Assembly (NCBI GenBank): GCA_043228905.1
Contig: JBHGNT010000011.1
Coordinates: 17,174,001-17,238,000, forward strand
Direction: 5' to 3'
Source: Azolla caroliniana
Lineage: Eukaryota > Plantae > Polypodiophyta
Length of the DNA stretch: 64,000 nucleotides
The notes under the pieces: model-generated
Database searches by the model: none
Told to the model about the DNA's origin: nothing
What the model saw: only the letters and a program-made list of their open reading frames with translations
Translations under genes and position numbers: made by a program
In this document: in pieces, positions 1 through 64,000 of the stretch
Position numbering within the stretch: position 1 is the first letter of the stretch
How the letters are laid out: every line of letters starts with the position of its first letter

Positions 1-368
1 CCTTGGGGGAACAGATCATAAAGGTTCCCTTCTTTCAGTATTCAGTAAAGCTAGGAAGGTCATTACTAAGGTCTATGAATGTAATGGCGCCAACAACACA
101 AAAACATTGGACTAACTGGGGTGTTTCAACGTTGTAGTTGAAAACATATTGGAGATGAATCTGGTCTTTCAAGGGGCCCTCTAAATTTATTCTTTTTAGA
201 TGGCTCTTACTGCATGTAGCATTACCAGTTGGCCAGACATTAAAAGGGAATGTAGCACATAATCTCAGGAAATGTGGATTTTGCTATGCAACGCTAGAGA
301 TTACTAATCATGCTCTTTGGTCTTGTCCCTTGGCTCAGGAAGTATGGAATAAAGTTCTTTCATTATTC

Positions 369-537
369 TGTCGAATACCTGTGTATAATGGACGTATTCA
401 CACCATCCCGTTTTGGCCATTTATGTAATTAGCATAAAGGGCAGTTGCCCTAAGTCGGTCACTATATATAGTGACCTTGTAACCTCTTTGTGAGGTTGGT
501 TGTTGTATGGTTGCTCTATGAAATAAGAAACTCTTTT

Positions 538-577
<40 letters not shown>

Positions 578-662
578 AACGACCTACATTCTGTCATACA
601 CAGGGAATAAACAGGAATCGAGTGCTTCAAGATCTTCCGCACAGACGACATTGCTTCCAACA
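369..662 (+). repeat. Copia-1 5' LTR (294 bp)
   Basis: TGTCGAATA...TTCCAACA, direct repeat of 5459-5750, with TATATA box and (CT)n tract. Confidence 0.95.
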
Positions 663-664
663 TC

Positions 665-676
665 TGGTATCAGAGC
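665..676 (+). promoter_or_regulatory. Primer-binding site, initiator tRNA-Met
   Basis: TGGTATCAGAGC, 2 nt after the LTR. Confidence 0.95.
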
Positions 677-1251
677 CTGCACAGTAGTCGGTTCTTCAAT
701 CCGCTGTCGGCCGTCGTCTCTGCATTCGGTTCCCTGCGTCATTCGAAGAAGAGAGAAGAAGAAGAAAAACCAGGTTTGCATCTCATCGCGTTAGATCATC
801 TTTGTTTGGAGTAAGCCAGCAGGTTGTACTCCGCTCCCCGTGATCGTAACCGCTCGAGGTGAAATCCCCTTGTGCAACCCTGACAACAACCCAAATTCAT
901 GCTTCATCTGGCTGATCGACATTCGGGAGGATCAGTCGGATCCGTCTCTCTCGTCGCTGCAGTCAACCGAAGCAAAATCGGTTCAGATAATCGGTTTTAA
1001 TAATCGGTTTTAATAATCGGTATTCGGTATATATATCCGAAACGAACCGGGCTCACTCCGACTCGGCAACATTCGGGAAGACCAGTCGGTTCTGTCCCTC
1101 AAGTTACCGGAGTCAATTCGAGCAAGTTCCGAAGCCGAACCGACTCGGGTTCAAATCCGACTAGAACGATATCGGGTGAGCCAACCGGCTGCACTCCAAC
1201 AAGGTTCGTAGTCAACTCCGAACCGAGCTTCGTCAACTGAAACCGAATTTG

Positions 1252-4200
1252 ATGGCATCAACATCCGGCTCGTCAGAAATGAGTCTACGAAAGTTCGATG
1301 GATCGAACTTCAACTTCTGGAAGGAACAAATGCAGGACTATCTCATAGTCAAGGGGCAGATCGATCCCATCGAAAATGAAGAACCTCCAGAAGGATTCAA
1401 ACCAATTGAGTGGCAGAAGCTGGACAGAATCGTCCGCGCCACGATTCGGATGCACCTATCGGAATCGGTATACTTTACGGTGCAATCGTGTACGACAGCA
1501 TTCGAACTGTGGAAAACGCTGTCGGACACTTACGAAAAGAAGGTCGCCGCAACAAAGATGTTTCTGATCCGGCGCCTCTACAACTTGCGGATGAAAGAAT
1601 CCGATTCGGTTCAAGCACACCTCAATGAGTACGAAAGCATAAGCTCCCAAATCTCGTCACAGGGGACGGCAATCGAGGATGAGCTCAGAGCAATGATACT
1701 CATGAGCAGCCTTCCCTCATCATGGGAAACTTTCGTCACAACTGTGTGCAACGCGTCAACCACGGCTGTTAAATACTCCGAAGTCACGAGCGCAATCCTG
1801 ACCGAAGCAGCTCGGAGAAAGTCTTTTGCCAAAGACTCAACGGACGACGCTTACGTAGTACAAGGTTCGACAGACCGATCGAACATACGAGGAAGAGATT
1901 CCTCACGACCGCCGAACAATCAGCGAAGACGGAGCCAGTCACGGGATAACCGAACCTGCAACTATTGCAAGAAACCCGGACACATCAAAGCCGACTGCCG
2001 CGCACTCAAGAACAAGAACAACAAGAAGAGTGGCCGGCATGAGGAGGTCAACTACGTCAGCTTCTCAGCTGATGTGCTACCAGACGACCTGAATATACTA
2101 TCAATCGAAAATCCAGTCGGATCAGAAGTTCTACTCACGACTGAAGAGTCGAGCACATGGCTCTTAGATTCGGGCGCGTCGTTTCACGTGACTCCTCATC
2201 GATCCCAATTTCGGCAATATACGATCCGTCACTCCGACTCAGTTCGAGTCGGTAACTCGCAACACTGCGACATCATCGGAATCGGCACAGTAGAGCTCAA
2301 CCTTGCAGGTGGCTCAACACTTGTACTCCACAATGTCCGACATGTACCCGAGCTCTCAAGGCCATTGATCTCAGTCGGACAACTAGATGAAGACGGCATT
2401 CGTGCCGGTTTTTCTTCGGGAGGGTGGACACTCCACAGGGGGAACCTCCTGCTTGCTAGAGGACCTAAAATACACTCATTGTATCCGCTACATGTTACGC
2501 TCAGAGAGGGTAACCTGTTTTTGGTGGATATTCCTGTGTCATCACTATGGCACCGAAGATTAGGACACCTCAGCAAGGCCGGCATCACGCACCTATCCAG
2601 AGCCGGGTACATCCCCAAACTCTCCTTCTCCGACCATCAATTCTGCGAGCATTGCCAGTATGGCAAACAAGTAGCCGCATCACACCCGACATCAGCACCA
2701 AAAGAAACGAGACCTCTCGATTTAGTCCATTCGGACGTCTGTGGCCCAATGCCGCATCAGTCTCTAGGCGGTGCCTCTTACTTCGTCAGTTTTATTGACG
2801 ATTCGACTCGAAAGGTGTGGGCTTATCCGATTCGCACCAAAGATCGTGTCTTCTCGATCTTCTCAGATTGGCTCGCTATGGTAGAAAATCAAACCGACCG
2901 AAAGCTGAAATGCCTTCGGACAGACAATGGGGGAGAGTTCAAATCCGATGAATTCGTCAAATTCTGCCGACAACGCGGCATCCGACGTGAATTTACGGCA
3001 CCACACAGTCCGGAGCAAAACGGGATTGCAGAACGAATGAATCGGACGATCCAAGAAAGGATAGTTTCCATGCTCCAACACTCCGGACTATCGGATGGCT
3101 TCTGGGCAGAGGCTCTACTCACGGCAGTACACATAATCAATATGTCGCCAAGTAGACCTCTAGGACTTCAAATTCCTCAGGAACTATGGATCGGCAGTAA
3201 GCCGAATTACGACAAGCTGAGGATCTTCGGATGCGAGGCGTACGCCCTTATTCCGAAAGATGATCGCCGAAAACTTGCACCTCGGTCCAGGAAATGCATT
3301 TTCCTTGGATATGGATCAGACGGCGAAATGGGATACCGACTCTGGGACCCCGAACGCAGACAAATCGTCCGAAGTTCGGACGTTGTGTTCAACGAGTCGG
3401 CTATGAACCCATCAGTCGAAAAACCAATCGAAGTCCGAAGGGTAACATTCTCCGATGTGCCGACCCTTCAAGAAGGCCCCGCTCTCAACACACGGTCAGC
3501 TTCACGGGTAGCTGAACCTTATACTACCGACTCGGACAACTCTGACTCGGCACAGCCGAATGTTTCGGTTTCGGACCATCCGACCTCGATACCCGATGCG
3601 ACCAGTCCAATCATACCTCGACGATCCGAGAGACTGTCGCAACCTCCGGAGAGGTATTCTCCTGGAATTTTCTTCACCGACGCCGGCGAACCGACGTCTT
3701 ACGAAGAAGCATCGACATCTGTCGATTCGGCCACCTGGCATCTGGCGATGGAGTCGGAAATGCACTCCATCCGTGCAAACAAGACTTGGGATCTGGTCGA
3801 ATTACCTAGGAACCGACGTGCTCTTCCTTGCAAGTGGGTTTATCGACTAAAAGAGACGTCTGATTCGACCACCCCAAAGTACAAGGCCAGATTAGTTGCG
3901 AAGGGCTTCCGACAAGAATATGGCGTCGACTTCGACGAGATTTTTTCACCAGTGGTGAAAATGACAACCCTTCGTTTTCTGCTCGGCGTCGTGGCAGCCG
4001 ACAACTTGGAGCTGATTCAGCTAGATGTCCAAACAGCCTTCCTCCATGGTGATCTCGAGGAGGAAATTTATATGGAGCAGCCAAAAGGCTTCGTGGCAAC
4101 TGGCCAAGAACATCTAGTCTGCCGACTCAGGAAGAGTCTATACGGCCTCAAACAGGCACCGCGACAATGGTACAAGAAGTTCGACGACTTCATCCAATCG

Positions 4201-5265
4201 ATCGGCTTCTCCAAAAGCGATGAGGACCATTGTCTCTTCACCAACACAGCTCAAGATGGATCACCCATCTTCCTCATCATTTACGTGGACGACATGCTAA
4301 TTTCTGGACGCCACGCGGGCGAACTTGCCGATCTCGTTCGGCAACTGCGGTTGAAGTTTGCCATGAAGGACCTCGGTCCGGCACGACACATCCTTGGCAT
4401 GAAGATTAGTCGGCATCGCAATACACGACATCTTTTTTTGTCTCAGACCGACTATATCGGACGTGTCTTGGAACGCTTCAACATGCAATCAGCCAAATCT
4501 GCTTCAACCCCACTCCCTATGAATCTTCGGCTCTCTCAGCGAGACTGCCCGACATCCGGTTCGGAGGGGGAAGATATGAAGTCGGTACCGTATGCACCGG
4601 CAGTCGGCTCCCTTATGTACCTGATGGTCGCGACACGGCCTGACATCTCTCATGCCGTAGGAGTCGTTAGCAGATTTATGCACAATCCTGGCCGATCGCA
4701 TTGGAACGCAGTCAAGCATGTGTTCAGATATCTGGCTGGCACAAAAGATCACGGCATTCTTTTCGGTCCGAACCGAACCTCAGGCGTAGTCGGTTACACC
4801 GACTCGGACTTCGCCGGCTGTATAGACAGTCGGAAATCAACAACCGGATACTGCTTCAAATTCGGCAATGGAGCAATCTCGTGGAAGTCGAAACTTCAGG
4901 AGTGCACAACGACCTCAACGACCGAAGCAGAATATGTAGCTGCGTCCGACGCAGCAAAAGAAGCTTTGTGGCTCGGTCGGCTGGCGCACACGTTTCGACA
5001 AGTCGAACATGACTCGGCTCCAGTTGTCTACAGCGACAGTCAAGGTGCTGTTGCCTTGTCGAAAAATCCGGTTCACCACAACGCCTCCAAACATATCGAC
5101 GTTCGATATCACTTCGTTCGGGACTGCGTCATTTCAGGGAAAATCGGTCTAGAGAAAATATCCACAACCGACAATGTCGCAGATGGAATGACCAAGTGTC
5201 TTTCGGCAGACCGTTTTCGGTCTCTTCGGCATCAGATGGGCGTAACGACAAACCAGTCCGGTTAG
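1252..5265 (+). CDS. Copia-1 Gag-Pol polyprotein (gag, CCHC knuckle, protease, integrase, RT, RNase H)
   Basis: Uninterrupted ~1337 aa ORF: CNYCKKPGHIKADC, WLLDSGAS, WHRRLGH..CEHC, HSDVCGP..TDNGGEF, YKARLVAKG, IYVDDML, GYTDSD, SKHIDVRYHF. Confidence 0.97.
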   Translation: MASTSGSSEMSLRKFDGSNFNFWKEQMQDYLIVKGQIDPIENEEPPEGFKPIEWQKLDRIVRATIRMHLSESVYFTVQSCTTAFELWKTLSDTYEKKVAATKMFLIRRLYNLRMKESDSVQAHLNEYESISSQISSQGTAIEDELRAMILMSSLPSSWETFVTTVCNASTTAVKYSEVTSAILTEAARRKSFAKDSTDDAYVVQGSTDRSNIRGRDSSRPPNNQRRRSQSRDNRTCNYCKKPGHIKADCRALKNKNNKKSGRHEEVNYVSFSADVLPDDLNILSIENPVGSEVLLTTEESSTWLLDSGASFHVTPHRSQFRQYTIRHSDSVRVGNSQHCDIIGIGTVELNLAGGSTLVLHNVRHVPELSRPLISVGQLDEDGIRAGFSSGGWTLHRGNLLLARGPKIHSLYPLHVTLREGNLFLVDIPVSSLWHRRLGHLSKAGITHLSRAGYIPKLSFSDHQFCEHCQYGKQVAASHPTSAPKETRPLDLVHSDVCGPMPHQSLGGASYFVSFIDDSTRKVWAYPIRTKDRVFSIFSDWLAMVENQTDRKLKCLRTDNGGEFKSDEFVKFCRQRGIRREFTAPHSPEQNGIAERMNRTIQERIVSMLQHSGLSDGFWAEALLTAVHIINMSPSRPLGLQIPQELWIGSKPNYDKLRIFGCEAYALIPKDDRRKLAPRSRKCIFLGYGSDGEMGYRLWDPERRQIVRSSDVVFNESAMNPSVEKPIEVRRVTFSDVPTLQEGPALNTRSASRVAEPYTTDSDNSDSAQPNVSVSDHPTSIPDATSPIIPRRSERLSQPPERYSPGIFFTDAGEPTSYEEASTSVDSATWHLAMESEMHSIRANKTWDLVELPRNRRALPCKWVYRLKETSDSTTPKYKARLVAKGFRQEYGVDFDEIFSPVVKMTTLRFLLGVVAADNLELIQLDVQTAFLHGDLEEEIYMEQPKGFVATGQEHLVCRLRKSLYGLKQAPRQWYKKFDDFIQSIGFSKSDEDHCLFTNTAQDGSPIFLIIYVDDMLISGRHAGELADLVRQLRLKFAMKDLGPARHILGMKISRHRNTRHLFLSQTDYIGRVLERFNMQSAKSASTPLPMNLRLSQRDCPTSGSEGEDMKSVPYAPAVGSLMYLMVATRPDISHAVGVVSRFMHNPGRSHWNAVKHVFRYLAGTKDHGILFGPNRTSGVVGYTDSDFAGCIDSRKSTTGYCFKFGNGAISWKSKLQECTTTSTTEAEYVAASDAAKEALWLGRLAHTFRQVEHDSAPVVYSDSQGAVALSKNPVHHNASKHIDVRYHFVRDCVISGKIGLEKISTTDNVADGMTKCLSADRFRSLRHQMGVTTNQSG

Positions 5266-5458
5266 AGCCGGACACAGAGCAGGATGGTTCCCGACAACCG
5301 ACATCAGTTCCTTAATGATCGGCTTCAACTGTTCCGACCCGACCAGTTCGGTCTTCTGCCTTCGGACCCTGCCGACTCGAACAAAGCTGATATGTCCGAG
5401 AACCTAAGTCTATACCTGTAACCTTAGATAACCCATGTATACGCCCATTACGGGGGAG

Positions 5459-5627
5459 TGTCGAATACCTGTGTATAATGGACGTATTCACACCATCCCG
5501 TTTTGGCCATTTATGTAATTAGCATAAAGGGCAGTTGCCCTAAGTCGGTCACTATATATAGTGACCTTGTAACCTCTTTGTGAGGTTGGTTGTTGTATGG
5601 TTGCTCTATGAAATAAGAAACTCTTTT

Positions 5628-5665
<38 letters not shown>

Positions 5666-5750
5666 AACGACCTACATTCTGTCATACACAGGGAATAAAC
5701 AGGAATCGAGTGCTTCAAGATCTTCCGCACAGACGACATTGCTTCCAACA
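5459..5750 (+). repeat. Copia-1 3' LTR (292 bp)
   Basis: Direct repeat of 369-662, follows the PPT. Confidence 0.95.
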
Positions 5751-6699
5751 ATTCCTAACAGTGAATGTTGGTTGTTTGTTCTCATCGGGAGTAGCGATGT
5801 GGGGAATTTCACACTCCAGCTTGATGTTGTATGAGGCATATGATATACAAGAGGCCATGACGGTACATAACAGAAGATTGATATCAGTTAGTCCGTTTCA
5901 ACAACCTCGAAAGCAGGTGCAATTTGTTTAGATTTGGAAAACTGTGACTAAGATAACATTATGGGTATTATGGAAATGTAGATGCAGTTGACTTTACGAT
6001 GCCGCAAAGCTTGGTCTTCCAGAGGTATTGCTTGAGATATGGGAAACATTGTTGACAGTAGTTCGTGGGCAATATGATAACATGTGCGGTTCTCCAGAAA
6101 ATATTCATAAAAGAAGGATGAAGGTTCTTCACTTATGGAGGAAGGTGCCTCTCTTTGTAGTGACAAATCAAAGACCTCAATGGAATTATCATCTTCCATG
6201 GACCCTTTCTTGATACAAAACCAACATGCTAATGTACCGTTTAAGGTTCAAAAGCCTTGTATAAGTTGTTTTTGTATGTACAGGATTAGGTGTACATACA
6301 TTACGTTGTAAGCCTACGGGCAGATAACTTTTACTTGTATTTTTTCAATATTTTTAATACTATTGAAGAAAATCTTTCAAGGAAAAAAGAAGAAGGTTGA
6401 ACCATTTGTACATGAGGAGGAACTATGTGAAAGGCTTCCAATATATCCTCCTTTTCGTACAACAACAATTGTCCCTGTAGAATGCCCCACCTAACAACAC
6501 CCCCAAGTGATCACACAATTAGCATGTATCAATACCAAGAGCCTTAAAACTCTCTTACATACTTGCGTAATTTTAGGACAAGAACACAACACATGCTTGA
6601 TTGATTTCGACATACAACCACAACCATATCCACATGACTTAGAATGTATTTGTCGTAACTAGGCCCAAACCGGTAATGCATAATGCATCAATAACTAGC

Positions 6700-7140
6700 G
6701 AAACAATACTATCTATCTAGGAATCGGCATACTCCATAACCACTTCCAATATTTTGATGCATCCATTAAAGGGGCCCCATTTGCCAACCACATTGTCATA
6801 TCGGATGGCGGATGCAATTTCTTACTTAAGAACAACTTCTGTCCCAACTTCATAGAATATTGAAAAAACTGAATACATTTAGTTTGAGACAAAGAATGTG
6901 GATGTTTCCAAAGATAATATGATGGATCCCAATGTGAGTCCAACAACGGTTTTTTTGAGTATTTCTGATTTCATCATTACCAAGGTTATTTGTTTGGTTA
7001 AGGAGCATCTCAATTTTAGAATAAACCAATTTGTGCTCTTCCCTTCACCTAGGATCTGGCTCCACTGCATCCTTCCCCACTATGGGCAACCAAAGCTAGT
7101 TACCCACGTGGCAAACCCTCCTTCGCAACGCATGAGGTAA
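6700..7140 (-). pseudogene. Degenerate L1 LINE ORF2 fragment (pre-zf-RVT)
   Basis: HWDPSYY..QFFQYSMKLG..YWKWLWSMPIP, paralogous to the 8189-8600 and 19260-19500 LINE segments. Confidence 0.6.
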
Positions 7141-7228
7141 TGAGAGTCTTGAATCATATATTAAAATCCCTCCTTTAAAACAATGAAAAACAATAATTGT
7201 GAATCAATAAGACACAAGTCTTATTTAA

Positions 7229-7286
<58 letters not shown>
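7229..7286. repeat. (GT)n(GA)n compound microsatellite
   Basis: Direct reading. Confidence 0.95.
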
Positions 7287-7289
<3 letters not shown>

Positions 7290-7499
7290 TAAGACAAGTA
7301 TTTGTCAATAATCAATTGAACAAATTTAATCAATACAACTATAAATTTTTTTTAAAAGAAAGATACACCTTATTATATTACTTGAGAAATGTACATATAG
7401 AAAACAGAAGGAGACATTTCATCTCACATGTATGTGATACAAAGGCTAATACCAACATCTAATCAAACATATGATATCATATAAGAAACAAGTGGAGCA

Positions 7500-8600
7500 C
7501 AAACTACAAGCTATGCAACAAAAAAGAAGGTATGGCATAATTCTACCTCAGACCAAAAGTTGTCTCTGAAAATAAGTGAAGCCCTTGCCATCGTTTCTTA
7601 AAGTCCACTTGACGTTGCCATAGAACATCATGTCGAGAATTGTGACCGGCCACAACCGGCTTCTCATTCGGATGTTCGGGTGTAAGGAATGTAAAACAGA
7701 ATGCACTCAGACAAGTACGAATACAGAAATAACACAAGAGACAGAAACACACGATTTTAGCGTGGAAACCTGAAATGGGAAAAAACCACGGGGGTCCATA
7801 AACCCTGAGAAACAGAATCACTATGCTAAAAGGAGGAGTACAACTAGAAGCTCTGAGGCAACGAGATTCAACTTCGTCAACAGACAGCTATAGAGTTACA
7901 CACGCTCTCACTCTCACTCACTTACTATTACACAGTTACAAAGACAACGACCTTCTAAGTCACCCTTTTAACAACAACACACACCTTGTAATAATACTAT
8001 GATTGCCCTAAGTACTTATACTAGTACACCTTTCGGGTTATTTACAAGTGTAGGCCATAAGGGCATATTTAGACTATTTACAAGTATAGTCTTCTGAGTT
8101 GGCTGTCTACACGATTTTGGATTCGGCCTCGGCCGAGTTTCTCATCAACTCGGCTCTTCTCTTCCCATCCGGAGGGACCTGTTGTACAAATGCAACATAG
8201 ATTTCATAGATGTGCCACAATGCATTCCACAAGCATATGGCTGATTTTGCCTCAACCAATCACCAACCGGAAGAGCATAATGCATCAACAACCAACGAAA
8301 ACAAATCACTTTTTCCGGCAATTGCATACTCCACAACCATTTCCAAAATTTGGTAACTTGCAATGCATTCACATTATTTGCAATCCAATGCTTCATTGCA
8401 GTAGGGCATTTATACTTTGATTGCAACAATAAATTTCTACCTAGCTTAACCGAATATTGGAAAAACTCCAAATGTTTACCATTTCCACCAGCACTCAACT
8501 TTTTCCTTTGATAATCAGCTGGATCCCAGTCCAAATTGTAAAGCGGCTTTCTTTGAAAAACCCACAATGAACCCACAATACTACTATACTTCAAAACCAT
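7500..8600 (-). pseudogene. LINE 3' fragment (same family as 12804-23330), interrupted by a copia LTR
   Basis: 7513-7630 matches 12806-12923, and 8189-8580 matches 19135-19515. zf-RVT motif KVICFRWLLMHYALPVG..CGMHC. Confidence 0.75.
7631..8188 (-). mobile_element. Solo/truncated copia LTR related to Copia-2/3 LTRs
   Basis: Minus strand carries GTCCCTCCGGATGGGA near the start, CTTAGGGCA, CCCGTGGTTTTT and a GGTTGTGGCC..TCGACA end, as in 24576-25336. No matching TSD. Confidence 0.8.
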
Positions 8601-9210
8601 TAGTTAAATTCTCTTGATGGAAACAATCATTTTATTAATCAACATAGAGCACGATCAATCATGCTTATTGATGCTCGAAGGTATGCCTTTTATGATGGAA
8701 GACATAATCTCAATCTTCTCATATGGGTGATTAAAAACCCATCAACAACTGAGGCAACACCACTATGTGCTCTCTAATCACCTTGAGAATATGAATGCAA
8801 TGCCCCAACTTCACCTACACTTATTCTTTCCTAATGATTGTGTCTGTGTAACTCTTCATTATCTCCAATATGAGGTCCTTGGCGTGTGTAATCTCTTTCA
8901 TCAAAATACATTGGGAGCTCATGGGTATTCTCAAGAACACAAGGGGAACACCTCTTGTCAAAATGTAGTGATCAAACAACCAACGTATGCATCAATTTGT
9001 AATCATGTGCTAAGGATAATTTTCTAGTGTCTACCCCTACTTGAGTGATCCACTTCCAAGGAGAAAGAATGCACCTTAGCAAATTTTGGTGAAAATTTTG
9101 CAACTAAATTGTGACTCAAACCAAAAAGCCTAGCTAGTCATCTTATCAGCGTAAACTTGGACATGTAAGAACCAATTATGATGATGAAAATAAACATATT
9201 GTCAAAAACC

Positions 9211-9571
9211 TGTCAAATACGGACTCATAATGGACATATTCACACTGTCCCACTTGGACATACTAGGTTTAGGATATATTTGTAAATATGTCAAAGGGCA
9301 ATTGCCCTAGCCCAGTTGGTATATAATTGGCTCTATAACCTAGTTTAGTTGTTGTTGCCATTGTAACTCTGCGATAATAATACAATTACTCTTGTGTGCC
9401 TATCGGTGTCTCTCTCTCTCTCATACTTTGTATCTTTGATCTTGATCTTTACTAAGTTGTCTCTGTTTTTGATATGCTCATTCGATTCTTTCATCGTCAA
9501 CTTGGTGTTCTTCATCACATGGTGTTGTTCTGGTTTCTGCACTAACGACCTGGTCTCCAACACCTCCAACA
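9211..9571 (+). mobile_element. Degenerate LTR related to Copia-1
   Basis: TGTCAAATAC..ATAATGGACATATTCACAC..AAGGGCAATTGCCCTA..(CT)n resembles 369-560. The 3' boundary is uncertain. Confidence 0.55.
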
Positions 9572-11189
9572 CTCCATAATGAAATTCCCGTGCCCTTCGA
9601 GCATGGGAGATCTTATAAATTGGTAGTTTGGATCTTTTAAGTTGTGTCGCCATTAAATGTTTTACAATATCACGTATATCTAAAAGTTATGGCATGTCAC
9701 TGTAGTATATATAAACATGTTGCACTAAAGACATATGAAGATGTTGTTACTAATATCATTAGTTTGTGTCATGTTACAATAACAATAATCACATATATGC
9801 CTTCTTTGTATTGTCAATTAAAAAAAATTCAAGTTCTCCTTGGGGTTGCCCATTCATCCTTTTTTATATGCAAACATCATAAAGAAGGAACATGGGTTTC
9901 CAAGATCGAGAACATAGTGTATAATTCTTGGTTCATGATTAGGATTCGTGTTAATCTTATGGGCATGAGAAATAACTTATGTATAGATTCATCTTTTTGC
10001 TTGGCATATGGAATACATATGCCCATTATTCTACCTCTTTAGAAAAACCTTTTTGTGGGAGCCTAATCACTTGACATTGACTACTTTGTTGACTTCCTAA
10101 TTCAGACAAGATTTTTGCCATTGGTACTCTTTGCTAGGCATGACCATTTTGGTATTTTATGTGCTTTATGGGATGTGTACAACGAAAGAGAGTTTTGGAA
10201 TCTAAACATGGTTGTTTCCATTTGGTGAAAGTTGCAACAAAAGAAGGATACGAGGGTATCAGTACATGTGATAATCCTTTGGTGTTTGTCGAATAAATGT
10301 ACACTTTTCTCAATATGTTTCCTTTCTTGTTTGATACAAAACTTGCGCTTCTTGTTTTATTTTTATGCTCCTACATATTTTGCATTGATATATGTATGGG
10401 TTGATCGCAATGCATGTTAGGGTATCTTTGCATGTGACCTATATCTTGTATTTGTTGAAGAAATGTATTGCCTTCGGACTATGTTTCCTTTCTTGCTTTT
10501 TATAATCGCTTGTCATTACTTGGAAATATACTGATAAATGTTTTTGTAATATTTGGTTGTGTTTATATGGCTTGTTTGAGCATCCTTGTTGCTAGATAGA
10601 AAATATCATGGTTTATAATACATATACTTTTGTACTTCAACTTTATCATTTAAACAAGATATTAGTCTATCATTGTGATCATTTTGATGTATTGAAGAAA
10701 TGTTTATTGTTTGGCATGTGGATTGATAAAAAACGTTTTTCCTTACACAAGGGTTGTTAGCATGCTACAAGGATAAACCATTGATTACACTACTATCTTA
10801 AAATATACTTTGTGAGACCTTTTTGTATTCAATAACTCAATGATGAAAGCGACATTAGATAATTATTGCATGCAATCGCTCCTTTGCATTGTTAAATTGA
10901 GATTCTTGTTTGACGTATGAATTGTTAGAAAGGTTTCATATGATAATTCTATAATTTTCCAACCCTCAAGTTGGGGAAAGTTGATTACTAGTTGATTACA
11001 CAACATCTTTCTTTGTTCTTTTCACAAATACCTAGATGATGATGCCTTTAATTCAATATTTAAAGTATACCATAGCATGGTATACATCAAATGCATATAT
11101 TCAAAAAATATTTAGTTGAGATTACATTCTTATTAGTAATTACATTGAGATTTACTCCCTTTGCACCATATCATACTTTTGTTGCAAAC

Positions 11190-12803
11190 CTCCCATGTAT
11201 GCACGAGTTCCAACGGTGCCTTTTTTCTCATTGGGGTTCTTGATTGGAAGGAGGTTCTGTTCTGTTTCCCCATCTTCACACATCCGTTGTCTCTGACTTT
11301 GTATGATGAGAAGCATTTTTTATCAGAGGTCAAGTGGAGTGACGCTCCAAAGTTGACCGCCCATGTCATTTTGTCGCTAACAAGGTTTACCTCATTATGC
11401 ACCTCCCCCTTTCTCTTTCCGAAAGTAGATTCACTTGTTGTGATCGCTGAGGTACCTTTTCGGTGCGGATTCTTCTTCGGCTCTGCACCATCAACTCCCC
11501 CTTTCTCTTTCCGAAAGTGTCGACAATTCTTTTAGAAGTGCCCCGAATTCCCACAATAGAAGCAAATGGGCCTCCCCCTTGACTTCGACCTCGTCCCTGA
11601 CTTCTCCCAAATTTGGGGACTTCTATTCCGGCCTCTCCCCCGGTTCATGTCACCTTCTGTGACTAATGCCTTGAGGTCGATAATGGACTCTCTGTCCTTC
11701 CGGCGAGCTTCCTCATTCAACAAGCTTGAATTCATCATCTCTAGGGATTGATGCTTCCCTTCCGGTCCGGTGCTGCCCAATGTGACAACGAGCGTCTCCT
11801 AGCTGTCGGGAAGGGATCCCAACAACAACAATGCTAATACCTCATCAGCAAGAGGTACTTCCAGAGAGGTGGTTTGATTTATCAATCCTTGGAAGACATT
11901 CAAGTGCTCCGCCATGCTGGAGTCATCTTGATACCAAAGTCTCACAATCTCTTGAAATACAAAGACTCTGTTGATTGCATTCTTGTTCTCAAACATTATG
12001 CCAATCTTCTTCCAGAGGACATCCGCCGTTGTCTCTTCATTAAAGTTGTTATATAGACTCTTGTCTATAAAAAATCTTATATACGTCGTCGTCTTAATAT
12101 GCATCACCTCCCACATCGATGCATCAATCTTGTCTGGTTTATCATCTCCAAACTACACCAACCACCATAGGTCTTTGCACACCAACATGTCCCTCATCTT
12201 CGACTTCCACACTGAATAGTTGGAGCCGGTTTGCTTGAACATTCCTCCAAGATGTTCATCCATCTGTTTGATACCAATTTGATGACGATACTTCCGGCCA
12301 CAACCGGTTAACATGTAAGATCGAAATGACGGAAAATAGGAAGACATAAAATGAAAGTACATAGACATAAGTATTTTTAATGTGGAAACCCTGATAGGGA
12401 AACCATGGGAGTCCACAAAATTCAAAATAGATCACTATGGTAGGAGGAATATACAAATAAGAAACTCCAAGGCAACAACCTTGAGTTCTTCTTCGTCCAC
12501 GCTCGGCTACAAAGTTACAACTCTCACTCCCTCTCCTACACTCTAGTTTCTCTTAATTACAGAGGCAACAACAACAATATGATTGTCCCTAGATGTATTT
12601 ATACTAATACATATTATGGGCTATTTACAAATCTGGTGTAAATAGGTGCGACAAGACCTATTCACAAATATGACAATTTCCAGATACCTCTCCAGATCTG
12701 ACCGGATGCCTTCTAGCCAATCCAGCGTTGGATCCGGTCCCTCTTCTTGTTCGGATCCGATCCGGCTCGTGCTCTTCCATCTAGAGGGACATGTTTCCTA
12801 ACA
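11190..12803 (-). mobile_element. Truncated degenerate copia (5' LTR 12280-12803, PBS, gag-protease fragment)
   Basis: LTR TGTTAGG..CATCA and PBS TGGTATCAAAC (12266-12276). ATG at 12263 gives NYSVWKSKMRDML, LLGSLPDS, LLNEEARR, CFYCGNSGHF, KAPLELVHT, with many stops. Confidence 0.85.
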
Positions 12804-13118
12804 CGATGCAACAAAAAGGAAAGTATGGCATAATTCCACCTCAGATCGGAAGTTGTATCTTAAAATAAGTGAAGCCCTTGCCATCGTTTCTTAAAGGCCA
12901 CTTGACGTTGCCATAGAACATCATTTGAACCTTGCAGATCATCATATTGACCACATAGTGTATAGACAAATAACAACCAGAATTCAATAAGCATTATTAA
13001 AAATTGCATCACATCTCGCTTTCCATATTATCCAAAGAGCCAATGATGTAATAGTATGCCAAATAACCAGATTTCAATTTAGTAAACCGTCGAATAGAAG
13101 ATGTCATGATATGGCAAG

Positions 13119-13170
13119 ACTCGAACCCATGACCTTATGCTACATGGGTCGAGCTCTTACTATTAGACTA
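13119..13170 (-). promoter_or_regulatory. tRNA-like Pol III A-box/B-box module in the Tcn1 LTR (copy also in the 3' LTR, ~18532-18583)
   Basis: Minus strand TAGTCTAATRG...AGGTCATGGGTTCGAGTC at tRNA spacing. Confidence 0.65.
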
Positions 13171-13587
13171 TGAATTGTAATTTGTAGGATATTATTTTCA
13201 TTTATGCTTTATCATAGAAAATTGATGTATATTCCAGATCTCTCTGGAACATTCTAGAAGCTTTAGGCTTATTCCTAAAAACACTATAAAAGGAGGCACA
13301 AGGCATTGTTTTGAACCAAATTGGTTCAACACCAGTCTTAAGCCTCTTAGCTGCTTTGTACTTATCTTTCACATAATATATTAGTTGTTGTCATCATCTC
13401 TCTCTCTCTCTCTCACTTCCTCTCTCGGGAGTCTTACGCAGTCCCGTCCCCTTAGTACTAATAGTACTACTCTTCTTTAGTACTAATTCCATCTCTGTTT
13501 TAGTACTATTCCTGACAGTTTGAACCAATTTTTCTCCTCCAGCCTACTTGTCACTCTCCCTCATCCTCCTACCCTTTTCCCTATACT

Positions 13588-14745
13588 ATGGCTACTGTTA
13601 GCGCCCAAGAATACCAATCCGTTTTCTCCGAGCTATAGTGCCTAAAAGAAAAGTTTGTTGCCCTGGAACAAGAAAACCAACGGTTGATAGGGGATCTGCA
13701 ACAAATCGCTCTAGAAAAACAACAAACGCAACAACAACATGGGGAGTTAGCGTTACGGGTACAACAACTCGAAGCAGCGTTGCAACAACAAGGATCAAGT
13801 CCCCAAGGATTTCATAAAGAGCCCAAGATTGGGCTTCTTGTGAAATTTGATGGAACGCGATCGCAATTTCGGGGATTCCTTAATAAGGTACGCTTAGTCA
13901 TCCAGATGCATCCTTCCCGATATCCCACTGATGCATCTCGAGTCGGCCTAATAGGCACGCTACTTACCGGCTCAACCTTGGCATGGTTTGCTCCGCTTCT
14001 AGAAAAACAATCGCCCTTGCTTAATCACTTTGAAGATTTTATTGGTGAGTTTAAAGCCTGCTTTGGAGATACCGACAGCATCAGGACGACGATCAACAAG
14101 ATCCGAAGATTGCGTCAAGGCGATTGTCCAGCCTTTGCCTACGCGGCAAATTTCCGTCTACTCGCCTCAGATATCCCTTGGGATGATCATGCCCTCATGG
14201 AGCAGTTTTGCTATGGCTTGCGCAACGATGTCAAAGACTTGCTTTTAACCTTCCCCGAAGAACCAAAGTCTCTTACAGAGGCAATCAGTCGAGCGGTCTG
14301 ATGCGACAACCGCCTTTTCGAACGGCGTTCGGAACGTCAGTTACAAATACCACACTCTCGGCCGGAACCCACATACGCCTCAGTCACGGCTAAACCATTT
14401 GCACGCGATGTACCTCAAGCCAATATTCCGACACCGATGGAGATCGACACCATGCGTCGACGCGACCCGTTATCGGAAGAAGAAAAGCAACGACGACATG
14501 CCAATCGATTATGTCTTTATTGCGGTGGACCAGGGCATATCGCCATCAATTGTCCCCATAGGCCAAGAAGACAGGTAAATCAAATCGTCGCCTGTACTAA
14601 ACCCGAGTCAATTCTTCCCTTCGGAGTGTCTGATAGTATTAATAGTACTAATAGAGTGTCTGATAGTATTCATAGTACTAATAGCCCAAGTATCTCAAAT
14701 AAATTTGAAATCCTTAGTCAATTAGATGAAGAGTTAAACGATTGA
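13588..14745 (+). pseudogene. Tcn1-like gag (capsid + CCHC), with stops/frameshift
   Basis: KFDGTRSQFRGFL, LRQG..AYAANF, FCYGLRNDVKD, PMEID, CLYCGGPGHIAINC. Confidence 0.9.
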
Positions 14746-14788
14746 GTCCAGCCAAAATAGGAGCCGTTTGGTTGGATAGCAGCCCTAG
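14733..14788 (+). other. Putative -1 ribosomal frameshift signal (gag-pol)
   Basis: G_TTA_AAC in the gag frame, 7-nt spacer, then stem TCCAGCCAAA (14747-14756)/TTTGGTTGGA (14767-14776). The pol ORF is in the -1 frame. Confidence 0.7.
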
Positions 14789-17700
14789 ATCTATACAGCC
14801 CATTAGTGGTTCCATTCCTTCCAAGAAAGTTAGCAATGTGTTCCTAGCCCAAGTCATTGTTAGTACTAAAAGTACTCCCCCAGTACCCGTCCTAGCACTT
14901 TTAGATTCCGGAGCTAATTCCTGTTTCATGGATCGAAATTTTGCCCAAGCTTCTCAGATATCCTTAAGAAAACTTCCTTGTCCCGCATCTGTAGTAGTCA
15001 TTGATGGTCGTCCCATTGCTTCCGGGAATATTGTAGAAGAATTAGAACCCATTCAAGTTGTCCTAGGTAGTTTTGTGTGTGTAATATCATTTAATATAAT
15101 TAAGTGCAATGAATATATATTCTTGAGAATTATTAAAGCTAATACATCATCCTTTAATCTCCTTTTACATTCATTTTTTTCCATAAAAAATATGCTCCAT
15201 TGGTATTAAAATTAACAATGCCAAAGGCAATCTACAAATTGTACATAATAGTTTCCACTCCATAAGTATATAATATCATTTAATATAATTAGTAGTCCAG
15301 AGCATCCCATTGTCCTAGGATTACCTTGGTTTGAATTACATAATCCAGCCATAGATTGGAGAACAAGAGAAGTCTGATATCGACCACCCCAAGAATCAAC
15401 TCACCGAGTTTCGACCATTTCACTCCATCAACTACGCGAAGAAGGACCCAAGGAGGCAATGTTCCTATTTGCAATATCAGTACATCCTTCCAACACTATT
15501 AAGAAGGACTCCTCAGTACAACTTCCAGCAAAATATCATCCTTATGCCAATGTATTTGACAAGGTAAAAGCCGGTACCCTTCCTCATCACCGTCCCTATG
15601 ATTGTCCCATCGATTTACAACCAGAAACCGAGCCACCATGGGGACCAATTTACAACTTGTCACCCACCGAGTTAGAAGTCCTTCGAGCCTACATAGAGGA
15701 GAACTTGGCAAGCGGGTTCATCCGTCATTCGAAATCTCCGGCCGGTGCACCCATCTTCTTTGTCAAGAAGAAAGATGGCTCACTTCGTCTCGTCGTTGAT
15801 TACCGCGGATTGAATAAAGTCACCATCCGGAATAGGTAAGCACTTCCTCTTATATCAAGTCTTTTAGAGCGAGTTAATGGTGCCAAGTTTTTTACTAAAA
15901 TCGACCTACGAGGAGCGTATAACCTTGTGTGGATCCGACCGGGAGATCAATGGAAGACCGCCTTTTGCACGCGGTATGGGCATTTCGAGTATACTGTTAT
16001 GCCGTTCGGCCTAACCAATGCACCCGCAGTCTTCCAACACATGGCAAATGATATATTCAGAGACCTCTTGGATATCTGTTTGATCATCTATTTGGATGAT
16101 CTATTGATTTATTCGAAGACCCAGGAAGAGCACGATTTTCATGTACTATTAGTACTAAAGCGACTCCGCGAGAATGGTCTTTATGCCAAGCTAGAAAAAT
16201 GTAGCTTTGATTGCAAGCAAGTGGAATTTCTAGGCTACGTCATCTCCTCAAAGGGCATCACCATGGATCCAGCTAAAATCCAAACTGTACTAGAGTGGCA
16301 AATTCCACGGTCGGTACGAGATGTACAATGTTTTCCAGGTTTTGCTAACTTCTACCGTAAGTTTATACAGGATTACTCGAAGATTATTTTACCTCTCACA
16401 CAACTTACGAAGAGGGGCCAAGCATTTCTTTGGTCCATCGAAGCAGATATGGCTTTTCGGCATCTTAAGAAAGCCTTTACATCAGCACCGATTCTAGCTC
16501 ATCTGGATACAAGAAAACCATTCATCATGGAGGCCGACGCATCAGATTTCGCCCTTAGTAGCATCCTTTCTCAACAAGGAGATAAAGAAGATTTGCATCC
16601 GGTGGCTTTCCATTCGCGCAAATTCGATGTCGCAGAAATCAACTACGAAATACATGACAAAGAATTATTAGCCATCGTGTATTCATTTGTGCAATGGCGG
16701 CATTTCTTAGAGGGCTCTCCACATCAGGTCATTGTCTTTAGCGATCATAAAAATCTTGCTTATTTTTAGAACGCTCGCGTACTAAATTGACGGCAAGCTC
16801 GGTGGGCGCAATTCCTCACACGTTTCAATTTCAAAATCACATATCGACAGGGGAAGCAGCAAGGAAAAGCAGATGCACTATCACGACGTTCATATCTTGC
16901 ACCTCGTCCTGGTGATGCAACATTTGATAATCAAAAGCAAGTAATCTTGGGACCAACACGATTGCACACGACGCGGATTTTTCACACCCCGATGGATTCA
17001 CGGATTACTGATGACATACGTGCAACCTTGAAAACGGATAGTTTTGCTCAAGACATCCTGGTGCACATTGATACTTCTGAGGCATCCTGTTCTCGGTCTC
17101 AACAACCAGGTATTGACTACCGACAATTCGAATATCATGATGGTTTGTTATTCTTTAAAAAGCGCGTATATGTCCCCGATTGCTCCTGTCGCCTTCAAAT
17201 CGTCCAACATTGTCATGACACCCATACGACGGGACATTTCGGTAGTACTAAGACATTGGAGCTAGTGCAACGATCTTTTTGGTGGCCCCACATGCGCCGT
17301 TTTGTCGACGACTACGTTCAGACTTGTGATGCTTGCTGCCGAGCAAAGATGCCACGACACCATCCATATGGCTTGTTGGAACCCTTACCGATTCCAAGTA
17401 AGCCGTGGCAGTGTATTTGTCTTGATTTTATCACAGATCTGCCCGTCTCGAAGGGGTTCGATGCTATCCTAACTGTCGTCGATCGATATACGAAGATGGC
17501 ACATTTTGTGCCGTGTACTAAAGCCATCACTAGCGAGGAAACCGCCGCCCTTGTTATGCGTGAGGTATTTCCGCATCATGGCCTCCCAGACAGTATCATC
17601 AGTGACCGAGGACCGCAATTTGTCTCCAAATTTTGGCAGCATCTCTTCAAGATGCTCAAGGTCTCCTACAACCTCTCCTCCGGCTACCATCCTCAGACCG

Positions 17701-18503
17701 ATGGGCAGGCGAAACGAACAAACCAAATGCTGGAGCAATATCTCTGATGTTTCCTGAGTTATCAACAGGACGATTGGGACGAGATTCTCCACTTTGCAGA
17801 GTTTGCGTATAATAATGCTATTCACTCCTCGACTTGGGTGTCCCCATTTTTCGCTTATACCGGTTTCCATCCTCGCTGGTCGGTGATCGACACCCCGGAG
17901 CTACCTACCAACCCTCGTGCCGAGGATCATTTGGAGAGGCTACGCAAGATCCAGATGGATCTCTCTACTCACCTTCGTCATGCTCAACACACACAAAAGA
18001 CTTATGCGGATCGTCATCGGATTCCCTCCTCTTTTGCCATCGGAGATCGAGTATGGCTCTTACGTCGTCACATCAAGACTACTCGACCGTGCGACAAGTT
18101 GGAGTATCGACGACTCGGTCCCTTCCGTATTAGGGGTAAGATTAATGATGTCACATTCCGCCTTGATCTTCCTCCGCAGCTTCAGATACATCCGGTTTTC
18201 CATTGTTCTCTTCTTGAACCTTATAAAGCAAACACCATTCCCGATCGTGTGACACCACCGCCGCCCTTGTTGGAGTTGGACGTCGGCCCGGAGTATGAAG
18301 TTGCTGCCATCCTCGATTCCAAACTTGTTCGCAACAACCTTTATTACTTGGTCGATTGGCTCGGTTATAGTCCGAGCGAACGTACTTGGGAACCCGTCGA
18401 GCATGTTGCCAATGCACAGGATCTTCTTGCTGATTTCCACCGAAAGTATCCGGACAAACCTGGTCCGCAATCAGCGCCGACTCGTTCCACTCGTCGTCTT
18501 TAA
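14742..18503 (+). pseudogene. Tcn1-like pol: protease, RT, RNase H, integrase, chromodomain (interrupted by stops and a 189-bp insertion)
   Basis: ALLDSGA, YLDDLLI, EADASDFA, H..GHFG..CDAC, SDRGPQF, GPF, EYEVAAILD..YYLVDWLGY..TWEP. Confidence 0.93.
15082..15291. mobile_element. 168-bp AT-rich insertion flanked by a 21-bp direct repeat
   Basis: TAATATCATTTAATATAATTA at 15082-15102 and 15271-15291. Removal restores protease ISFNIISSPEHPIVLGLPW. Confidence 0.85.
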
Positions 18504-19889
18504 GGGGGAGATAGTGTCATGATATGGCAAGACTCAAACCCATGACCTTATGCTACATGGGTCGAGCTCTTACCATTAGACTATGAATTGTAATTTGTAG
18601 GATATTATTTTCATTTATACTTTATCATAGAAAATTGATGTATATTCCAGATCTCTCTGGAACATTCTAGAAGCTTCAGGCTTATTCCTAAAAACACTAT
18701 AAAAGGAGGCACAAGGCATTGTTTTGAACCAAATTGGTTCAACACCAGTCTTAAGCCTCTTAGTTGCTTTGTACTTATCTTTCACATAATATATTAGTTG
18801 TTGTCATCATCTCTCTCTCTCTCACTTCCTCTCTCGGGAGTCTTACGCAGTCCCGTCCCCTTAGTACTAATAGTACTACTCTTCTTTAGTACTAATTCCA
18901 TCTCTGTTTTAGTACTATTCCTGACAGAAGATGGAAATGAGATGAGATAGAGGTGTCCATAGGAAAAGCGAGAGACATGAGAAGCATGCCTACTTGCATA
19001 CTTCATAATATCTCCATGAAGGACACCCCATAATACAACACCCCTCGAGAAAATAGAACGAGAATAATGTTGTCTCAGCAATAAAAACAACTTAGTACTC
19101 CAAAATTGCTTGGTCTTGGGACATAACCAAAACACACGCAAAATAGATTCCATAGATGCACCACAATGCATTCCACAAGCATATTGCTGATTTTGCCTCA
19201 ACCAATCACCAACAGGAAGAGCATAATGCATCAACAACCAACGAACACAAATAACTTTTTTTAGCAACTACATACTCCACAACCATTTCCAAAATTTGGC
19301 AAGTTGCATTGCGTGCACAATATTTGCAGTCCAATGCTTCATGGCAGTAGGGCATTTATACTTTGATTGCAACAACAAGTTTCTACCTAGCTTAACGGAA
19401 TATTGGAAAAACTCCAAATGTTTACCATTTCCACCAGCACTCGCTTATTTCCATTGATAATCAGTCAGATCCCAATCCAAATTGTAAAGAGACTTTTTTT
19501 GAAAAACCCACAATGAGCAACACAACAAGCATTCTTGAAATGGTGGATCCAAGAACCATTTTTTTCCAGATCTTGCAACTACTCGATTAGCCGAAACATT
19601 GGTGTACATCCACACATCTTATGTAGAAAATACATGCCACAACCTACCATCATCATCTACATTAAAGTATTTAGCATCACCCATAGTGTTAGTTACTTGA
19701 GCTCCTAAAATAACTTTTAAAGGAGAGGAATAACCAAACCAAATCTGATTGCTAGAACCATGAAGCCCTAAATTGTCCAAATGCCACTTGCATATCATTG
19801 CACATAATAGCACCTACTCAAACTAAAAACATTGACAAAGATTGTTATAGTTGATTCATAACATAACATCCTCATGACAGAACATTACC

Positions 19890-20400
19890 TGTCATGAACA
19901 TATACCAAAACTCCAAGACTTGTAATAAAGATTCGAACCCATGACCTCGTCAAATATAATATGTAGCTTCAACCACTAGGATACATCATATTACATTTAT
20001 TGAATTGTAAATTCTTATATTAGATCATGAAGAAATATATCTAATAGTGTGAAACGTTGCCACCGCATAGGCTAACGCATGATTACCAAGTGTCATGCTT
20101 GCATGAATGCCAAGTGGCATGCTTGCATGAATGCCAAGTGGCATGCTTGCATGAATGACAAATGGCAAGCATGCGTCTATGAGGTGGCGAGCATGCATGT
20201 ATCCAAAGCATGCTATATAAACATATAGCGAACTATTGATGAACCATTCCGGTTCAACGCCAGTCTTCGGCGTACTCTTATAACCCTTGTTCTCATTGCT
20301 AATACATTTTCAATATCTTATTTCTCTCTCATTCCTCTCTTATTTTCTATTTCTCATTCTTTTCTTCATGTTAAACTTGTCTTTGGCTACGGCCCTGACA
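19890..20400 (+). mobile_element. Solo LTR of a second Tcn1-like family; TSD TTACC
   Basis: TGTCATGA..CCTGACA, with TTACC at 19885-19889 and 20401-20405. Shares GAACCCATGACC and GGTTCAACGCCAGTC with the 13102 LTR. Confidence 0.9.
20086..20175. repeat. 24-bp tandem repeat (CCAAGTGGCATGCTTGCATGAATG, about 3.5 copies) in U3
   Basis: Direct reading. Confidence 0.9.
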
Positions 20401-20833
20401 TTACCTGCAACTGATGCATCCAAGGAAGCCCAATTCAGCCGAGGATGGCTACCAAACAGAAAACCCCTTGCATCAGAGAAGAGAAAATTCTAGGTCAAAG
20501 GTTATTTTCCGAACTAGAAACTTTTAACAAGTGACCAACCTATGAAAATTCCATTAAAAAATCTAACTTCTGATAAGGTTGTTTTAAACAAATGAAAATT
20601 CTGAATAAAGGCCCATCTTAATGAGGGTTGCCACATTCCACCTATTGTCGAACACATAGTAGACAACATATGCACCATCAACTGACTCCAAACATCTTGC
20701 ATTGGCAACATAGCTCTACACACAAGTTACATTGTGATTCTGGATTCACCAGCCCCAACCCACCATTTTGTCATGGAGCAATCAATATTGCCCAAGCTAC
20801 TTTAGGCCTTTTATCTTGACCTAGCGTTGCACC

Positions 20834-22806
20834 TGTCACGGACACACCAAGCACGGACTAAGACGGAGCAAGGATGATGAGGCTACAACGGAGCGATGAC
20901 GGAATGACGCAAGAGCATAAAGATAGAGATGAAGATTAAGGAGACAATATTGGGCGAAACGAGAATACTAGATTGATATGTCCATGACTGGCGTTGTTCA
21001 CCTTGAATTCCTTCAAGGTGAACTCAACTATTTATACTAAGTGGCATGCATACCTGTTGCACGCATGTGATACAATAGAGCATGTAGGCAATAGGTACGC
21101 ATGCATGTGCCAAGTGTAAATAATACAAGGAAGAAATTATGCACATGATGCTAGCTAAAACCTACAATGAGGAAGTATACACATGATTATATGTTAGATG
21201 TGTGGTTAACACATAACACTCGATTATAAGATGGTCATGTCAAGAGTTCGAATCTTGACATTATCCCCCCTCCAACGATGCCTTCCCAAATTGTTTATCG
21301 GCTTAAGGGGATATTGTTGATGAAAATCTTAGATCACCTCCAAAGTATTTTGTAAATCCTAGACAAGGAGTAACCCTTCCACAAGACGAGGTATTTAACA
21401 CCAACGGGCATGAGCGACCATGTGTGGTCCTTGCCTAGGACTGGAAGACAAATATCAACGGGTGTGAGTGACTATGTGCGGTCCTCACGGGGAGAATGAA
21501 CACCAAGGGGCATGAGTAATCACATGGGGTCCTTACCGGGAACTAGAATGGTCCTCACTGAGAGTTGGAACACAAACACCAACAGGCGTGAGCAACCATG
21601 TTGTCCTCACCGAGAAATGGAACACGAATGAGTGAGTGACCATGTGGCCCTCAGCGGGAACAGGAACACGAACGGGAGTAATCGACCATGTGTGGTCCTC
21701 ACCGGGAACTAGAACACGAACAACAATGGGCATGAGCGACCATGTCGGTCCTCACCAGGATCTGGAACACGAACAATAGTTGGAGTGAGCGACCATGTGC
21801 GGTTCTCACCGGAGACTGGAACACGAACGGGAGTGAGAGACCATGCGGCCCTCACCGGAACAGGAACACGAACGGGCGTGAGCGACCATGCGGCCCTCAT
21901 CGGAAACTCGAACACGAACGGGTGTGAGCGACCATGAGGCCCTCACCGGGAACTCGAACACCAACATGCGTGAACGACCATGCGGCCCTCACTAGGAACT
22001 AGAACACGAACACCAACAGGAGTGAGCGGCCTTGTGCAGACCTCACCGGGAATTGGAACACGAACACCAACAGGAGTGAGTGGCTTTGTGCGGCCCTCAC
22101 CGGGAACTCGAACACGAACACCAACGGTAGTGAGCAGCCTTGTGCGGCCCTCATCGGGAACTAGAACACGAACACGAACACGAAAGAAACTAAAAAATAG
22201 AGACAAAGATGAGGAGAATCTAAAAGCCAATGAAAATGATGAGAAGAAACTAGGAGATAGAAATGGCGAGGAAGATAGGAAATGACGCGATGTTGATGAT
22301 GGTACAGTGACGATGGTAACTCTAGAAGCAAGGGCGATGACGAAGACGGGTGATGCTTCTAGTTGGAAGGTGAACAAACTGTCACGGACACACCAAGCGC
22401 GGACTAAGACGGAGCAAGGATGATGAGGCTACAATGGAGCGATGACGGAATGACGCAAGAGCATAAAGATAGAGATGAAGATTAAGGAGACAATATTGGG
22501 CGAAACGAGAATACTAGATTGATATGTCCATGACTGGCGTTGTTCACCTTGAATTCCTTCAAGGTGAACTCAACTATTTATACTAAGTGGCATGCATACC
22601 TGTTGCACGCATGTGATACAATAGAGCATGTAGGCAATAGGTACGCATGCATGTGCCAAGTGTAAATAATACAAGGAAGAAATTATGCACATGATGCTAG
22701 CTAAAACCTACAATGAGGAAGTATACACATGATTATATGTTAGATGTGTGGTTAACACATAACACTCGATTATAAGATGGTCATGTCAAGAGTTCGAATC
22801 TTGACA
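20834..22806 (-). mobile_element. Non-autonomous Tcn1-derived element (TRIM-like, 1973 bp); TSD GCACC
   Basis: 427-bp LTRs at 20834-21260 and 22380-22806 (2 differences seen). PPT GGAGGGGGGATAA on the minus strand. Chromodomain remnant KYLVLWKGY and DFHQQYPLKP at ~21300-21395. No gag or pol. Confidence 0.93.
21395..22183. repeat. Degenerate ~45-55-bp tandem array (GAACACGAACGGGCGTGAGCGACCATGCGGCCCTCACCGGGAACT-like)
   Basis: About 15 recognisable units inside the non-autonomous element. Confidence 0.9.
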
Positions 22807-24646
22807 GCACCTGCAAAATACATGATCTAGCAAACAACGTAGTAGAAGCAATATACCAAATAGTTGCTAGAAGAACTTGGTTAGCTATAATGAGGAGCAA
22901 CTAACGTATCTGTATTAACATGAAGTCCCACTTGGTAGGCTAAGTAGCGAGTAGTGGTTCCATCAAGAACCCATTTGAATTCCTACGAAGGCATCCAAGC
23001 AGGCAACGAATTTTGTGATACTCAAAAACCAAGAGATTTATGCCAATTTATCTTTACTTTAGAGGCCAAACAGAATTCCTCCACTACTACTTGCAATTTT
23101 CTTAAATGATCATCATTACTTGGACATAAATTGCAGTATCATCTACGAATTTTGAATCCAACAATTGTTGTTGCATTGCGGGCAAAGGCAAACCTTTAAG
23201 AGAAACTTGAGAAGAATTTAAATTGCCTCCCATTAGGTCTTATTATTTCATGTAAATGTTGAGCAAAGATGTTGCCATGAAAAGCTCGAGCAATGTGAAT
23301 TGATGGTTCATATTGGAACCCTTAATTGCCAATTGAGTGATCTCTTTATCATCATAGACTTGTGAAAATGTGGCTTGATCAATTAAAGAGTACTAGTATT
23401 TGGAATGTTTCTATCACTTATTTGTAGATCCAAAATATAGAAGAGATAGGTATAATATGGCATAAACACGTGCATGCCACACATATATGTGTATGTGTAC
23501 ATATGCATATTCTACATCTGTGTATGTGTGTGTGTGTGTGTGTATCTGCATGTGTTTAAGTGTATCTTTCAGAATATATTCTCATTGTCAAATTTATTCA
23601 TGAGCATTTGATTTGTAAACCCAACACTATGATAGTCTTATAAAGTTATACGTATCAAGAGTGGAGCCTATTCACTACTACTTGACATATGGGAAATGGC
23701 AATAGAGAAGATTTCGTTTGATCTTTCCCTCATTAAAAATCTCTTACTTTGTTTAAAGGATACAATCGAGCCATTGAAGGTGTTATATAGCACCTTTTGA
23801 TCTTAGGAATATTTTGGTATGTGTGTTCATGTATGTATCAAGACAAATAGACTATATACGAGGTATGTGTACATATTTTTTCCATTTTTCTTCTTGTGCT
23901 TGACTAGGAATGGGAGTGATTGTCATTCAATATCATAGGTTTTGGCCATGTATAAATTTTGGCTTTGTGAACAAAGATAAAATATTTGCACCTCTCACAT
24001 CGAAACCATTCAACCCCCACTCCTTTTCAAGAGACTTTGATGGAAAAGTAACAAGTCTACACACATTGCCATTTCCTTTATAGAACATGCTACACCTTGT
24101 AACATTTTTTGTACGACGCTAAACCTCTTTTATTTATGTTTTCTTTTCGATGATTGGGTACACATCCCAATATTGCAATCAATTGTCTTGTGAGCCAAAT
24201 TTGGTCTTAGAAGATGCTAATACATATTTCTTTCTTTCTCAATGGAATATATATTGGACCTCTCAAGTGATGATAGGAAGCATGTGATCATTGAAGAAAG
24301 GCTAAATGAGCTATTGCGCATGAAATGACAATATGCAAAAAACTCAAAACAATAATACCACATTGCAAACAACCCTGAATGTTGGATCCATTTTGAGGTT
24401 ACAACGTGAAACCATACCATACAACATCTTACCACCCCCACGAGCCTTAGCTAACACAAAATCATTTCACTTCTTTGGACTCCCTCGCCCTTTCACTTCT
24501 TTGAACTCGTTGTTAGGTGTTGAGTTAGTGTCATTGTATTATAAAGCAAGTATGATGATATGCAAGGTATATAATTGTTGGGATTTCGGTCCCTCCGGAT
24601 GGGATGTCCGGAGATGAATGACGGCAAGCCCGGTTGCGGTTACGGT

Positions 24647-24850
24647 GCCGGATGATGAAGACCCCGGCTACGGAGCCGGATGATGAAGACCCCGGTTACG
24701 GTGCCGGATGATGAAGACCTCGGCTACGGAGCCGGATGATGAAGACCCCGGCTACGGTGCCGGATGATGAAGACCCCGGCTACGGAGCCGGATGATGAAT
24801 ACCCCGGCTACGGAGCCGGATGCTGAAGACCCCGGTTACGGAGCCGGATG
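24647..24850. repeat. 28-bp tandem repeat x7+ in the Copia-2 LTR U3 (also ~29523-29726)
   Basis: GCCGGATGATGAAGACCCCGGCTACGGW units at 24647, 24675, 24703, 24731, 24759, 24787, 24815 and a partial unit at 24843. Confidence 0.95.
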
Positions 24851-25367
24851 ACGAATGTACCCGGAGGGAGATCCGGATGCGGGGACATATTTGTGAATAT
24901 GTTTGCCAAGAGCCCTTGAGGCTATATTTGTAAATAGCCCGAAAGTCATATGTGTATAAATATGACTTAGGGCAAACAGTTTATGTTGCTGCTTATTTTT
25001 CTGTTTTTCCACTCAAGGGGAGTGAAGAGAGAGTAGCCGTGAGAGAGAGAGAGAGATAGAGCGCGAGAGACGAAGAGGTAGACGCCTCTGTGTATTTCCG
25101 CCGCCTGTGGCGAGGACAGCGAGCTCAAGGTCGTCGCCTTGCAGCTCGCCATTGTATACTTCTCTGTACAGTGTTTGGTTTGGAGTCTTGTACTCCCGTG
25201 GTTTTTCCCGTCTAGGGTTTTCCACGTAAAACATCCAGTGTACCCTTCTCTCTATTGTTTTCGTGCATTGTTGTATTTCCCGTTTTCTGTGAATCGATCC
25301 AGTTCCTCGGTTGTGGCCGAGCACGGAATTTCGACAAAGTGGTATCAGAGCGACGGTAACACAGAAA

Positions 25368-28300
25368 ATGGAAGGCGGCAGCAGCGGGCAGCCGGGGATG
25401 ATGGTGCTGAATGCGCAGAACTACGCCGACTGGAAGATAAAGATGGAGGATCTGCTCATTGTTCGGGACCTGTATGAACCGATCGACAGGTCGGAAATAC
25501 CCAAGGGGGTACTTGAGACGGAGTGGAGGCTTCTGAACCGGAAAGCCGTTGCAACCATTCGGCAATACGTCGACGTGAGCGTTCTACAACACGTGGCGAA
25601 CGACACCAACGCATATGAGATGTGGAGGAAGCTGTCGGGCCTCTACGAGAGGAAGAATGCGTTGAACCGAACCTCCCTGATGAGAAAGATAGTGAACCTC
25701 AAGTATCGGGACGGCGAGAGTATGGTGGAACACGTAAGCACGTTCATGGGATTCGTGAACCAGCTTGCGGCGATCAAGTTCCCGTTGGAGGATGCAATGC
25801 AAGCCATCATTCTGATGTGTACATTGCCGGAAAGCTGGGAGAACTTGGTGGTGACTCTCAGCACCTCCTGCACCGAAGATAACTTGTCTCTACAAACGGT
25901 AAAGACAAGCATTTTGAACGAAGAAGCGCGTCGGAGAGATAAAGAACCGGCCTCCGACTCGAAGGCGCTGCTTACCGAATCGGATCGGGGAAGACAATGG
26001 AACCGGAGTCCGCAAAGACGGGAGAAGTCGGGGACCCGGTCGCAGTCAAGAGGAAGGCCCACATGCTTCCACTGTGGGAAGCCGGGGCACTTCCGGAAGA
26101 ATTGTCGGCATTACCGAAAGGACAACGGAGCCGACGACACCGATTCGAAGAAGTCACCGGAGAGAAACGGTGCATACCGGGGAGCCACGGACCGGAGAGG
26201 TCCGGATCGGCGAGGGCAGGACCGGAAAGGAACGACGGCACTCGCGGCAAGTGAAGAAGAGATAATGCTCATTACCGAAGAGAGGGAGCTGAACCTTGCC
26301 GGTGTAGAGATGACCTGGGTGGTCGATTCCGGAGCGTCGTTCCACCTGACCCCGGAGAAGAAATACTTCTCATCCTACACAGCCGGTGAGCATGGCTGTG
26401 TCCGGATGGGAAATGAAGGCACATGCCGGATTGCCGGCATAGGAGACGTGTGGCTGATGACATCAACCGGATGCAAGATGCTGCTGAAGGATGTGCGACA
26501 CGTTCCGGAAGTCCGATTGAACCTGATCTCGGCCGGGAGGCTAGATGATGAAGGCTACACGGGTAGCATCCGGAACGGTGTCATGAAGTTCAGCAAGGGG
26601 AGCCTGATAGTGGCTCGGGCCCGGAAGGTCAACACACTGTACCTGATGAACTCCCGGCTATGTCCGGAAGAGCTGAATGTGGCAGCCGACACTGCCGGTG
26701 AGCTGTGGCACAAAAGACTGTGCCACATGAGTGAGAAGGGGATGAAGAGGCTTGCAGAAGACAACCTTATCCCAGTGAAGCATGTGCACCTGGAAAAGTG
26801 CACCGATTGCCTGGCCGGTAAGCAGAACCGAACCTCCTTCCACTCAAGGCCACCGACGAGACGTAGCGCACCATTGGAGTTGGTGCACACCGATGTGTGT
26901 CAGGTAGAAACGAAGTCACATGGCGGAGCCCAGTACTTCGTAACATTCATAGATGATCATAGCCGAAGACTGTGGACGGCACCGATGAAGACAAAGGACC
27001 AAGTGTTGTCCGTCTTCAAAGAACTCCACGCGAGAGTGGAAAGAGAATCCGGCAAGAAGCTGAAAGCGATACGAGCGGATAACGGAGGGGAATACCGGGG
27101 GCAGTTCCAGGAGTACTGTCGCTCGAAGGGGATCCGGCTCGAGTTTACTGTGCCGAAGACGCCGGAACTGAACGGGCTGGCCGAGAGGATGAACCGGACC
27201 ATAATGGAGAGGGTCCGGAGTATGCTGGCGCATGCGAAATTACCCAAGGGGTTTTGGGCTGAGGCAATGTCGACGGCGACGTATGTGATAAATAGATCAC
27301 CCTCAGTACCTTTGGACGGAGACACGCCGCAGAAAGTGTGGACCGGTAAGGAAGTGTCCTACCGGCATCTGAAGGTGTTCGGGTGTCTCGCATACGTGCA
27401 TGTGGCAAAGGACCGGAGAGGAAAGCTAGATCCAAAGACCCGGCCATGCATATTCCTCGGTTACGGCGACGACGAGTTCGGCTACCGAGTATGGGACCCG
27501 GTCGACAAGAAGATATTCAGGAGTCGAGATATCATCTTCATGGAGAACAAGACACTCGCCGACTGGGAGTCGGAGAAGAAGATGAAGAGCTCCAAGTCGA
27601 CCGGTGAGGATCAACTCTACGAGGAGCAGTCCCGACCGGCAAGGGACCGGTTAGCTCTCGAGGATCCGGCCGAAGACGGTGAAGAAACAGAACCGGCCGA
27701 AGAAGATGAAAATGATACCGGAACCGGCCCCGATCCCGAAATGGATTCGGATGAAGAAGAATCGGAAGAACCGGTTACCGAAGCTCCGGAACGGAGATAT
27801 CCTCTAAGAGAGAGAAGGGCCCCCCGGAGATTTCCGGAACCAGAGCACGTGCTGCTAACCGACGAGGGGGAGCCGGAGAGCTTTGAAGAAGCAAAGCATG
27901 ACACCCAGAGCCGCAGGTGGTTGAGTGCCATGCAGGACGAGATGGATTCCCTGCATGAGAACCACACATATGAACTTGTGGAGTTGCCGAAAGGAAAGCG
28001 GGCACTTCGAAACAAGTGGGTGTTCAAGCTGAAACCGGGAGATGCCGGAAACCCCCCGAGATACAAAGCCAGGATCGTGGTGAAGGGGTTTCAGCAGAAG
28101 AAGGGCGTCGACTTCGACGAGATATTTGCCCCGGTAGTGAAGATGACCTCCATCCGGACGGTGCTGAGCATAGCGGCAAGCATGGACCTCGAGGTAGAAC
28201 AGATGGACGTGAAGACGGCATTCCTTCACGGTGACCTCGAAGAAGAGATCTACATGCAGCAACCGGAAGGATTCGAGAAGAAAGGGAAGGAGCACCTGGT

Positions 28301-29441
28301 ATGCCGGTTGAAGAAGAGCCTTTACGGACTGAAGCAGGCTCCCCGGCAATGGTACCGGAAGTTCAACTCCTTCATGACCGACGAAGGGTACCACAAAACG
28401 CAGTCCGATCACTGTGTGTTTGTGAAGAAGTTCGAAGGAGGAGACTTTCTAATACTCCTCCTATACGTGGACGACATGTTGATCGTCGGACGGGACCAGG
28501 TCAAGATACGGATGCTGAAGAAGGCTCTTCACCGAACCTTCTCAATGAAGGACCTGGGTCCGGCGAGGCAAATACTAGGGATGCACATCATCCGGGACCG
28601 GAAGAAGAAGCAGTTGTGGCTGTCACAGGAGAAGTACGTGACAAAGGTGCTTCACCGGTTCAACATGTCGGAAGCAAGACCGGTCGGGTCAACCCTCCCG
28701 GCAAACTGCAAGTTGTCCAGCAAGCAGAGCCCCAAGAGAAAGGCTGAGAAGGAGGACATGATGAAAGTACCATATGCCTCTGCCGTCGGAAGCTTGATGT
28801 ACGCAATGGTGTGTACAAGACCGGACATAGGATACGCAGTCGGAGTGGTGAGCCGGTACATGAGCAATCTCGGCAAAGACCACTGGAACGCGGTCAAGTG
28901 GATACTCCGATACCTGAAGGGCACGACAAACGTGTGCCTCCGATTCGGCTCCGGTAAGCCCGAACTCGACGGCTTTACCGATTCGGATATGTCGGCTGAT
29001 GAAGATACCAGCCGGTCCACATCAGGGTATGTGATGACGTATGCAGGGGGAGCTGTTTCGTGGCAGTCGAGGCTGCAGAAGACGGTTGCGTTGTCAACCA
29101 CGGAGGCGGAGTACATGGCGGCTGTTGAAGCCGGCAAGGAAATAATATGGATGAAGGACTTCATTAGAGAGCTCGGTATCCGGCAAGAGGAGTACCGACT
29201 CTACTGCGACAGTCAGAGTGCCATCCACCTTGCGAAGAACGCGGCCTATCACTCCCGGACGAAGCACATCCAGCGAAGATATCACTGGATCCGGGAAAGG
29301 ATAGAAGACCAGGAGTTCATGCTGACGAAGATCCACACGGAAGAGAACGGGTCAGATATGCTGACCAAAGTGCTCACACCCGACAAGCTGGAAGCGTGCC
29401 GGAAGAGGGTCGGATTGGAGAGACATCCCATGCCGAAGTGA
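25368..29441 (+). CDS. Copia-2 Gag-Pol polyprotein (~1357 aa)
   Basis: Open frame: CFHCGKPGHFRKNC, WVVDSGAS, WHKRLCH, HTDVC, ADNGGEY, YVDDML, FTDSD, TKHIQRRYHW. Confidence 0.97.
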   Translation: MEGGSSGQPGMMVLNAQNYADWKIKMEDLLIVRDLYEPIDRSEIPKGVLETEWRLLNRKAVATIRQYVDVSVLQHVANDTNAYEMWRKLSGLYERKNALNRTSLMRKIVNLKYRDGESMVEHVSTFMGFVNQLAAIKFPLEDAMQAIILMCTLPESWENLVVTLSTSCTEDNLSLQTVKTSILNEEARRRDKEPASDSKALLTESDRGRQWNRSPQRREKSGTRSQSRGRPTCFHCGKPGHFRKNCRHYRKDNGADDTDSKKSPERNGAYRGATDRRGPDRRGQDRKGTTALAASEEEIMLITEERELNLAGVEMTWVVDSGASFHLTPEKKYFSSYTAGEHGCVRMGNEGTCRIAGIGDVWLMTSTGCKMLLKDVRHVPEVRLNLISAGRLDDEGYTGSIRNGVMKFSKGSLIVARARKVNTLYLMNSRLCPEELNVAADTAGELWHKRLCHMSEKGMKRLAEDNLIPVKHVHLEKCTDCLAGKQNRTSFHSRPPTRRSAPLELVHTDVCQVETKSHGGAQYFVTFIDDHSRRLWTAPMKTKDQVLSVFKELHARVERESGKKLKAIRADNGGEYRGQFQEYCRSKGIRLEFTVPKTPELNGLAERMNRTIMERVRSMLAHAKLPKGFWAEAMSTATYVINRSPSVPLDGDTPQKVWTGKEVSYRHLKVFGCLAYVHVAKDRRGKLDPKTRPCIFLGYGDDEFGYRVWDPVDKKIFRSRDIIFMENKTLADWESEKKMKSSKSTGEDQLYEEQSRPARDRLALEDPAEDGEETEPAEEDENDTGTGPDPEMDSDEEESEEPVTEAPERRYPLRERRAPRRFPEPEHVLLTDEGEPESFEEAKHDTQSRRWLSAMQDEMDSLHENHTYELVELPKGKRALRNKWVFKLKPGDAGNPPRYKARIVVKGFQQKKGVDFDEIFAPVVKMTSIRTVLSIAASMDLEVEQMDVKTAFLHGDLEEEIYMQQPEGFEKKGKEHLVCRLKKSLYGLKQAPRQWYRKFNSFMTDEGYHKTQSDHCVFVKKFEGGDFLILLLYVDDMLIVGRDQVKIRMLKKALHRTFSMKDLGPARQILGMHIIRDRKKKQLWLSQEKYVTKVLHRFNMSEARPVGSTLPANCKLSSKQSPKRKAEKEDMMKVPYASAVGSLMYAMVCTRPDIGYAVGVVSRYMSNLGKDHWNAVKWILRYLKGTTNVCLRFGSGKPELDGFTDSDMSADEDTSRSTSGYVMTYAGGAVSWQSRLQKTVALSTTEAEYMAAVEAGKEIIWMKDFIRELGIRQEEYRLYCDSQSAIHLAKNAAYHSRTKHIQRRYHWIRERIEDQEFMLTKIHTEENGSDMLTKVLTPDKLEACRKRVGLERHPMPK

Positions 29442-30499
29442 AGGGGGAGTTTGTTGGGATTTCGGTCCCTCCGGATGGGATGTCCGGAGATGAATGACGG
29501 CAAGCCCGGTTGCGGTTACGGTGCCGGATGATGAAGACCCCGGCTACGGAGCCGGATGATGAAGACCCCGGTTACGGTGCCGGATGATGAAGACCCCGGC
29601 TACGGAGCCGGATGATGAAGACCCCGGCTACGGTGCCGGATGATGAAGACCCCGGCTACGGAGCCGGATGATGAATACCCCGGCTACGGAGCCGGATGCT
29701 GAAGACCCCGGTTACGGAGCCGGATGACGAATGTACCCGGAGGGAGATCCGGATGCGGGGACATATTTGTGAATATGTTTGCCAAGAGCCCTTGAGGCTA
29801 TATTTGTAAATAGCCCGAAAGTCATATGTGTATAAATATGACTTAGGGCAAACAGTTTATGTTGCTGCTTATTTTTCTGTTTTTCCACTCAAGGGGAGTG
29901 AAGAGAGAGTAGCCGTGAGAGAGAGAGAGAGATAGAGCGCGAGAGACGAAGAGGTAGACGCCTCTGTGTATTTCCGCCGCCTGTGGCGAGGACAGCGAGC
30001 TCAAGGTCGTCGCCTTGCAGCTCGCCATTGTATACTTCTCTGTACAGTGTTTGGTTTGGAGTCTTGTACTCCCGTGGTTTTTCCCGTCTAGGGTTTTCCA
30101 CGTAAAACATCCAGTGTACCCTTCTCTCTATTGTTTTCGTGCATTGTTGTATTTCCCGTTTTCTGTGAATCGATCCAGTTCCTCGGTTGTGGCCGAGCAC
30201 GGAATTTCGACAATAATGATGACTTAATGGATGATGTATCTCTCTTCTCATAGGGGCAATATATAATGTGATTCGTGAAAATCATAAAGACTTGTTAAGT
30301 GGGTGTGAAAACTTAGTTTCCATATTCAAAATATTGTTTAGAATGTTGGTCACATATGTGTGCTCATTATTTTCTCATAAGGACCTTTTTAGTATCATAG
30401 TAATCCCTTTCTTAGGAAGGAGAGGAGACACATACAATATGTATATTGTGATCCCATGGATCAAAATTAACCTCCTCTACGACAAGGTGTTGCTCTAGG

Positions 30500-32070
30500 C
30501 ATGGTCTTTGGGGTTCAATCCAGTTGATAGAGCAACGAAAACTTAGCAACCCTAGGGTTGTCACTGTCGCCTTTCATGACTTCCCTCCCCACTTGGGCCA
30601 TCTGCTCCCATTTTTTGGCGAACAGATAGGGTAGACAAGGTCGCGGAGGTGCCCAATTTGTGCATCTTAGTGCCTTCCCTACATGGATTGTCAACAAGAA
30701 TTAGGCTCTACTTTGAGGAGCCCACAGTGGTGAAGGTGGTCTATGACGAATTCCTTAGGTAGTGTTTCTTCTGCAAACACAAAGGACACCTAGCTAAGGT
30801 GTGTCCACATAAGATTGGGAAGGGAAGCTTAGGACCTTGAGCCTCGGGGAAGGACACATCTACCAAGGATGACAAGGCTCCTTGGCAACCCGTTAAGAAG
30901 AAGGGGAAAGTTGGAAGCCCTGATGTGGCCTTTCCCCCCTCTCAAGGCCTTCCCTCAAAAAGAAGTCCCACAACCTTGTCACTAATGGGAAGGGCAACGT
31001 CAAGGACAACAGAAAGGGCATTACATGCAAACAATCTCTTGGCCTTGCGAGGTCCCTCTGGGATAACGGGATGTTGGATTTGCAACATAGAAGCCTAAAT
31101 GTATCACGGGAACTATTTGACATGGATTGGGAATGGTAGGCCAAGAACCCCTTAGAGGCTCCACAATCTCTTGTTGGACCACGTGGTGGTTGGATGCCCA
31201 TCAGGAATGGCAGGCCGAGAACCCCTCAAGGGCTCTACAATCTCATGTTGGATCACGTGGGTATCGGCTGCCGAGGGTAACCTCCAACGATGAGGAGGGG
31301 TATGTATTTTGATCAGAGAGAAGGCTCCATACGAGGTAGCATCACATGGCTTATTGGTGGAGGGTCGAGCCTTATATGTGCGCCTAAAATGGAATCGCGT
31401 ACAATTTGGGGGGCTCAACATTTATGCCCTAACTCATCGTCCAAGAGAGCAATATTTTGGGGGATGATAGCGACAACATTGCCTGAAGTAGAGCCTGGGT
31501 AATGGCCAGTGATTTCATCATGATTGAGCTCTTGGGAGATAGGAAAGAGGGAACCCATAGATCAATTCATGGTGTAGAGCTAGAATCTTGGGGTTTCCTA
31601 ATTGGCAATCGGGGTGAAGGATACATGGGGCTCTTCCCTTAGGAGTTCCTCACATTCATTACACTTCTTCGGAGCAGCCTTGAATGCTATGGGAGGCAGC
31701 CTTGCACGGCTAGACCGCGTATACATCAACTCGTCCCTAGAAGAACTGGGGGGATCCTTTGCTATCTTGGCAGGACTTACCTTCTCTGATCACCAGTTGG
31801 TGAGATTATACCTTAACCCACCCAATGGAAACAAGGGGAATCTCAATGTGAAAATCCCCATGAAGATCATGAAGAGTGCAAAGGTGAAGGCAAAGGAGAC
31901 CTTTGTTAGTGAATCGTCCAATGAGGATTTGGAGAAAAAATTGGCCCTCTCCTCCTTATAACAGGAAACCAAGTGGGCCCTTCAACAATTAGAGCCATGG
32001 AAACAAAATTCAAGAGATCCGTTGTGGCGGCGCAACGGTTGCTATAGGCGGGTCCAGGTTGCGGTTGGTC
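30500..32070 (+). pseudogene. Degenerate L1 LINE 5' part (ORF1 zinc knuckle + APE endonuclease), truncated
   Basis: CFFCKHKGHLAKVC (~30763), NIYAPN-like motif, ARLDRVY, FSDH. Confidence 0.7.
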
Positions 32071-32189
32071 TTAAAATTTCCCCTCTTATTTCTATACACC
32101 ATTTCCTAGTAATCGTGTGCACATGTTGCACACCACCGACTTGCCCTTTCCACCCTGGTTTCCGCCTATGGACGAAAATCTTCACGACA
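32070..32189 (-). mobile_element. Truncated 5' end of a family-B-like LTR
   Basis: Minus strand TGTCGTGAAGATTTTCGTCCA, as at 36718 and 40292, flanked by ACGT. Confidence 0.75.
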
Positions 32190-35100
32190 ACGTCGAATCC
32201 CACTATCCGGCCCTTAGCCCTCGTCCAAGATATCTAGAATACTCTGCTCCAGGGTATCCAATGGTTGTTCGGAACTCTGTTGTTGTTGTTGTTGCGGCTG
32301 CTGTTGCTGTTGTTGTGGTTGTTGTGGCTGTTGTTGTGGCTCCGACTCCTCCGATTGTTGCTCCTTAGATGGCGTTTGTTCGGCTCCCAGTACCGGCGGT
32401 TGTGGCGGTGATTCCTTCGTTAGCTACTCCGCTGGATTTGACTTCGGTTGACTCACCCCGGCCTTGTCTCCGTCTGGTCCTTGCTCCGGTGATGGCTCCT
32501 CATCGCTGAGGTTGATGATCGTCGCCTGCTTTGCTTCTTCTCTCCGTAGCCTGGTCCGCTCATAGCTCTCAAACTGGATTTGAGCATCCAGTCGATCATT
32601 GTCTAGTTGTGCTACCAGTTGTCGGACCATTGCTGATTGTTCCTCTGCCAGAGTTACAAAATCTTCGGCTAGCTCATCTCTTACAGCGGTGAAGTCCTCC
32701 TTTGTTAGCATGTAGCAGTCATCGCCATCCTTCTGCCAGTTTTCCGCATCCGCCCTTAGCAACTGGAGCTCGGTTGTGTGCTTTGCCCATTTGTCCCACC
32801 ATTGCATGGAGCTCTCGTCAATCAAGAGTTTGTTCTTGTTTCTCCATGCTTGGACAATGAACTGGATCCGCTCCAATCCCATATTCAATTTGTCCTTCGC
32901 GGCTTGTCGTTCGTCCTTCAATTGCTTGATCAGTGCCATCGTATCCACCTCCTACTCCCGGTAATGTGACAATTGGGTCTGATAGGTGTTCTGCAGCCTT
33001 TGCAGTACCATTGTCGCTCTTTCCTTCTCTTCATAATGCTTCTTATGGAGCTCCATCCGTTCTTGCGCGGCTTCCTCCAGCAGCGTGGTTCTTTCAGCCC
33101 GTTCCTCCGCTAGCGCCGTCTCAACTCGATGCACCTCCTGTCGGAGCTCTGCCATCTTCTCCTGCTGTTTCTTATGCTCCATATCCAGGTGCTTGTAGTC
33201 CCGGTGCAGGTGCTCAAAATCATCAGTCTTCTGCTTTAGCTTTTGGTTGAGTTGCCGGCGAGCGCGGTCTTCTTGATCCTTCTGTTGACAGAGTTCTTCT
33301 TTCAGTCTTTTGATCTCTATTTCCGCTATCCGTTGCAGCTTCTCCTTTTCTTGCAGCGCTTTCTCTTTCTCGTCCTTCAACCCGTCATAGGCCTGATGTC
33401 CTTTCCGCAGATTCTCTTCTGCCCGACGGAGGTTCTCAGCAGTCTTTCGTTGCTCTTCTTCTGCCGCTTTCTTCAAGTCCCGCTCCCGGGTGCATAATGC
33501 TTCCTGTGCGGCCAGTTCATCCCTCAATTCAGCAAGCTCTTTTGCTTGCGCCACCACTATCTCTGGGACTGGTTCTCTCTCCGGGGTCTTGTTGCTATGT
33601 ACAGGTGCCAGTGTTTCTTTATTCTGTACATCTACCAGAGTCACCGGTGCTTAAATCGGTGATCCGGTTAAGGCCATTTTAGCCAATTCATATGTGGCCA
33701 GGTCCAAGTCTTGTTCTAAGCTCCGAATCCTTGACCGGGTCGTCTCTAGTTCTCCGGTTGTGACGAGCAACCGGTCCACCTGCGCTTTCTCTTCCGCCTC
33801 TATGTAGTGTACCACTTCGGCAATCTGTTCTCCAATCCACCGGAGCCATTGGCTGTCGGTGCCCTGTTGTTGCATCTGCCCAGAGGGTTGGCTGTTGGTG
33901 TCGCTGGCCAGTGGTTGGTTTTGTCCAGTTGCGTCGAGCTGCAACTCTGGCTCTTGTTGGTGACCACTTTGTCGTTCTGGTTGTGGCTCCGTTGGCCGCT
34001 CTGCCTCTGAATGCTCTTGGCCTGCCGGTGGGGTAGGCAACTGTACTTCCGGCGCTTGCATTTCGGGTCTTGCCGTATCCTGACCCGCCGGTAGAGGTTG
34101 TTGTGCAGGGAGCTCTGTGACTGGTTCTGTCCGAACCGGTTCTAGTTCCATCCTTGGTACGGGCTGCTCAGTGCAGGGTACAAGCGTTCCATCCTTCTTT
34201 GGGTCCGAACTCTCCTCGGCATGTTCGGAGGTGCTTGCCTTCTCGCGCCACTAGAGGTGCTCTAACGGTTCCTCCTCCACTTCCTCCTCCTGAGTCCCGA
34301 TGTTGATTTTCGTTGCCAAGGGGTCCGGCGCTTGTTGAACCGGTCGGTGAAGCCTGATCTTGATTGGCCGTACCGGTGGCTCCTCCTGCATTTCCGCCTG
34401 CCGCTTCCTATTGGCGTGCTCCTTTGCCGCCTAGTCCGTTGTCGTGAAGAATTTCGGCCAGAGGCGGAAACCGGGAAATATTGGCTACATCGGCAGGGTG
34501 CAGCATGTGCGCTCACCCTTGTACATTAAGGGTGAATACCGAGGTCGCCTTTATGGTGCCGAAGAGTAGTCAAGTCGGGACAGAGAATCCCATGTAAGTC
34601 GGGATTTATCCCACATTGTAACGCATCTCCCTCCTTGTTCTATAAAAGGAAGGGAGCGCCTCTTGTGAAGGGGTTGCCCATTTTTGCATTCGTAGGGTAT
34701 ACCGTTAGAGGAAGAAACGTTCTCTCTTCCTCTTTCTTTCCCCTTGTTTACGGTTTCGTTTCTTTTCTCTACTTCTTCCTCTTCGTTGTTCTGAGTATCG
34801 AGCCTTGGCATCTCCTGTTCCTGTTTCCTGCCTGTTCTCTATGCAAGACCCCGTTTGGCACGACAAGCCCGAGAGCTCCCCCCCCCGACCAACGGCTTGG
34901 CAGTAGACGACTGTTGTAACTTGAGCTACTTAGGTCGGGCTCAATACCAGTATTGTATCTTAGTCTTGTAATATATGCATGGAGGGTTCTACGCATCGTG
35001 TTATGTGAGTGTTTTGGTGTTCTCTTAACTCCGTTTCTGTACATAAGGGCGTAAGTTGGGTCGGTGGTGGTATGTGTGTGTGTGGGTATGACTTGGTGTC

Positions 35101-36078
35101 AAACGTGCGCTCTCTCTCTTTTTCTCTCCCATTCGGTTGCTTCCAGAACACGTCCAGAATCGTCTTCTCGGCTTCCCTTCTTCCCTCGTCCGAGACCCCC
35201 GTGGTCTCGCACTTCTACACATACGCTGTCGTGAAGAATTTCGGCCAGAGGCGGAAACTGGGAAATATTGGCTACATCGGCGGGGTGCAGCATGTGCGCT
35301 CACCCTTGTACATTTAGTGTGAATAACGAGGGTGCCTTTATGGCGCCGAAGAGTAGTCAAGTCGGGACAGAGAATCCCATGTAAGTCGGGATTTATCCCA
35401 CATTGTAACGCATCTCCCTCCTTCTTCTATAAAAGGATGGGAGCGCCTCTTGTGAAGGGGTTGCTCGTTTTTGCATTTGTAGGGTATATCGTTGCATTAA
35501 GAGACACCATCTCTTTCTCTTCCTCTTGTTTTAGGGTTTCGTTTCTTCTTCTTTCCTCTGCTTATTCCTCTTCTTCATTCTGAGTATCGAGCCTTGGCAT
35601 CTCGTGTTCCTATTTTCTGCCCGTTCTCTGTGCAAGACCACGCTCGGCACGACAAGCCCGAGAGCTCCCCGACCGACGGCTTGGCAGTAGACGACTGTTG
35701 TAACCTGAGCTACTTAGGTCGGGCTCGATACTAGTATTGTATCTTAGTCTTGTTATATATGCATGGAGGGTTCTGCGCACCGATGTTTGTGTGGGTGTTT
35801 TGGTGTTCTCTTACCTCCGTTTCTCTACATAAGGGCATGAGTAGGGTCGACGTCGTGTGTGTGTGTGTGTGTGAGTCGGTGTCAAGCGCGCTCTCTCTCT
35901 CTTCCTCTCTGTCTCTCTCTCTCTCCCTCGTTCGGTTGCTTCCGAAACGCGTCCAGAATCGTCTTCTCGGCTTCCCTTCTTCCCTCATCCAAGACCCCCA
36001 TGGTCCCGCCCTTCTACATGCACGCGCGTAATAACGCGACATCTTTGGTGAACCCGACGTCAAGGGCGGTAAGGGAGC

Positions 36079-36717
36079 ATGGAGTTGGAAGATGATGACC
36101 TCGCGAAGATGGTGGCCGAAGTGGTGTTGGAGTCTGCATGAGTGGTGATGAGGCGAGAAGCAGCGCAACAAGCGGTTGAGCGAGTGGTCGAAAGAGTCGG
36201 CCATTTCAACGAGGACAAAGTCCCATCTTACTTGGAAATCTACAATGCGGAAATGGAAGTGCGTGGCGTAGACGAGGCGTTGAGGCTGGAGTTCTTCGGT
36301 CAAGTCGTAGTTATCCGGATGCATGCGGAAGTAAAGGAGCTCCGTGAGGCTCATAGTTCGTGGGAGGCCTTCGAAGAGGCGCTCCTGAAGGCATATGGAG
36401 GGCGGCCGAAAGGCCGGGGAAGGCGTGACATCAACCAATGGATATTGTCAGCAAAGATCCACCGGGGCGCAATGAAGGCGTTCCGAGAGTACGAGCGGCG
36501 GCTTGCTCGGCTCCCGGAGTGGGAACAAGGTTTGGTGGGGGCGGACAAAGTCCTGATGTTCATTATGTTGATCGACTGAGCGGAACGGGAGGCCATCGGG
36601 ATTAAGCTCGAAGACGAGGACGGAGCGAATGGCCTCACCGAAGACTGGTCGAAGGTCGGAAGGGTGTACCAATGGCTAGATGACGAGCGAGCTGAGAAGG
36701 CTAAGAGGAAGGCGCGC
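36079..36717 (+). pseudogene. A2 gag-like ORF (stops; interrupted by B)
   Basis: FNEDKVPSYLEIYN..SWEAFEEALLKAY..GADKVLMF..GLTEDW, homologous to 44541-45333. Confidence 0.7.
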
Positions 36718-37442
36718 TGTCGTGAAGATTTTCGTCCACGAGCGAAAACCCGAGCAACGAGAGCCAAAGAGCGATGTGCAACGTTGCACACGTACATAAT
36801 GTATTTGTAATAATAATAGGGGAAAAGGGTATGGTGCTAGAAATGCCCCATAAGATCCCTAAGGTATAAAGGCGATGTGGTCTTGTGCGCACATCCACGC
36901 GGGAGAGAGAGAGAGGTACTATGCGGTACATAGGTACCTAGTTGTTTGTGAGGAGGTGGGAGTTAAGGGGCCATCAATTTCACCCTCCCCAAATCAAGGC
37001 AAATATCCCCTTTGAATGAAAGGGGATATTTTAGTCTCGTTTTTGTAAACGGTCTTCCCTCCTTGTGCTATAAAAGGAGAGGGAAGGTACCATTGTGAGG
37101 GTTGCCTATTTTGAGTGTGCGAGGTATACCAAATAGGTCGAGCGTTAGGGTTAGGGTTAGGGTTTTTTTATCTTCATCTTCATCTTCGTCGGTTAGGGTT
37201 TCGAGTAGTCGTTTGGTGCGGCCTACACGGCCACCATTTTTGTAATCGTTCACTTCGTTTTAATATATCTTGTTGATAATCTTGTCTCCATCTTCCTCTT
37301 GTTCGATCTAATCTCTTGTTCATTCTTCTTCTTCTTGAGCAAAGCTTCCATTCCATGTCCGATTCCTTCTCCTCTACTCCTTAGTCCAAGACCCCCGTGG
37401 TCCCGCCCTTCGCCACGCACGCGCGTAGCAACGCGACATATT

Positions 37443-37460
37443 TGGTGAACCCGACGTGAA
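37443..37460 (+). promoter_or_regulatory. Primer-binding site complementary to the tRNA-Trp 3' end
   Basis: Reverse complement TTCACGTCGGGTTCACCA matches the plant cytosolic tRNA-Trp 3' end as recalled. Confidence 0.8.
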
Positions 37461-37482
37461 GAGGCAGCAAGGGAGGAAGGAG

Positions 37483-38543
37483 ATGGAAGACAGAGACATC
37501 GCAGAAGTAATTACGGGAATGGCAAGGGATTTCGCAAGAAGGAGAGAAAGACGGGAAGAGGCGTACAAGTACGATCGACGCGAGTTCAATCTATGGGTGT
37601 TGTCGGCAAAGGCTCCTCGAAGCGCAATGAAGGCATTCCGGGAGTTCGATCTCCGGTTTTCCCAACTTTCGGTCCGGGATCAAGAATCGGTGGGGGCGGA
37701 CAAGGTCCCACTATTCTTGAAGTCGGTCAACGAAAGGGGGAGAATGGCCATTTTTCCCTACCTCGAAGACGATGAAGGGGCGTACGGCCTCACCGAAGAT
37801 TGGAACGAGGTGGAATGGGCGTGGCGTGCATACAATGCGATGAGAGGCGGTCGGCCACAACGCGGCCCGCGAGCGACGGAGAAGAGAGAGCGGCGACCGA
37901 CTACGCACTACCGCCGGAAGAGAGCTCAACGCAAATCGGTTCGGAGGAGCTCGACATCGAAGCCTTGGTGCGAGAAGCGTACGAGATCGTAGAGGCACAA
38001 ATCGAAGCCGAAGAAGGGCTTATTGCGGAGTCGGGGCCGAGCGGATTGGAGGATGAGGAGGCCAAAAGGGAATGGTACATCGGTACCACGGGAGAGGGTG
38101 CGGAGCGAGCCACCCTCTCGACATGTGGAGAAAGATCGACCGAGGACGAGGTCGGGGACGGTGAGGCGGCGATCGCCGGTTCGAGTGGACATGAGGGAGT
38201 TCGGGCAAGGAGGCCCAAAACATCGAGTGAGGAGGAGACAAGCGGCGGTGCCGCGACCTTACACAAACCGGTCCTAGAGACTCCGGCAACCGGCCCGAGA
38301 GCCGGTGTGAGACCTAGAGAGACGGACGGTGGCGGCGGCAAGGCAGGCAACCGAAATGACGAAGAGGAGGTTTGTAGCGGACGGAGGCGAGATCCCTCGA
38401 CACCGGGGCCGGAGACTTCGGCGGTTGCGCCTGAGCGCAGACATAAGACCGGAGAAATGGGCGGTGGCCGTGAGGATGAGAGGCCTGGAGTGGGCACATG
38501 CGAAAAGACCGAAGGAGAGGTCCGGAGCGGCATCGAGGAGTGA
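37483..38543 (+). pseudogene. B gag-like ORF (frameshifted)
   Basis: AMKAFREFD..GADKVPLFLKS..GLTEDWNEV, then an acidic low-complexity tail. Confidence 0.65.
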
Positions 38544-41500
38544 GTCGGGAACCGACCCGACCGAAAGATGAGCCGGTCGGTAATCCGACCCGACCGGGAG
38601 GCAGAGCGGAAGAAGAGTGAAGCGGGGTCCGGTCAACCGGGCCCAAACCGAAGAAGAACCGGCAAGGCCGGATTTGCGCGGACAAACATGTACCGGCCGG
38701 TTACGATTACGGAAGGAAGCCGACCAAACCGGAACTCGATCGGCCGAGACCGATCCGGGCGAAGGCTAAGTCGGCATGATTGGAGATCGGGGAGGACGGG
38801 TCACAACACGCGACGAGAGCCGGTGAGCGTATTGAGGAGGCCTAGTGGGCACGGTGATCACGGCTTGCTAGAAGACCGAGAGCGAGAGGGACCCTCCACA
38901 CCCATTCTAGAGACTTCGGCGGTTGCGGATCAACGTGAGACCGGATAGACAGCGGGTGGCGGCGAGGAGTCGGAGGCCGAAGTGGACAAAGTTATCGGAG
39001 CGGGTATCCAGTATGAGATGATGGACGAGTGGGTCCAAGATGGCGAGCCCGGGTCGGAACAGGCTACGGTGACAAAGGAAGAAGTGGCCAACGCGGAGGT
39101 CGGGTCTACGGCGGATGAAGGGCGTAACACGAAGCATGCATTACGGTCGGTGAAGGGCCCAAGAACGAGCATGCATCCGAGAGAGCGTCAACGAGTGACC
39201 GGAAACGGTGGACCGATTGAGCCTTTGAGAGGCGAGGACTCGGTGGTGGACTGAGAGTGGGAGGAGCCCTCCACACCTACCCGTGAGGCATCGGTGGTCG
39301 CGGATCGAAAGGAGAACGAAGAAACAGTGGGTAGCGGCGAGGAGTTGGAGACCGACGCGGAGGTCGGGTCTACGGCAGAAGCGCGACATGAGACGCATGC
39401 AATACGGCCGGTGGAGGGCCAAGACACAAGCATGCATACGGCGGATGGGCGACAACGATTGACCGACGATGACGGTCGGGTCAAGCCTTCGAGAGGCAAG
39501 CGCGGGACGAAGGACAGCGCGGCGAAACACCAAGACCGACGACATGGGCCGAGCGCGATCGGCATGAGCGGAGAGTCGTGTCTTGAGAACCGAAGAAGGT
39601 GCGCGGAGAGCGACGGGCTACGCGCCGGGAAGAGGAAACGCGGCTTCCCGGAGGGCATGCAAGGCCAAGCGGCCCAAGAGGGCGCAAGTCGAGGCGAAGC
39701 AGTAACGAGAGCCTCGAGGGACACCGACACGGAGGTCAGGATGACAGTACGCTCTACCGCGAGAGAGCACGGAGAACAACGGGGAAAGCCTACGGAAGGC
39801 CAGCGCGGAGCGGAGAGAATCGGCACGCCGAGGTGTGCGGCACGCAAAGGGCGGAATCCGGCATGCGACCGGGAGCGCATCCGGGGGATATACGAGGCGG
39901 ACAAAGGAAGAGCAACCGGGTCGGCGACGGCGTTCGGGAGGACCGAACGGGGAGGAAAGCACGGGCATCGGATACGGTGGGTCGGGTGTAGTCGGTGGTT
40001 CAAGGACCCACGGTGGACGTGGCGGATCAGGTGGAGGCAACGACTCGGCAAACATCGTCGAGGGTGGCGGATCGGATGGCGCCGACGGTTCGAGACCATT
40101 CGGTGAGGATGGTGGACCGGAAGGCAGTTGTGGTTCGTGTGGACAGGGTGGTCTTGCTCGAAGTGGAGGACAAAACCGGGCGGGCCCACGAGGGCGCTAA
40201 GGACTCGGCCGGTCGTCATGGCCGAAAATCTCGTGTTCTCTCCCCTATGTTTTGGCACATACCGGTGGATGTGCGGTTAGGTGGGGGCGGATGTCGTGAA
40301 GATTTTCGTCCACGAGCGGAAACCCGAGCAATGAGAGCCAAAGAGCGATGTTGCACACGTACATAATGTATTTGTAATAATAATAGGGGAAAAGGGTATG
40401 GTGCATTAGGGTTAGGGTTAGGGTTTCTTTATCTTGATCTTGATCTTCGTCGGTTAGGGTTTCGAGTAGTCGTTTGGTGCGGCCTACGCGGCCACCATTT
40501 TTGTAATCGTTCACTTCGTTTTAATATATCTTGTTGATAATCTTGTCTCCATCTTCCTCTTGTTCGATCTAATCTCTTGTTCATTCTTCTTCTTCTTGAG
40601 CAAAGCTTCCATTCCATGTCCGATTCCTTCTCCTCTACTCCTTAGTCCAAGACCCCCGTGGTCCCGCCCTTCGCCACGCACGCGCGTAGCAACGCGACGG
40701 CGTGCCATCACAGCGGGAAGAGGCCGAACGGCAAAGAGAGTCGACAAGGGTCGGCATTGGGGCTAGCATTGCGGAGGCGTGCGCAGCTCTCGAGGCGATG
40801 CTCGAGGAAGAGGAAAGATCGAGGCCGCAAGCCGAGACCGAGGAAACAGACTTGCCCCACGCGATGGCGGAAAACCGGTACCACGGTACCACGGGAGAGG
40901 GTGAGGAGCAAGACGCCCTCTCGACTTGTAGAGAATTGCCGACGGAGGACAAGGTCGGGAGCGGAGAAGAGCCATCCACGCGGATTCCGGAGACTCCAGT
41001 GGTCGAGCCCGTGTGCCGACATGAGACCGGAGAGAAGGAAGGCGCCGACGAGGAGTCCTAGCAAGATGCCAGTGAAGAGGGATGGGAAACAGCCTGCGAG
41101 GAGGCCAAGGACGAAGGCGGCACGGAAAGATCGGCATTCCGATTCGAACGGGGCGTGATCCGGACGTGGATGACTCGACCGAAACCGGCCTAAGGCGCGA
41201 AAGACCAACGACGGGCTATCGAGCCCGATTGGTAGGGCTTGGTTCGGTACAATAGTGCCGACGCGGAAGAGGGTGCGAAACAAATCGCCCTCTTTTACAT
41301 AAGGACACAAGCCGGCCAGGCGAAGGCCGCAAATCGGGAAACCGGTGATCGAGGTTGCGGAGAGAGACCGATAGGTTCCGGACACCGCTGCTCGAAACTC
41401 CGGACATTGGAGAATCAAGTGCAAGCGGCACTAGATCGATCGAAGTCTAGATACTTCTCACTGAACGTGCTTGGGGAGCGGTACCCCGAACGAACGTCCG

Positions 41501-44340
41501 CAAATCATTAGGAGACGGAAACACCACGTCTTATCCGGAGACTCATGCAGCCGGCAACGAGCGCCAACGTGAGACCTGGAGTGAAGGGAGATGGAGGCGG
41601 GTACGCGAGAAGGAGAGCGACGATGAGTTCGGGAGAAGTACAGGGGGGTGAAGAGAAGAACGAAGACCGGTCCTACGAAGATCTTCACACCGATCCGGTT
41701 GTCGGCCCGAGTGCCGGCGTGAGTCCTATAGGAGAGGTCGGTGGCAACAGGAGGACGGGACCCGGCAATCCAGAGAATGAGGAACGGACTCAGACGAGAA
41801 TCGGGCGGAGCGGACTCTCGGATAACCATTCCGGGAGGGAGGAAGAGAGCAGGCCTACGAGAGGCCGAGGACACGATACGTTAGTACCACGGGAGAGGGT
41901 GTGGAGCGAGCCACCCTCTCGGCTTGCGAAAGAAGGAAGACCTAGGATAAGGGTCAGAGATACGACGAGCCGGAGGAGAATCCTTCACACCGGATCCGGA
42001 GACTCCGACAGTTGGCCCGAGAGCCGGCGTGAGACAATCGGTGGCGGCGAGGGGTTGAAGGCAAAGAACTGCGGGTGGGCAAACCGAGGTCCCACGAAGA
42101 TCCTCACACCAACCCAGTGGTCGGCCCGAGAGACGGCGTGAGTCCTATAGGAAAGGACGGTGGTGGCAGGCGAACATGTTCGGAGTACGGAAAACGGAGA
42201 AGGAAGGTATCAGGCCGGCGAAGCGGCTATGAACCGAATCGGACCGACCGGCAAGGTCACGGGCATAAGGAAGTCCGGTCCTACGGGATCCCCACACTGA
42301 ACCAGAGACTCCGGCAGTTCGGCCAACGTGGCAACATGAGATCAAGAGAGAAAGTTAGTGACGGCGGGAAACGGGACCCGGCAACATGAAGGCGAGCCCT
42401 GGCTACTCGGAAGACACGAGGAGAGTCACGAAGGACTACGGCAAAACACACTTGAATTTCGGCAAGCAGAGAAACGAAGTCCGGTCCTATGGGACCCTCA
42501 CAACGATCCGGAGACTCCGGCGGCCAGCTAACGGGAGTCGACGTGAGACCTAGGGAGAAGGATGGTAGCGGTAGGGAATGGGACCAGGCGACACGAGATA
42601 ACGGATCAGGAGTCGGTAAGAGGGGTCGGATGAAGTGCCAGTAGGGGCAAACACGGGGAGGTGTGTCGGGCCGGAAACGCACACCTGGGATGGAACAAGA
42701 GTCTCGCAAGTGGCCATTGCGGGCCGGATCGAAGCGTGAATACGGGACAATCTTCGGCACGGGCGGTGCCGAACAAAGGAAGCGGAAGACGGCACAAGGG
42801 AGGTGCCGGGAACGAAGTGACAGGTGCATAGTGGACTGCACAAGGTCGGAGTCAGGGAATGACAAGGGAGTCCGGAGGAGGATCCTCCACACTCGCTTCG
42901 TAGATCTCGGCAGCTCAATCAGATTAGCGAAGATTGACACGGCAAGCCCGGGATGACAAGCTGGTGGGGGCGAGGGGACGACGACAAGCGGAAGACTCAG
43001 GACCTGTTGCAGCAACGCGAAATGGGAAGGGCCAAGCAGGCTACTATAGGGTGTAAGGGGCCGACAATGCGTGCAAAGAACCGGAGTGCGGCACAGGCAG
43101 TGCCAAACAACGGACGAGGGTATGCGGCACACGGAGGTGCCGAAGCGGAAAGGCGAGCGCGAAGATGGGTTCCGCGGTTCAGAGATAGCGCGTAGAAGGC
43201 CAGAGAAGGATCCTACACACCATTCCAGAGACCATGGCGGTTCGAGCCGACATGGCGACATAAGACCATGGAGAAGGAAGGTGGCGGTGAGAGGATGAAG
43301 GCAACGCGAAACAACATGGGACGGCAATCAGGACAAAACCAATGGTCGACGAAGGCCGAGCGAGCCACTACGGGCGTTCCTCAAGCGGAGGACATCGGGC
43401 ACATGGTGGAGAGCGGGGCGTGCATACGGCCGAAGAAGGGCCAGCGGAAGTACACGTACTACGAAGATCGCGGCGAAGGACCCATCGACGGGTCGAACGA
43501 GCCTACGGGGAGGTAAGCGCGAAGGAAGAACTGAAGCCGACGATTCAAACTAGCAATGAGCCGGGATGCGAATTACGATTGTCCGGTTTCTCATCGGCCG
43601 AAATCTCTCACCCTTCACCGGATTTGGCACGTACCGGTGGACGTGCGGTTTGGTGGGGACGGATGTCGTGAAGAATTTCGGCCGAAGGCGGAAACCGGGA
43701 AATATTGGCTACATCGGCGGGGTGCAGCATGTGCGCTCACCCTTGTACATTTAGTGTGAATAACGAGGGCGCCTTTATGGCAACGACGAGTAGTCAAGTC
43801 GGAACAGAGAATCCCATGTAAGTCGGGATTTATCCCACATTGTAACGCATCTCCCTCCTTGTTCTATAAAAGGATGGGAGCGCCTCTTGTGAAGGGGTTG
43901 CCCGTTTTTGCATTCGTAGGGTATACCGTTGGATTAAGAGACACCATCTCTTTCTCTAACTCTTGTTTTAGGGTTTCGTTTCTTCTTCTTTCCTCTGCTT
44001 ATTCCTCTTCGTCATTCTGAGTATCGAGCCTTGGCATCTCGTGTTCCTATTTTCTACCCGTTCTCTATGCAAGACCCCACTCGGCACGACAAGCCCGAGA
44101 GCTCCCCCCTGGACCGGCGGCTTGGCAGTAGACGACTGTTGTAACCTGAGCTACTTAGGTCAGGCTCGATACCAGTATTGTATCTTAGTCTTGTTATATA
44201 TGCATGGAGGGTTCTGCGCACCGATGTTTGTGTGGGTGTTTTGGTGTTCTCTTACCTCTGTTTCTGTACATAAGGGCATGAGTAGGGTCGTCGTGTGTGT
44301 GTGTGTGTGAGTCGGTGTCCAGCGCGCGCGCTCTCTCTTC

Positions 44341-44371
<31 letters not shown>

Positions 44372-44540
44372 GTTCGGTTGCTTCCGGAACGCGTCCAGAA
44401 TCGTCTTCTCAGCTTCCCTTCTTCCCTCGTCCAAGACCCCCGTGGTCCCTCCCTTCTACACGCACGCGCGTAATAATGCGACAACACGCGAAACTTCGTG
44501 ACATCTTTGGTGAACCCAACGTGAAGGGCGGCAAGGGAGC

Positions 44541-45333
44541 ATGGAGTCAGAAGATGATGACCTCGCGAAGATGGTGGCCGAAGTCGTGTTGGAGTCTGCA
44601 CGAGTGGTGATGAGGCGAGAAGCAGCGCAACAAGCGGTTGAGCGAGTGGTCGAAAGAGTCGGCCGTTTCAACGGGGACAAGGTCGCATTCCACTTGGAAG
44701 CCTACAACGCCGAAATGGAAGTGCGTGGCGCAGATGAGGCATTGAGGTTGGAGTTCTTCCGTCAGGTCCTAGCTGTCCGGATACATGCGGAAGTAAAGGA
44801 GCTCCGTGAGGCTTGTAGTTCATGGGATGCCTTCGAAGAGGCGTTCCTGAAGGCATATGGAGGGCAGCCGAAAGGCAGGGGAAGGCGTGACCTCGACCAA
44901 TGGATATTGTCAGCGCAAACCCACCGGGGCGCAATGAAGGCGTTCCGAGAGTACGAACGGCGGCTTGCTCGGCTCCCGGAGCGGGAACAAGGTTTGGTAG
45001 GGGCGGACAAAGTCCTGTTGTTCGTTAAGTCGATCGACCAAGCGGAACGGGAGGCCATCGGGATTAAGCTTGAAGATGAGGACGGAGCGAATGGCCTCAC
45101 CGAGGACTGGTCGAAGGTTGGTAGGGTGTGCCAACGGCTAGATAACGAGCGAGCCGAGAAGGCTAAGAGGAAGGCATGCGACGGCGTGCCATCACAACGG
45201 GAAGAAGCCGAACGGCAAAGCGAGTCGACAAGGGTATGCATTGGGGCCAGGATTGTGGAGGCGTACGCAGCTCTCGAGGCGATGCTCGAGGAAGAGGAAA
45301 GATCGAGGCCGCAAGCCAAGACCAAGGAGACGG
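44541..45333 (+). CDS. A1 gag-like protein (interrupted by solo LTR C)
   Basis: ATG follows the PBS, and the frame is open to the insertion: FNGDKVAFHLEAYN, SWDAFEEAFLKAY. Confidence 0.7.
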
Positions 45334-45686
45334 TGTCGTGGCGTGGCTCGCCTAGAAGCGTAGCGTTGCGCACACAAAGGATAACGTGAAAGTGAGGAAG
45401 GAATCACTGGGATTATGGACGGAAGAGACGAAAGAGTAGAGATAGAGTGAATAGAGATCAATAAGTTATGACAAAATAGGATTTTTAAGGAATATAAGAT
45501 AAGACAAGATAAGATATAAAATAATATATGAGAAAGTGTATGAACTTTATAATCATTTTCATGAAAGAGTTACAAAATGATTGTGCACATCGTTGAACCT
45601 CCGAACTTTGTCTTGCAAGGTAATCGCTCTTCTCTTTCTTGATCGTAGACCATTACAATCTTCACTTCAATATTTTGATGAAGATA

Positions 45687-45740
45687 AGGCTCGAACCGCC
45701 TCCCTCTTGTTGAGAGTTGACCACCACGACCGCCAAGCTA
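45687..45740 (-). promoter_or_regulatory. tRNA-like A/B-box module (LTR C, #3)
   Basis: Minus strand TAGCTTGGCGGT...GGTTCGAGCC at tRNA spacing. Confidence 0.65.
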
Positions 45741-46070
45741 GAGCTCCACGTTTATGTTAAACTTCTTCCCTTCTTTCTCTATTTTTATGGTATCTCTTAT
45801 GAAGTACATAATTTGATTGATATCTCATACATATCCCCCCTTTTGATCTTCTCTTTCACCCTTTAAATAGGTGCCCCCATGCATATGATGCATTGGAGGG
45901 TACAAGTCATGCATGTAGTGCATGAAATGCATGTGATGCATGATCGCCATTTGGCGTTCATGCATTACATGTGATGCACGATAAACATCTCGCTCATTTG
46001 AGCTTTTATGTATGAAACAATATATGCAATAACAATAAACATGAAAATATAATCTTAAAGAGAAAGGGCC

Positions 46071-46125
46071 TAGCCTAATGGTAGGTGTGTTGACTTTGGT
46101 GTATGAGATTGTTGGTTCGAGTCTC
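46071..46125 (+). promoter_or_regulatory. tRNA-like A/B-box module (LTR C, #1)
   Basis: TAGCCTAATGGTAGG...GGTTCGAGTC at tRNA spacing. Confidence 0.7.
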
Positions 46126-46228
46126 AAAATACTACAACATACAACTTTATTTTTATATCATGAAGCAAATCCTTTATGTAATATAAAGTATATATAAAGT
46201 ATGCTTTATTTTTTATATATTACTAGTA

Positions 46229-46281
46229 TAGAGTAAATGGTAAGATTTCAGTCATAGGGTGGGGTTATTGGTTCAAGTCCT
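46229..46281 (+). promoter_or_regulatory. tRNA-like A/B-box module (LTR C, #2)
   Basis: TAGAGTAAATGGTAAG...GGTTCAAGTCC. Confidence 0.55.
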
Positions 46282-47106
46282 CTCTTGTTCGTGTAATATA
46301 ATATATTTATCTATATATATATATTAGTTTTCTTTACATATATATCTAATATTATCATATGTGTTGTTAATATTATCTTTATATATAAAACATTATCAAA
46401 TGTTATTTTAGTTACGTATTTATCTTATTGTAGACTTTTAATGTGAAGCTTTCGTACTTCACGACAACGGACTTGCCCCACGTAATGGCGGAAGACCGGT
46501 ACCACGGTACCACGGGAGAGGGTGTGGAACATAACTCCCTCTCGACTCGCGGAGAATTGCCGACCGAGGACAAGATCGGGAGCGAAAAACAGCCCTCCAC
46601 GCGGATCCCGGAGAGTCCGGTGGTCGAGCTCGTGTGCCGACATGAGACCGGAGAGAAGGAAGGCGTTGACGAGGAGTCCTGGCATGATGCTAGTGTTGAT
46701 GGATGGGAAACGGCCTGCGAGGAGGCCAAGGACGGAGGCAGCACGGAAAGATTGGCATTCCGATTCGAATGGAGCGTGATCCTGATGTGGATGACTCGAC
46801 CGAAACAGGCCCAAGGCACGAAAGACCAGGGACGGGTTATAGAGCCCGATAAGTAGGGCTCGGTTCGGTACAATAGTGCCGGCGTGGAAGAGGGTGCAAA
46901 ACAAATCGCCCTCTTTTACATGAGGACACAAGCTAGCCAGGAGAAGGCCGCAGATCGGGAAGCTAGCGATCGAGGTTGCGGAGAGAGACTGGCATGTTTC
47001 GAACACCGTTGCCCGAGACTCCGGACATTGGAGAATCAAGTGCATGCGGCACGTGATCGATCGAAGTCTAGATGCTTCTCATCGAACGTGCTTGGGGAGC
47101 GGTACC

Positions 47107-50100
47107 TGTTGGAATTACGGTCCCTTCGGATGGGATGGTCGGATGTCAATGCCGACGAGCCCGGTTTCGGTTTCGGATCCGGATGACGAAGACCCCGGCT
47201 TCGGTGCCGGATGACGGATGTACCCGGAGAGCGATCCGGATGCAGGGACATATCCGTGAATATGTTCGCTATGGGCCCCTGAGGCTATAGTCGTAAATAG
47301 CCCAAAGTCATATAAGTATAAATATGACTTAGGGCAAACAGTTTTACTATTGCTACTTATTTTTCTGTTTTTCCACTCAAGAGGAGTGAAGAGAGAGCAG
47401 CCGTGAGAGAGAGAGAGAGATAGAGCGCGAGAGAGGAAGAGGTAGACGCCTCTGTGTATTTCCGCCGCCTGTGGCGAGGACAACGAGCTCAAGGTCGTCG
47501 CCTTGCAGCTCGTCATTGTATACTTCTCTTTGTATAGTGTTGTTTGGAGCCTAGTACTCCCGTGGTTTTTCCCATCTAGGGTTTTCCACGTTAATCCCTG
47601 TGTACTCGTGTGTTTCTCTCTTTGGTTCCTATTTTCTGCTCCATTGATCCGCGATTAATCGGTTGTGGCCGAGCGGAGAAGGTGAATAGAAGAGTCGATT
47701 CTCAACAAACTGGTATCAGAGCGAACTGCTGCAGAAAATGGAAGGCGGCGGCAGCGGGCAGCCGGGGATGATGGTGCTAAATGCACAAAATTACGCCGAC
47801 TGGAAGATCAAGATGGAGGATCTTCTGATTGTTCGGGACCTGTACGAACCGATTGACAGGTCGGAAATACCGAAAGGGGTACTTGAGTCGGAGTGGAAGC
47901 TCCTGAACCGGAAAGCCGTAGCGACGATCCGACAATATGTCGATGTAAGCGTACTACAACATGTTGCAAACGACACCAACGCATATGAGATGTGGAAGAA
48001 GCTGTCGGGCCTCTACGAGAGGAAGAATGCGTTGAACCGGACCTCCCTGATGAGGAAGATAGTGAATCTCAAGTACCGGGACGGCGAGAGTATGGTGGAA
48101 CACGTAAGCACGTTCATGGGATTCATGAACCAGCTTGCGGCGATCAAGTTCCCGTTGGAGGATGCAATGCAAGCCATCATCCTTATGTGTACATTGCCGG
48201 AAAGCTGGGAGAACTTGGTGGTGACTCTCAGCACCTCGTGCAGCGAAGATAACTTGTCCTTACAAACGGTAAAGACAAGTATTTTGAACGAAGAAGCGCG
48301 TCGGAGAGATAAAGAACCGGCCTCCGACACGAAGGCGCTGCTTACCGAATCGGATCGGGGAAGACAATGGAACCGGAGTCCGCAAAGACGGGAGAAGTCG
48401 GGGACCCGGTCGCAGTCAAGAGGAAGGCCTACATGCTTCCACTGTGGGAAGCCGGGGCACTTCCGAAAGAATTGTCGGCATTACCGAAAAGACAACGGAG
48501 CCGACGACACCGATTCGAAGAAGTCACCGGAGAGAAACGGTGCATACCGGGGAGCCACGGACCGGAGAGGTTCGGATCGGCGAGGGCAGGACCAGAAAGG
48601 AACAACGGCACTCGCGGCAAGTGAGGAAGAAATCATGCTCATCACCGAAGAAGGTGAACTAAACATTGCCGGCGATGAGACGACCTGGGTGGTCGATTCC
48701 GGAGCATCGTTCCACCTGACCCCGGAGAGAAGATACTTCTCATCCTACACAGCCGGTGAGCATGGCTGTGTTCGGATGGGAAATGAAGGTACGTGCCGGA
48801 TTGCCGGCATCGGAGACGTGTGGTTGACAACCCCGACCGGATGCAAAATGCTGCTAAAGGATGTCCGACACGTTCCGGAGGTCCGATTGAACCTGATCTC
48901 GGCCGGGAGGCTAGACGATGAAGGCTACACGGGTAGCATCCGGAACGGTGTCATGAAGTTCAGCAAAGGGAGCCTGATAGTGGCTCGGGCCCGGAAGGTC
49001 AACACACTGTACCTGATGAATTCCCGGCTATGTCCGGAGGAGCTGAACGTGGCAGCCGACACTGCCAGTGAGCTGTGGCACAAGAGACTGTGCCACATGA
49101 GTGAGAAGGGGATGAAGAGGCTTGCAGAAGACAACCTTATTCCAGTGAAGCAAGTGCACCTGGAGAAGTGCACCGACTGCCTGGCCGGTAAGCAGAACCG
49201 AGCCTCCTTCCACTCAAGGCCACCGACGAGACGTAGCGCACCATTGGAGTTGGTGCACACTGATGTGTGTCAGGTAGAAACAAAGTCACATGGCGGAGCC
49301 CAGTACTTCGTAACGTTCATCGATGATTACAGTCGGAAGCTGTGGACGGCACCGTTGAAGACAAAGGACCAAGTGTTGTGCGTCTTCAAAGAACTTCACG
49401 CGAGAGTGGAAAGGGAATCCGGCAAGAAGCTGAAAGCGATACGAGCGGATAACGGAGGGAAATACCGGGGGCAGTTCCAGGAGTACTGTCGCTCGAAGGG
49501 AATCCGACTCGAGTTTATTGTGCCGAAGACGCCGGAACTGAACGGGCTGGCCGAGAGGATGAACCGGACCATAATGGAGAGGGTCCGGAGTATGCTGGCG
49601 CATGCGATATTACCCAAGGGATTTTGGGCTGAGGCAATGTCGACGGCGACGTAGGTGATAAATAGATCACCCTCAGTACCTTTGGACGGAGACACGCCGC
49701 AGAGAGTGTGGACCGGTAAGGAAGTGTCCTACCGGCATCTGAAGGTGTTCGGGTGTCTCGCATACGTACATGTGGCAAAGGACCGGAGAGGAAAGCTAGA
49801 TCCGAAGACCCGGCCATGCATATTCCTCGGTTACGGCGACGATGAGTTCGGCTACCGAGTATGGGACCCGGTCGACAAGAAGATATTCAGGAGTCGAGAC
49901 ATCATCTTCATGGAGGACAAGACACTCGCCGACTGGGAGTCGGAGAAGAAGATGAAGAGCTCCAAGTCGACCGGTGAGGATCAACTCTACGAGGAGCAGT
50001 CCCAACCGGCAAGGGACCGGTTAGCACTCGAGGATCTGGCCGAAGACGGTGAAGAAACCGAACCGGCCGAAGAAGACGAAAATGATACCGGAACCAGCCC

Positions 50101-52422
50101 CGATCCCGAAATGGATTCGGATGAAGAAGAATCGGAAGAACCGGTTACCGAAGCTCCCGAACGGAGATATCCTCTAAGAGAGAGGAGGGCCCCCCGGAGA
50201 TTTCCGGATCCAGAGCACGTGCTGCTAACCGACGAGGGGGAGCCGGAGAGCTTTGAAGAAGCAAAGCACGACACCGAGAGCCGTAGGTGGTTGAGTGCCA
50301 TGCAGGACGAGATGGATTCCCTGCGTGAGAACCACACATATGAACTTGTGGAGTTGCCGAAAGGAAAGCGGGCACTTCGAAACAAGTGGGTGTTCAAGCT
50401 GAAACCAGGAGATGCCGGAAACCCCCCGAGATACAAAGCCAGGATCGTGGTGAAGGGGTTTCAGCAGAAGAAGGGCGTCGACTTCGACGAGATATTTGCC
50501 CCGGTAGTGAAGATGACCTCCATCCGGACGGTGCTGAGCATAGCGGCAAGCATGGACCTCGAGGTAGAACAGATGGACGTGAAGACGGCATTCCTTCACG
50601 GTGACCTCGATGAAGAGATCTACATGCAGCAACCGGAAGGATTCGAGAAGAAAGGGAAGGAGCACCTGGTATGCCGGTTGAAGAAGAGCCTTTACGGACT
50701 GAAGCAGGCTCCCCGGCAATGGTACCGGAAATTCGACTCCTTCATGACCGACGAAGGGTACCTCAAAACGCAGTCCGACCACTGCGTGTTTGTGAAGAAG
50801 TTCGAAGGAGGAGACCTTCTAATACTCCTCCTGTACGTGGACGACATGTTGATCGTCGGACGGGACCAGGTCAAGATTCGGATGCTGAAGAAGGCTCTTC
50901 ACCGAACCTTCTCAATGAAGGACCTGGGTCCGGCGAGACAAATACTAGGGATGCATATCATCCGGGACCGGAAGAAGAAGCAGTTGTGGCTGTCACAGGA
51001 GAAGTACGTGACGAAGGTGCTTCACCGGTTCAACATGTTGGAAGCAAGACCGGTCGGATCGACCCTCCCGGCAAACTGCAAGCTGTCCAGCAAGCAAAGT
51101 CCCAAGACAAAGGCTGAAAAGGAGGATATGATGAAAGTGCCATATGCCTCTGCCGTCGGGAGCTTGATGTACGCGATGGTGTGTACCCGACCGGACATAG
51201 GATATGCAGTCGGAGTGGTGAGCCGGTACATGAGCAATCCCGGCAAAGAGCATTGGAACGCGGCCAAGTGGATACTCCGATACCTGAAGGGCACGGCAAA
51301 CGTGTGCCTCCGATTCGGCTCCGGGAAGCCCGAACTCGACGGCTTCACCGATTCGGATATGTCGGCTGATGCAGATACCAGCCGGTCCACATCAGGGTAT
51401 GTGATGACGTATGCAGGGGGAGCTGTTTCATGGCAGTCGAGGCTGCAGAAGACGGTTGCGTTGTCAACCACGGAGGCGGAGTACATGGCGGCTGTTGAAG
51501 CTGGCAAGGAAATAATATGGATGAAGGACTTCATCAGAGAGCTCGGAATCCAGCAGGAGGAGTACCGACTCTACTGCGACAGTCAGAGTGCAATCCACCT
51601 TGCGAAGAACGCGGCCTATCACTCCCGGACGAAGCACATCCAGCGAAGATATCACTGGATCCGGGAAAGGATAGAAGACAAGGAGTTCGTGCTGACAAAG
51701 ATCCACACGGACGAGAACGGGTCGGATATGCTAACCAAGGTCCTCATACCCGACAAGCTGGAAGCATGCCGGAAGAGGATCGGATTGGAAAGACATCCCA
51801 TGCCGAAGTGAAGGGGGAGTTTGTTGGAATTACGGTCCCTTCGGATGGGATGGTCGGATGTCAATGCCGACGAGCCCGGTTTCGGTTTCGGATCCGGATG
51901 ACGAAGACCCCGGCTTCGGTGCCGGATGACGGATGTACCCGGAGAGCGATCCGGATGCAGGGACATATCCGTGAATATGTTCGCTATGGGCCCCTGAGGC
52001 TATAGTCGTAAATAGCCCAAAGTCATATAAGTATAAATATGACTTAGGGCAAACAGTTTTACTGTTGCTACTTATTTTTCTGTTTTTCCACTCAAGAGGA
52101 GTGAAGAGAGAGCAGCCGTGAGAGAGAGAGAGAGATAGAGCGCGAGAGAGGAAGAGGTAGACGCCTCTGTGTATTTCCGCCGCCTGTGGCGAGGACAGCG
52201 AGCTCAAGGTCGTCGCCTTGCAGCTCGTCATTGTATACTTCTCTTTGTATAGTGTTGTTTGGAGCCTAGTACTCCCGTGGTTTTTCCCATCTAGGGTTTT
52301 CCACGTTAATCCCTGTGTACTCGTGTGTTTCTCTCTTTGGTTCCTATTTTCTGCTCCATTGATCCGCGATTAATCGGTTGTGGCCGAGCGGAGAAGGTGA
52401 ATAGAAGAGTTGATTCTCAACA
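47107..52422 (+). mobile_element. Copia-3: sister of Copia-2, nested in A1; TSD GTACC
   Basis: 601-bp LTRs at 47107-47707 and 51822-52422 (3 differences seen). PBS-Met at 47711-47722. Confidence 0.97.
47738..51811 (+). pseudogene. Copia-3 Gag-Pol with a single in-frame TAG at 49652-49654
   Basis: The two ORFs are in the same frame. Copia-2 has TAT (Tyr) at the homologous codon. Confidence 0.93.
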
Positions 52423-55400
52423 GTACCCCGAACGGGCGTCCGCAAATCATTACGGGATGGAAACACCACGTCTTATCCGGAGACGCAGGCAGCCGGCAAC
52501 GAGCGCCGGTGTGAGACCTGGAGAGATGGGAGATGGAGGCGGGTACGCGAGAAGGAGAGCAACGACGAGTTCGGGAGAAGTACAAAGGATGAAGAGGAGA
52601 ACAAAGACCGGTCCTATGGAGATCCTCACACCGATAACCATTCCAAGAGGGAGGAAGAGGAGGCCTCAGAAGAGGCCGGGAACACGATACGTTAGTACCA
52701 CGAGAGAGGGTGTGGAGCGAGCCACCCTCTCGGCTTGCGAAAGAAGGAAGACCCAGGATAAGGGTGGAGGATCCTTCACACCGGATCTGGAGAGTCTGGC
52801 GGTCGGCCCGAGAGCCAGCGTGAGACCTAGAGTGACGATCGGTGGCAGCGAGGGGATGCAGGCAAAGAACTACGGGCGGGCAAACCGAGGTCCCACGAAG
52901 ATCCTCACACCGACCCGACGTTCGGCCCGAGAGCCGGTGTGAGTCCTATAGGAAAGAACGGTAGCGGCAGGTGAACGTGTTCGGACGACGGAAAGCAGAG
53001 AAGGAAGGTATCAGGCCGGCGAAGCGGCTACTAACCGAATCGAACCGACCGGCAAGGTCACGGGCATAAGGAAGTCCGGTCCTACGGGATCCCCACACCG
53101 AACCAGAGACTCCGGCAGTTCGGCCAACGTGACAACATGAGACCGAGAGAGAAGGTTGGTGGCGACGGGAAATGGGACCTGGCAACACGAAGGCAGGACC
53201 CGGCTACGCGGAAGACACGAGGAGAATCGCGAAGGACTCCGACAGAAGACACCCGAATTTCGGCAAGCAGAGAAACGGAGTCCGGTCCTATGGGACCCTC
53301 ACACCGATTCGGAGACTCCGGCAGCCGGCTAACGAGAGTCAGCGTGAGACCTAGGGAGAAGGATGGTGGCGGCAAGGAACGGGACCCGTCGACACGAGAT
53401 AGCGGATCGGGAGTCAGTAAGACGGGGGGGCGGACGAAGTGCGAAACCTTTACAGGCCGGTTACGGTTTCGGAAGGAGCCGGTAGGTGCAAACACGGGGA
53501 GGTGTGTCGGGCCGGAAAGGCACACCTGGGACGGAACAAGAGTCTTGCAAGTGGCCATCGTGGGTCGGATCGAAGCGTGACTACGGGACGGTGTTCGGCA
53601 CGGGCGGTGCCGAACAAAGGAAGCGGAAGACGGCACAAGGGAGGTGTCGGGAACGAGGTGACGGGTGTATAGTGGACTGCACAGTCAGGGGATGACAAGG
53701 GAGTCCGGAGGAGGATCCTCCACACCCGCTTCGTAGATCTCGTCAAGACAGTCAGAGTAACGAAGACTGACACGGCAAGCCCGGGATGACAAGCTGGTGG
53801 GGGCGAGGGGACAACGGCAAGCGGAAGACTCAAGACCTGTTGCAGCAGCGCAAGACGGAAAGGGCCAAGCAGACTACTATGGGGTGTTCCTCAGATGCGG
53901 AGGAAACCGGTATGCGGATGAGCGACGATGCATGATCTGGCTGGGAAAGGGGCCGACAAGGTGTGCAAAGAACCGGAGTGCGGCACAGGCAGTGCCGAAC
54001 AACGGACGAGGATATGCGGCACACGGAGGTGTCGGAGCGGAAAGGCGAGTGCGAAGAATGGGTTGCACGGTTCGGAGGTCGCGCGAAGAAGATTGGAGAA
54101 GGATCCTCCACACCGTCCCGAAGACCTTGGCAATCCGAGCCGACATTGCGACGTAAGACCAAGGAGAAGGAAGGTGGCGGCAAGGGGATGAAGGCAACAC
54201 GAAACAACATGGCACGGCAATCAGGACAACACGAATGGTCGACGAAGGACGAGCGGGCCACTACGGGTGTTCCTCAAGCGGAGGACATCGGGCATACGGT
54301 GGAGAGTAGGGCATGCATACGGCCGAACAAGGGCCAGCGAAAGTATGCGTACTACGGAGATCGCGGCGAAGGACCCATCGACGGGTGGAACGATCCTACG
54401 GGGAGGTAAGCGCGAAGGAAGAACCGAAGCCGACGATTCAAACCAGCAACGAGCCGGGATGTGGATTACGGTTGACCGGTTTCTCACCAGCCGAAATATC
54501 TCACCCTTCATCGGATTTGGCACGTACCAGTGGACGTGCGGTTTGGTGGGGGCGGATGTCGTGAAGAATTTCGGCCAGAGGCGGAAACCGGGAAATATTG
54601 GCTACATCGGCAGGGTGCAGCATGTGCGCTCACCCTTGTACATTTAGGGTGAATAACGAGGGCGCCTTTATGGTGCCGAAGAATAGTCAACTCGGGATAG
54701 AGAATCCCATGTAAGTCGGGATTTATCCCACATTATAACGCATCGCCCACATTGTTCTATAAAAGGAAGGGAGCGCCTCTTGTGAAGGGGTTGCCCATTT
54801 TTGCATTCGTAGGGTATACCGTTAGGGGAAGAAACATTCTCTCTTCCTCTTTCTTTCCCCTTGTTTACGGTTTCGTTTCTTTTCTCTACTTCTTCCTCTT
54901 CGTTGTTCTGAGTATCGAACCTTGGCATCTCGTGTTCCTGTTTCCTGCCTGTTCTCTGTGCAAGACCCCGCTCGGCACAACAAGCCCGAGAGCTCCCCCC
55001 CCGACCGGCGGCTTGGCAGTAGACGACTGTTGTAACTTGAGCTACTTAGGTCGGGCTCGATACCAGTATTGTATCTTAGTCTTGTAATAAATGCATGGAG
55101 GGTTCTGCGGACCGGTGTTGTGTGGGTGTTTTGGTGTTCTGTTACCTCCGTTTCTGTACATAAGGGCGTGAGTTGGGTCGGTGGTGGTGTGTGTGTGTGT
55201 GGGTGTGAGTCGGTGTCAAGCGCGCACTCTCTCTCTTTTTCTCTCCCGTTCGGTTGCTTCTGGAACGCGTCCAGAATCGTCTTCTCGGCTTCCCTTCTTC
55301 CCTCGTCCGAGACCCCCGTGGTCCCGCCCTTCTACATGCACGCGCGAAGCTTCGCGACACCGTGTCGGCCGCCTTCCCTTTGGTTGCCTAAGAAACCAAC

Positions 55401-56365
55401 AGCTGCTGCCGTTTTCAGGGTGCCTTCGGTTGTTCTTCCCCGCTTCGTGGTCTTGACGGGCTCGATAGGTGGCGCCAATAGGGTGAGCCATTGCGCCACT
55501 GCCGTCCATATCTTCTGACCCTCCTTGCCTCTGATAGAGTCAATAGCCGCACAGAGGCCATCTGCAATCAGTACCGGCCAGTCCACCTTCTCGCCTTCAT
55601 ATGTTGTTATGATTAAGCCGGCCCGATTCTAAGGCATGCACGAGGGTCGAGGGTATACATGTCCAAATTCATGGAGCACCAGGGCAATCTCTCAAAAGAG
55701 TGGATCTTCGCCGCCCTGTGTCCGATAGGCCTTGCTGGCCAAAGAGTATTCCCCAAAATCTTTTCGGAGCTGCTCCGGGGTAGGGTTGTCGATAGTGAAG
55801 ATGCCCCCTTCTGGAAGGCCAATCAACACATGGATGGTGTCCTCCGTGTCGATTTCCTTGACTATCTTCTCTGCCTCCCGGTGCGGTGGCGCCTCCATGA
55901 TTGTGAGGAACCCTTCTAACCCGTGTTGCCTTAGCCACTTCTTGGCTGCTTCAAAGAGTGCTTGGCAGTCCATGGCTTCTTCGAGGTCGGTGAGCGCTGG
56001 TGAGGGGTGTGTTCGAGGGGGCTCTGTGTGCGTGGGCTCGCGTCTACTGATCTTCAATCGCCTGTCTGTGTTTGTGCTCCTTTGTTCGTGTAATGTGAAG
56101 GTTTCTATGTGGTGGGGGTTTTCTTGTTGCATGTTGGCACCTGTTTTTTTCTTACCTGCGCGTGTGCACGTCGTGTACTAAAATAGAATGTTGTGCCATG
56201 TGGCGGCGGTTTAATACCCTATTAATAGCCCACTTCGTACCTTTGCAAAGTGCCTGTTCACTCCTTGTTCTTGCATGTGTCTGTTCACCCCTCGCCCTTG
56301 CATGATTTACTTTGATTTTTATTTTTTTATTTTTTTATTTTTTTTAAAAGATAAAAATGGTTTTG

Positions 56366-59300
56366 TTAATGCGCATCCGGTCCCACTGGACCCCTATCCG
56401 GATTGTGGAACTTGCCGGCCATTGGACTACTTGCCGTTGCGTCGTTGTTGTCGTTTGTCGACTCGTGCTCCCTCTTGCCGATGGCTAAACGTGTTGCCGT
56501 CTCTTCCAACTTACCGATGTTCGGTTCTGTGTCAGCCTTTACTTGTTCAAATGGGTTTCTTAGCATGGGTCCCTTGTATGGTTTGAGTCGGAACCCATTG
56601 ACCCATTTACCTAGAACCTCGCCGGCGAGTGTCCCTAATTGGTAGGAACCGTTGAACTCACGCGTTGTCGCGTTGTTACGCGCGTGCGTGGAGAAAGGCG
56701 GGACCACGGGGGTCTTGGACTAGATAGCGATGGAGCGTAGGAAGTCGTGCTTCACTGTTTCTGGGGCATCCCAAAAACACACCGGAAGCAACCGAAGGGA
56801 GAGAGAGAGATTAACACCGACTCACGCACACACACAGCCACACACTCGTACACACAGCTCAACTCGACTCGCGCCTTATGTACAGAAAACGCAGGAGAGG
56901 GTAAGCACCTGACGCCAACAGCGACGCGAATATACACAGACAAACGTAAACGTATATGTATGTATATATATGAAGAATACATTCCCGGCTTCGAGCCGGA
57001 CCAAGATAGCTTACAACAGTCGTCAGCTGTCAAGCCGCCGTCGGGGAGCTCTCGGGCTCGTCGCGCCGAGCGGGGTCTTGCACAAGAGATGAGCTGCAGC
57101 AAACCCTAAGCGAACACGAAGGAGAAGAAGAAGCTAACTCTAATCCTAACGGTATACCCTCTAATGCAAAATGGGCAACCCTTTCACAAAGGGCGTTCCC
57201 TTCCTTTTATAGAACAAGGAAAGGGATGCTTTACAATGTGGGACAAATCCCGCCTTACATGGGATCGTCTGCCCCGACTTGACTACTCTTCGGCGCCATA
57301 AAGGCGCCCTCGATATTCACACTAAATGTACATGGGTGCGTACACACGCTGCACCCCGCCGATGTAGCCAATGTTTCCCGGTTTCTGCCTCTGGCCAAAA
57401 TTCTTCACGACAACGTAATCCAGTATGGTCCGGTCCACCGAAACCGTAGCTTTCCCGACATCTTACCCATCCGGGTCTGGAATACTAGTACCGGCTTAAC
57501 CATTCCGAACATCTTTTCGTTCCCTTTCCGGTGACAATCCACGAACGCCTTCCTTCGCCGTTGCTCTAGTTCTAGGTGCATGACGTTGGCTAGCCGGTGT
57601 TCTTCCAATTCGCACAGCGCGGCTAACCGGATAGCTTTTGATTCCTTCTCATTTAGGCGTTCACTGCTTCCAATCTATATTCGTAAACTCGGTACCTGGA
57701 ACTCTACCGGCATCACTGCCTCCAATCTAAATGCTAAGCGAAACGGTGTTGTGCAGATACTTGTCTTATATGCCGTTCGGTAGGCCCAGAGTGCACTGTG
57801 TAGCTTTGTATCCCAATTCGTCCGGTTCTCATTGACGATTTTTCCCAGGATGTTCTGTAGTGTTTTATTTGTTGACTCAACTAATCTGTTGGCTTGCGGA
57901 TAATAGGGAGTGCTCCGTTTGTGTACCACCGCATAAAATGTCGTCAAACTTTCCACTACTTGCCCTAAGAAGTGCCCACCTTGGTCACTTATGAGCTCTA
58001 TCGGACATCCATACCAGCACCAGATGCATTCATATAAAATTTTTGCCGTGGATGCCGCGGTGTTGTCACGTAGTGCTTTGGCTTCCACCCATTTTGTGCA
58101 GTAATCCGTAGCAACGATCACGTACCGGTTGCCAGTTCTCATTGCCAGTGGTTTGAATGGACCGACAAAATCTAGCCCCCATTTCTGAAATGTTTCTAAC
58201 GGTAGCACGGGCTGGTGAGGCATTCTGGCTTGTTCGGTTGTTTGGCCCATTCGTTGACATAGGTCGCATTCTTTAGCGTACCGGGCTGCATCCTTCAATG
58301 TTGTCGGCCACCATAGTCCACTTTGCCATATTTTCCTTGCCGTAGAGTCTCCAGCATAATGTCCTCCATCCACGCTGCAATGTGCTTCGCGCAATATTAT
58401 TTCCTTTTCGTCGATGCGCACTGCACGCCGCCATATGCCATCTGCGCCTTTGTGGTACAGTGTGTCCTGTAATAGACAGAAGTGCCGGCTTTGAACCGCT
58501 AAGTGTTTCCTTTCGTCTCTGTTCATCTCCTCCGGAGGTAAGCCGCTGCTTAGAAATTGGTGCATGTTGGTGAGCCACTTGTCTTCCTCTGGGACCGTAC
58601 TATCCATTGTCGTTTCTGTTGTGACTCTAAACAGCTCTGCATCTGGAAAGTCGTCTGGGACTCCATCACCAGTTTCGCCGGAATCTAACCGGCTTAAATA
58701 GTTTGCTACCGCATGTTGTATGCCGGGTCGGTGGAATATCTCGAACTCGAATTCTTGTAATAGTAACGTCCATCAAGCCAGCTTACCGGTGAGTGATGCT
58801 TTGGACACCAAGTAGAGGAGCGCCGAATGATCTACGTGAAAGGAAAATTTCCTTCCCAACAGATAGTGTGTAAACTTGATGACACTGTAGATCATACCCA
58901 AAGCCTCCCTTTTCGTTGTGGAATGATTACGTTCCGCTTGGGACAGCTTTCGGCTGGCATAATATATTGGCCGGTACCATTTCGGTTCTATCAGTTGCAT
59001 CAGCGCGCTCCCGATTGCGATGTCGGACGCGTCAACGAACACATGGAACTCTTTAGACCAATCCGGAGGTTGCACCACCGACGCTTATGACAACAGTACT
59101 TTTAGTGCCTGGTAAGCCTGGTCTTCTGTGTCCGTCCATCGGAACGGTGTCTGATGTACTGCAGCACGCAGTGGTGTAGCCAGGTCTGCCAAATACCGGA
59201 GCATTCGGCTATGCCACCGAATTTGTCCTAAGAACCGACTTAGTGCATTTGTCGTGGTTGGTGCCGGTGCCTCCAAGATTGCTTTTACTTTGTCTGAATC

Positions 59301-62300
59301 CACTGTGATACTGTCCTTGCTCACTATGTGGCCCAGTAACACTCCACTGGTTACTCCGAACACACATTTTGCCGGGTTTAGGCTTAGTCGGTAAACCCTA
59401 CATTTCTCCAGACATAGTCGGAGGTGCTGAAGGTGATCCCCTTCCTGGCTATATAAACAGTGAAGCGTCCAAGAACACCTGCATGAATGCCAGAATGAAT
59501 TCTCTGAAAATCTCCATGATGATCCATTGGAAGGTTGCCGGTGCCGTTTTCAGTCCGAACATCATCACTACAGCAACAAAGACTCCCCATTCGGTGACAA
59601 AAACGGTAACGTCGTTGCGCTACTGGTTTGGCATCTTTACTTAGATGTATCTGGTGTTGATACAACTGAGGATCGAGTCCCCGCATGTCCTCGTGGGACC
59701 AGGCGAACACATCGTGAAATTCTTTTAGGAGTGTGATCATTCTGTTTTGTTCTCCATGTCATTTCCTTGGCAATGTGCACCGGTCTTGTGTCCTCTGTGG
59801 TACCTAGGTTTACCTCTTCTAGTTGGGATGCTTTCACGCGCTGCGAGACTGCCATTTCTTTTTCCAGTGCCTCCTGTGCTTGCCATAATTCCCGGATTGC
59901 TTCTTTATCCGGTTCCTCGTCGGTCTCGTCCGGTTGCAGTATGTACGGTGATACTGCTTCGACTACATCAATCATGAACAGAGGTACGATCTTCGGATTT
60001 TCCTGTAAGTATTGATCGACCTCTTCGTCCGCCAATCCTTCCAGCATGTTGACACATTCCACATATAGCGGTGTTGATTCCTTGCCGGTACCGGATCGTG
60101 GTTGAGTCGGTACTCATACTTTCCCTTTTCCACGCCGGAACGTAATTATATTCTTCCTCCAGTTTTGCTTGATGTGTGTTGTTTTTAACCAAGGGCATCC
60201 CAACAATAGTGGGTAAGCTCCCTGAGCCTGTAGCTGGAGAACTACTACGGAAATGCGAAATGTGTGACCCCCGATGGTCACTTCCAGATCACATATTAAT
60301 CTGGTCGGCCGTACTGAGCTTGTGTCCGCCATCCGAAGCCAAAACGGGCACGGTTCCCAGTTCTAGATTCCTAGAGTGTTACACGTTCGGAGGCTGATCA
60401 TGTTCACGCTGGATCCTCCATCGATAATCGTGCCCGGTATCTCATTTCCTTTCACGATGGTTGTGATTGCCGGACTGCTCGTGTCCACCATTGCCGGTCC
60501 TTCCTTCGAATTCAAAAAGAATGTTGAAGCCAGTGGTGTGTCAGTTGTTGTCCTTCCTGTCTTCAGTCCTTCCGTGAAGCGTGGTACTAGTTGCAATAGC
60601 CGGCCTAACGGCAACGTTATTTGGCATTCTTGTAACGCCTGTCATGTTTGGTTTTCGGGTTGCCCCGGGCCGGTGAGCTCTTCGGCATTCTCCTTTTGTT
60701 GTTCGAGCTCTGCCGCATTCCACTCATTTGCCTTTTTCACCCATTCGGTTGCCTGCTTCCGGATGGCTTCTTGAGTTTCCCATTCTGTGGCTTTGCCTTT
60801 TGATCTTGTAGTGACTTGTTGTATGTCCGCGACTTCCGCGTCTACCATGTTCACCGTTGGTCGCTTGTCGTAGCTCTTCGTCGGACATTGATTACTATAG
60901 TGGCCTTCTTGCCGGCAATAATAGCAGTACGGCTTCCGGGTGTTGTTGGATTCGGCGTGTGTGCTTGGTGGAGGTCCTGTGGTAAGTGCTTGGTTTTGGT
61001 CCGGTTGGCTGCTTGGAGCGCCCTTTTCCGGTTCTCGTGGATGACCCCCCTTTTTGTTGAAATGATGTTTCTTGAAATTCTTTTTGTTTCAGTAACCTTG
61101 AGGTGTTGGTCGTCATACTTCCCATAGTCGTCCCGTCGGTGGTTGTAACCAGGGGAGTGATCCCGGTTGTATCTCTCATACCGTCCATTATAGTCCCGAG
61201 ATCTATCTTGTCTGTCATACCGGTCATAAGCATCTCTTTGATCGTTGTACCGGACATCTTGTGCCGGTCGGTAGCGCTCCTCTCGCCGCCATCGTTCTTC
61301 TTCTTCCTCCTGGTTGCTCCGTGGTTCAATTTGCCGAACCGGTGGTGCTTGCCGATTTAACAAGTTATACTCACATCGTTCCATTGTGTGACTTCTGGAG
61401 TGGCAGAGCAAGCATTGGGAACGCACGGTGCATTCCAGCACCGAATGTACGGCATTCAGGCATGTCGTACATTAAACTGCTTGCCGGAAACGGAGGTCCT
61501 CTTCCGGTGGTAGTGCACGTTGAAGTGCGCCCATGGTTAGCCATGAACTTGAGGTTTCCATTTCCCGAACTCGGCCGATCACTTGATCTATGCTGCTAGT
61601 GCGGAAATCAATAACGGTGCACACCGTACATAAGGGTTCCCAGAGGGCTGCTAAGAATATGACCTTTGTTTCTTCCTTCGGCGGTGTCTGGTTGAGTTGA
61701 CTGTGGATCCGCTGAAACCGGATGACAAATTGTTGAATGTTCTCCGTTGGTTCCTGCCGGATACTATAAAATAAGCCTACCATTTCCCGCTGGTCCATCT
61801 CCTTGTGAAAGAAATGCAAAAAAATTGTCTTTAATGTTTCAAACATGGGGATGGTGCTGGGATCTTGTGTTCGGTGCCATCTGGCGGCCGGTTCCTCCAA
61901 GGTCATGCCGAACTCTGCCCTTTTTGAGCATTCCTCTTCGGCTGCATTTAAGCGTTGGGACGCATGGTTTGCCTCCCAGGTCTGCTGAAATGCATGGACG
62001 TGGGCTTCCGCGTCCAGATCATCCCGGTATCTAGGATATTGGAACGGCATATCATCGTCTGGTGTCGGTACACGGGCTGGTGGTGTCGGTGGTCGTTCCT
62101 CCTCTTTTGGTGTCGGAGGTTTTTCCCGGTCTTCTATCGCCGTCAGAGGTCTTTCCTGCTCCTCTTTCGATGTCGGAGGCTTCTCCTCCTCGACTTCCAA
62201 TGTCGGAGGTCTCTCGTCCTCGACTTTTGGTTCCGGAGTGTGGTCGACTTCTGGTACCGAAGGTTCCAACCTTGTCAATTCTGGTTCCGATGTCGGCAAG

Positions 62301-62665
62301 GTATCCGACTCCTCGTCCTCTGGTTCGCCTGGGGTGTCGTTACTGTTGCGGTAGTTCATCTACGCATTGTATTCCCCGTCTGAACCCGATTCCAATGCCG
62401 AAAATGCTTTGGATTCGTCTTCCCCCGTTGCCAATGCTTGGAGAAGGGATTCTGCTTCCTGGAGGCTGCTTAGGCCGCTTCCTTCGTCCGGGTAGGCGTT
62501 TTGTGGTAACCGAAATGATTACTTGGCCACTCTCCGGATCACCTTGGAAAATGAGCGATCCGCTTTGATTTCTTCTGCCACTTGCTGGAAAGCCTCTCGC
62601 TTCCTCAGCCGTTCAGCAAGTTTCCTTGCTCGCTCCGTAACCAGGTCGTTCGTTGGTCGCGTCAT
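56366..62665 (-). pseudogene. Gypsy-D gag-pol (gag, CCHC, protease, partly deleted RT, RNase H, integrase)
   Basis: CLLCHSRSH, IIDGGSSVN, MMFGLKTAPATFQ, FVDASDIAIG, H..GGH..CDLC, LDFVGP, SDQGGHF, GPY. The RT N-terminal part is deleted near 59605. Confidence 0.9.
56666..57412 (-). mobile_element. Solo LTR of an A-related family in the Gypsy-D integrase; TSD GCGT/ACGT
   Basis: Minus strand TGTCGTGAAGAATTTTGGCC..AACGCGACA. It splits RWTGPYWIT|REFNGSYQL. Confidence 0.9.
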
Positions 62666-62723
62666 CCATTCCGGTCGATGTTCGCTGCAGTTGTGTAGGA
62701 ATCGTTGTCGCCAAAAACTGTGT

Positions 62724-62738
62724 CCATCGTGGTCGCCA
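62724..62738 (-). promoter_or_regulatory. Probable PBS (tRNA-Arg-like), duplicated in tandem
   Basis: Minus strand ACA-GTTTT-TGGCGACCACGATGG, with a second copy at 62701-62713. Confidence 0.65.
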
Positions 62739-64000
62739 AAAACTGTGTTAATCCTTAGGACCGAACAATGGCCTAACACAGGGTGTCTCTGGAAGACACT
62801 TCACCAAAGGGGTGTTACGGCGAGATAACTTAAGACACAACGATTAATCCAACTTAATTGGCTACTTACCAATAAGGCATTCACTTAATATACGCGTAAG
62901 ATATAACAATTAATACAGAACGGTAATCAATACGTGAAGATAAAACAAGAAGCTTATATTAATTCTCCGTCAAAGTTTTACATTGTAATCGGGCCTTTAT
63001 ATAGGTCACCGATGCGGCGTACAAAACGGTGCCAACCGGCACCTATTCGGAACCGGTCCGGATCCGGATCGGCAGACCGATTCCGGTCCGTCCGTTCACT
63101 ACATAATCATAATCTATTCTACTTAATTAAAATAGATTCCAAATAACCATCCCTTTCACATTTTAGTCTTTGTTGTCCTTTGCCAGCCGGGTAACAATTA
63201 TATTAATAAATGTGTGTAAAAAACACTACTTACAATGGGTGTGACCAGTATTGGGCAAAGTCCCAGGAACAGTGTCAGCGTTCCGGTTGGGTTGGGACTT
63301 TTGCCGGCCAAGGTGGGGGGCAGCCGGAATTGATTCCGGCTAGGTTTTCCTACCAACCGGAATCTAGCTGGTTCATATTTTTTGAACCGGCTATTTATAT
63401 AGTTTGTAAAAATAAAAAGGTTAAAAAAAAACATATTCATTTACTCTTGAGCCTTTCCCCCCTTTTCCCCCTTTGCGTGTTTTTTCCCCCCCTCCTCTTT
63501 CTCTCTCTCTCTCTCTCTCTCTCATTTCTGTCTCCCTCTCTGTCGACGATTTCTTTCTCCCTCTCTGACGACGATTTCTGTCTCCCTCTCTGTCAATTTC
63601 CATTTCACTCTGTCGATTTCTGTTTTTTCTCACAACTCCATCCTTCGGACTTCATCATTACTCGTTCCTCCTTCCTCGTTGATCGCTGCTCGCTCAATCG
63701 CCGCTCGTCGCTCTCTATTGCAAGGTGAGTGCACAACTATAGTTTCTAAAAATTTCCAATTAGGTTCATAAGAACAAGACCAGTTTGAAATGGCAGTTGT
63801 AAAATGCAGAATGTATGTTAAATAGTTCAAGTATTCTAAAATGCATTTTATACATAAAATGCACATTTTTAATAGCTATGTTTGTGAAGGTTTTGTTTCT
63901 TTATCACAATAATTAATGACATCCATGAATATTTGCTCAAATGCCTGATGATTGCAATCCTGAATTATTGTTGCCTTTACTTCCAACGTTCATTTTCCCG

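Follow-up and report, generated by a model that had tools for sequence, protein, structure and literature searches.

In a 64,000-nucleotide window of the Azolla caroliniana genome (contig JBHGNT010000011.1, positions 17,174,001 to 17,238,000), the LTRs of Tcn1-type chromoviruses carry a tRNA-derived pair of A- and B-boxes at the edge of U3, antisense to the element. Judging from its sequence features, we consider it about 45% probable that this module is a selected TFIIIC/TFIIIB site that likely opens the Pol II promoter of the element. Backward tRNA-type boxes at the U3 tip of full-length, self-priming, TATA-bearing chromoviruses and in a Phygy-type LTR appear to be new.

A/B modules in the window

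The initial annotation had proposed tRNA-like Pol III promoter modules in the LTRs of four gypsy families, and all the motifs that it named were found again in place. The window held 15 B-box-like 10-mers against 4.8 ± 2.3 expected, and six A-box + B-box pairs against 0.5 ± 0.84 in 100 Markov-simulated windows, among which the maximum was 4 pairs. Five of the six pairs were modules already named, and the sixth (53046, minus strand, spacing 60) is probably due to chance. The pair-bearing LTRs represented two Tcn1-type chromovirus families, a Tcn1-type element that is non-autonomous, and a single solo LTR of Phygy type, which gives one chromovirus and one non-chromovirus lineage. The window's other Phygy-type and copia LTRs were searched and contained no module.

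ARAGORN predicted no tRNA genes in the window, Rfam tRNA gave no match at E<=10 for the whole window, nor for two short stretches (200-750 bp), and no 5S match to Rfam was obtained in the window. Cloverleaf pairing in the modules was 57%, compared with 55% in shuffles, so that the remark that no full cloverleaf survives was borne out. The module bins were covered by many contigs in four sequencing runs. Single-copy SINE insertions were rejected as an explanation, since no TSD or tail of their own surrounds the modules, which are present across families; they are family features, as had been suggested.

The features of the Tcn1-type element and its two neighbours are as follows.

13102..18926, + strand: Tcn1-type chromovirus of ~5.8 kb with gag, PR, RT, RH, INT and chromodomain
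13102-13517 and 18515-18926: LTRs of this element, TSD GAAGA
13118..13170, - strand: outward-facing A/B module of the 5′ LTR, T8-G53 spacing 44 nt
13285-13291, + strand: putative Pol II TATA box of the LTR
13318-13329, + strand: self-primer complement in the LTR
13520..13531, + strand: self-priming site 3′ of the 5′ LTR that can pair over 12 nt with LTR positions 217-228
18531..18583, - strand: A/B module of the 3′ LTR with an intact A-box and a C-to-T change of B-box C56 at its CpG
19890..20400, + strand: solo LTR from another Tcn1 family (that of L007; 80% identity), TSD TTACC
19930..19983, - strand: A/B module of the solo LTR, antisense, 0 mismatches, spacing 45
20834..22806, - strand: non-autonomous self-priming Tcn1-type element ('TRIM'), TSD GCACC
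21195..21254, + strand: A/B module of the 'TRIM' 3′ LTR, spacing 51, weak A-box
22741..22800, + strand: A/B module of the 'TRIM' 5′ LTR, same as that of the 3′ LTR

The Tcn1-type element has four in-frame stops in pol and a PF00385 chromodomain match of group I, in which the aromatic-cage residues Y/W/W, read by eye, are kept. Its integrase had no relatives in the viral sequence collection searched. A tRNA PBS was rejected for this element, since the site after the 5′ LTR complements its own LTR. Self-primer sites of 11-12 nt occur in both this element and the 'TRIM', and self-priming instead of a tRNA PBS is a trait of Tcn1 chromoviruses (PMC6317226). In the 5′ LTR, whose module belonged to the training set of our module model, the A-box lies at 13160-13170 and AGGTC with the B-box at 13118-13135. 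The module reported for the Tcn1 LTR is present, but neither copy is fully intact, the 5′ LTR having lost G18 and the 3′ LTR C56.

The 'TRIM' measures 1,973 bp, with 427-bp LTRs that are related to the LTR of an autonomous family (L069) and an interior of 46/54-bp tandem repeats. Its B-box sits within an 8-bp inverted repeat at the LTR tip, and the B-box part matched a module model built without it (E=0.014). The boxes and the hairpin described for this element are there, but the A-box has 2 mismatches and the hairpin is one base off the register of a T-arm.

The Phygy-type LTR, which we call LTR C, contains three modules.

45334..46466, - strand: solo LTR of Phygy type (non-chromovirus), starting TGTCGTGAAG, 4-bp TSD ACGG
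46229..46279, + strand: module a, antisense orientation relative to the LTR, spacing 42, only weakly recognised by the Tcn1 module model (E=0.24)
46071..46123, + strand: module b, also antisense, both boxes free of mismatches, spacing 44
45938..45964, - strand: 27-bp segment upstream of the putative TATA
45862-45869: putative TATA
45688..45740, - strand: module c, same orientation as the LTR, lying past the putative TATA and pointing toward the U5 end

The earlier mention of three copies corresponds in fact to one solo LTR holding three modules. The LTR was assigned as probably Phygy-type from its start, TSD and PBS. The PBS found after other LTR C copies is identical to that of the remaining Phygy-type TGTCGTGAAG LTRs of the window, and it may match tRNA-Trp, the PBS type of Phygy. 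The TSD ACGG fits the 4-bp form NCGN given for Phygy in the available part of PMC6317226. Contig evidence showed a loose end at 45333. Modules a and b lie antisense in U3, and module b matched a model built from Tcn1 modules only (E=0.001). Module c, in sense orientation and 350 nt from the U5 end, was not recognised by that model. The motif GGTCATG, described as conserved before the T-arm, is kept in the Tcn1-type LTRs but absent from the LTR C modules. The 27-bp segment is 96% common to U3 of the Tcn1 LTRs L007 and L009, in the same orientation. The module may have spread between the element lineages by U3 exchange. Low-depth joints in the contigs skip 46017-46148, so that some copies of LTR C may be without module b.

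Conservation and spread of the module

Averaged over the 36 pairs of nine family representatives, on alignments anchored on the boxes, identity was 0.63 in the A-box, 0.62 at positions 44-52 and 0.82 in the B-box, against 0.37 at four-fold sites, 0.37 in the upstream flank, 0.37 in the spacer and 0.36 downstream. The boxes are thus far more conserved than the spacer, as the initial annotation had claimed, and also than the flanks and synonymous sites; the comparison with the U3 flanks had been set beforehand. Invariant columns include T8, A14, G53, T54, T55 and A58, and G18, G19 and C61 stand at 0.9; we take these conserved columns to be the A- and B-box promoter positions. A promoter role of such positions is described in the available part of PMC13578239.

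Positions 9-12 are variable (0.5-0.7), with G10 replaced by T in 6 of 10 modules, and the conservation of positions 44-51 goes further than a minimal B-box would require. Exact matches to the 18-nt stretch 44-61 fell inside ARAGORN tRNA genes in 92 of 121 cases; CCAT followed in 77 of these 92 real tRNAs and is missing from the modules. Each of the 10 modules of the Tcn1 clade is preceded by 50 nt with an AT content of 80-90%, as TFIIIB needs (PMC13578239, available part). A CAA motif upstream of the modules, looked for by eye, was not conserved.

The GTTCRA core was intact in all six high-coverage contigs versus 4 of 10 single or low-coverage copies. C56 had changed to T in 4 of the 6 broken single copies, which suggests that methylation commonly reaches the site and that not every copy is shielded by its own module. 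Among the 40 of 91 variant rows listed for the Tcn1 family, which come from contigs whose choice favours similar ones and are therefore given little weight, none fell in 13102-13139 (LTR tip, B-box and AGGTC), and the spacer sites 13140 and 13143 varied.

Among chromovirus LTR starts related to the Tcn1 element, an antisense module with <=2 mismatches was present in 12 of 13 scorable starts from one assembly series (<=1 mismatch in 9), compared with 1 of 49 from other assemblies (none with <=1 mismatch) and 0.13% of shuffled U3 controls. In the 12 module-bearing starts G53 lay 25-58 nt from the LTR end, and the T8-G53 spacing was 44-45 in 11, which confirmed the fixed position and antisense orientation reported for Tcn1-type LTRs. 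Rows L003 and L039, mis-registered by short contigs, were left out of the module comparison. In the tree of relatives, 11 module-bearing rows formed one clade (support 96-97); the module was also found outside it in L069, with a p-AU of 0.035 against monophyly. A weak match in L018, a module-less member of the clade, was taken as chance, as it has 2 mismatches, lacks A58 and lies inside a tandem repeat. The proposed lineage-spanning strategy therefore holds within one host group but does not extend to the nearest chromovirus relatives elsewhere.

The module could be a neutral remnant, left when a single SINE or tRNA inserted long ago in an ancestral LTR and passed on by descent and U3 recombination. 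The single clade of 11 rows, the existence of tRNA-type SINE-like sequences in the host group (L004), the persistence of remnant D-stem pairing and the free decay of single copies all agree with such an origin. However, four-fold sites and adjacent U3 are saturated, yet the boxes, their 44-45 nt spacing and a mutable CpG persist; no TSD or tail is seen, and the module also occurs outside the clade (L069) and in a Phygy LTR. This explanation is already strained, and we judge it clearly improbable. Since the boxes outlast the saturation of neutral sites and run backward in Pol II-driven elements, they point to some other job for the element.

Possible roles in the element

The reading that we prefer is that the module likely acts at the DNA level. 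It would be bound by TFIIIC of the host, which would then place TFIIIB on the AT-rich tract between the module and the Pol II TATA box, and the bound TFIIIC/TFIIIB would likely keep the Pol II promoter open against silent flanking chromatin. Selection would act on replicating copies; many inserted copies later lose the B-box.

Alternatively, the module may be an active Pol III promoter facing outward, its function lying in the transcript or in transcription itself. Such a promoter would read from the 5′ LTR into flanking host DNA and from the 3′ LTR antisense into the integrase end, and its transcription would tune silencing or yield small RNAs, as foamy-virus LTR cassettes do. The retention of both boxes, exact tRNA spacing and AT-rich upstream sequence exceeds the needs of bare B-box binding, a T4 run lies <=41 nt from the B-box in 6 of 9 representatives (3′ LTR context), and the window's own family has a strong hairpin (z -3.5). 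We nevertheless regard this promoter as unlikely to be the function, because the first T4 is 450-1030 nt off in 3 of 9 representatives and in the window's 3′ LTR, the hairpin is not common to the families (z 0.06 to -1.9 in 5 of 8), and the transcribed spacer stands at background identity. Neither a consensus RNA structure across the modules nor a conserved terminator across the family representatives was found, which leaves the initially suggested small-RNA option without structural or terminator support, and a long antisense transcript would presumably be detrimental to the element.

It is quite unlikely that the module acts on the genomic RNA, where U3 would be complementary to the D-loop and positions 44-61 of a host tRNA. 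A packaged tRNA annealing there would aid RNA circularisation or strand transfer, by analogy with the U3 half of the bipartite PBS of Ty3. HIV-1, for its part, has a tRNA-Lys3-like sequence in U3/R. The orientation and place are those of the 3′ PBS of Ty3, a U3 site that pairs with both the T arm and the D arm (PMC5371799, available part); the conserved 18-nt stretch is genuine tRNA sequence, and the three changes of L009 at 50-52 would all be G-U compatible. The module-bearing Tcn1 elements, however, self-prime and need no tRNA anchoring (PMC6317226), and D-arm positions 9-12 vary like a degenerate A-box rather than a single-tRNA match, whereas Ty3 matches its specific primer tRNA (PMC5371799, same part). 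Other transitions in 44-61 are not wobble-compatible, and the sense module of LTR C cannot pair with a tRNA on genomic RNA.

Guidance of integration, in which bound TFIIIC/TFIIIB would tether the intasome and provide landing pads in repeat-rich DNA, is suggested by the distance of only 15-58 nt between B-box and U3 tip. Ty3 and Ty1 target Pol III genes, and the yeast Ty1 integrase binds Pol III (PMC12786077, available part). We consider such guidance very improbable, since no further module or tRNA gene lay at the target sites of the window's four module-bearing insertions, the tip lies at a variable distance, and two unrelated integrases would need the same contact.

As regards the preferred TFIIIC/TFIIIB site, chromodomains of the type seen in the Tcn1 element target heterochromatin in MAGGY (PMC3350952). 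Against this, Phygy elements have no chromodomain and close chromovirus relatives in other assemblies replicate without the module, so that heterochromatin targeting neither requires nor explains it. We extend this reading, tentatively and with the odds against it, to a TFIIIC barrier carried by autonomous LTR retrotransposons, in which an outward tRNA-type promoter at the LTR tip would shield the Pol II promoter from heterochromatin, with U3 exchange between chromovirus and non-chromovirus LTRs and with modules bracketing the Pol II promoter of LTR C on both sides. If true, retrotransposons would possess an anti-silencing device based on a host factor, which would also provide a natural test of plant TFIIIC barriers, of which the available part of PMC9540200 gives no plant example. 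Should TFIIIC binding be the job, thousands of LTRs would act as extra TFIIIC sites shaping genome chromatin, with a bearing on how heterochromatin-seeking chromoviruses stay transcribed and on whether plants have tDNA-type barriers.

Comparison with known systems

The Pol III boxes known from LTRs serve either to transcribe very small non-autonomous elements (Cassandra, Helenus, Ajax) or to produce viral miRNAs. Searches of largely open-access literature gave no account of A/B boxes in antisense orientation in the LTRs of autonomous gypsy elements. The initial annotation knew of no tRNA-type boxes in LTRs of these lineages, but Helenus/TRIMp3 has them, including a plant member, Helenus-1_SMo of Selaginella (Kojima 2024, PMC10886601). 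According to the available part of that paper, the two LTRs of Helenus likewise contain sequence of tRNA origin that is conserved mainly around boxes A and B and forms no functional tRNA. The paper adds that "not a few" LTRs in Repbase are similar to a portion of a tRNA, those outside TRIMs being left unanalysed there. The available text also describes Helenus as non-autonomous TRIMs of 311-1263 bp (screen limit 1,000 bp) that are tRNA-primed, with sense boxes followed by a T run in a few consensus sequences, and argues that the autonomous partners use Pol II and share no LTR. Here, in contrast, a 5.8-kb gag-pol-chromodomain element and a 1,973-bp non-autonomous one self-prime, and the boxes are antisense in all Tcn1-type LTRs. 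Self-priming and a retained Pol II TATA box show that the Tcn1 elements are not Helenus/TRIMp3.

Cassandra and Ajax TRIMs also captured and conserved a Pol III internal promoter in their LTRs (PMC10886601, PMC12786077, available parts). Their boxes are of 5S type (A, IE and C; PMC10886601), whereas ours are tRNA-type with no 5S match, and the Cassandra promoter makes the element's own RNA (PMC10886601, PMC12786077), whereas the boxes here run antisense. Foamy viruses resemble our case in having A/B-box Pol III units in the LTR of an autonomous Pol II-driven retroelement, and mutations of these boxes lower expression; their cassettes have hairpins, terminators and defined miRNAs (PMC3993851, available part), none of which is conserved here. 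The tDNA and TFIIIC barriers of yeast and animals, as treated in the available parts of PMC9540200 and PMC13578239, are what the module would work like, with a B-box/TFIIIC site bordering promoter and silent chromatin; those are host chromosomal elements, whereas the putative barrier here is carried by a retrotransposon in a plant.

tRNA-type modules in LTRs of the window

The window consists of nested plant retrotransposon DNA. It contains a chromovirus, three copia elements that are complete or nearly so, LINE remnants and several LTRs of the TGTCGTGAAG type. Using A-box and B-box consensus patterns, we detected 15 B-box-like sites (R-GTTCRA-N-Y-C), compared with 4.8 ± 2.3 in 100 simulated windows. 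Six of them had an A-box (≤1 mismatch) 40–60 nt upstream, against 0.5 ± 0.84 expected and a simulated maximum of 4. Five of the six pairs are those that the initial annotation had placed in gypsy LTRs as Pol III promoter modules; the sixth, at 53046, is probably a chance match. Neither ARAGORN nor Rfam identified a tRNA gene in the window. The module-bearing elements are as follows.

13102–18926: Tcn1-type chromovirus; gag-pol with chromodomain, TSD GAAGA, TATA at LTR position 184
19890–20400: solo LTR with TSD TTACC; shares 80% identity with the LTR of chromovirus locus L007
20834–22806, minus strand: TRIM, 1,973 bp; non-coding, self-priming, TATA present
45334–46466, minus strand: LTR C, one Phygy-type solo LTR; TSD ACGG

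The Tcn1 element is self-priming: a stretch of 12 nt downstream of the 5′ LTR can pair with positions 217–228 of the LTR. Its LTRs differ by four substitutions, two of them inside boxes, and in tRNA numbering G18 is lost in the 5′ LTR and C56 in the 3′ LTR. The TRIM modules combine a perfect B-box with an A-box carrying two mismatches, and the TRIM LTR resembles that of the chromodomain-bearing locus L069 (74% over 170 nt). LTR C, previously counted as three copies, proved to be a single LTR holding three modules, two antisense in U3 (a and b) and one sense (c) beyond a putative TATA, so that both kinds point away from the promoter. Contigs of sequencing run X1 continue from the LTR C end into a PBS shared with the window's other TGTCGTGAAG LTRs, and a 4-bp NCGN TSD is the Phygy signature (PMC6317226). 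By the same source, the presence of Tcn1-type together with Phygy-type elements suggests a non-seed plant.

Conservation and distribution of the module

Across 36 pairs from nine representatives, identity was 0.63 in the A-box, 0.62 at positions 44–52 and 0.82 in the B-box, values inflated by box-anchored alignment, compared with 0.37 each in the spacer, the upstream flank and four-fold degenerate integrase sites, and 0.36 in the downstream flank. The proposed conservation of boxes over a diverging spacer thus held, and the alignment bias does not extend to the constant spacing, position and strand. The module alignment fits tRNA numbering exactly; all 10 rows agree at T8, A14, T20, A22, A44, G46, T47, G53, T54, T55 and A58. 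The 18-mer at 44–61 is real tRNA sequence, since 92 of its 121 exact matches in viral contigs fall within tRNA genes of many isotypes. Such a long conserved stretch would suit annealing of a tRNA to U3, as in Ty3, a reading that is weakened by self-priming and that we consider quite unlikely. Positions 62–65 read CCAT in 77 of the 92 real tRNAs and not in the modules. Stems are unconserved (57% of cloverleaf cells pair, vs 55% in shuffles), in agreement with the earlier remark that no full cloverleaf survives, and RNAalifold predicted no pair in the modules.

The GTTCRA core was intact in 6/6 high-coverage contigs vs 4/10 single or low-coverage copies (one-sided Fisher about 0.03, calculated by hand); the high-coverage L007 lacks C61 despite an intact core. 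Four of the six broken cores carry C56-to-T. We interpret this pattern as selection on replicating copies followed by decay once inserted; that the module is a neutral relic appears improbable.

A search with an integrase–chromodomain alignment gave 79 related loci, the best of 544 confirmed in the 8 of 64 collection parts scanned; the LTR start was scorable over 90 nt or more in 62 of them and unscorable in 17. In one assembly series, defined post hoc from contig-name prefixes, 12 of the 13 scorable LTR starts carried an antisense module at ≤2 mismatches (9 at ≤1), vs 1/49 in other assemblies at two mismatches and 0/49 at one. Sense-strand modules at two mismatches numbered 2/13 and 0/49, respectively, and the shuffled U3 background was 0.13% at one mismatch. 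In the thirteenth locus, L069, the B-box is perfect and the A-box weak. The 13 loci are non-independent: L004 and L005 are near-identical, L077 is a partial entry, and five are closely related to the family in the window. They amount to about seven to nine families with 43–76% pairwise protein identity. A module-model search of the 79 loci gave E<1e-6 matches in this series alone, eight of the 13 being training rows.

In quick trees, the first of which omitted four short rows, 11 module-bearing and two unscored rows formed one clade (support 96–97), and L069 clustered with six module-less elements (support 96–97). Forcing all module-bearers into one group, chosen post hoc from the tree, was weakly rejected (p-AU 0.035). 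Together with the placement of L069, this suggests that the module tracks the host group and not strictly the element tree. It was either lost in relatives or moved by U3 exchange, and the U3 segment that LTR C shares would favour exchange: 27 bp are common to LTR C and the U3 of L007 and L009 (96%, E 2e-7, same orientation). A model trained solely on Tcn1-clade modules detected module b of LTR C (E 0.001), the B-box of the TRIM (E 0.014) and, weakly, module a (E 0.24); it recognised neither module c nor anything in the remaining Phygy-type and copia LTRs of the window. LTR C and the Tcn1 LTR of the window each occur in multiple copies in four sequencing runs (four organism labels, three studies). 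The module is a real, selected, host-lineage-restricted feature common to chromovirus and non-chromovirus LTRs. The original interpretation gains partial support: the lineage-spanning strategy that it proposed holds only within one host group (1/49 elsewhere).

Possible role and known systems

The module's conserved letters, fixed spacing and upstream tract (80–90% AT) match what TFIIIC and TFIIIB use at plant tRNA genes (PMC13578239). Given the outward orientation of the module, TFIIIB would be placed on its inward side, between module and TATA box. The A-box to TATA distance ranges from about 115 nt in the window family to 230 nt in the solo LTR; in the 5′ LTR the TFIIIB landing place would be the junction of host chromatin and element promoter. 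In MAGGY, chromodomains of this kind seek out H3K9-methylated chromatin (PMC3350952). Taken together, these features lead us to favour, tentatively and at a probability of roughly 0.45, that the module acts in cis to keep the promoter open. CpG decay in many copies and the module-less relatives count against this reading, as does PMC9540200, which in the text available gives no plant TFIIIC barrier. Tethering of integration by the module seems highly improbable.

Foamy viruses are autonomous elements whose LTR also contains Pol III cassettes, yet theirs, unlike here, make defined miRNAs (PMC3993851). The first T4 run after the B-box lies 1 to 1,027 nt away, and we regard a functional outward transcript as unlikely.

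The statement that tRNA-type boxes in LTRs were undescribed has to be narrowed, as Helenus, a short non-autonomous element, already provides a precedent (PMC10886601); the window elements differ from Helenus in size, coding capacity, orientation and priming. The same text mentions other tRNA-like LTRs in Repbase, left unanalysed, which may overlap the present finding. In the parts available, a 2025 review singles out Cassandra as the plant LTR element that departs from the rule by using Pol III (PMC12786077), a 2026 preprint (10.64898/2026.03.01.708851) names Cassandra and Helenus/Ajax and no others, and an account of Tcn1 mentions only TATA and CAAT boxes (PMC2864245). In our literature search, no publication described A/B boxes lying antisense at the U3 terminus of autonomous gypsy LTRs. 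The function inferred here for the module is directly testable.

Additional repeats in the window and relatives

In the window's Tcn1 family (window 13116–13160; L001, a related chromovirus, 5067–5110), the spacer now repeats the B-box region in inverted orientation. The result is a strong hairpin, with z about −3.4, as well as a degenerate B-box on the opposite strand; the inverted copy is partial in L017 and absent from other families. A 41-nt inverted repeat (1072–1112, z −2.9) opens the LTR of L015, ahead of the module. In a module-less Tcn1 clade (L014, L018, L033), LTR starts have 27-bp U3 tandem repeats with GTTCGCAC on the minus strand, one letter from a B-box, which we take as chance. 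L004 has two A/B-box elements outside the Tcn1 LTR (minus strand, G53 at 6343 and 1019), unmatched by the LTR-module model, with similar downstream tails and the same 9 final letters, an appearance suggestive of a tRNA-type SINE family in this host group.

CATG-rich repeats with a CCAAATGGCG motif lie upstream of the TATA box at 20077–20174 and 45878–45990, common to Tcn1 LTRs (solo, L007, L009, TRIM family in part) and LTR C; they could be a shared enhancer or a relic of U3 exchange. Units of 46/54 bp, arranged as an array, make up the TRIM interior (21397–22183) and resemble nothing in the relative loci retrieved. The Phygy-type nest (34440–46466 and 53900–57415) holds at least four LTR types starting TGTCGTGAAG, with modules in LTR C only, head-to-tail LTRs at 34440/35227, and two joined LTR ends before one PBS near 44480–44510. 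Telomere- or telo-box-like TTAGGG short repeats occur within one Phygy-type LTR (37145–37163 and 40406–40424). At 24637–24855 and 29513–29731, the U3 of copia LTRs holds a 28-bp repeat in 7.8 copies, where the sister copy at 47107/51822 shows only about two units of greater length. The LTRs with the 28-bp repeat are 99.9% identical and belong to an element with an intact ORF (25293–29441).
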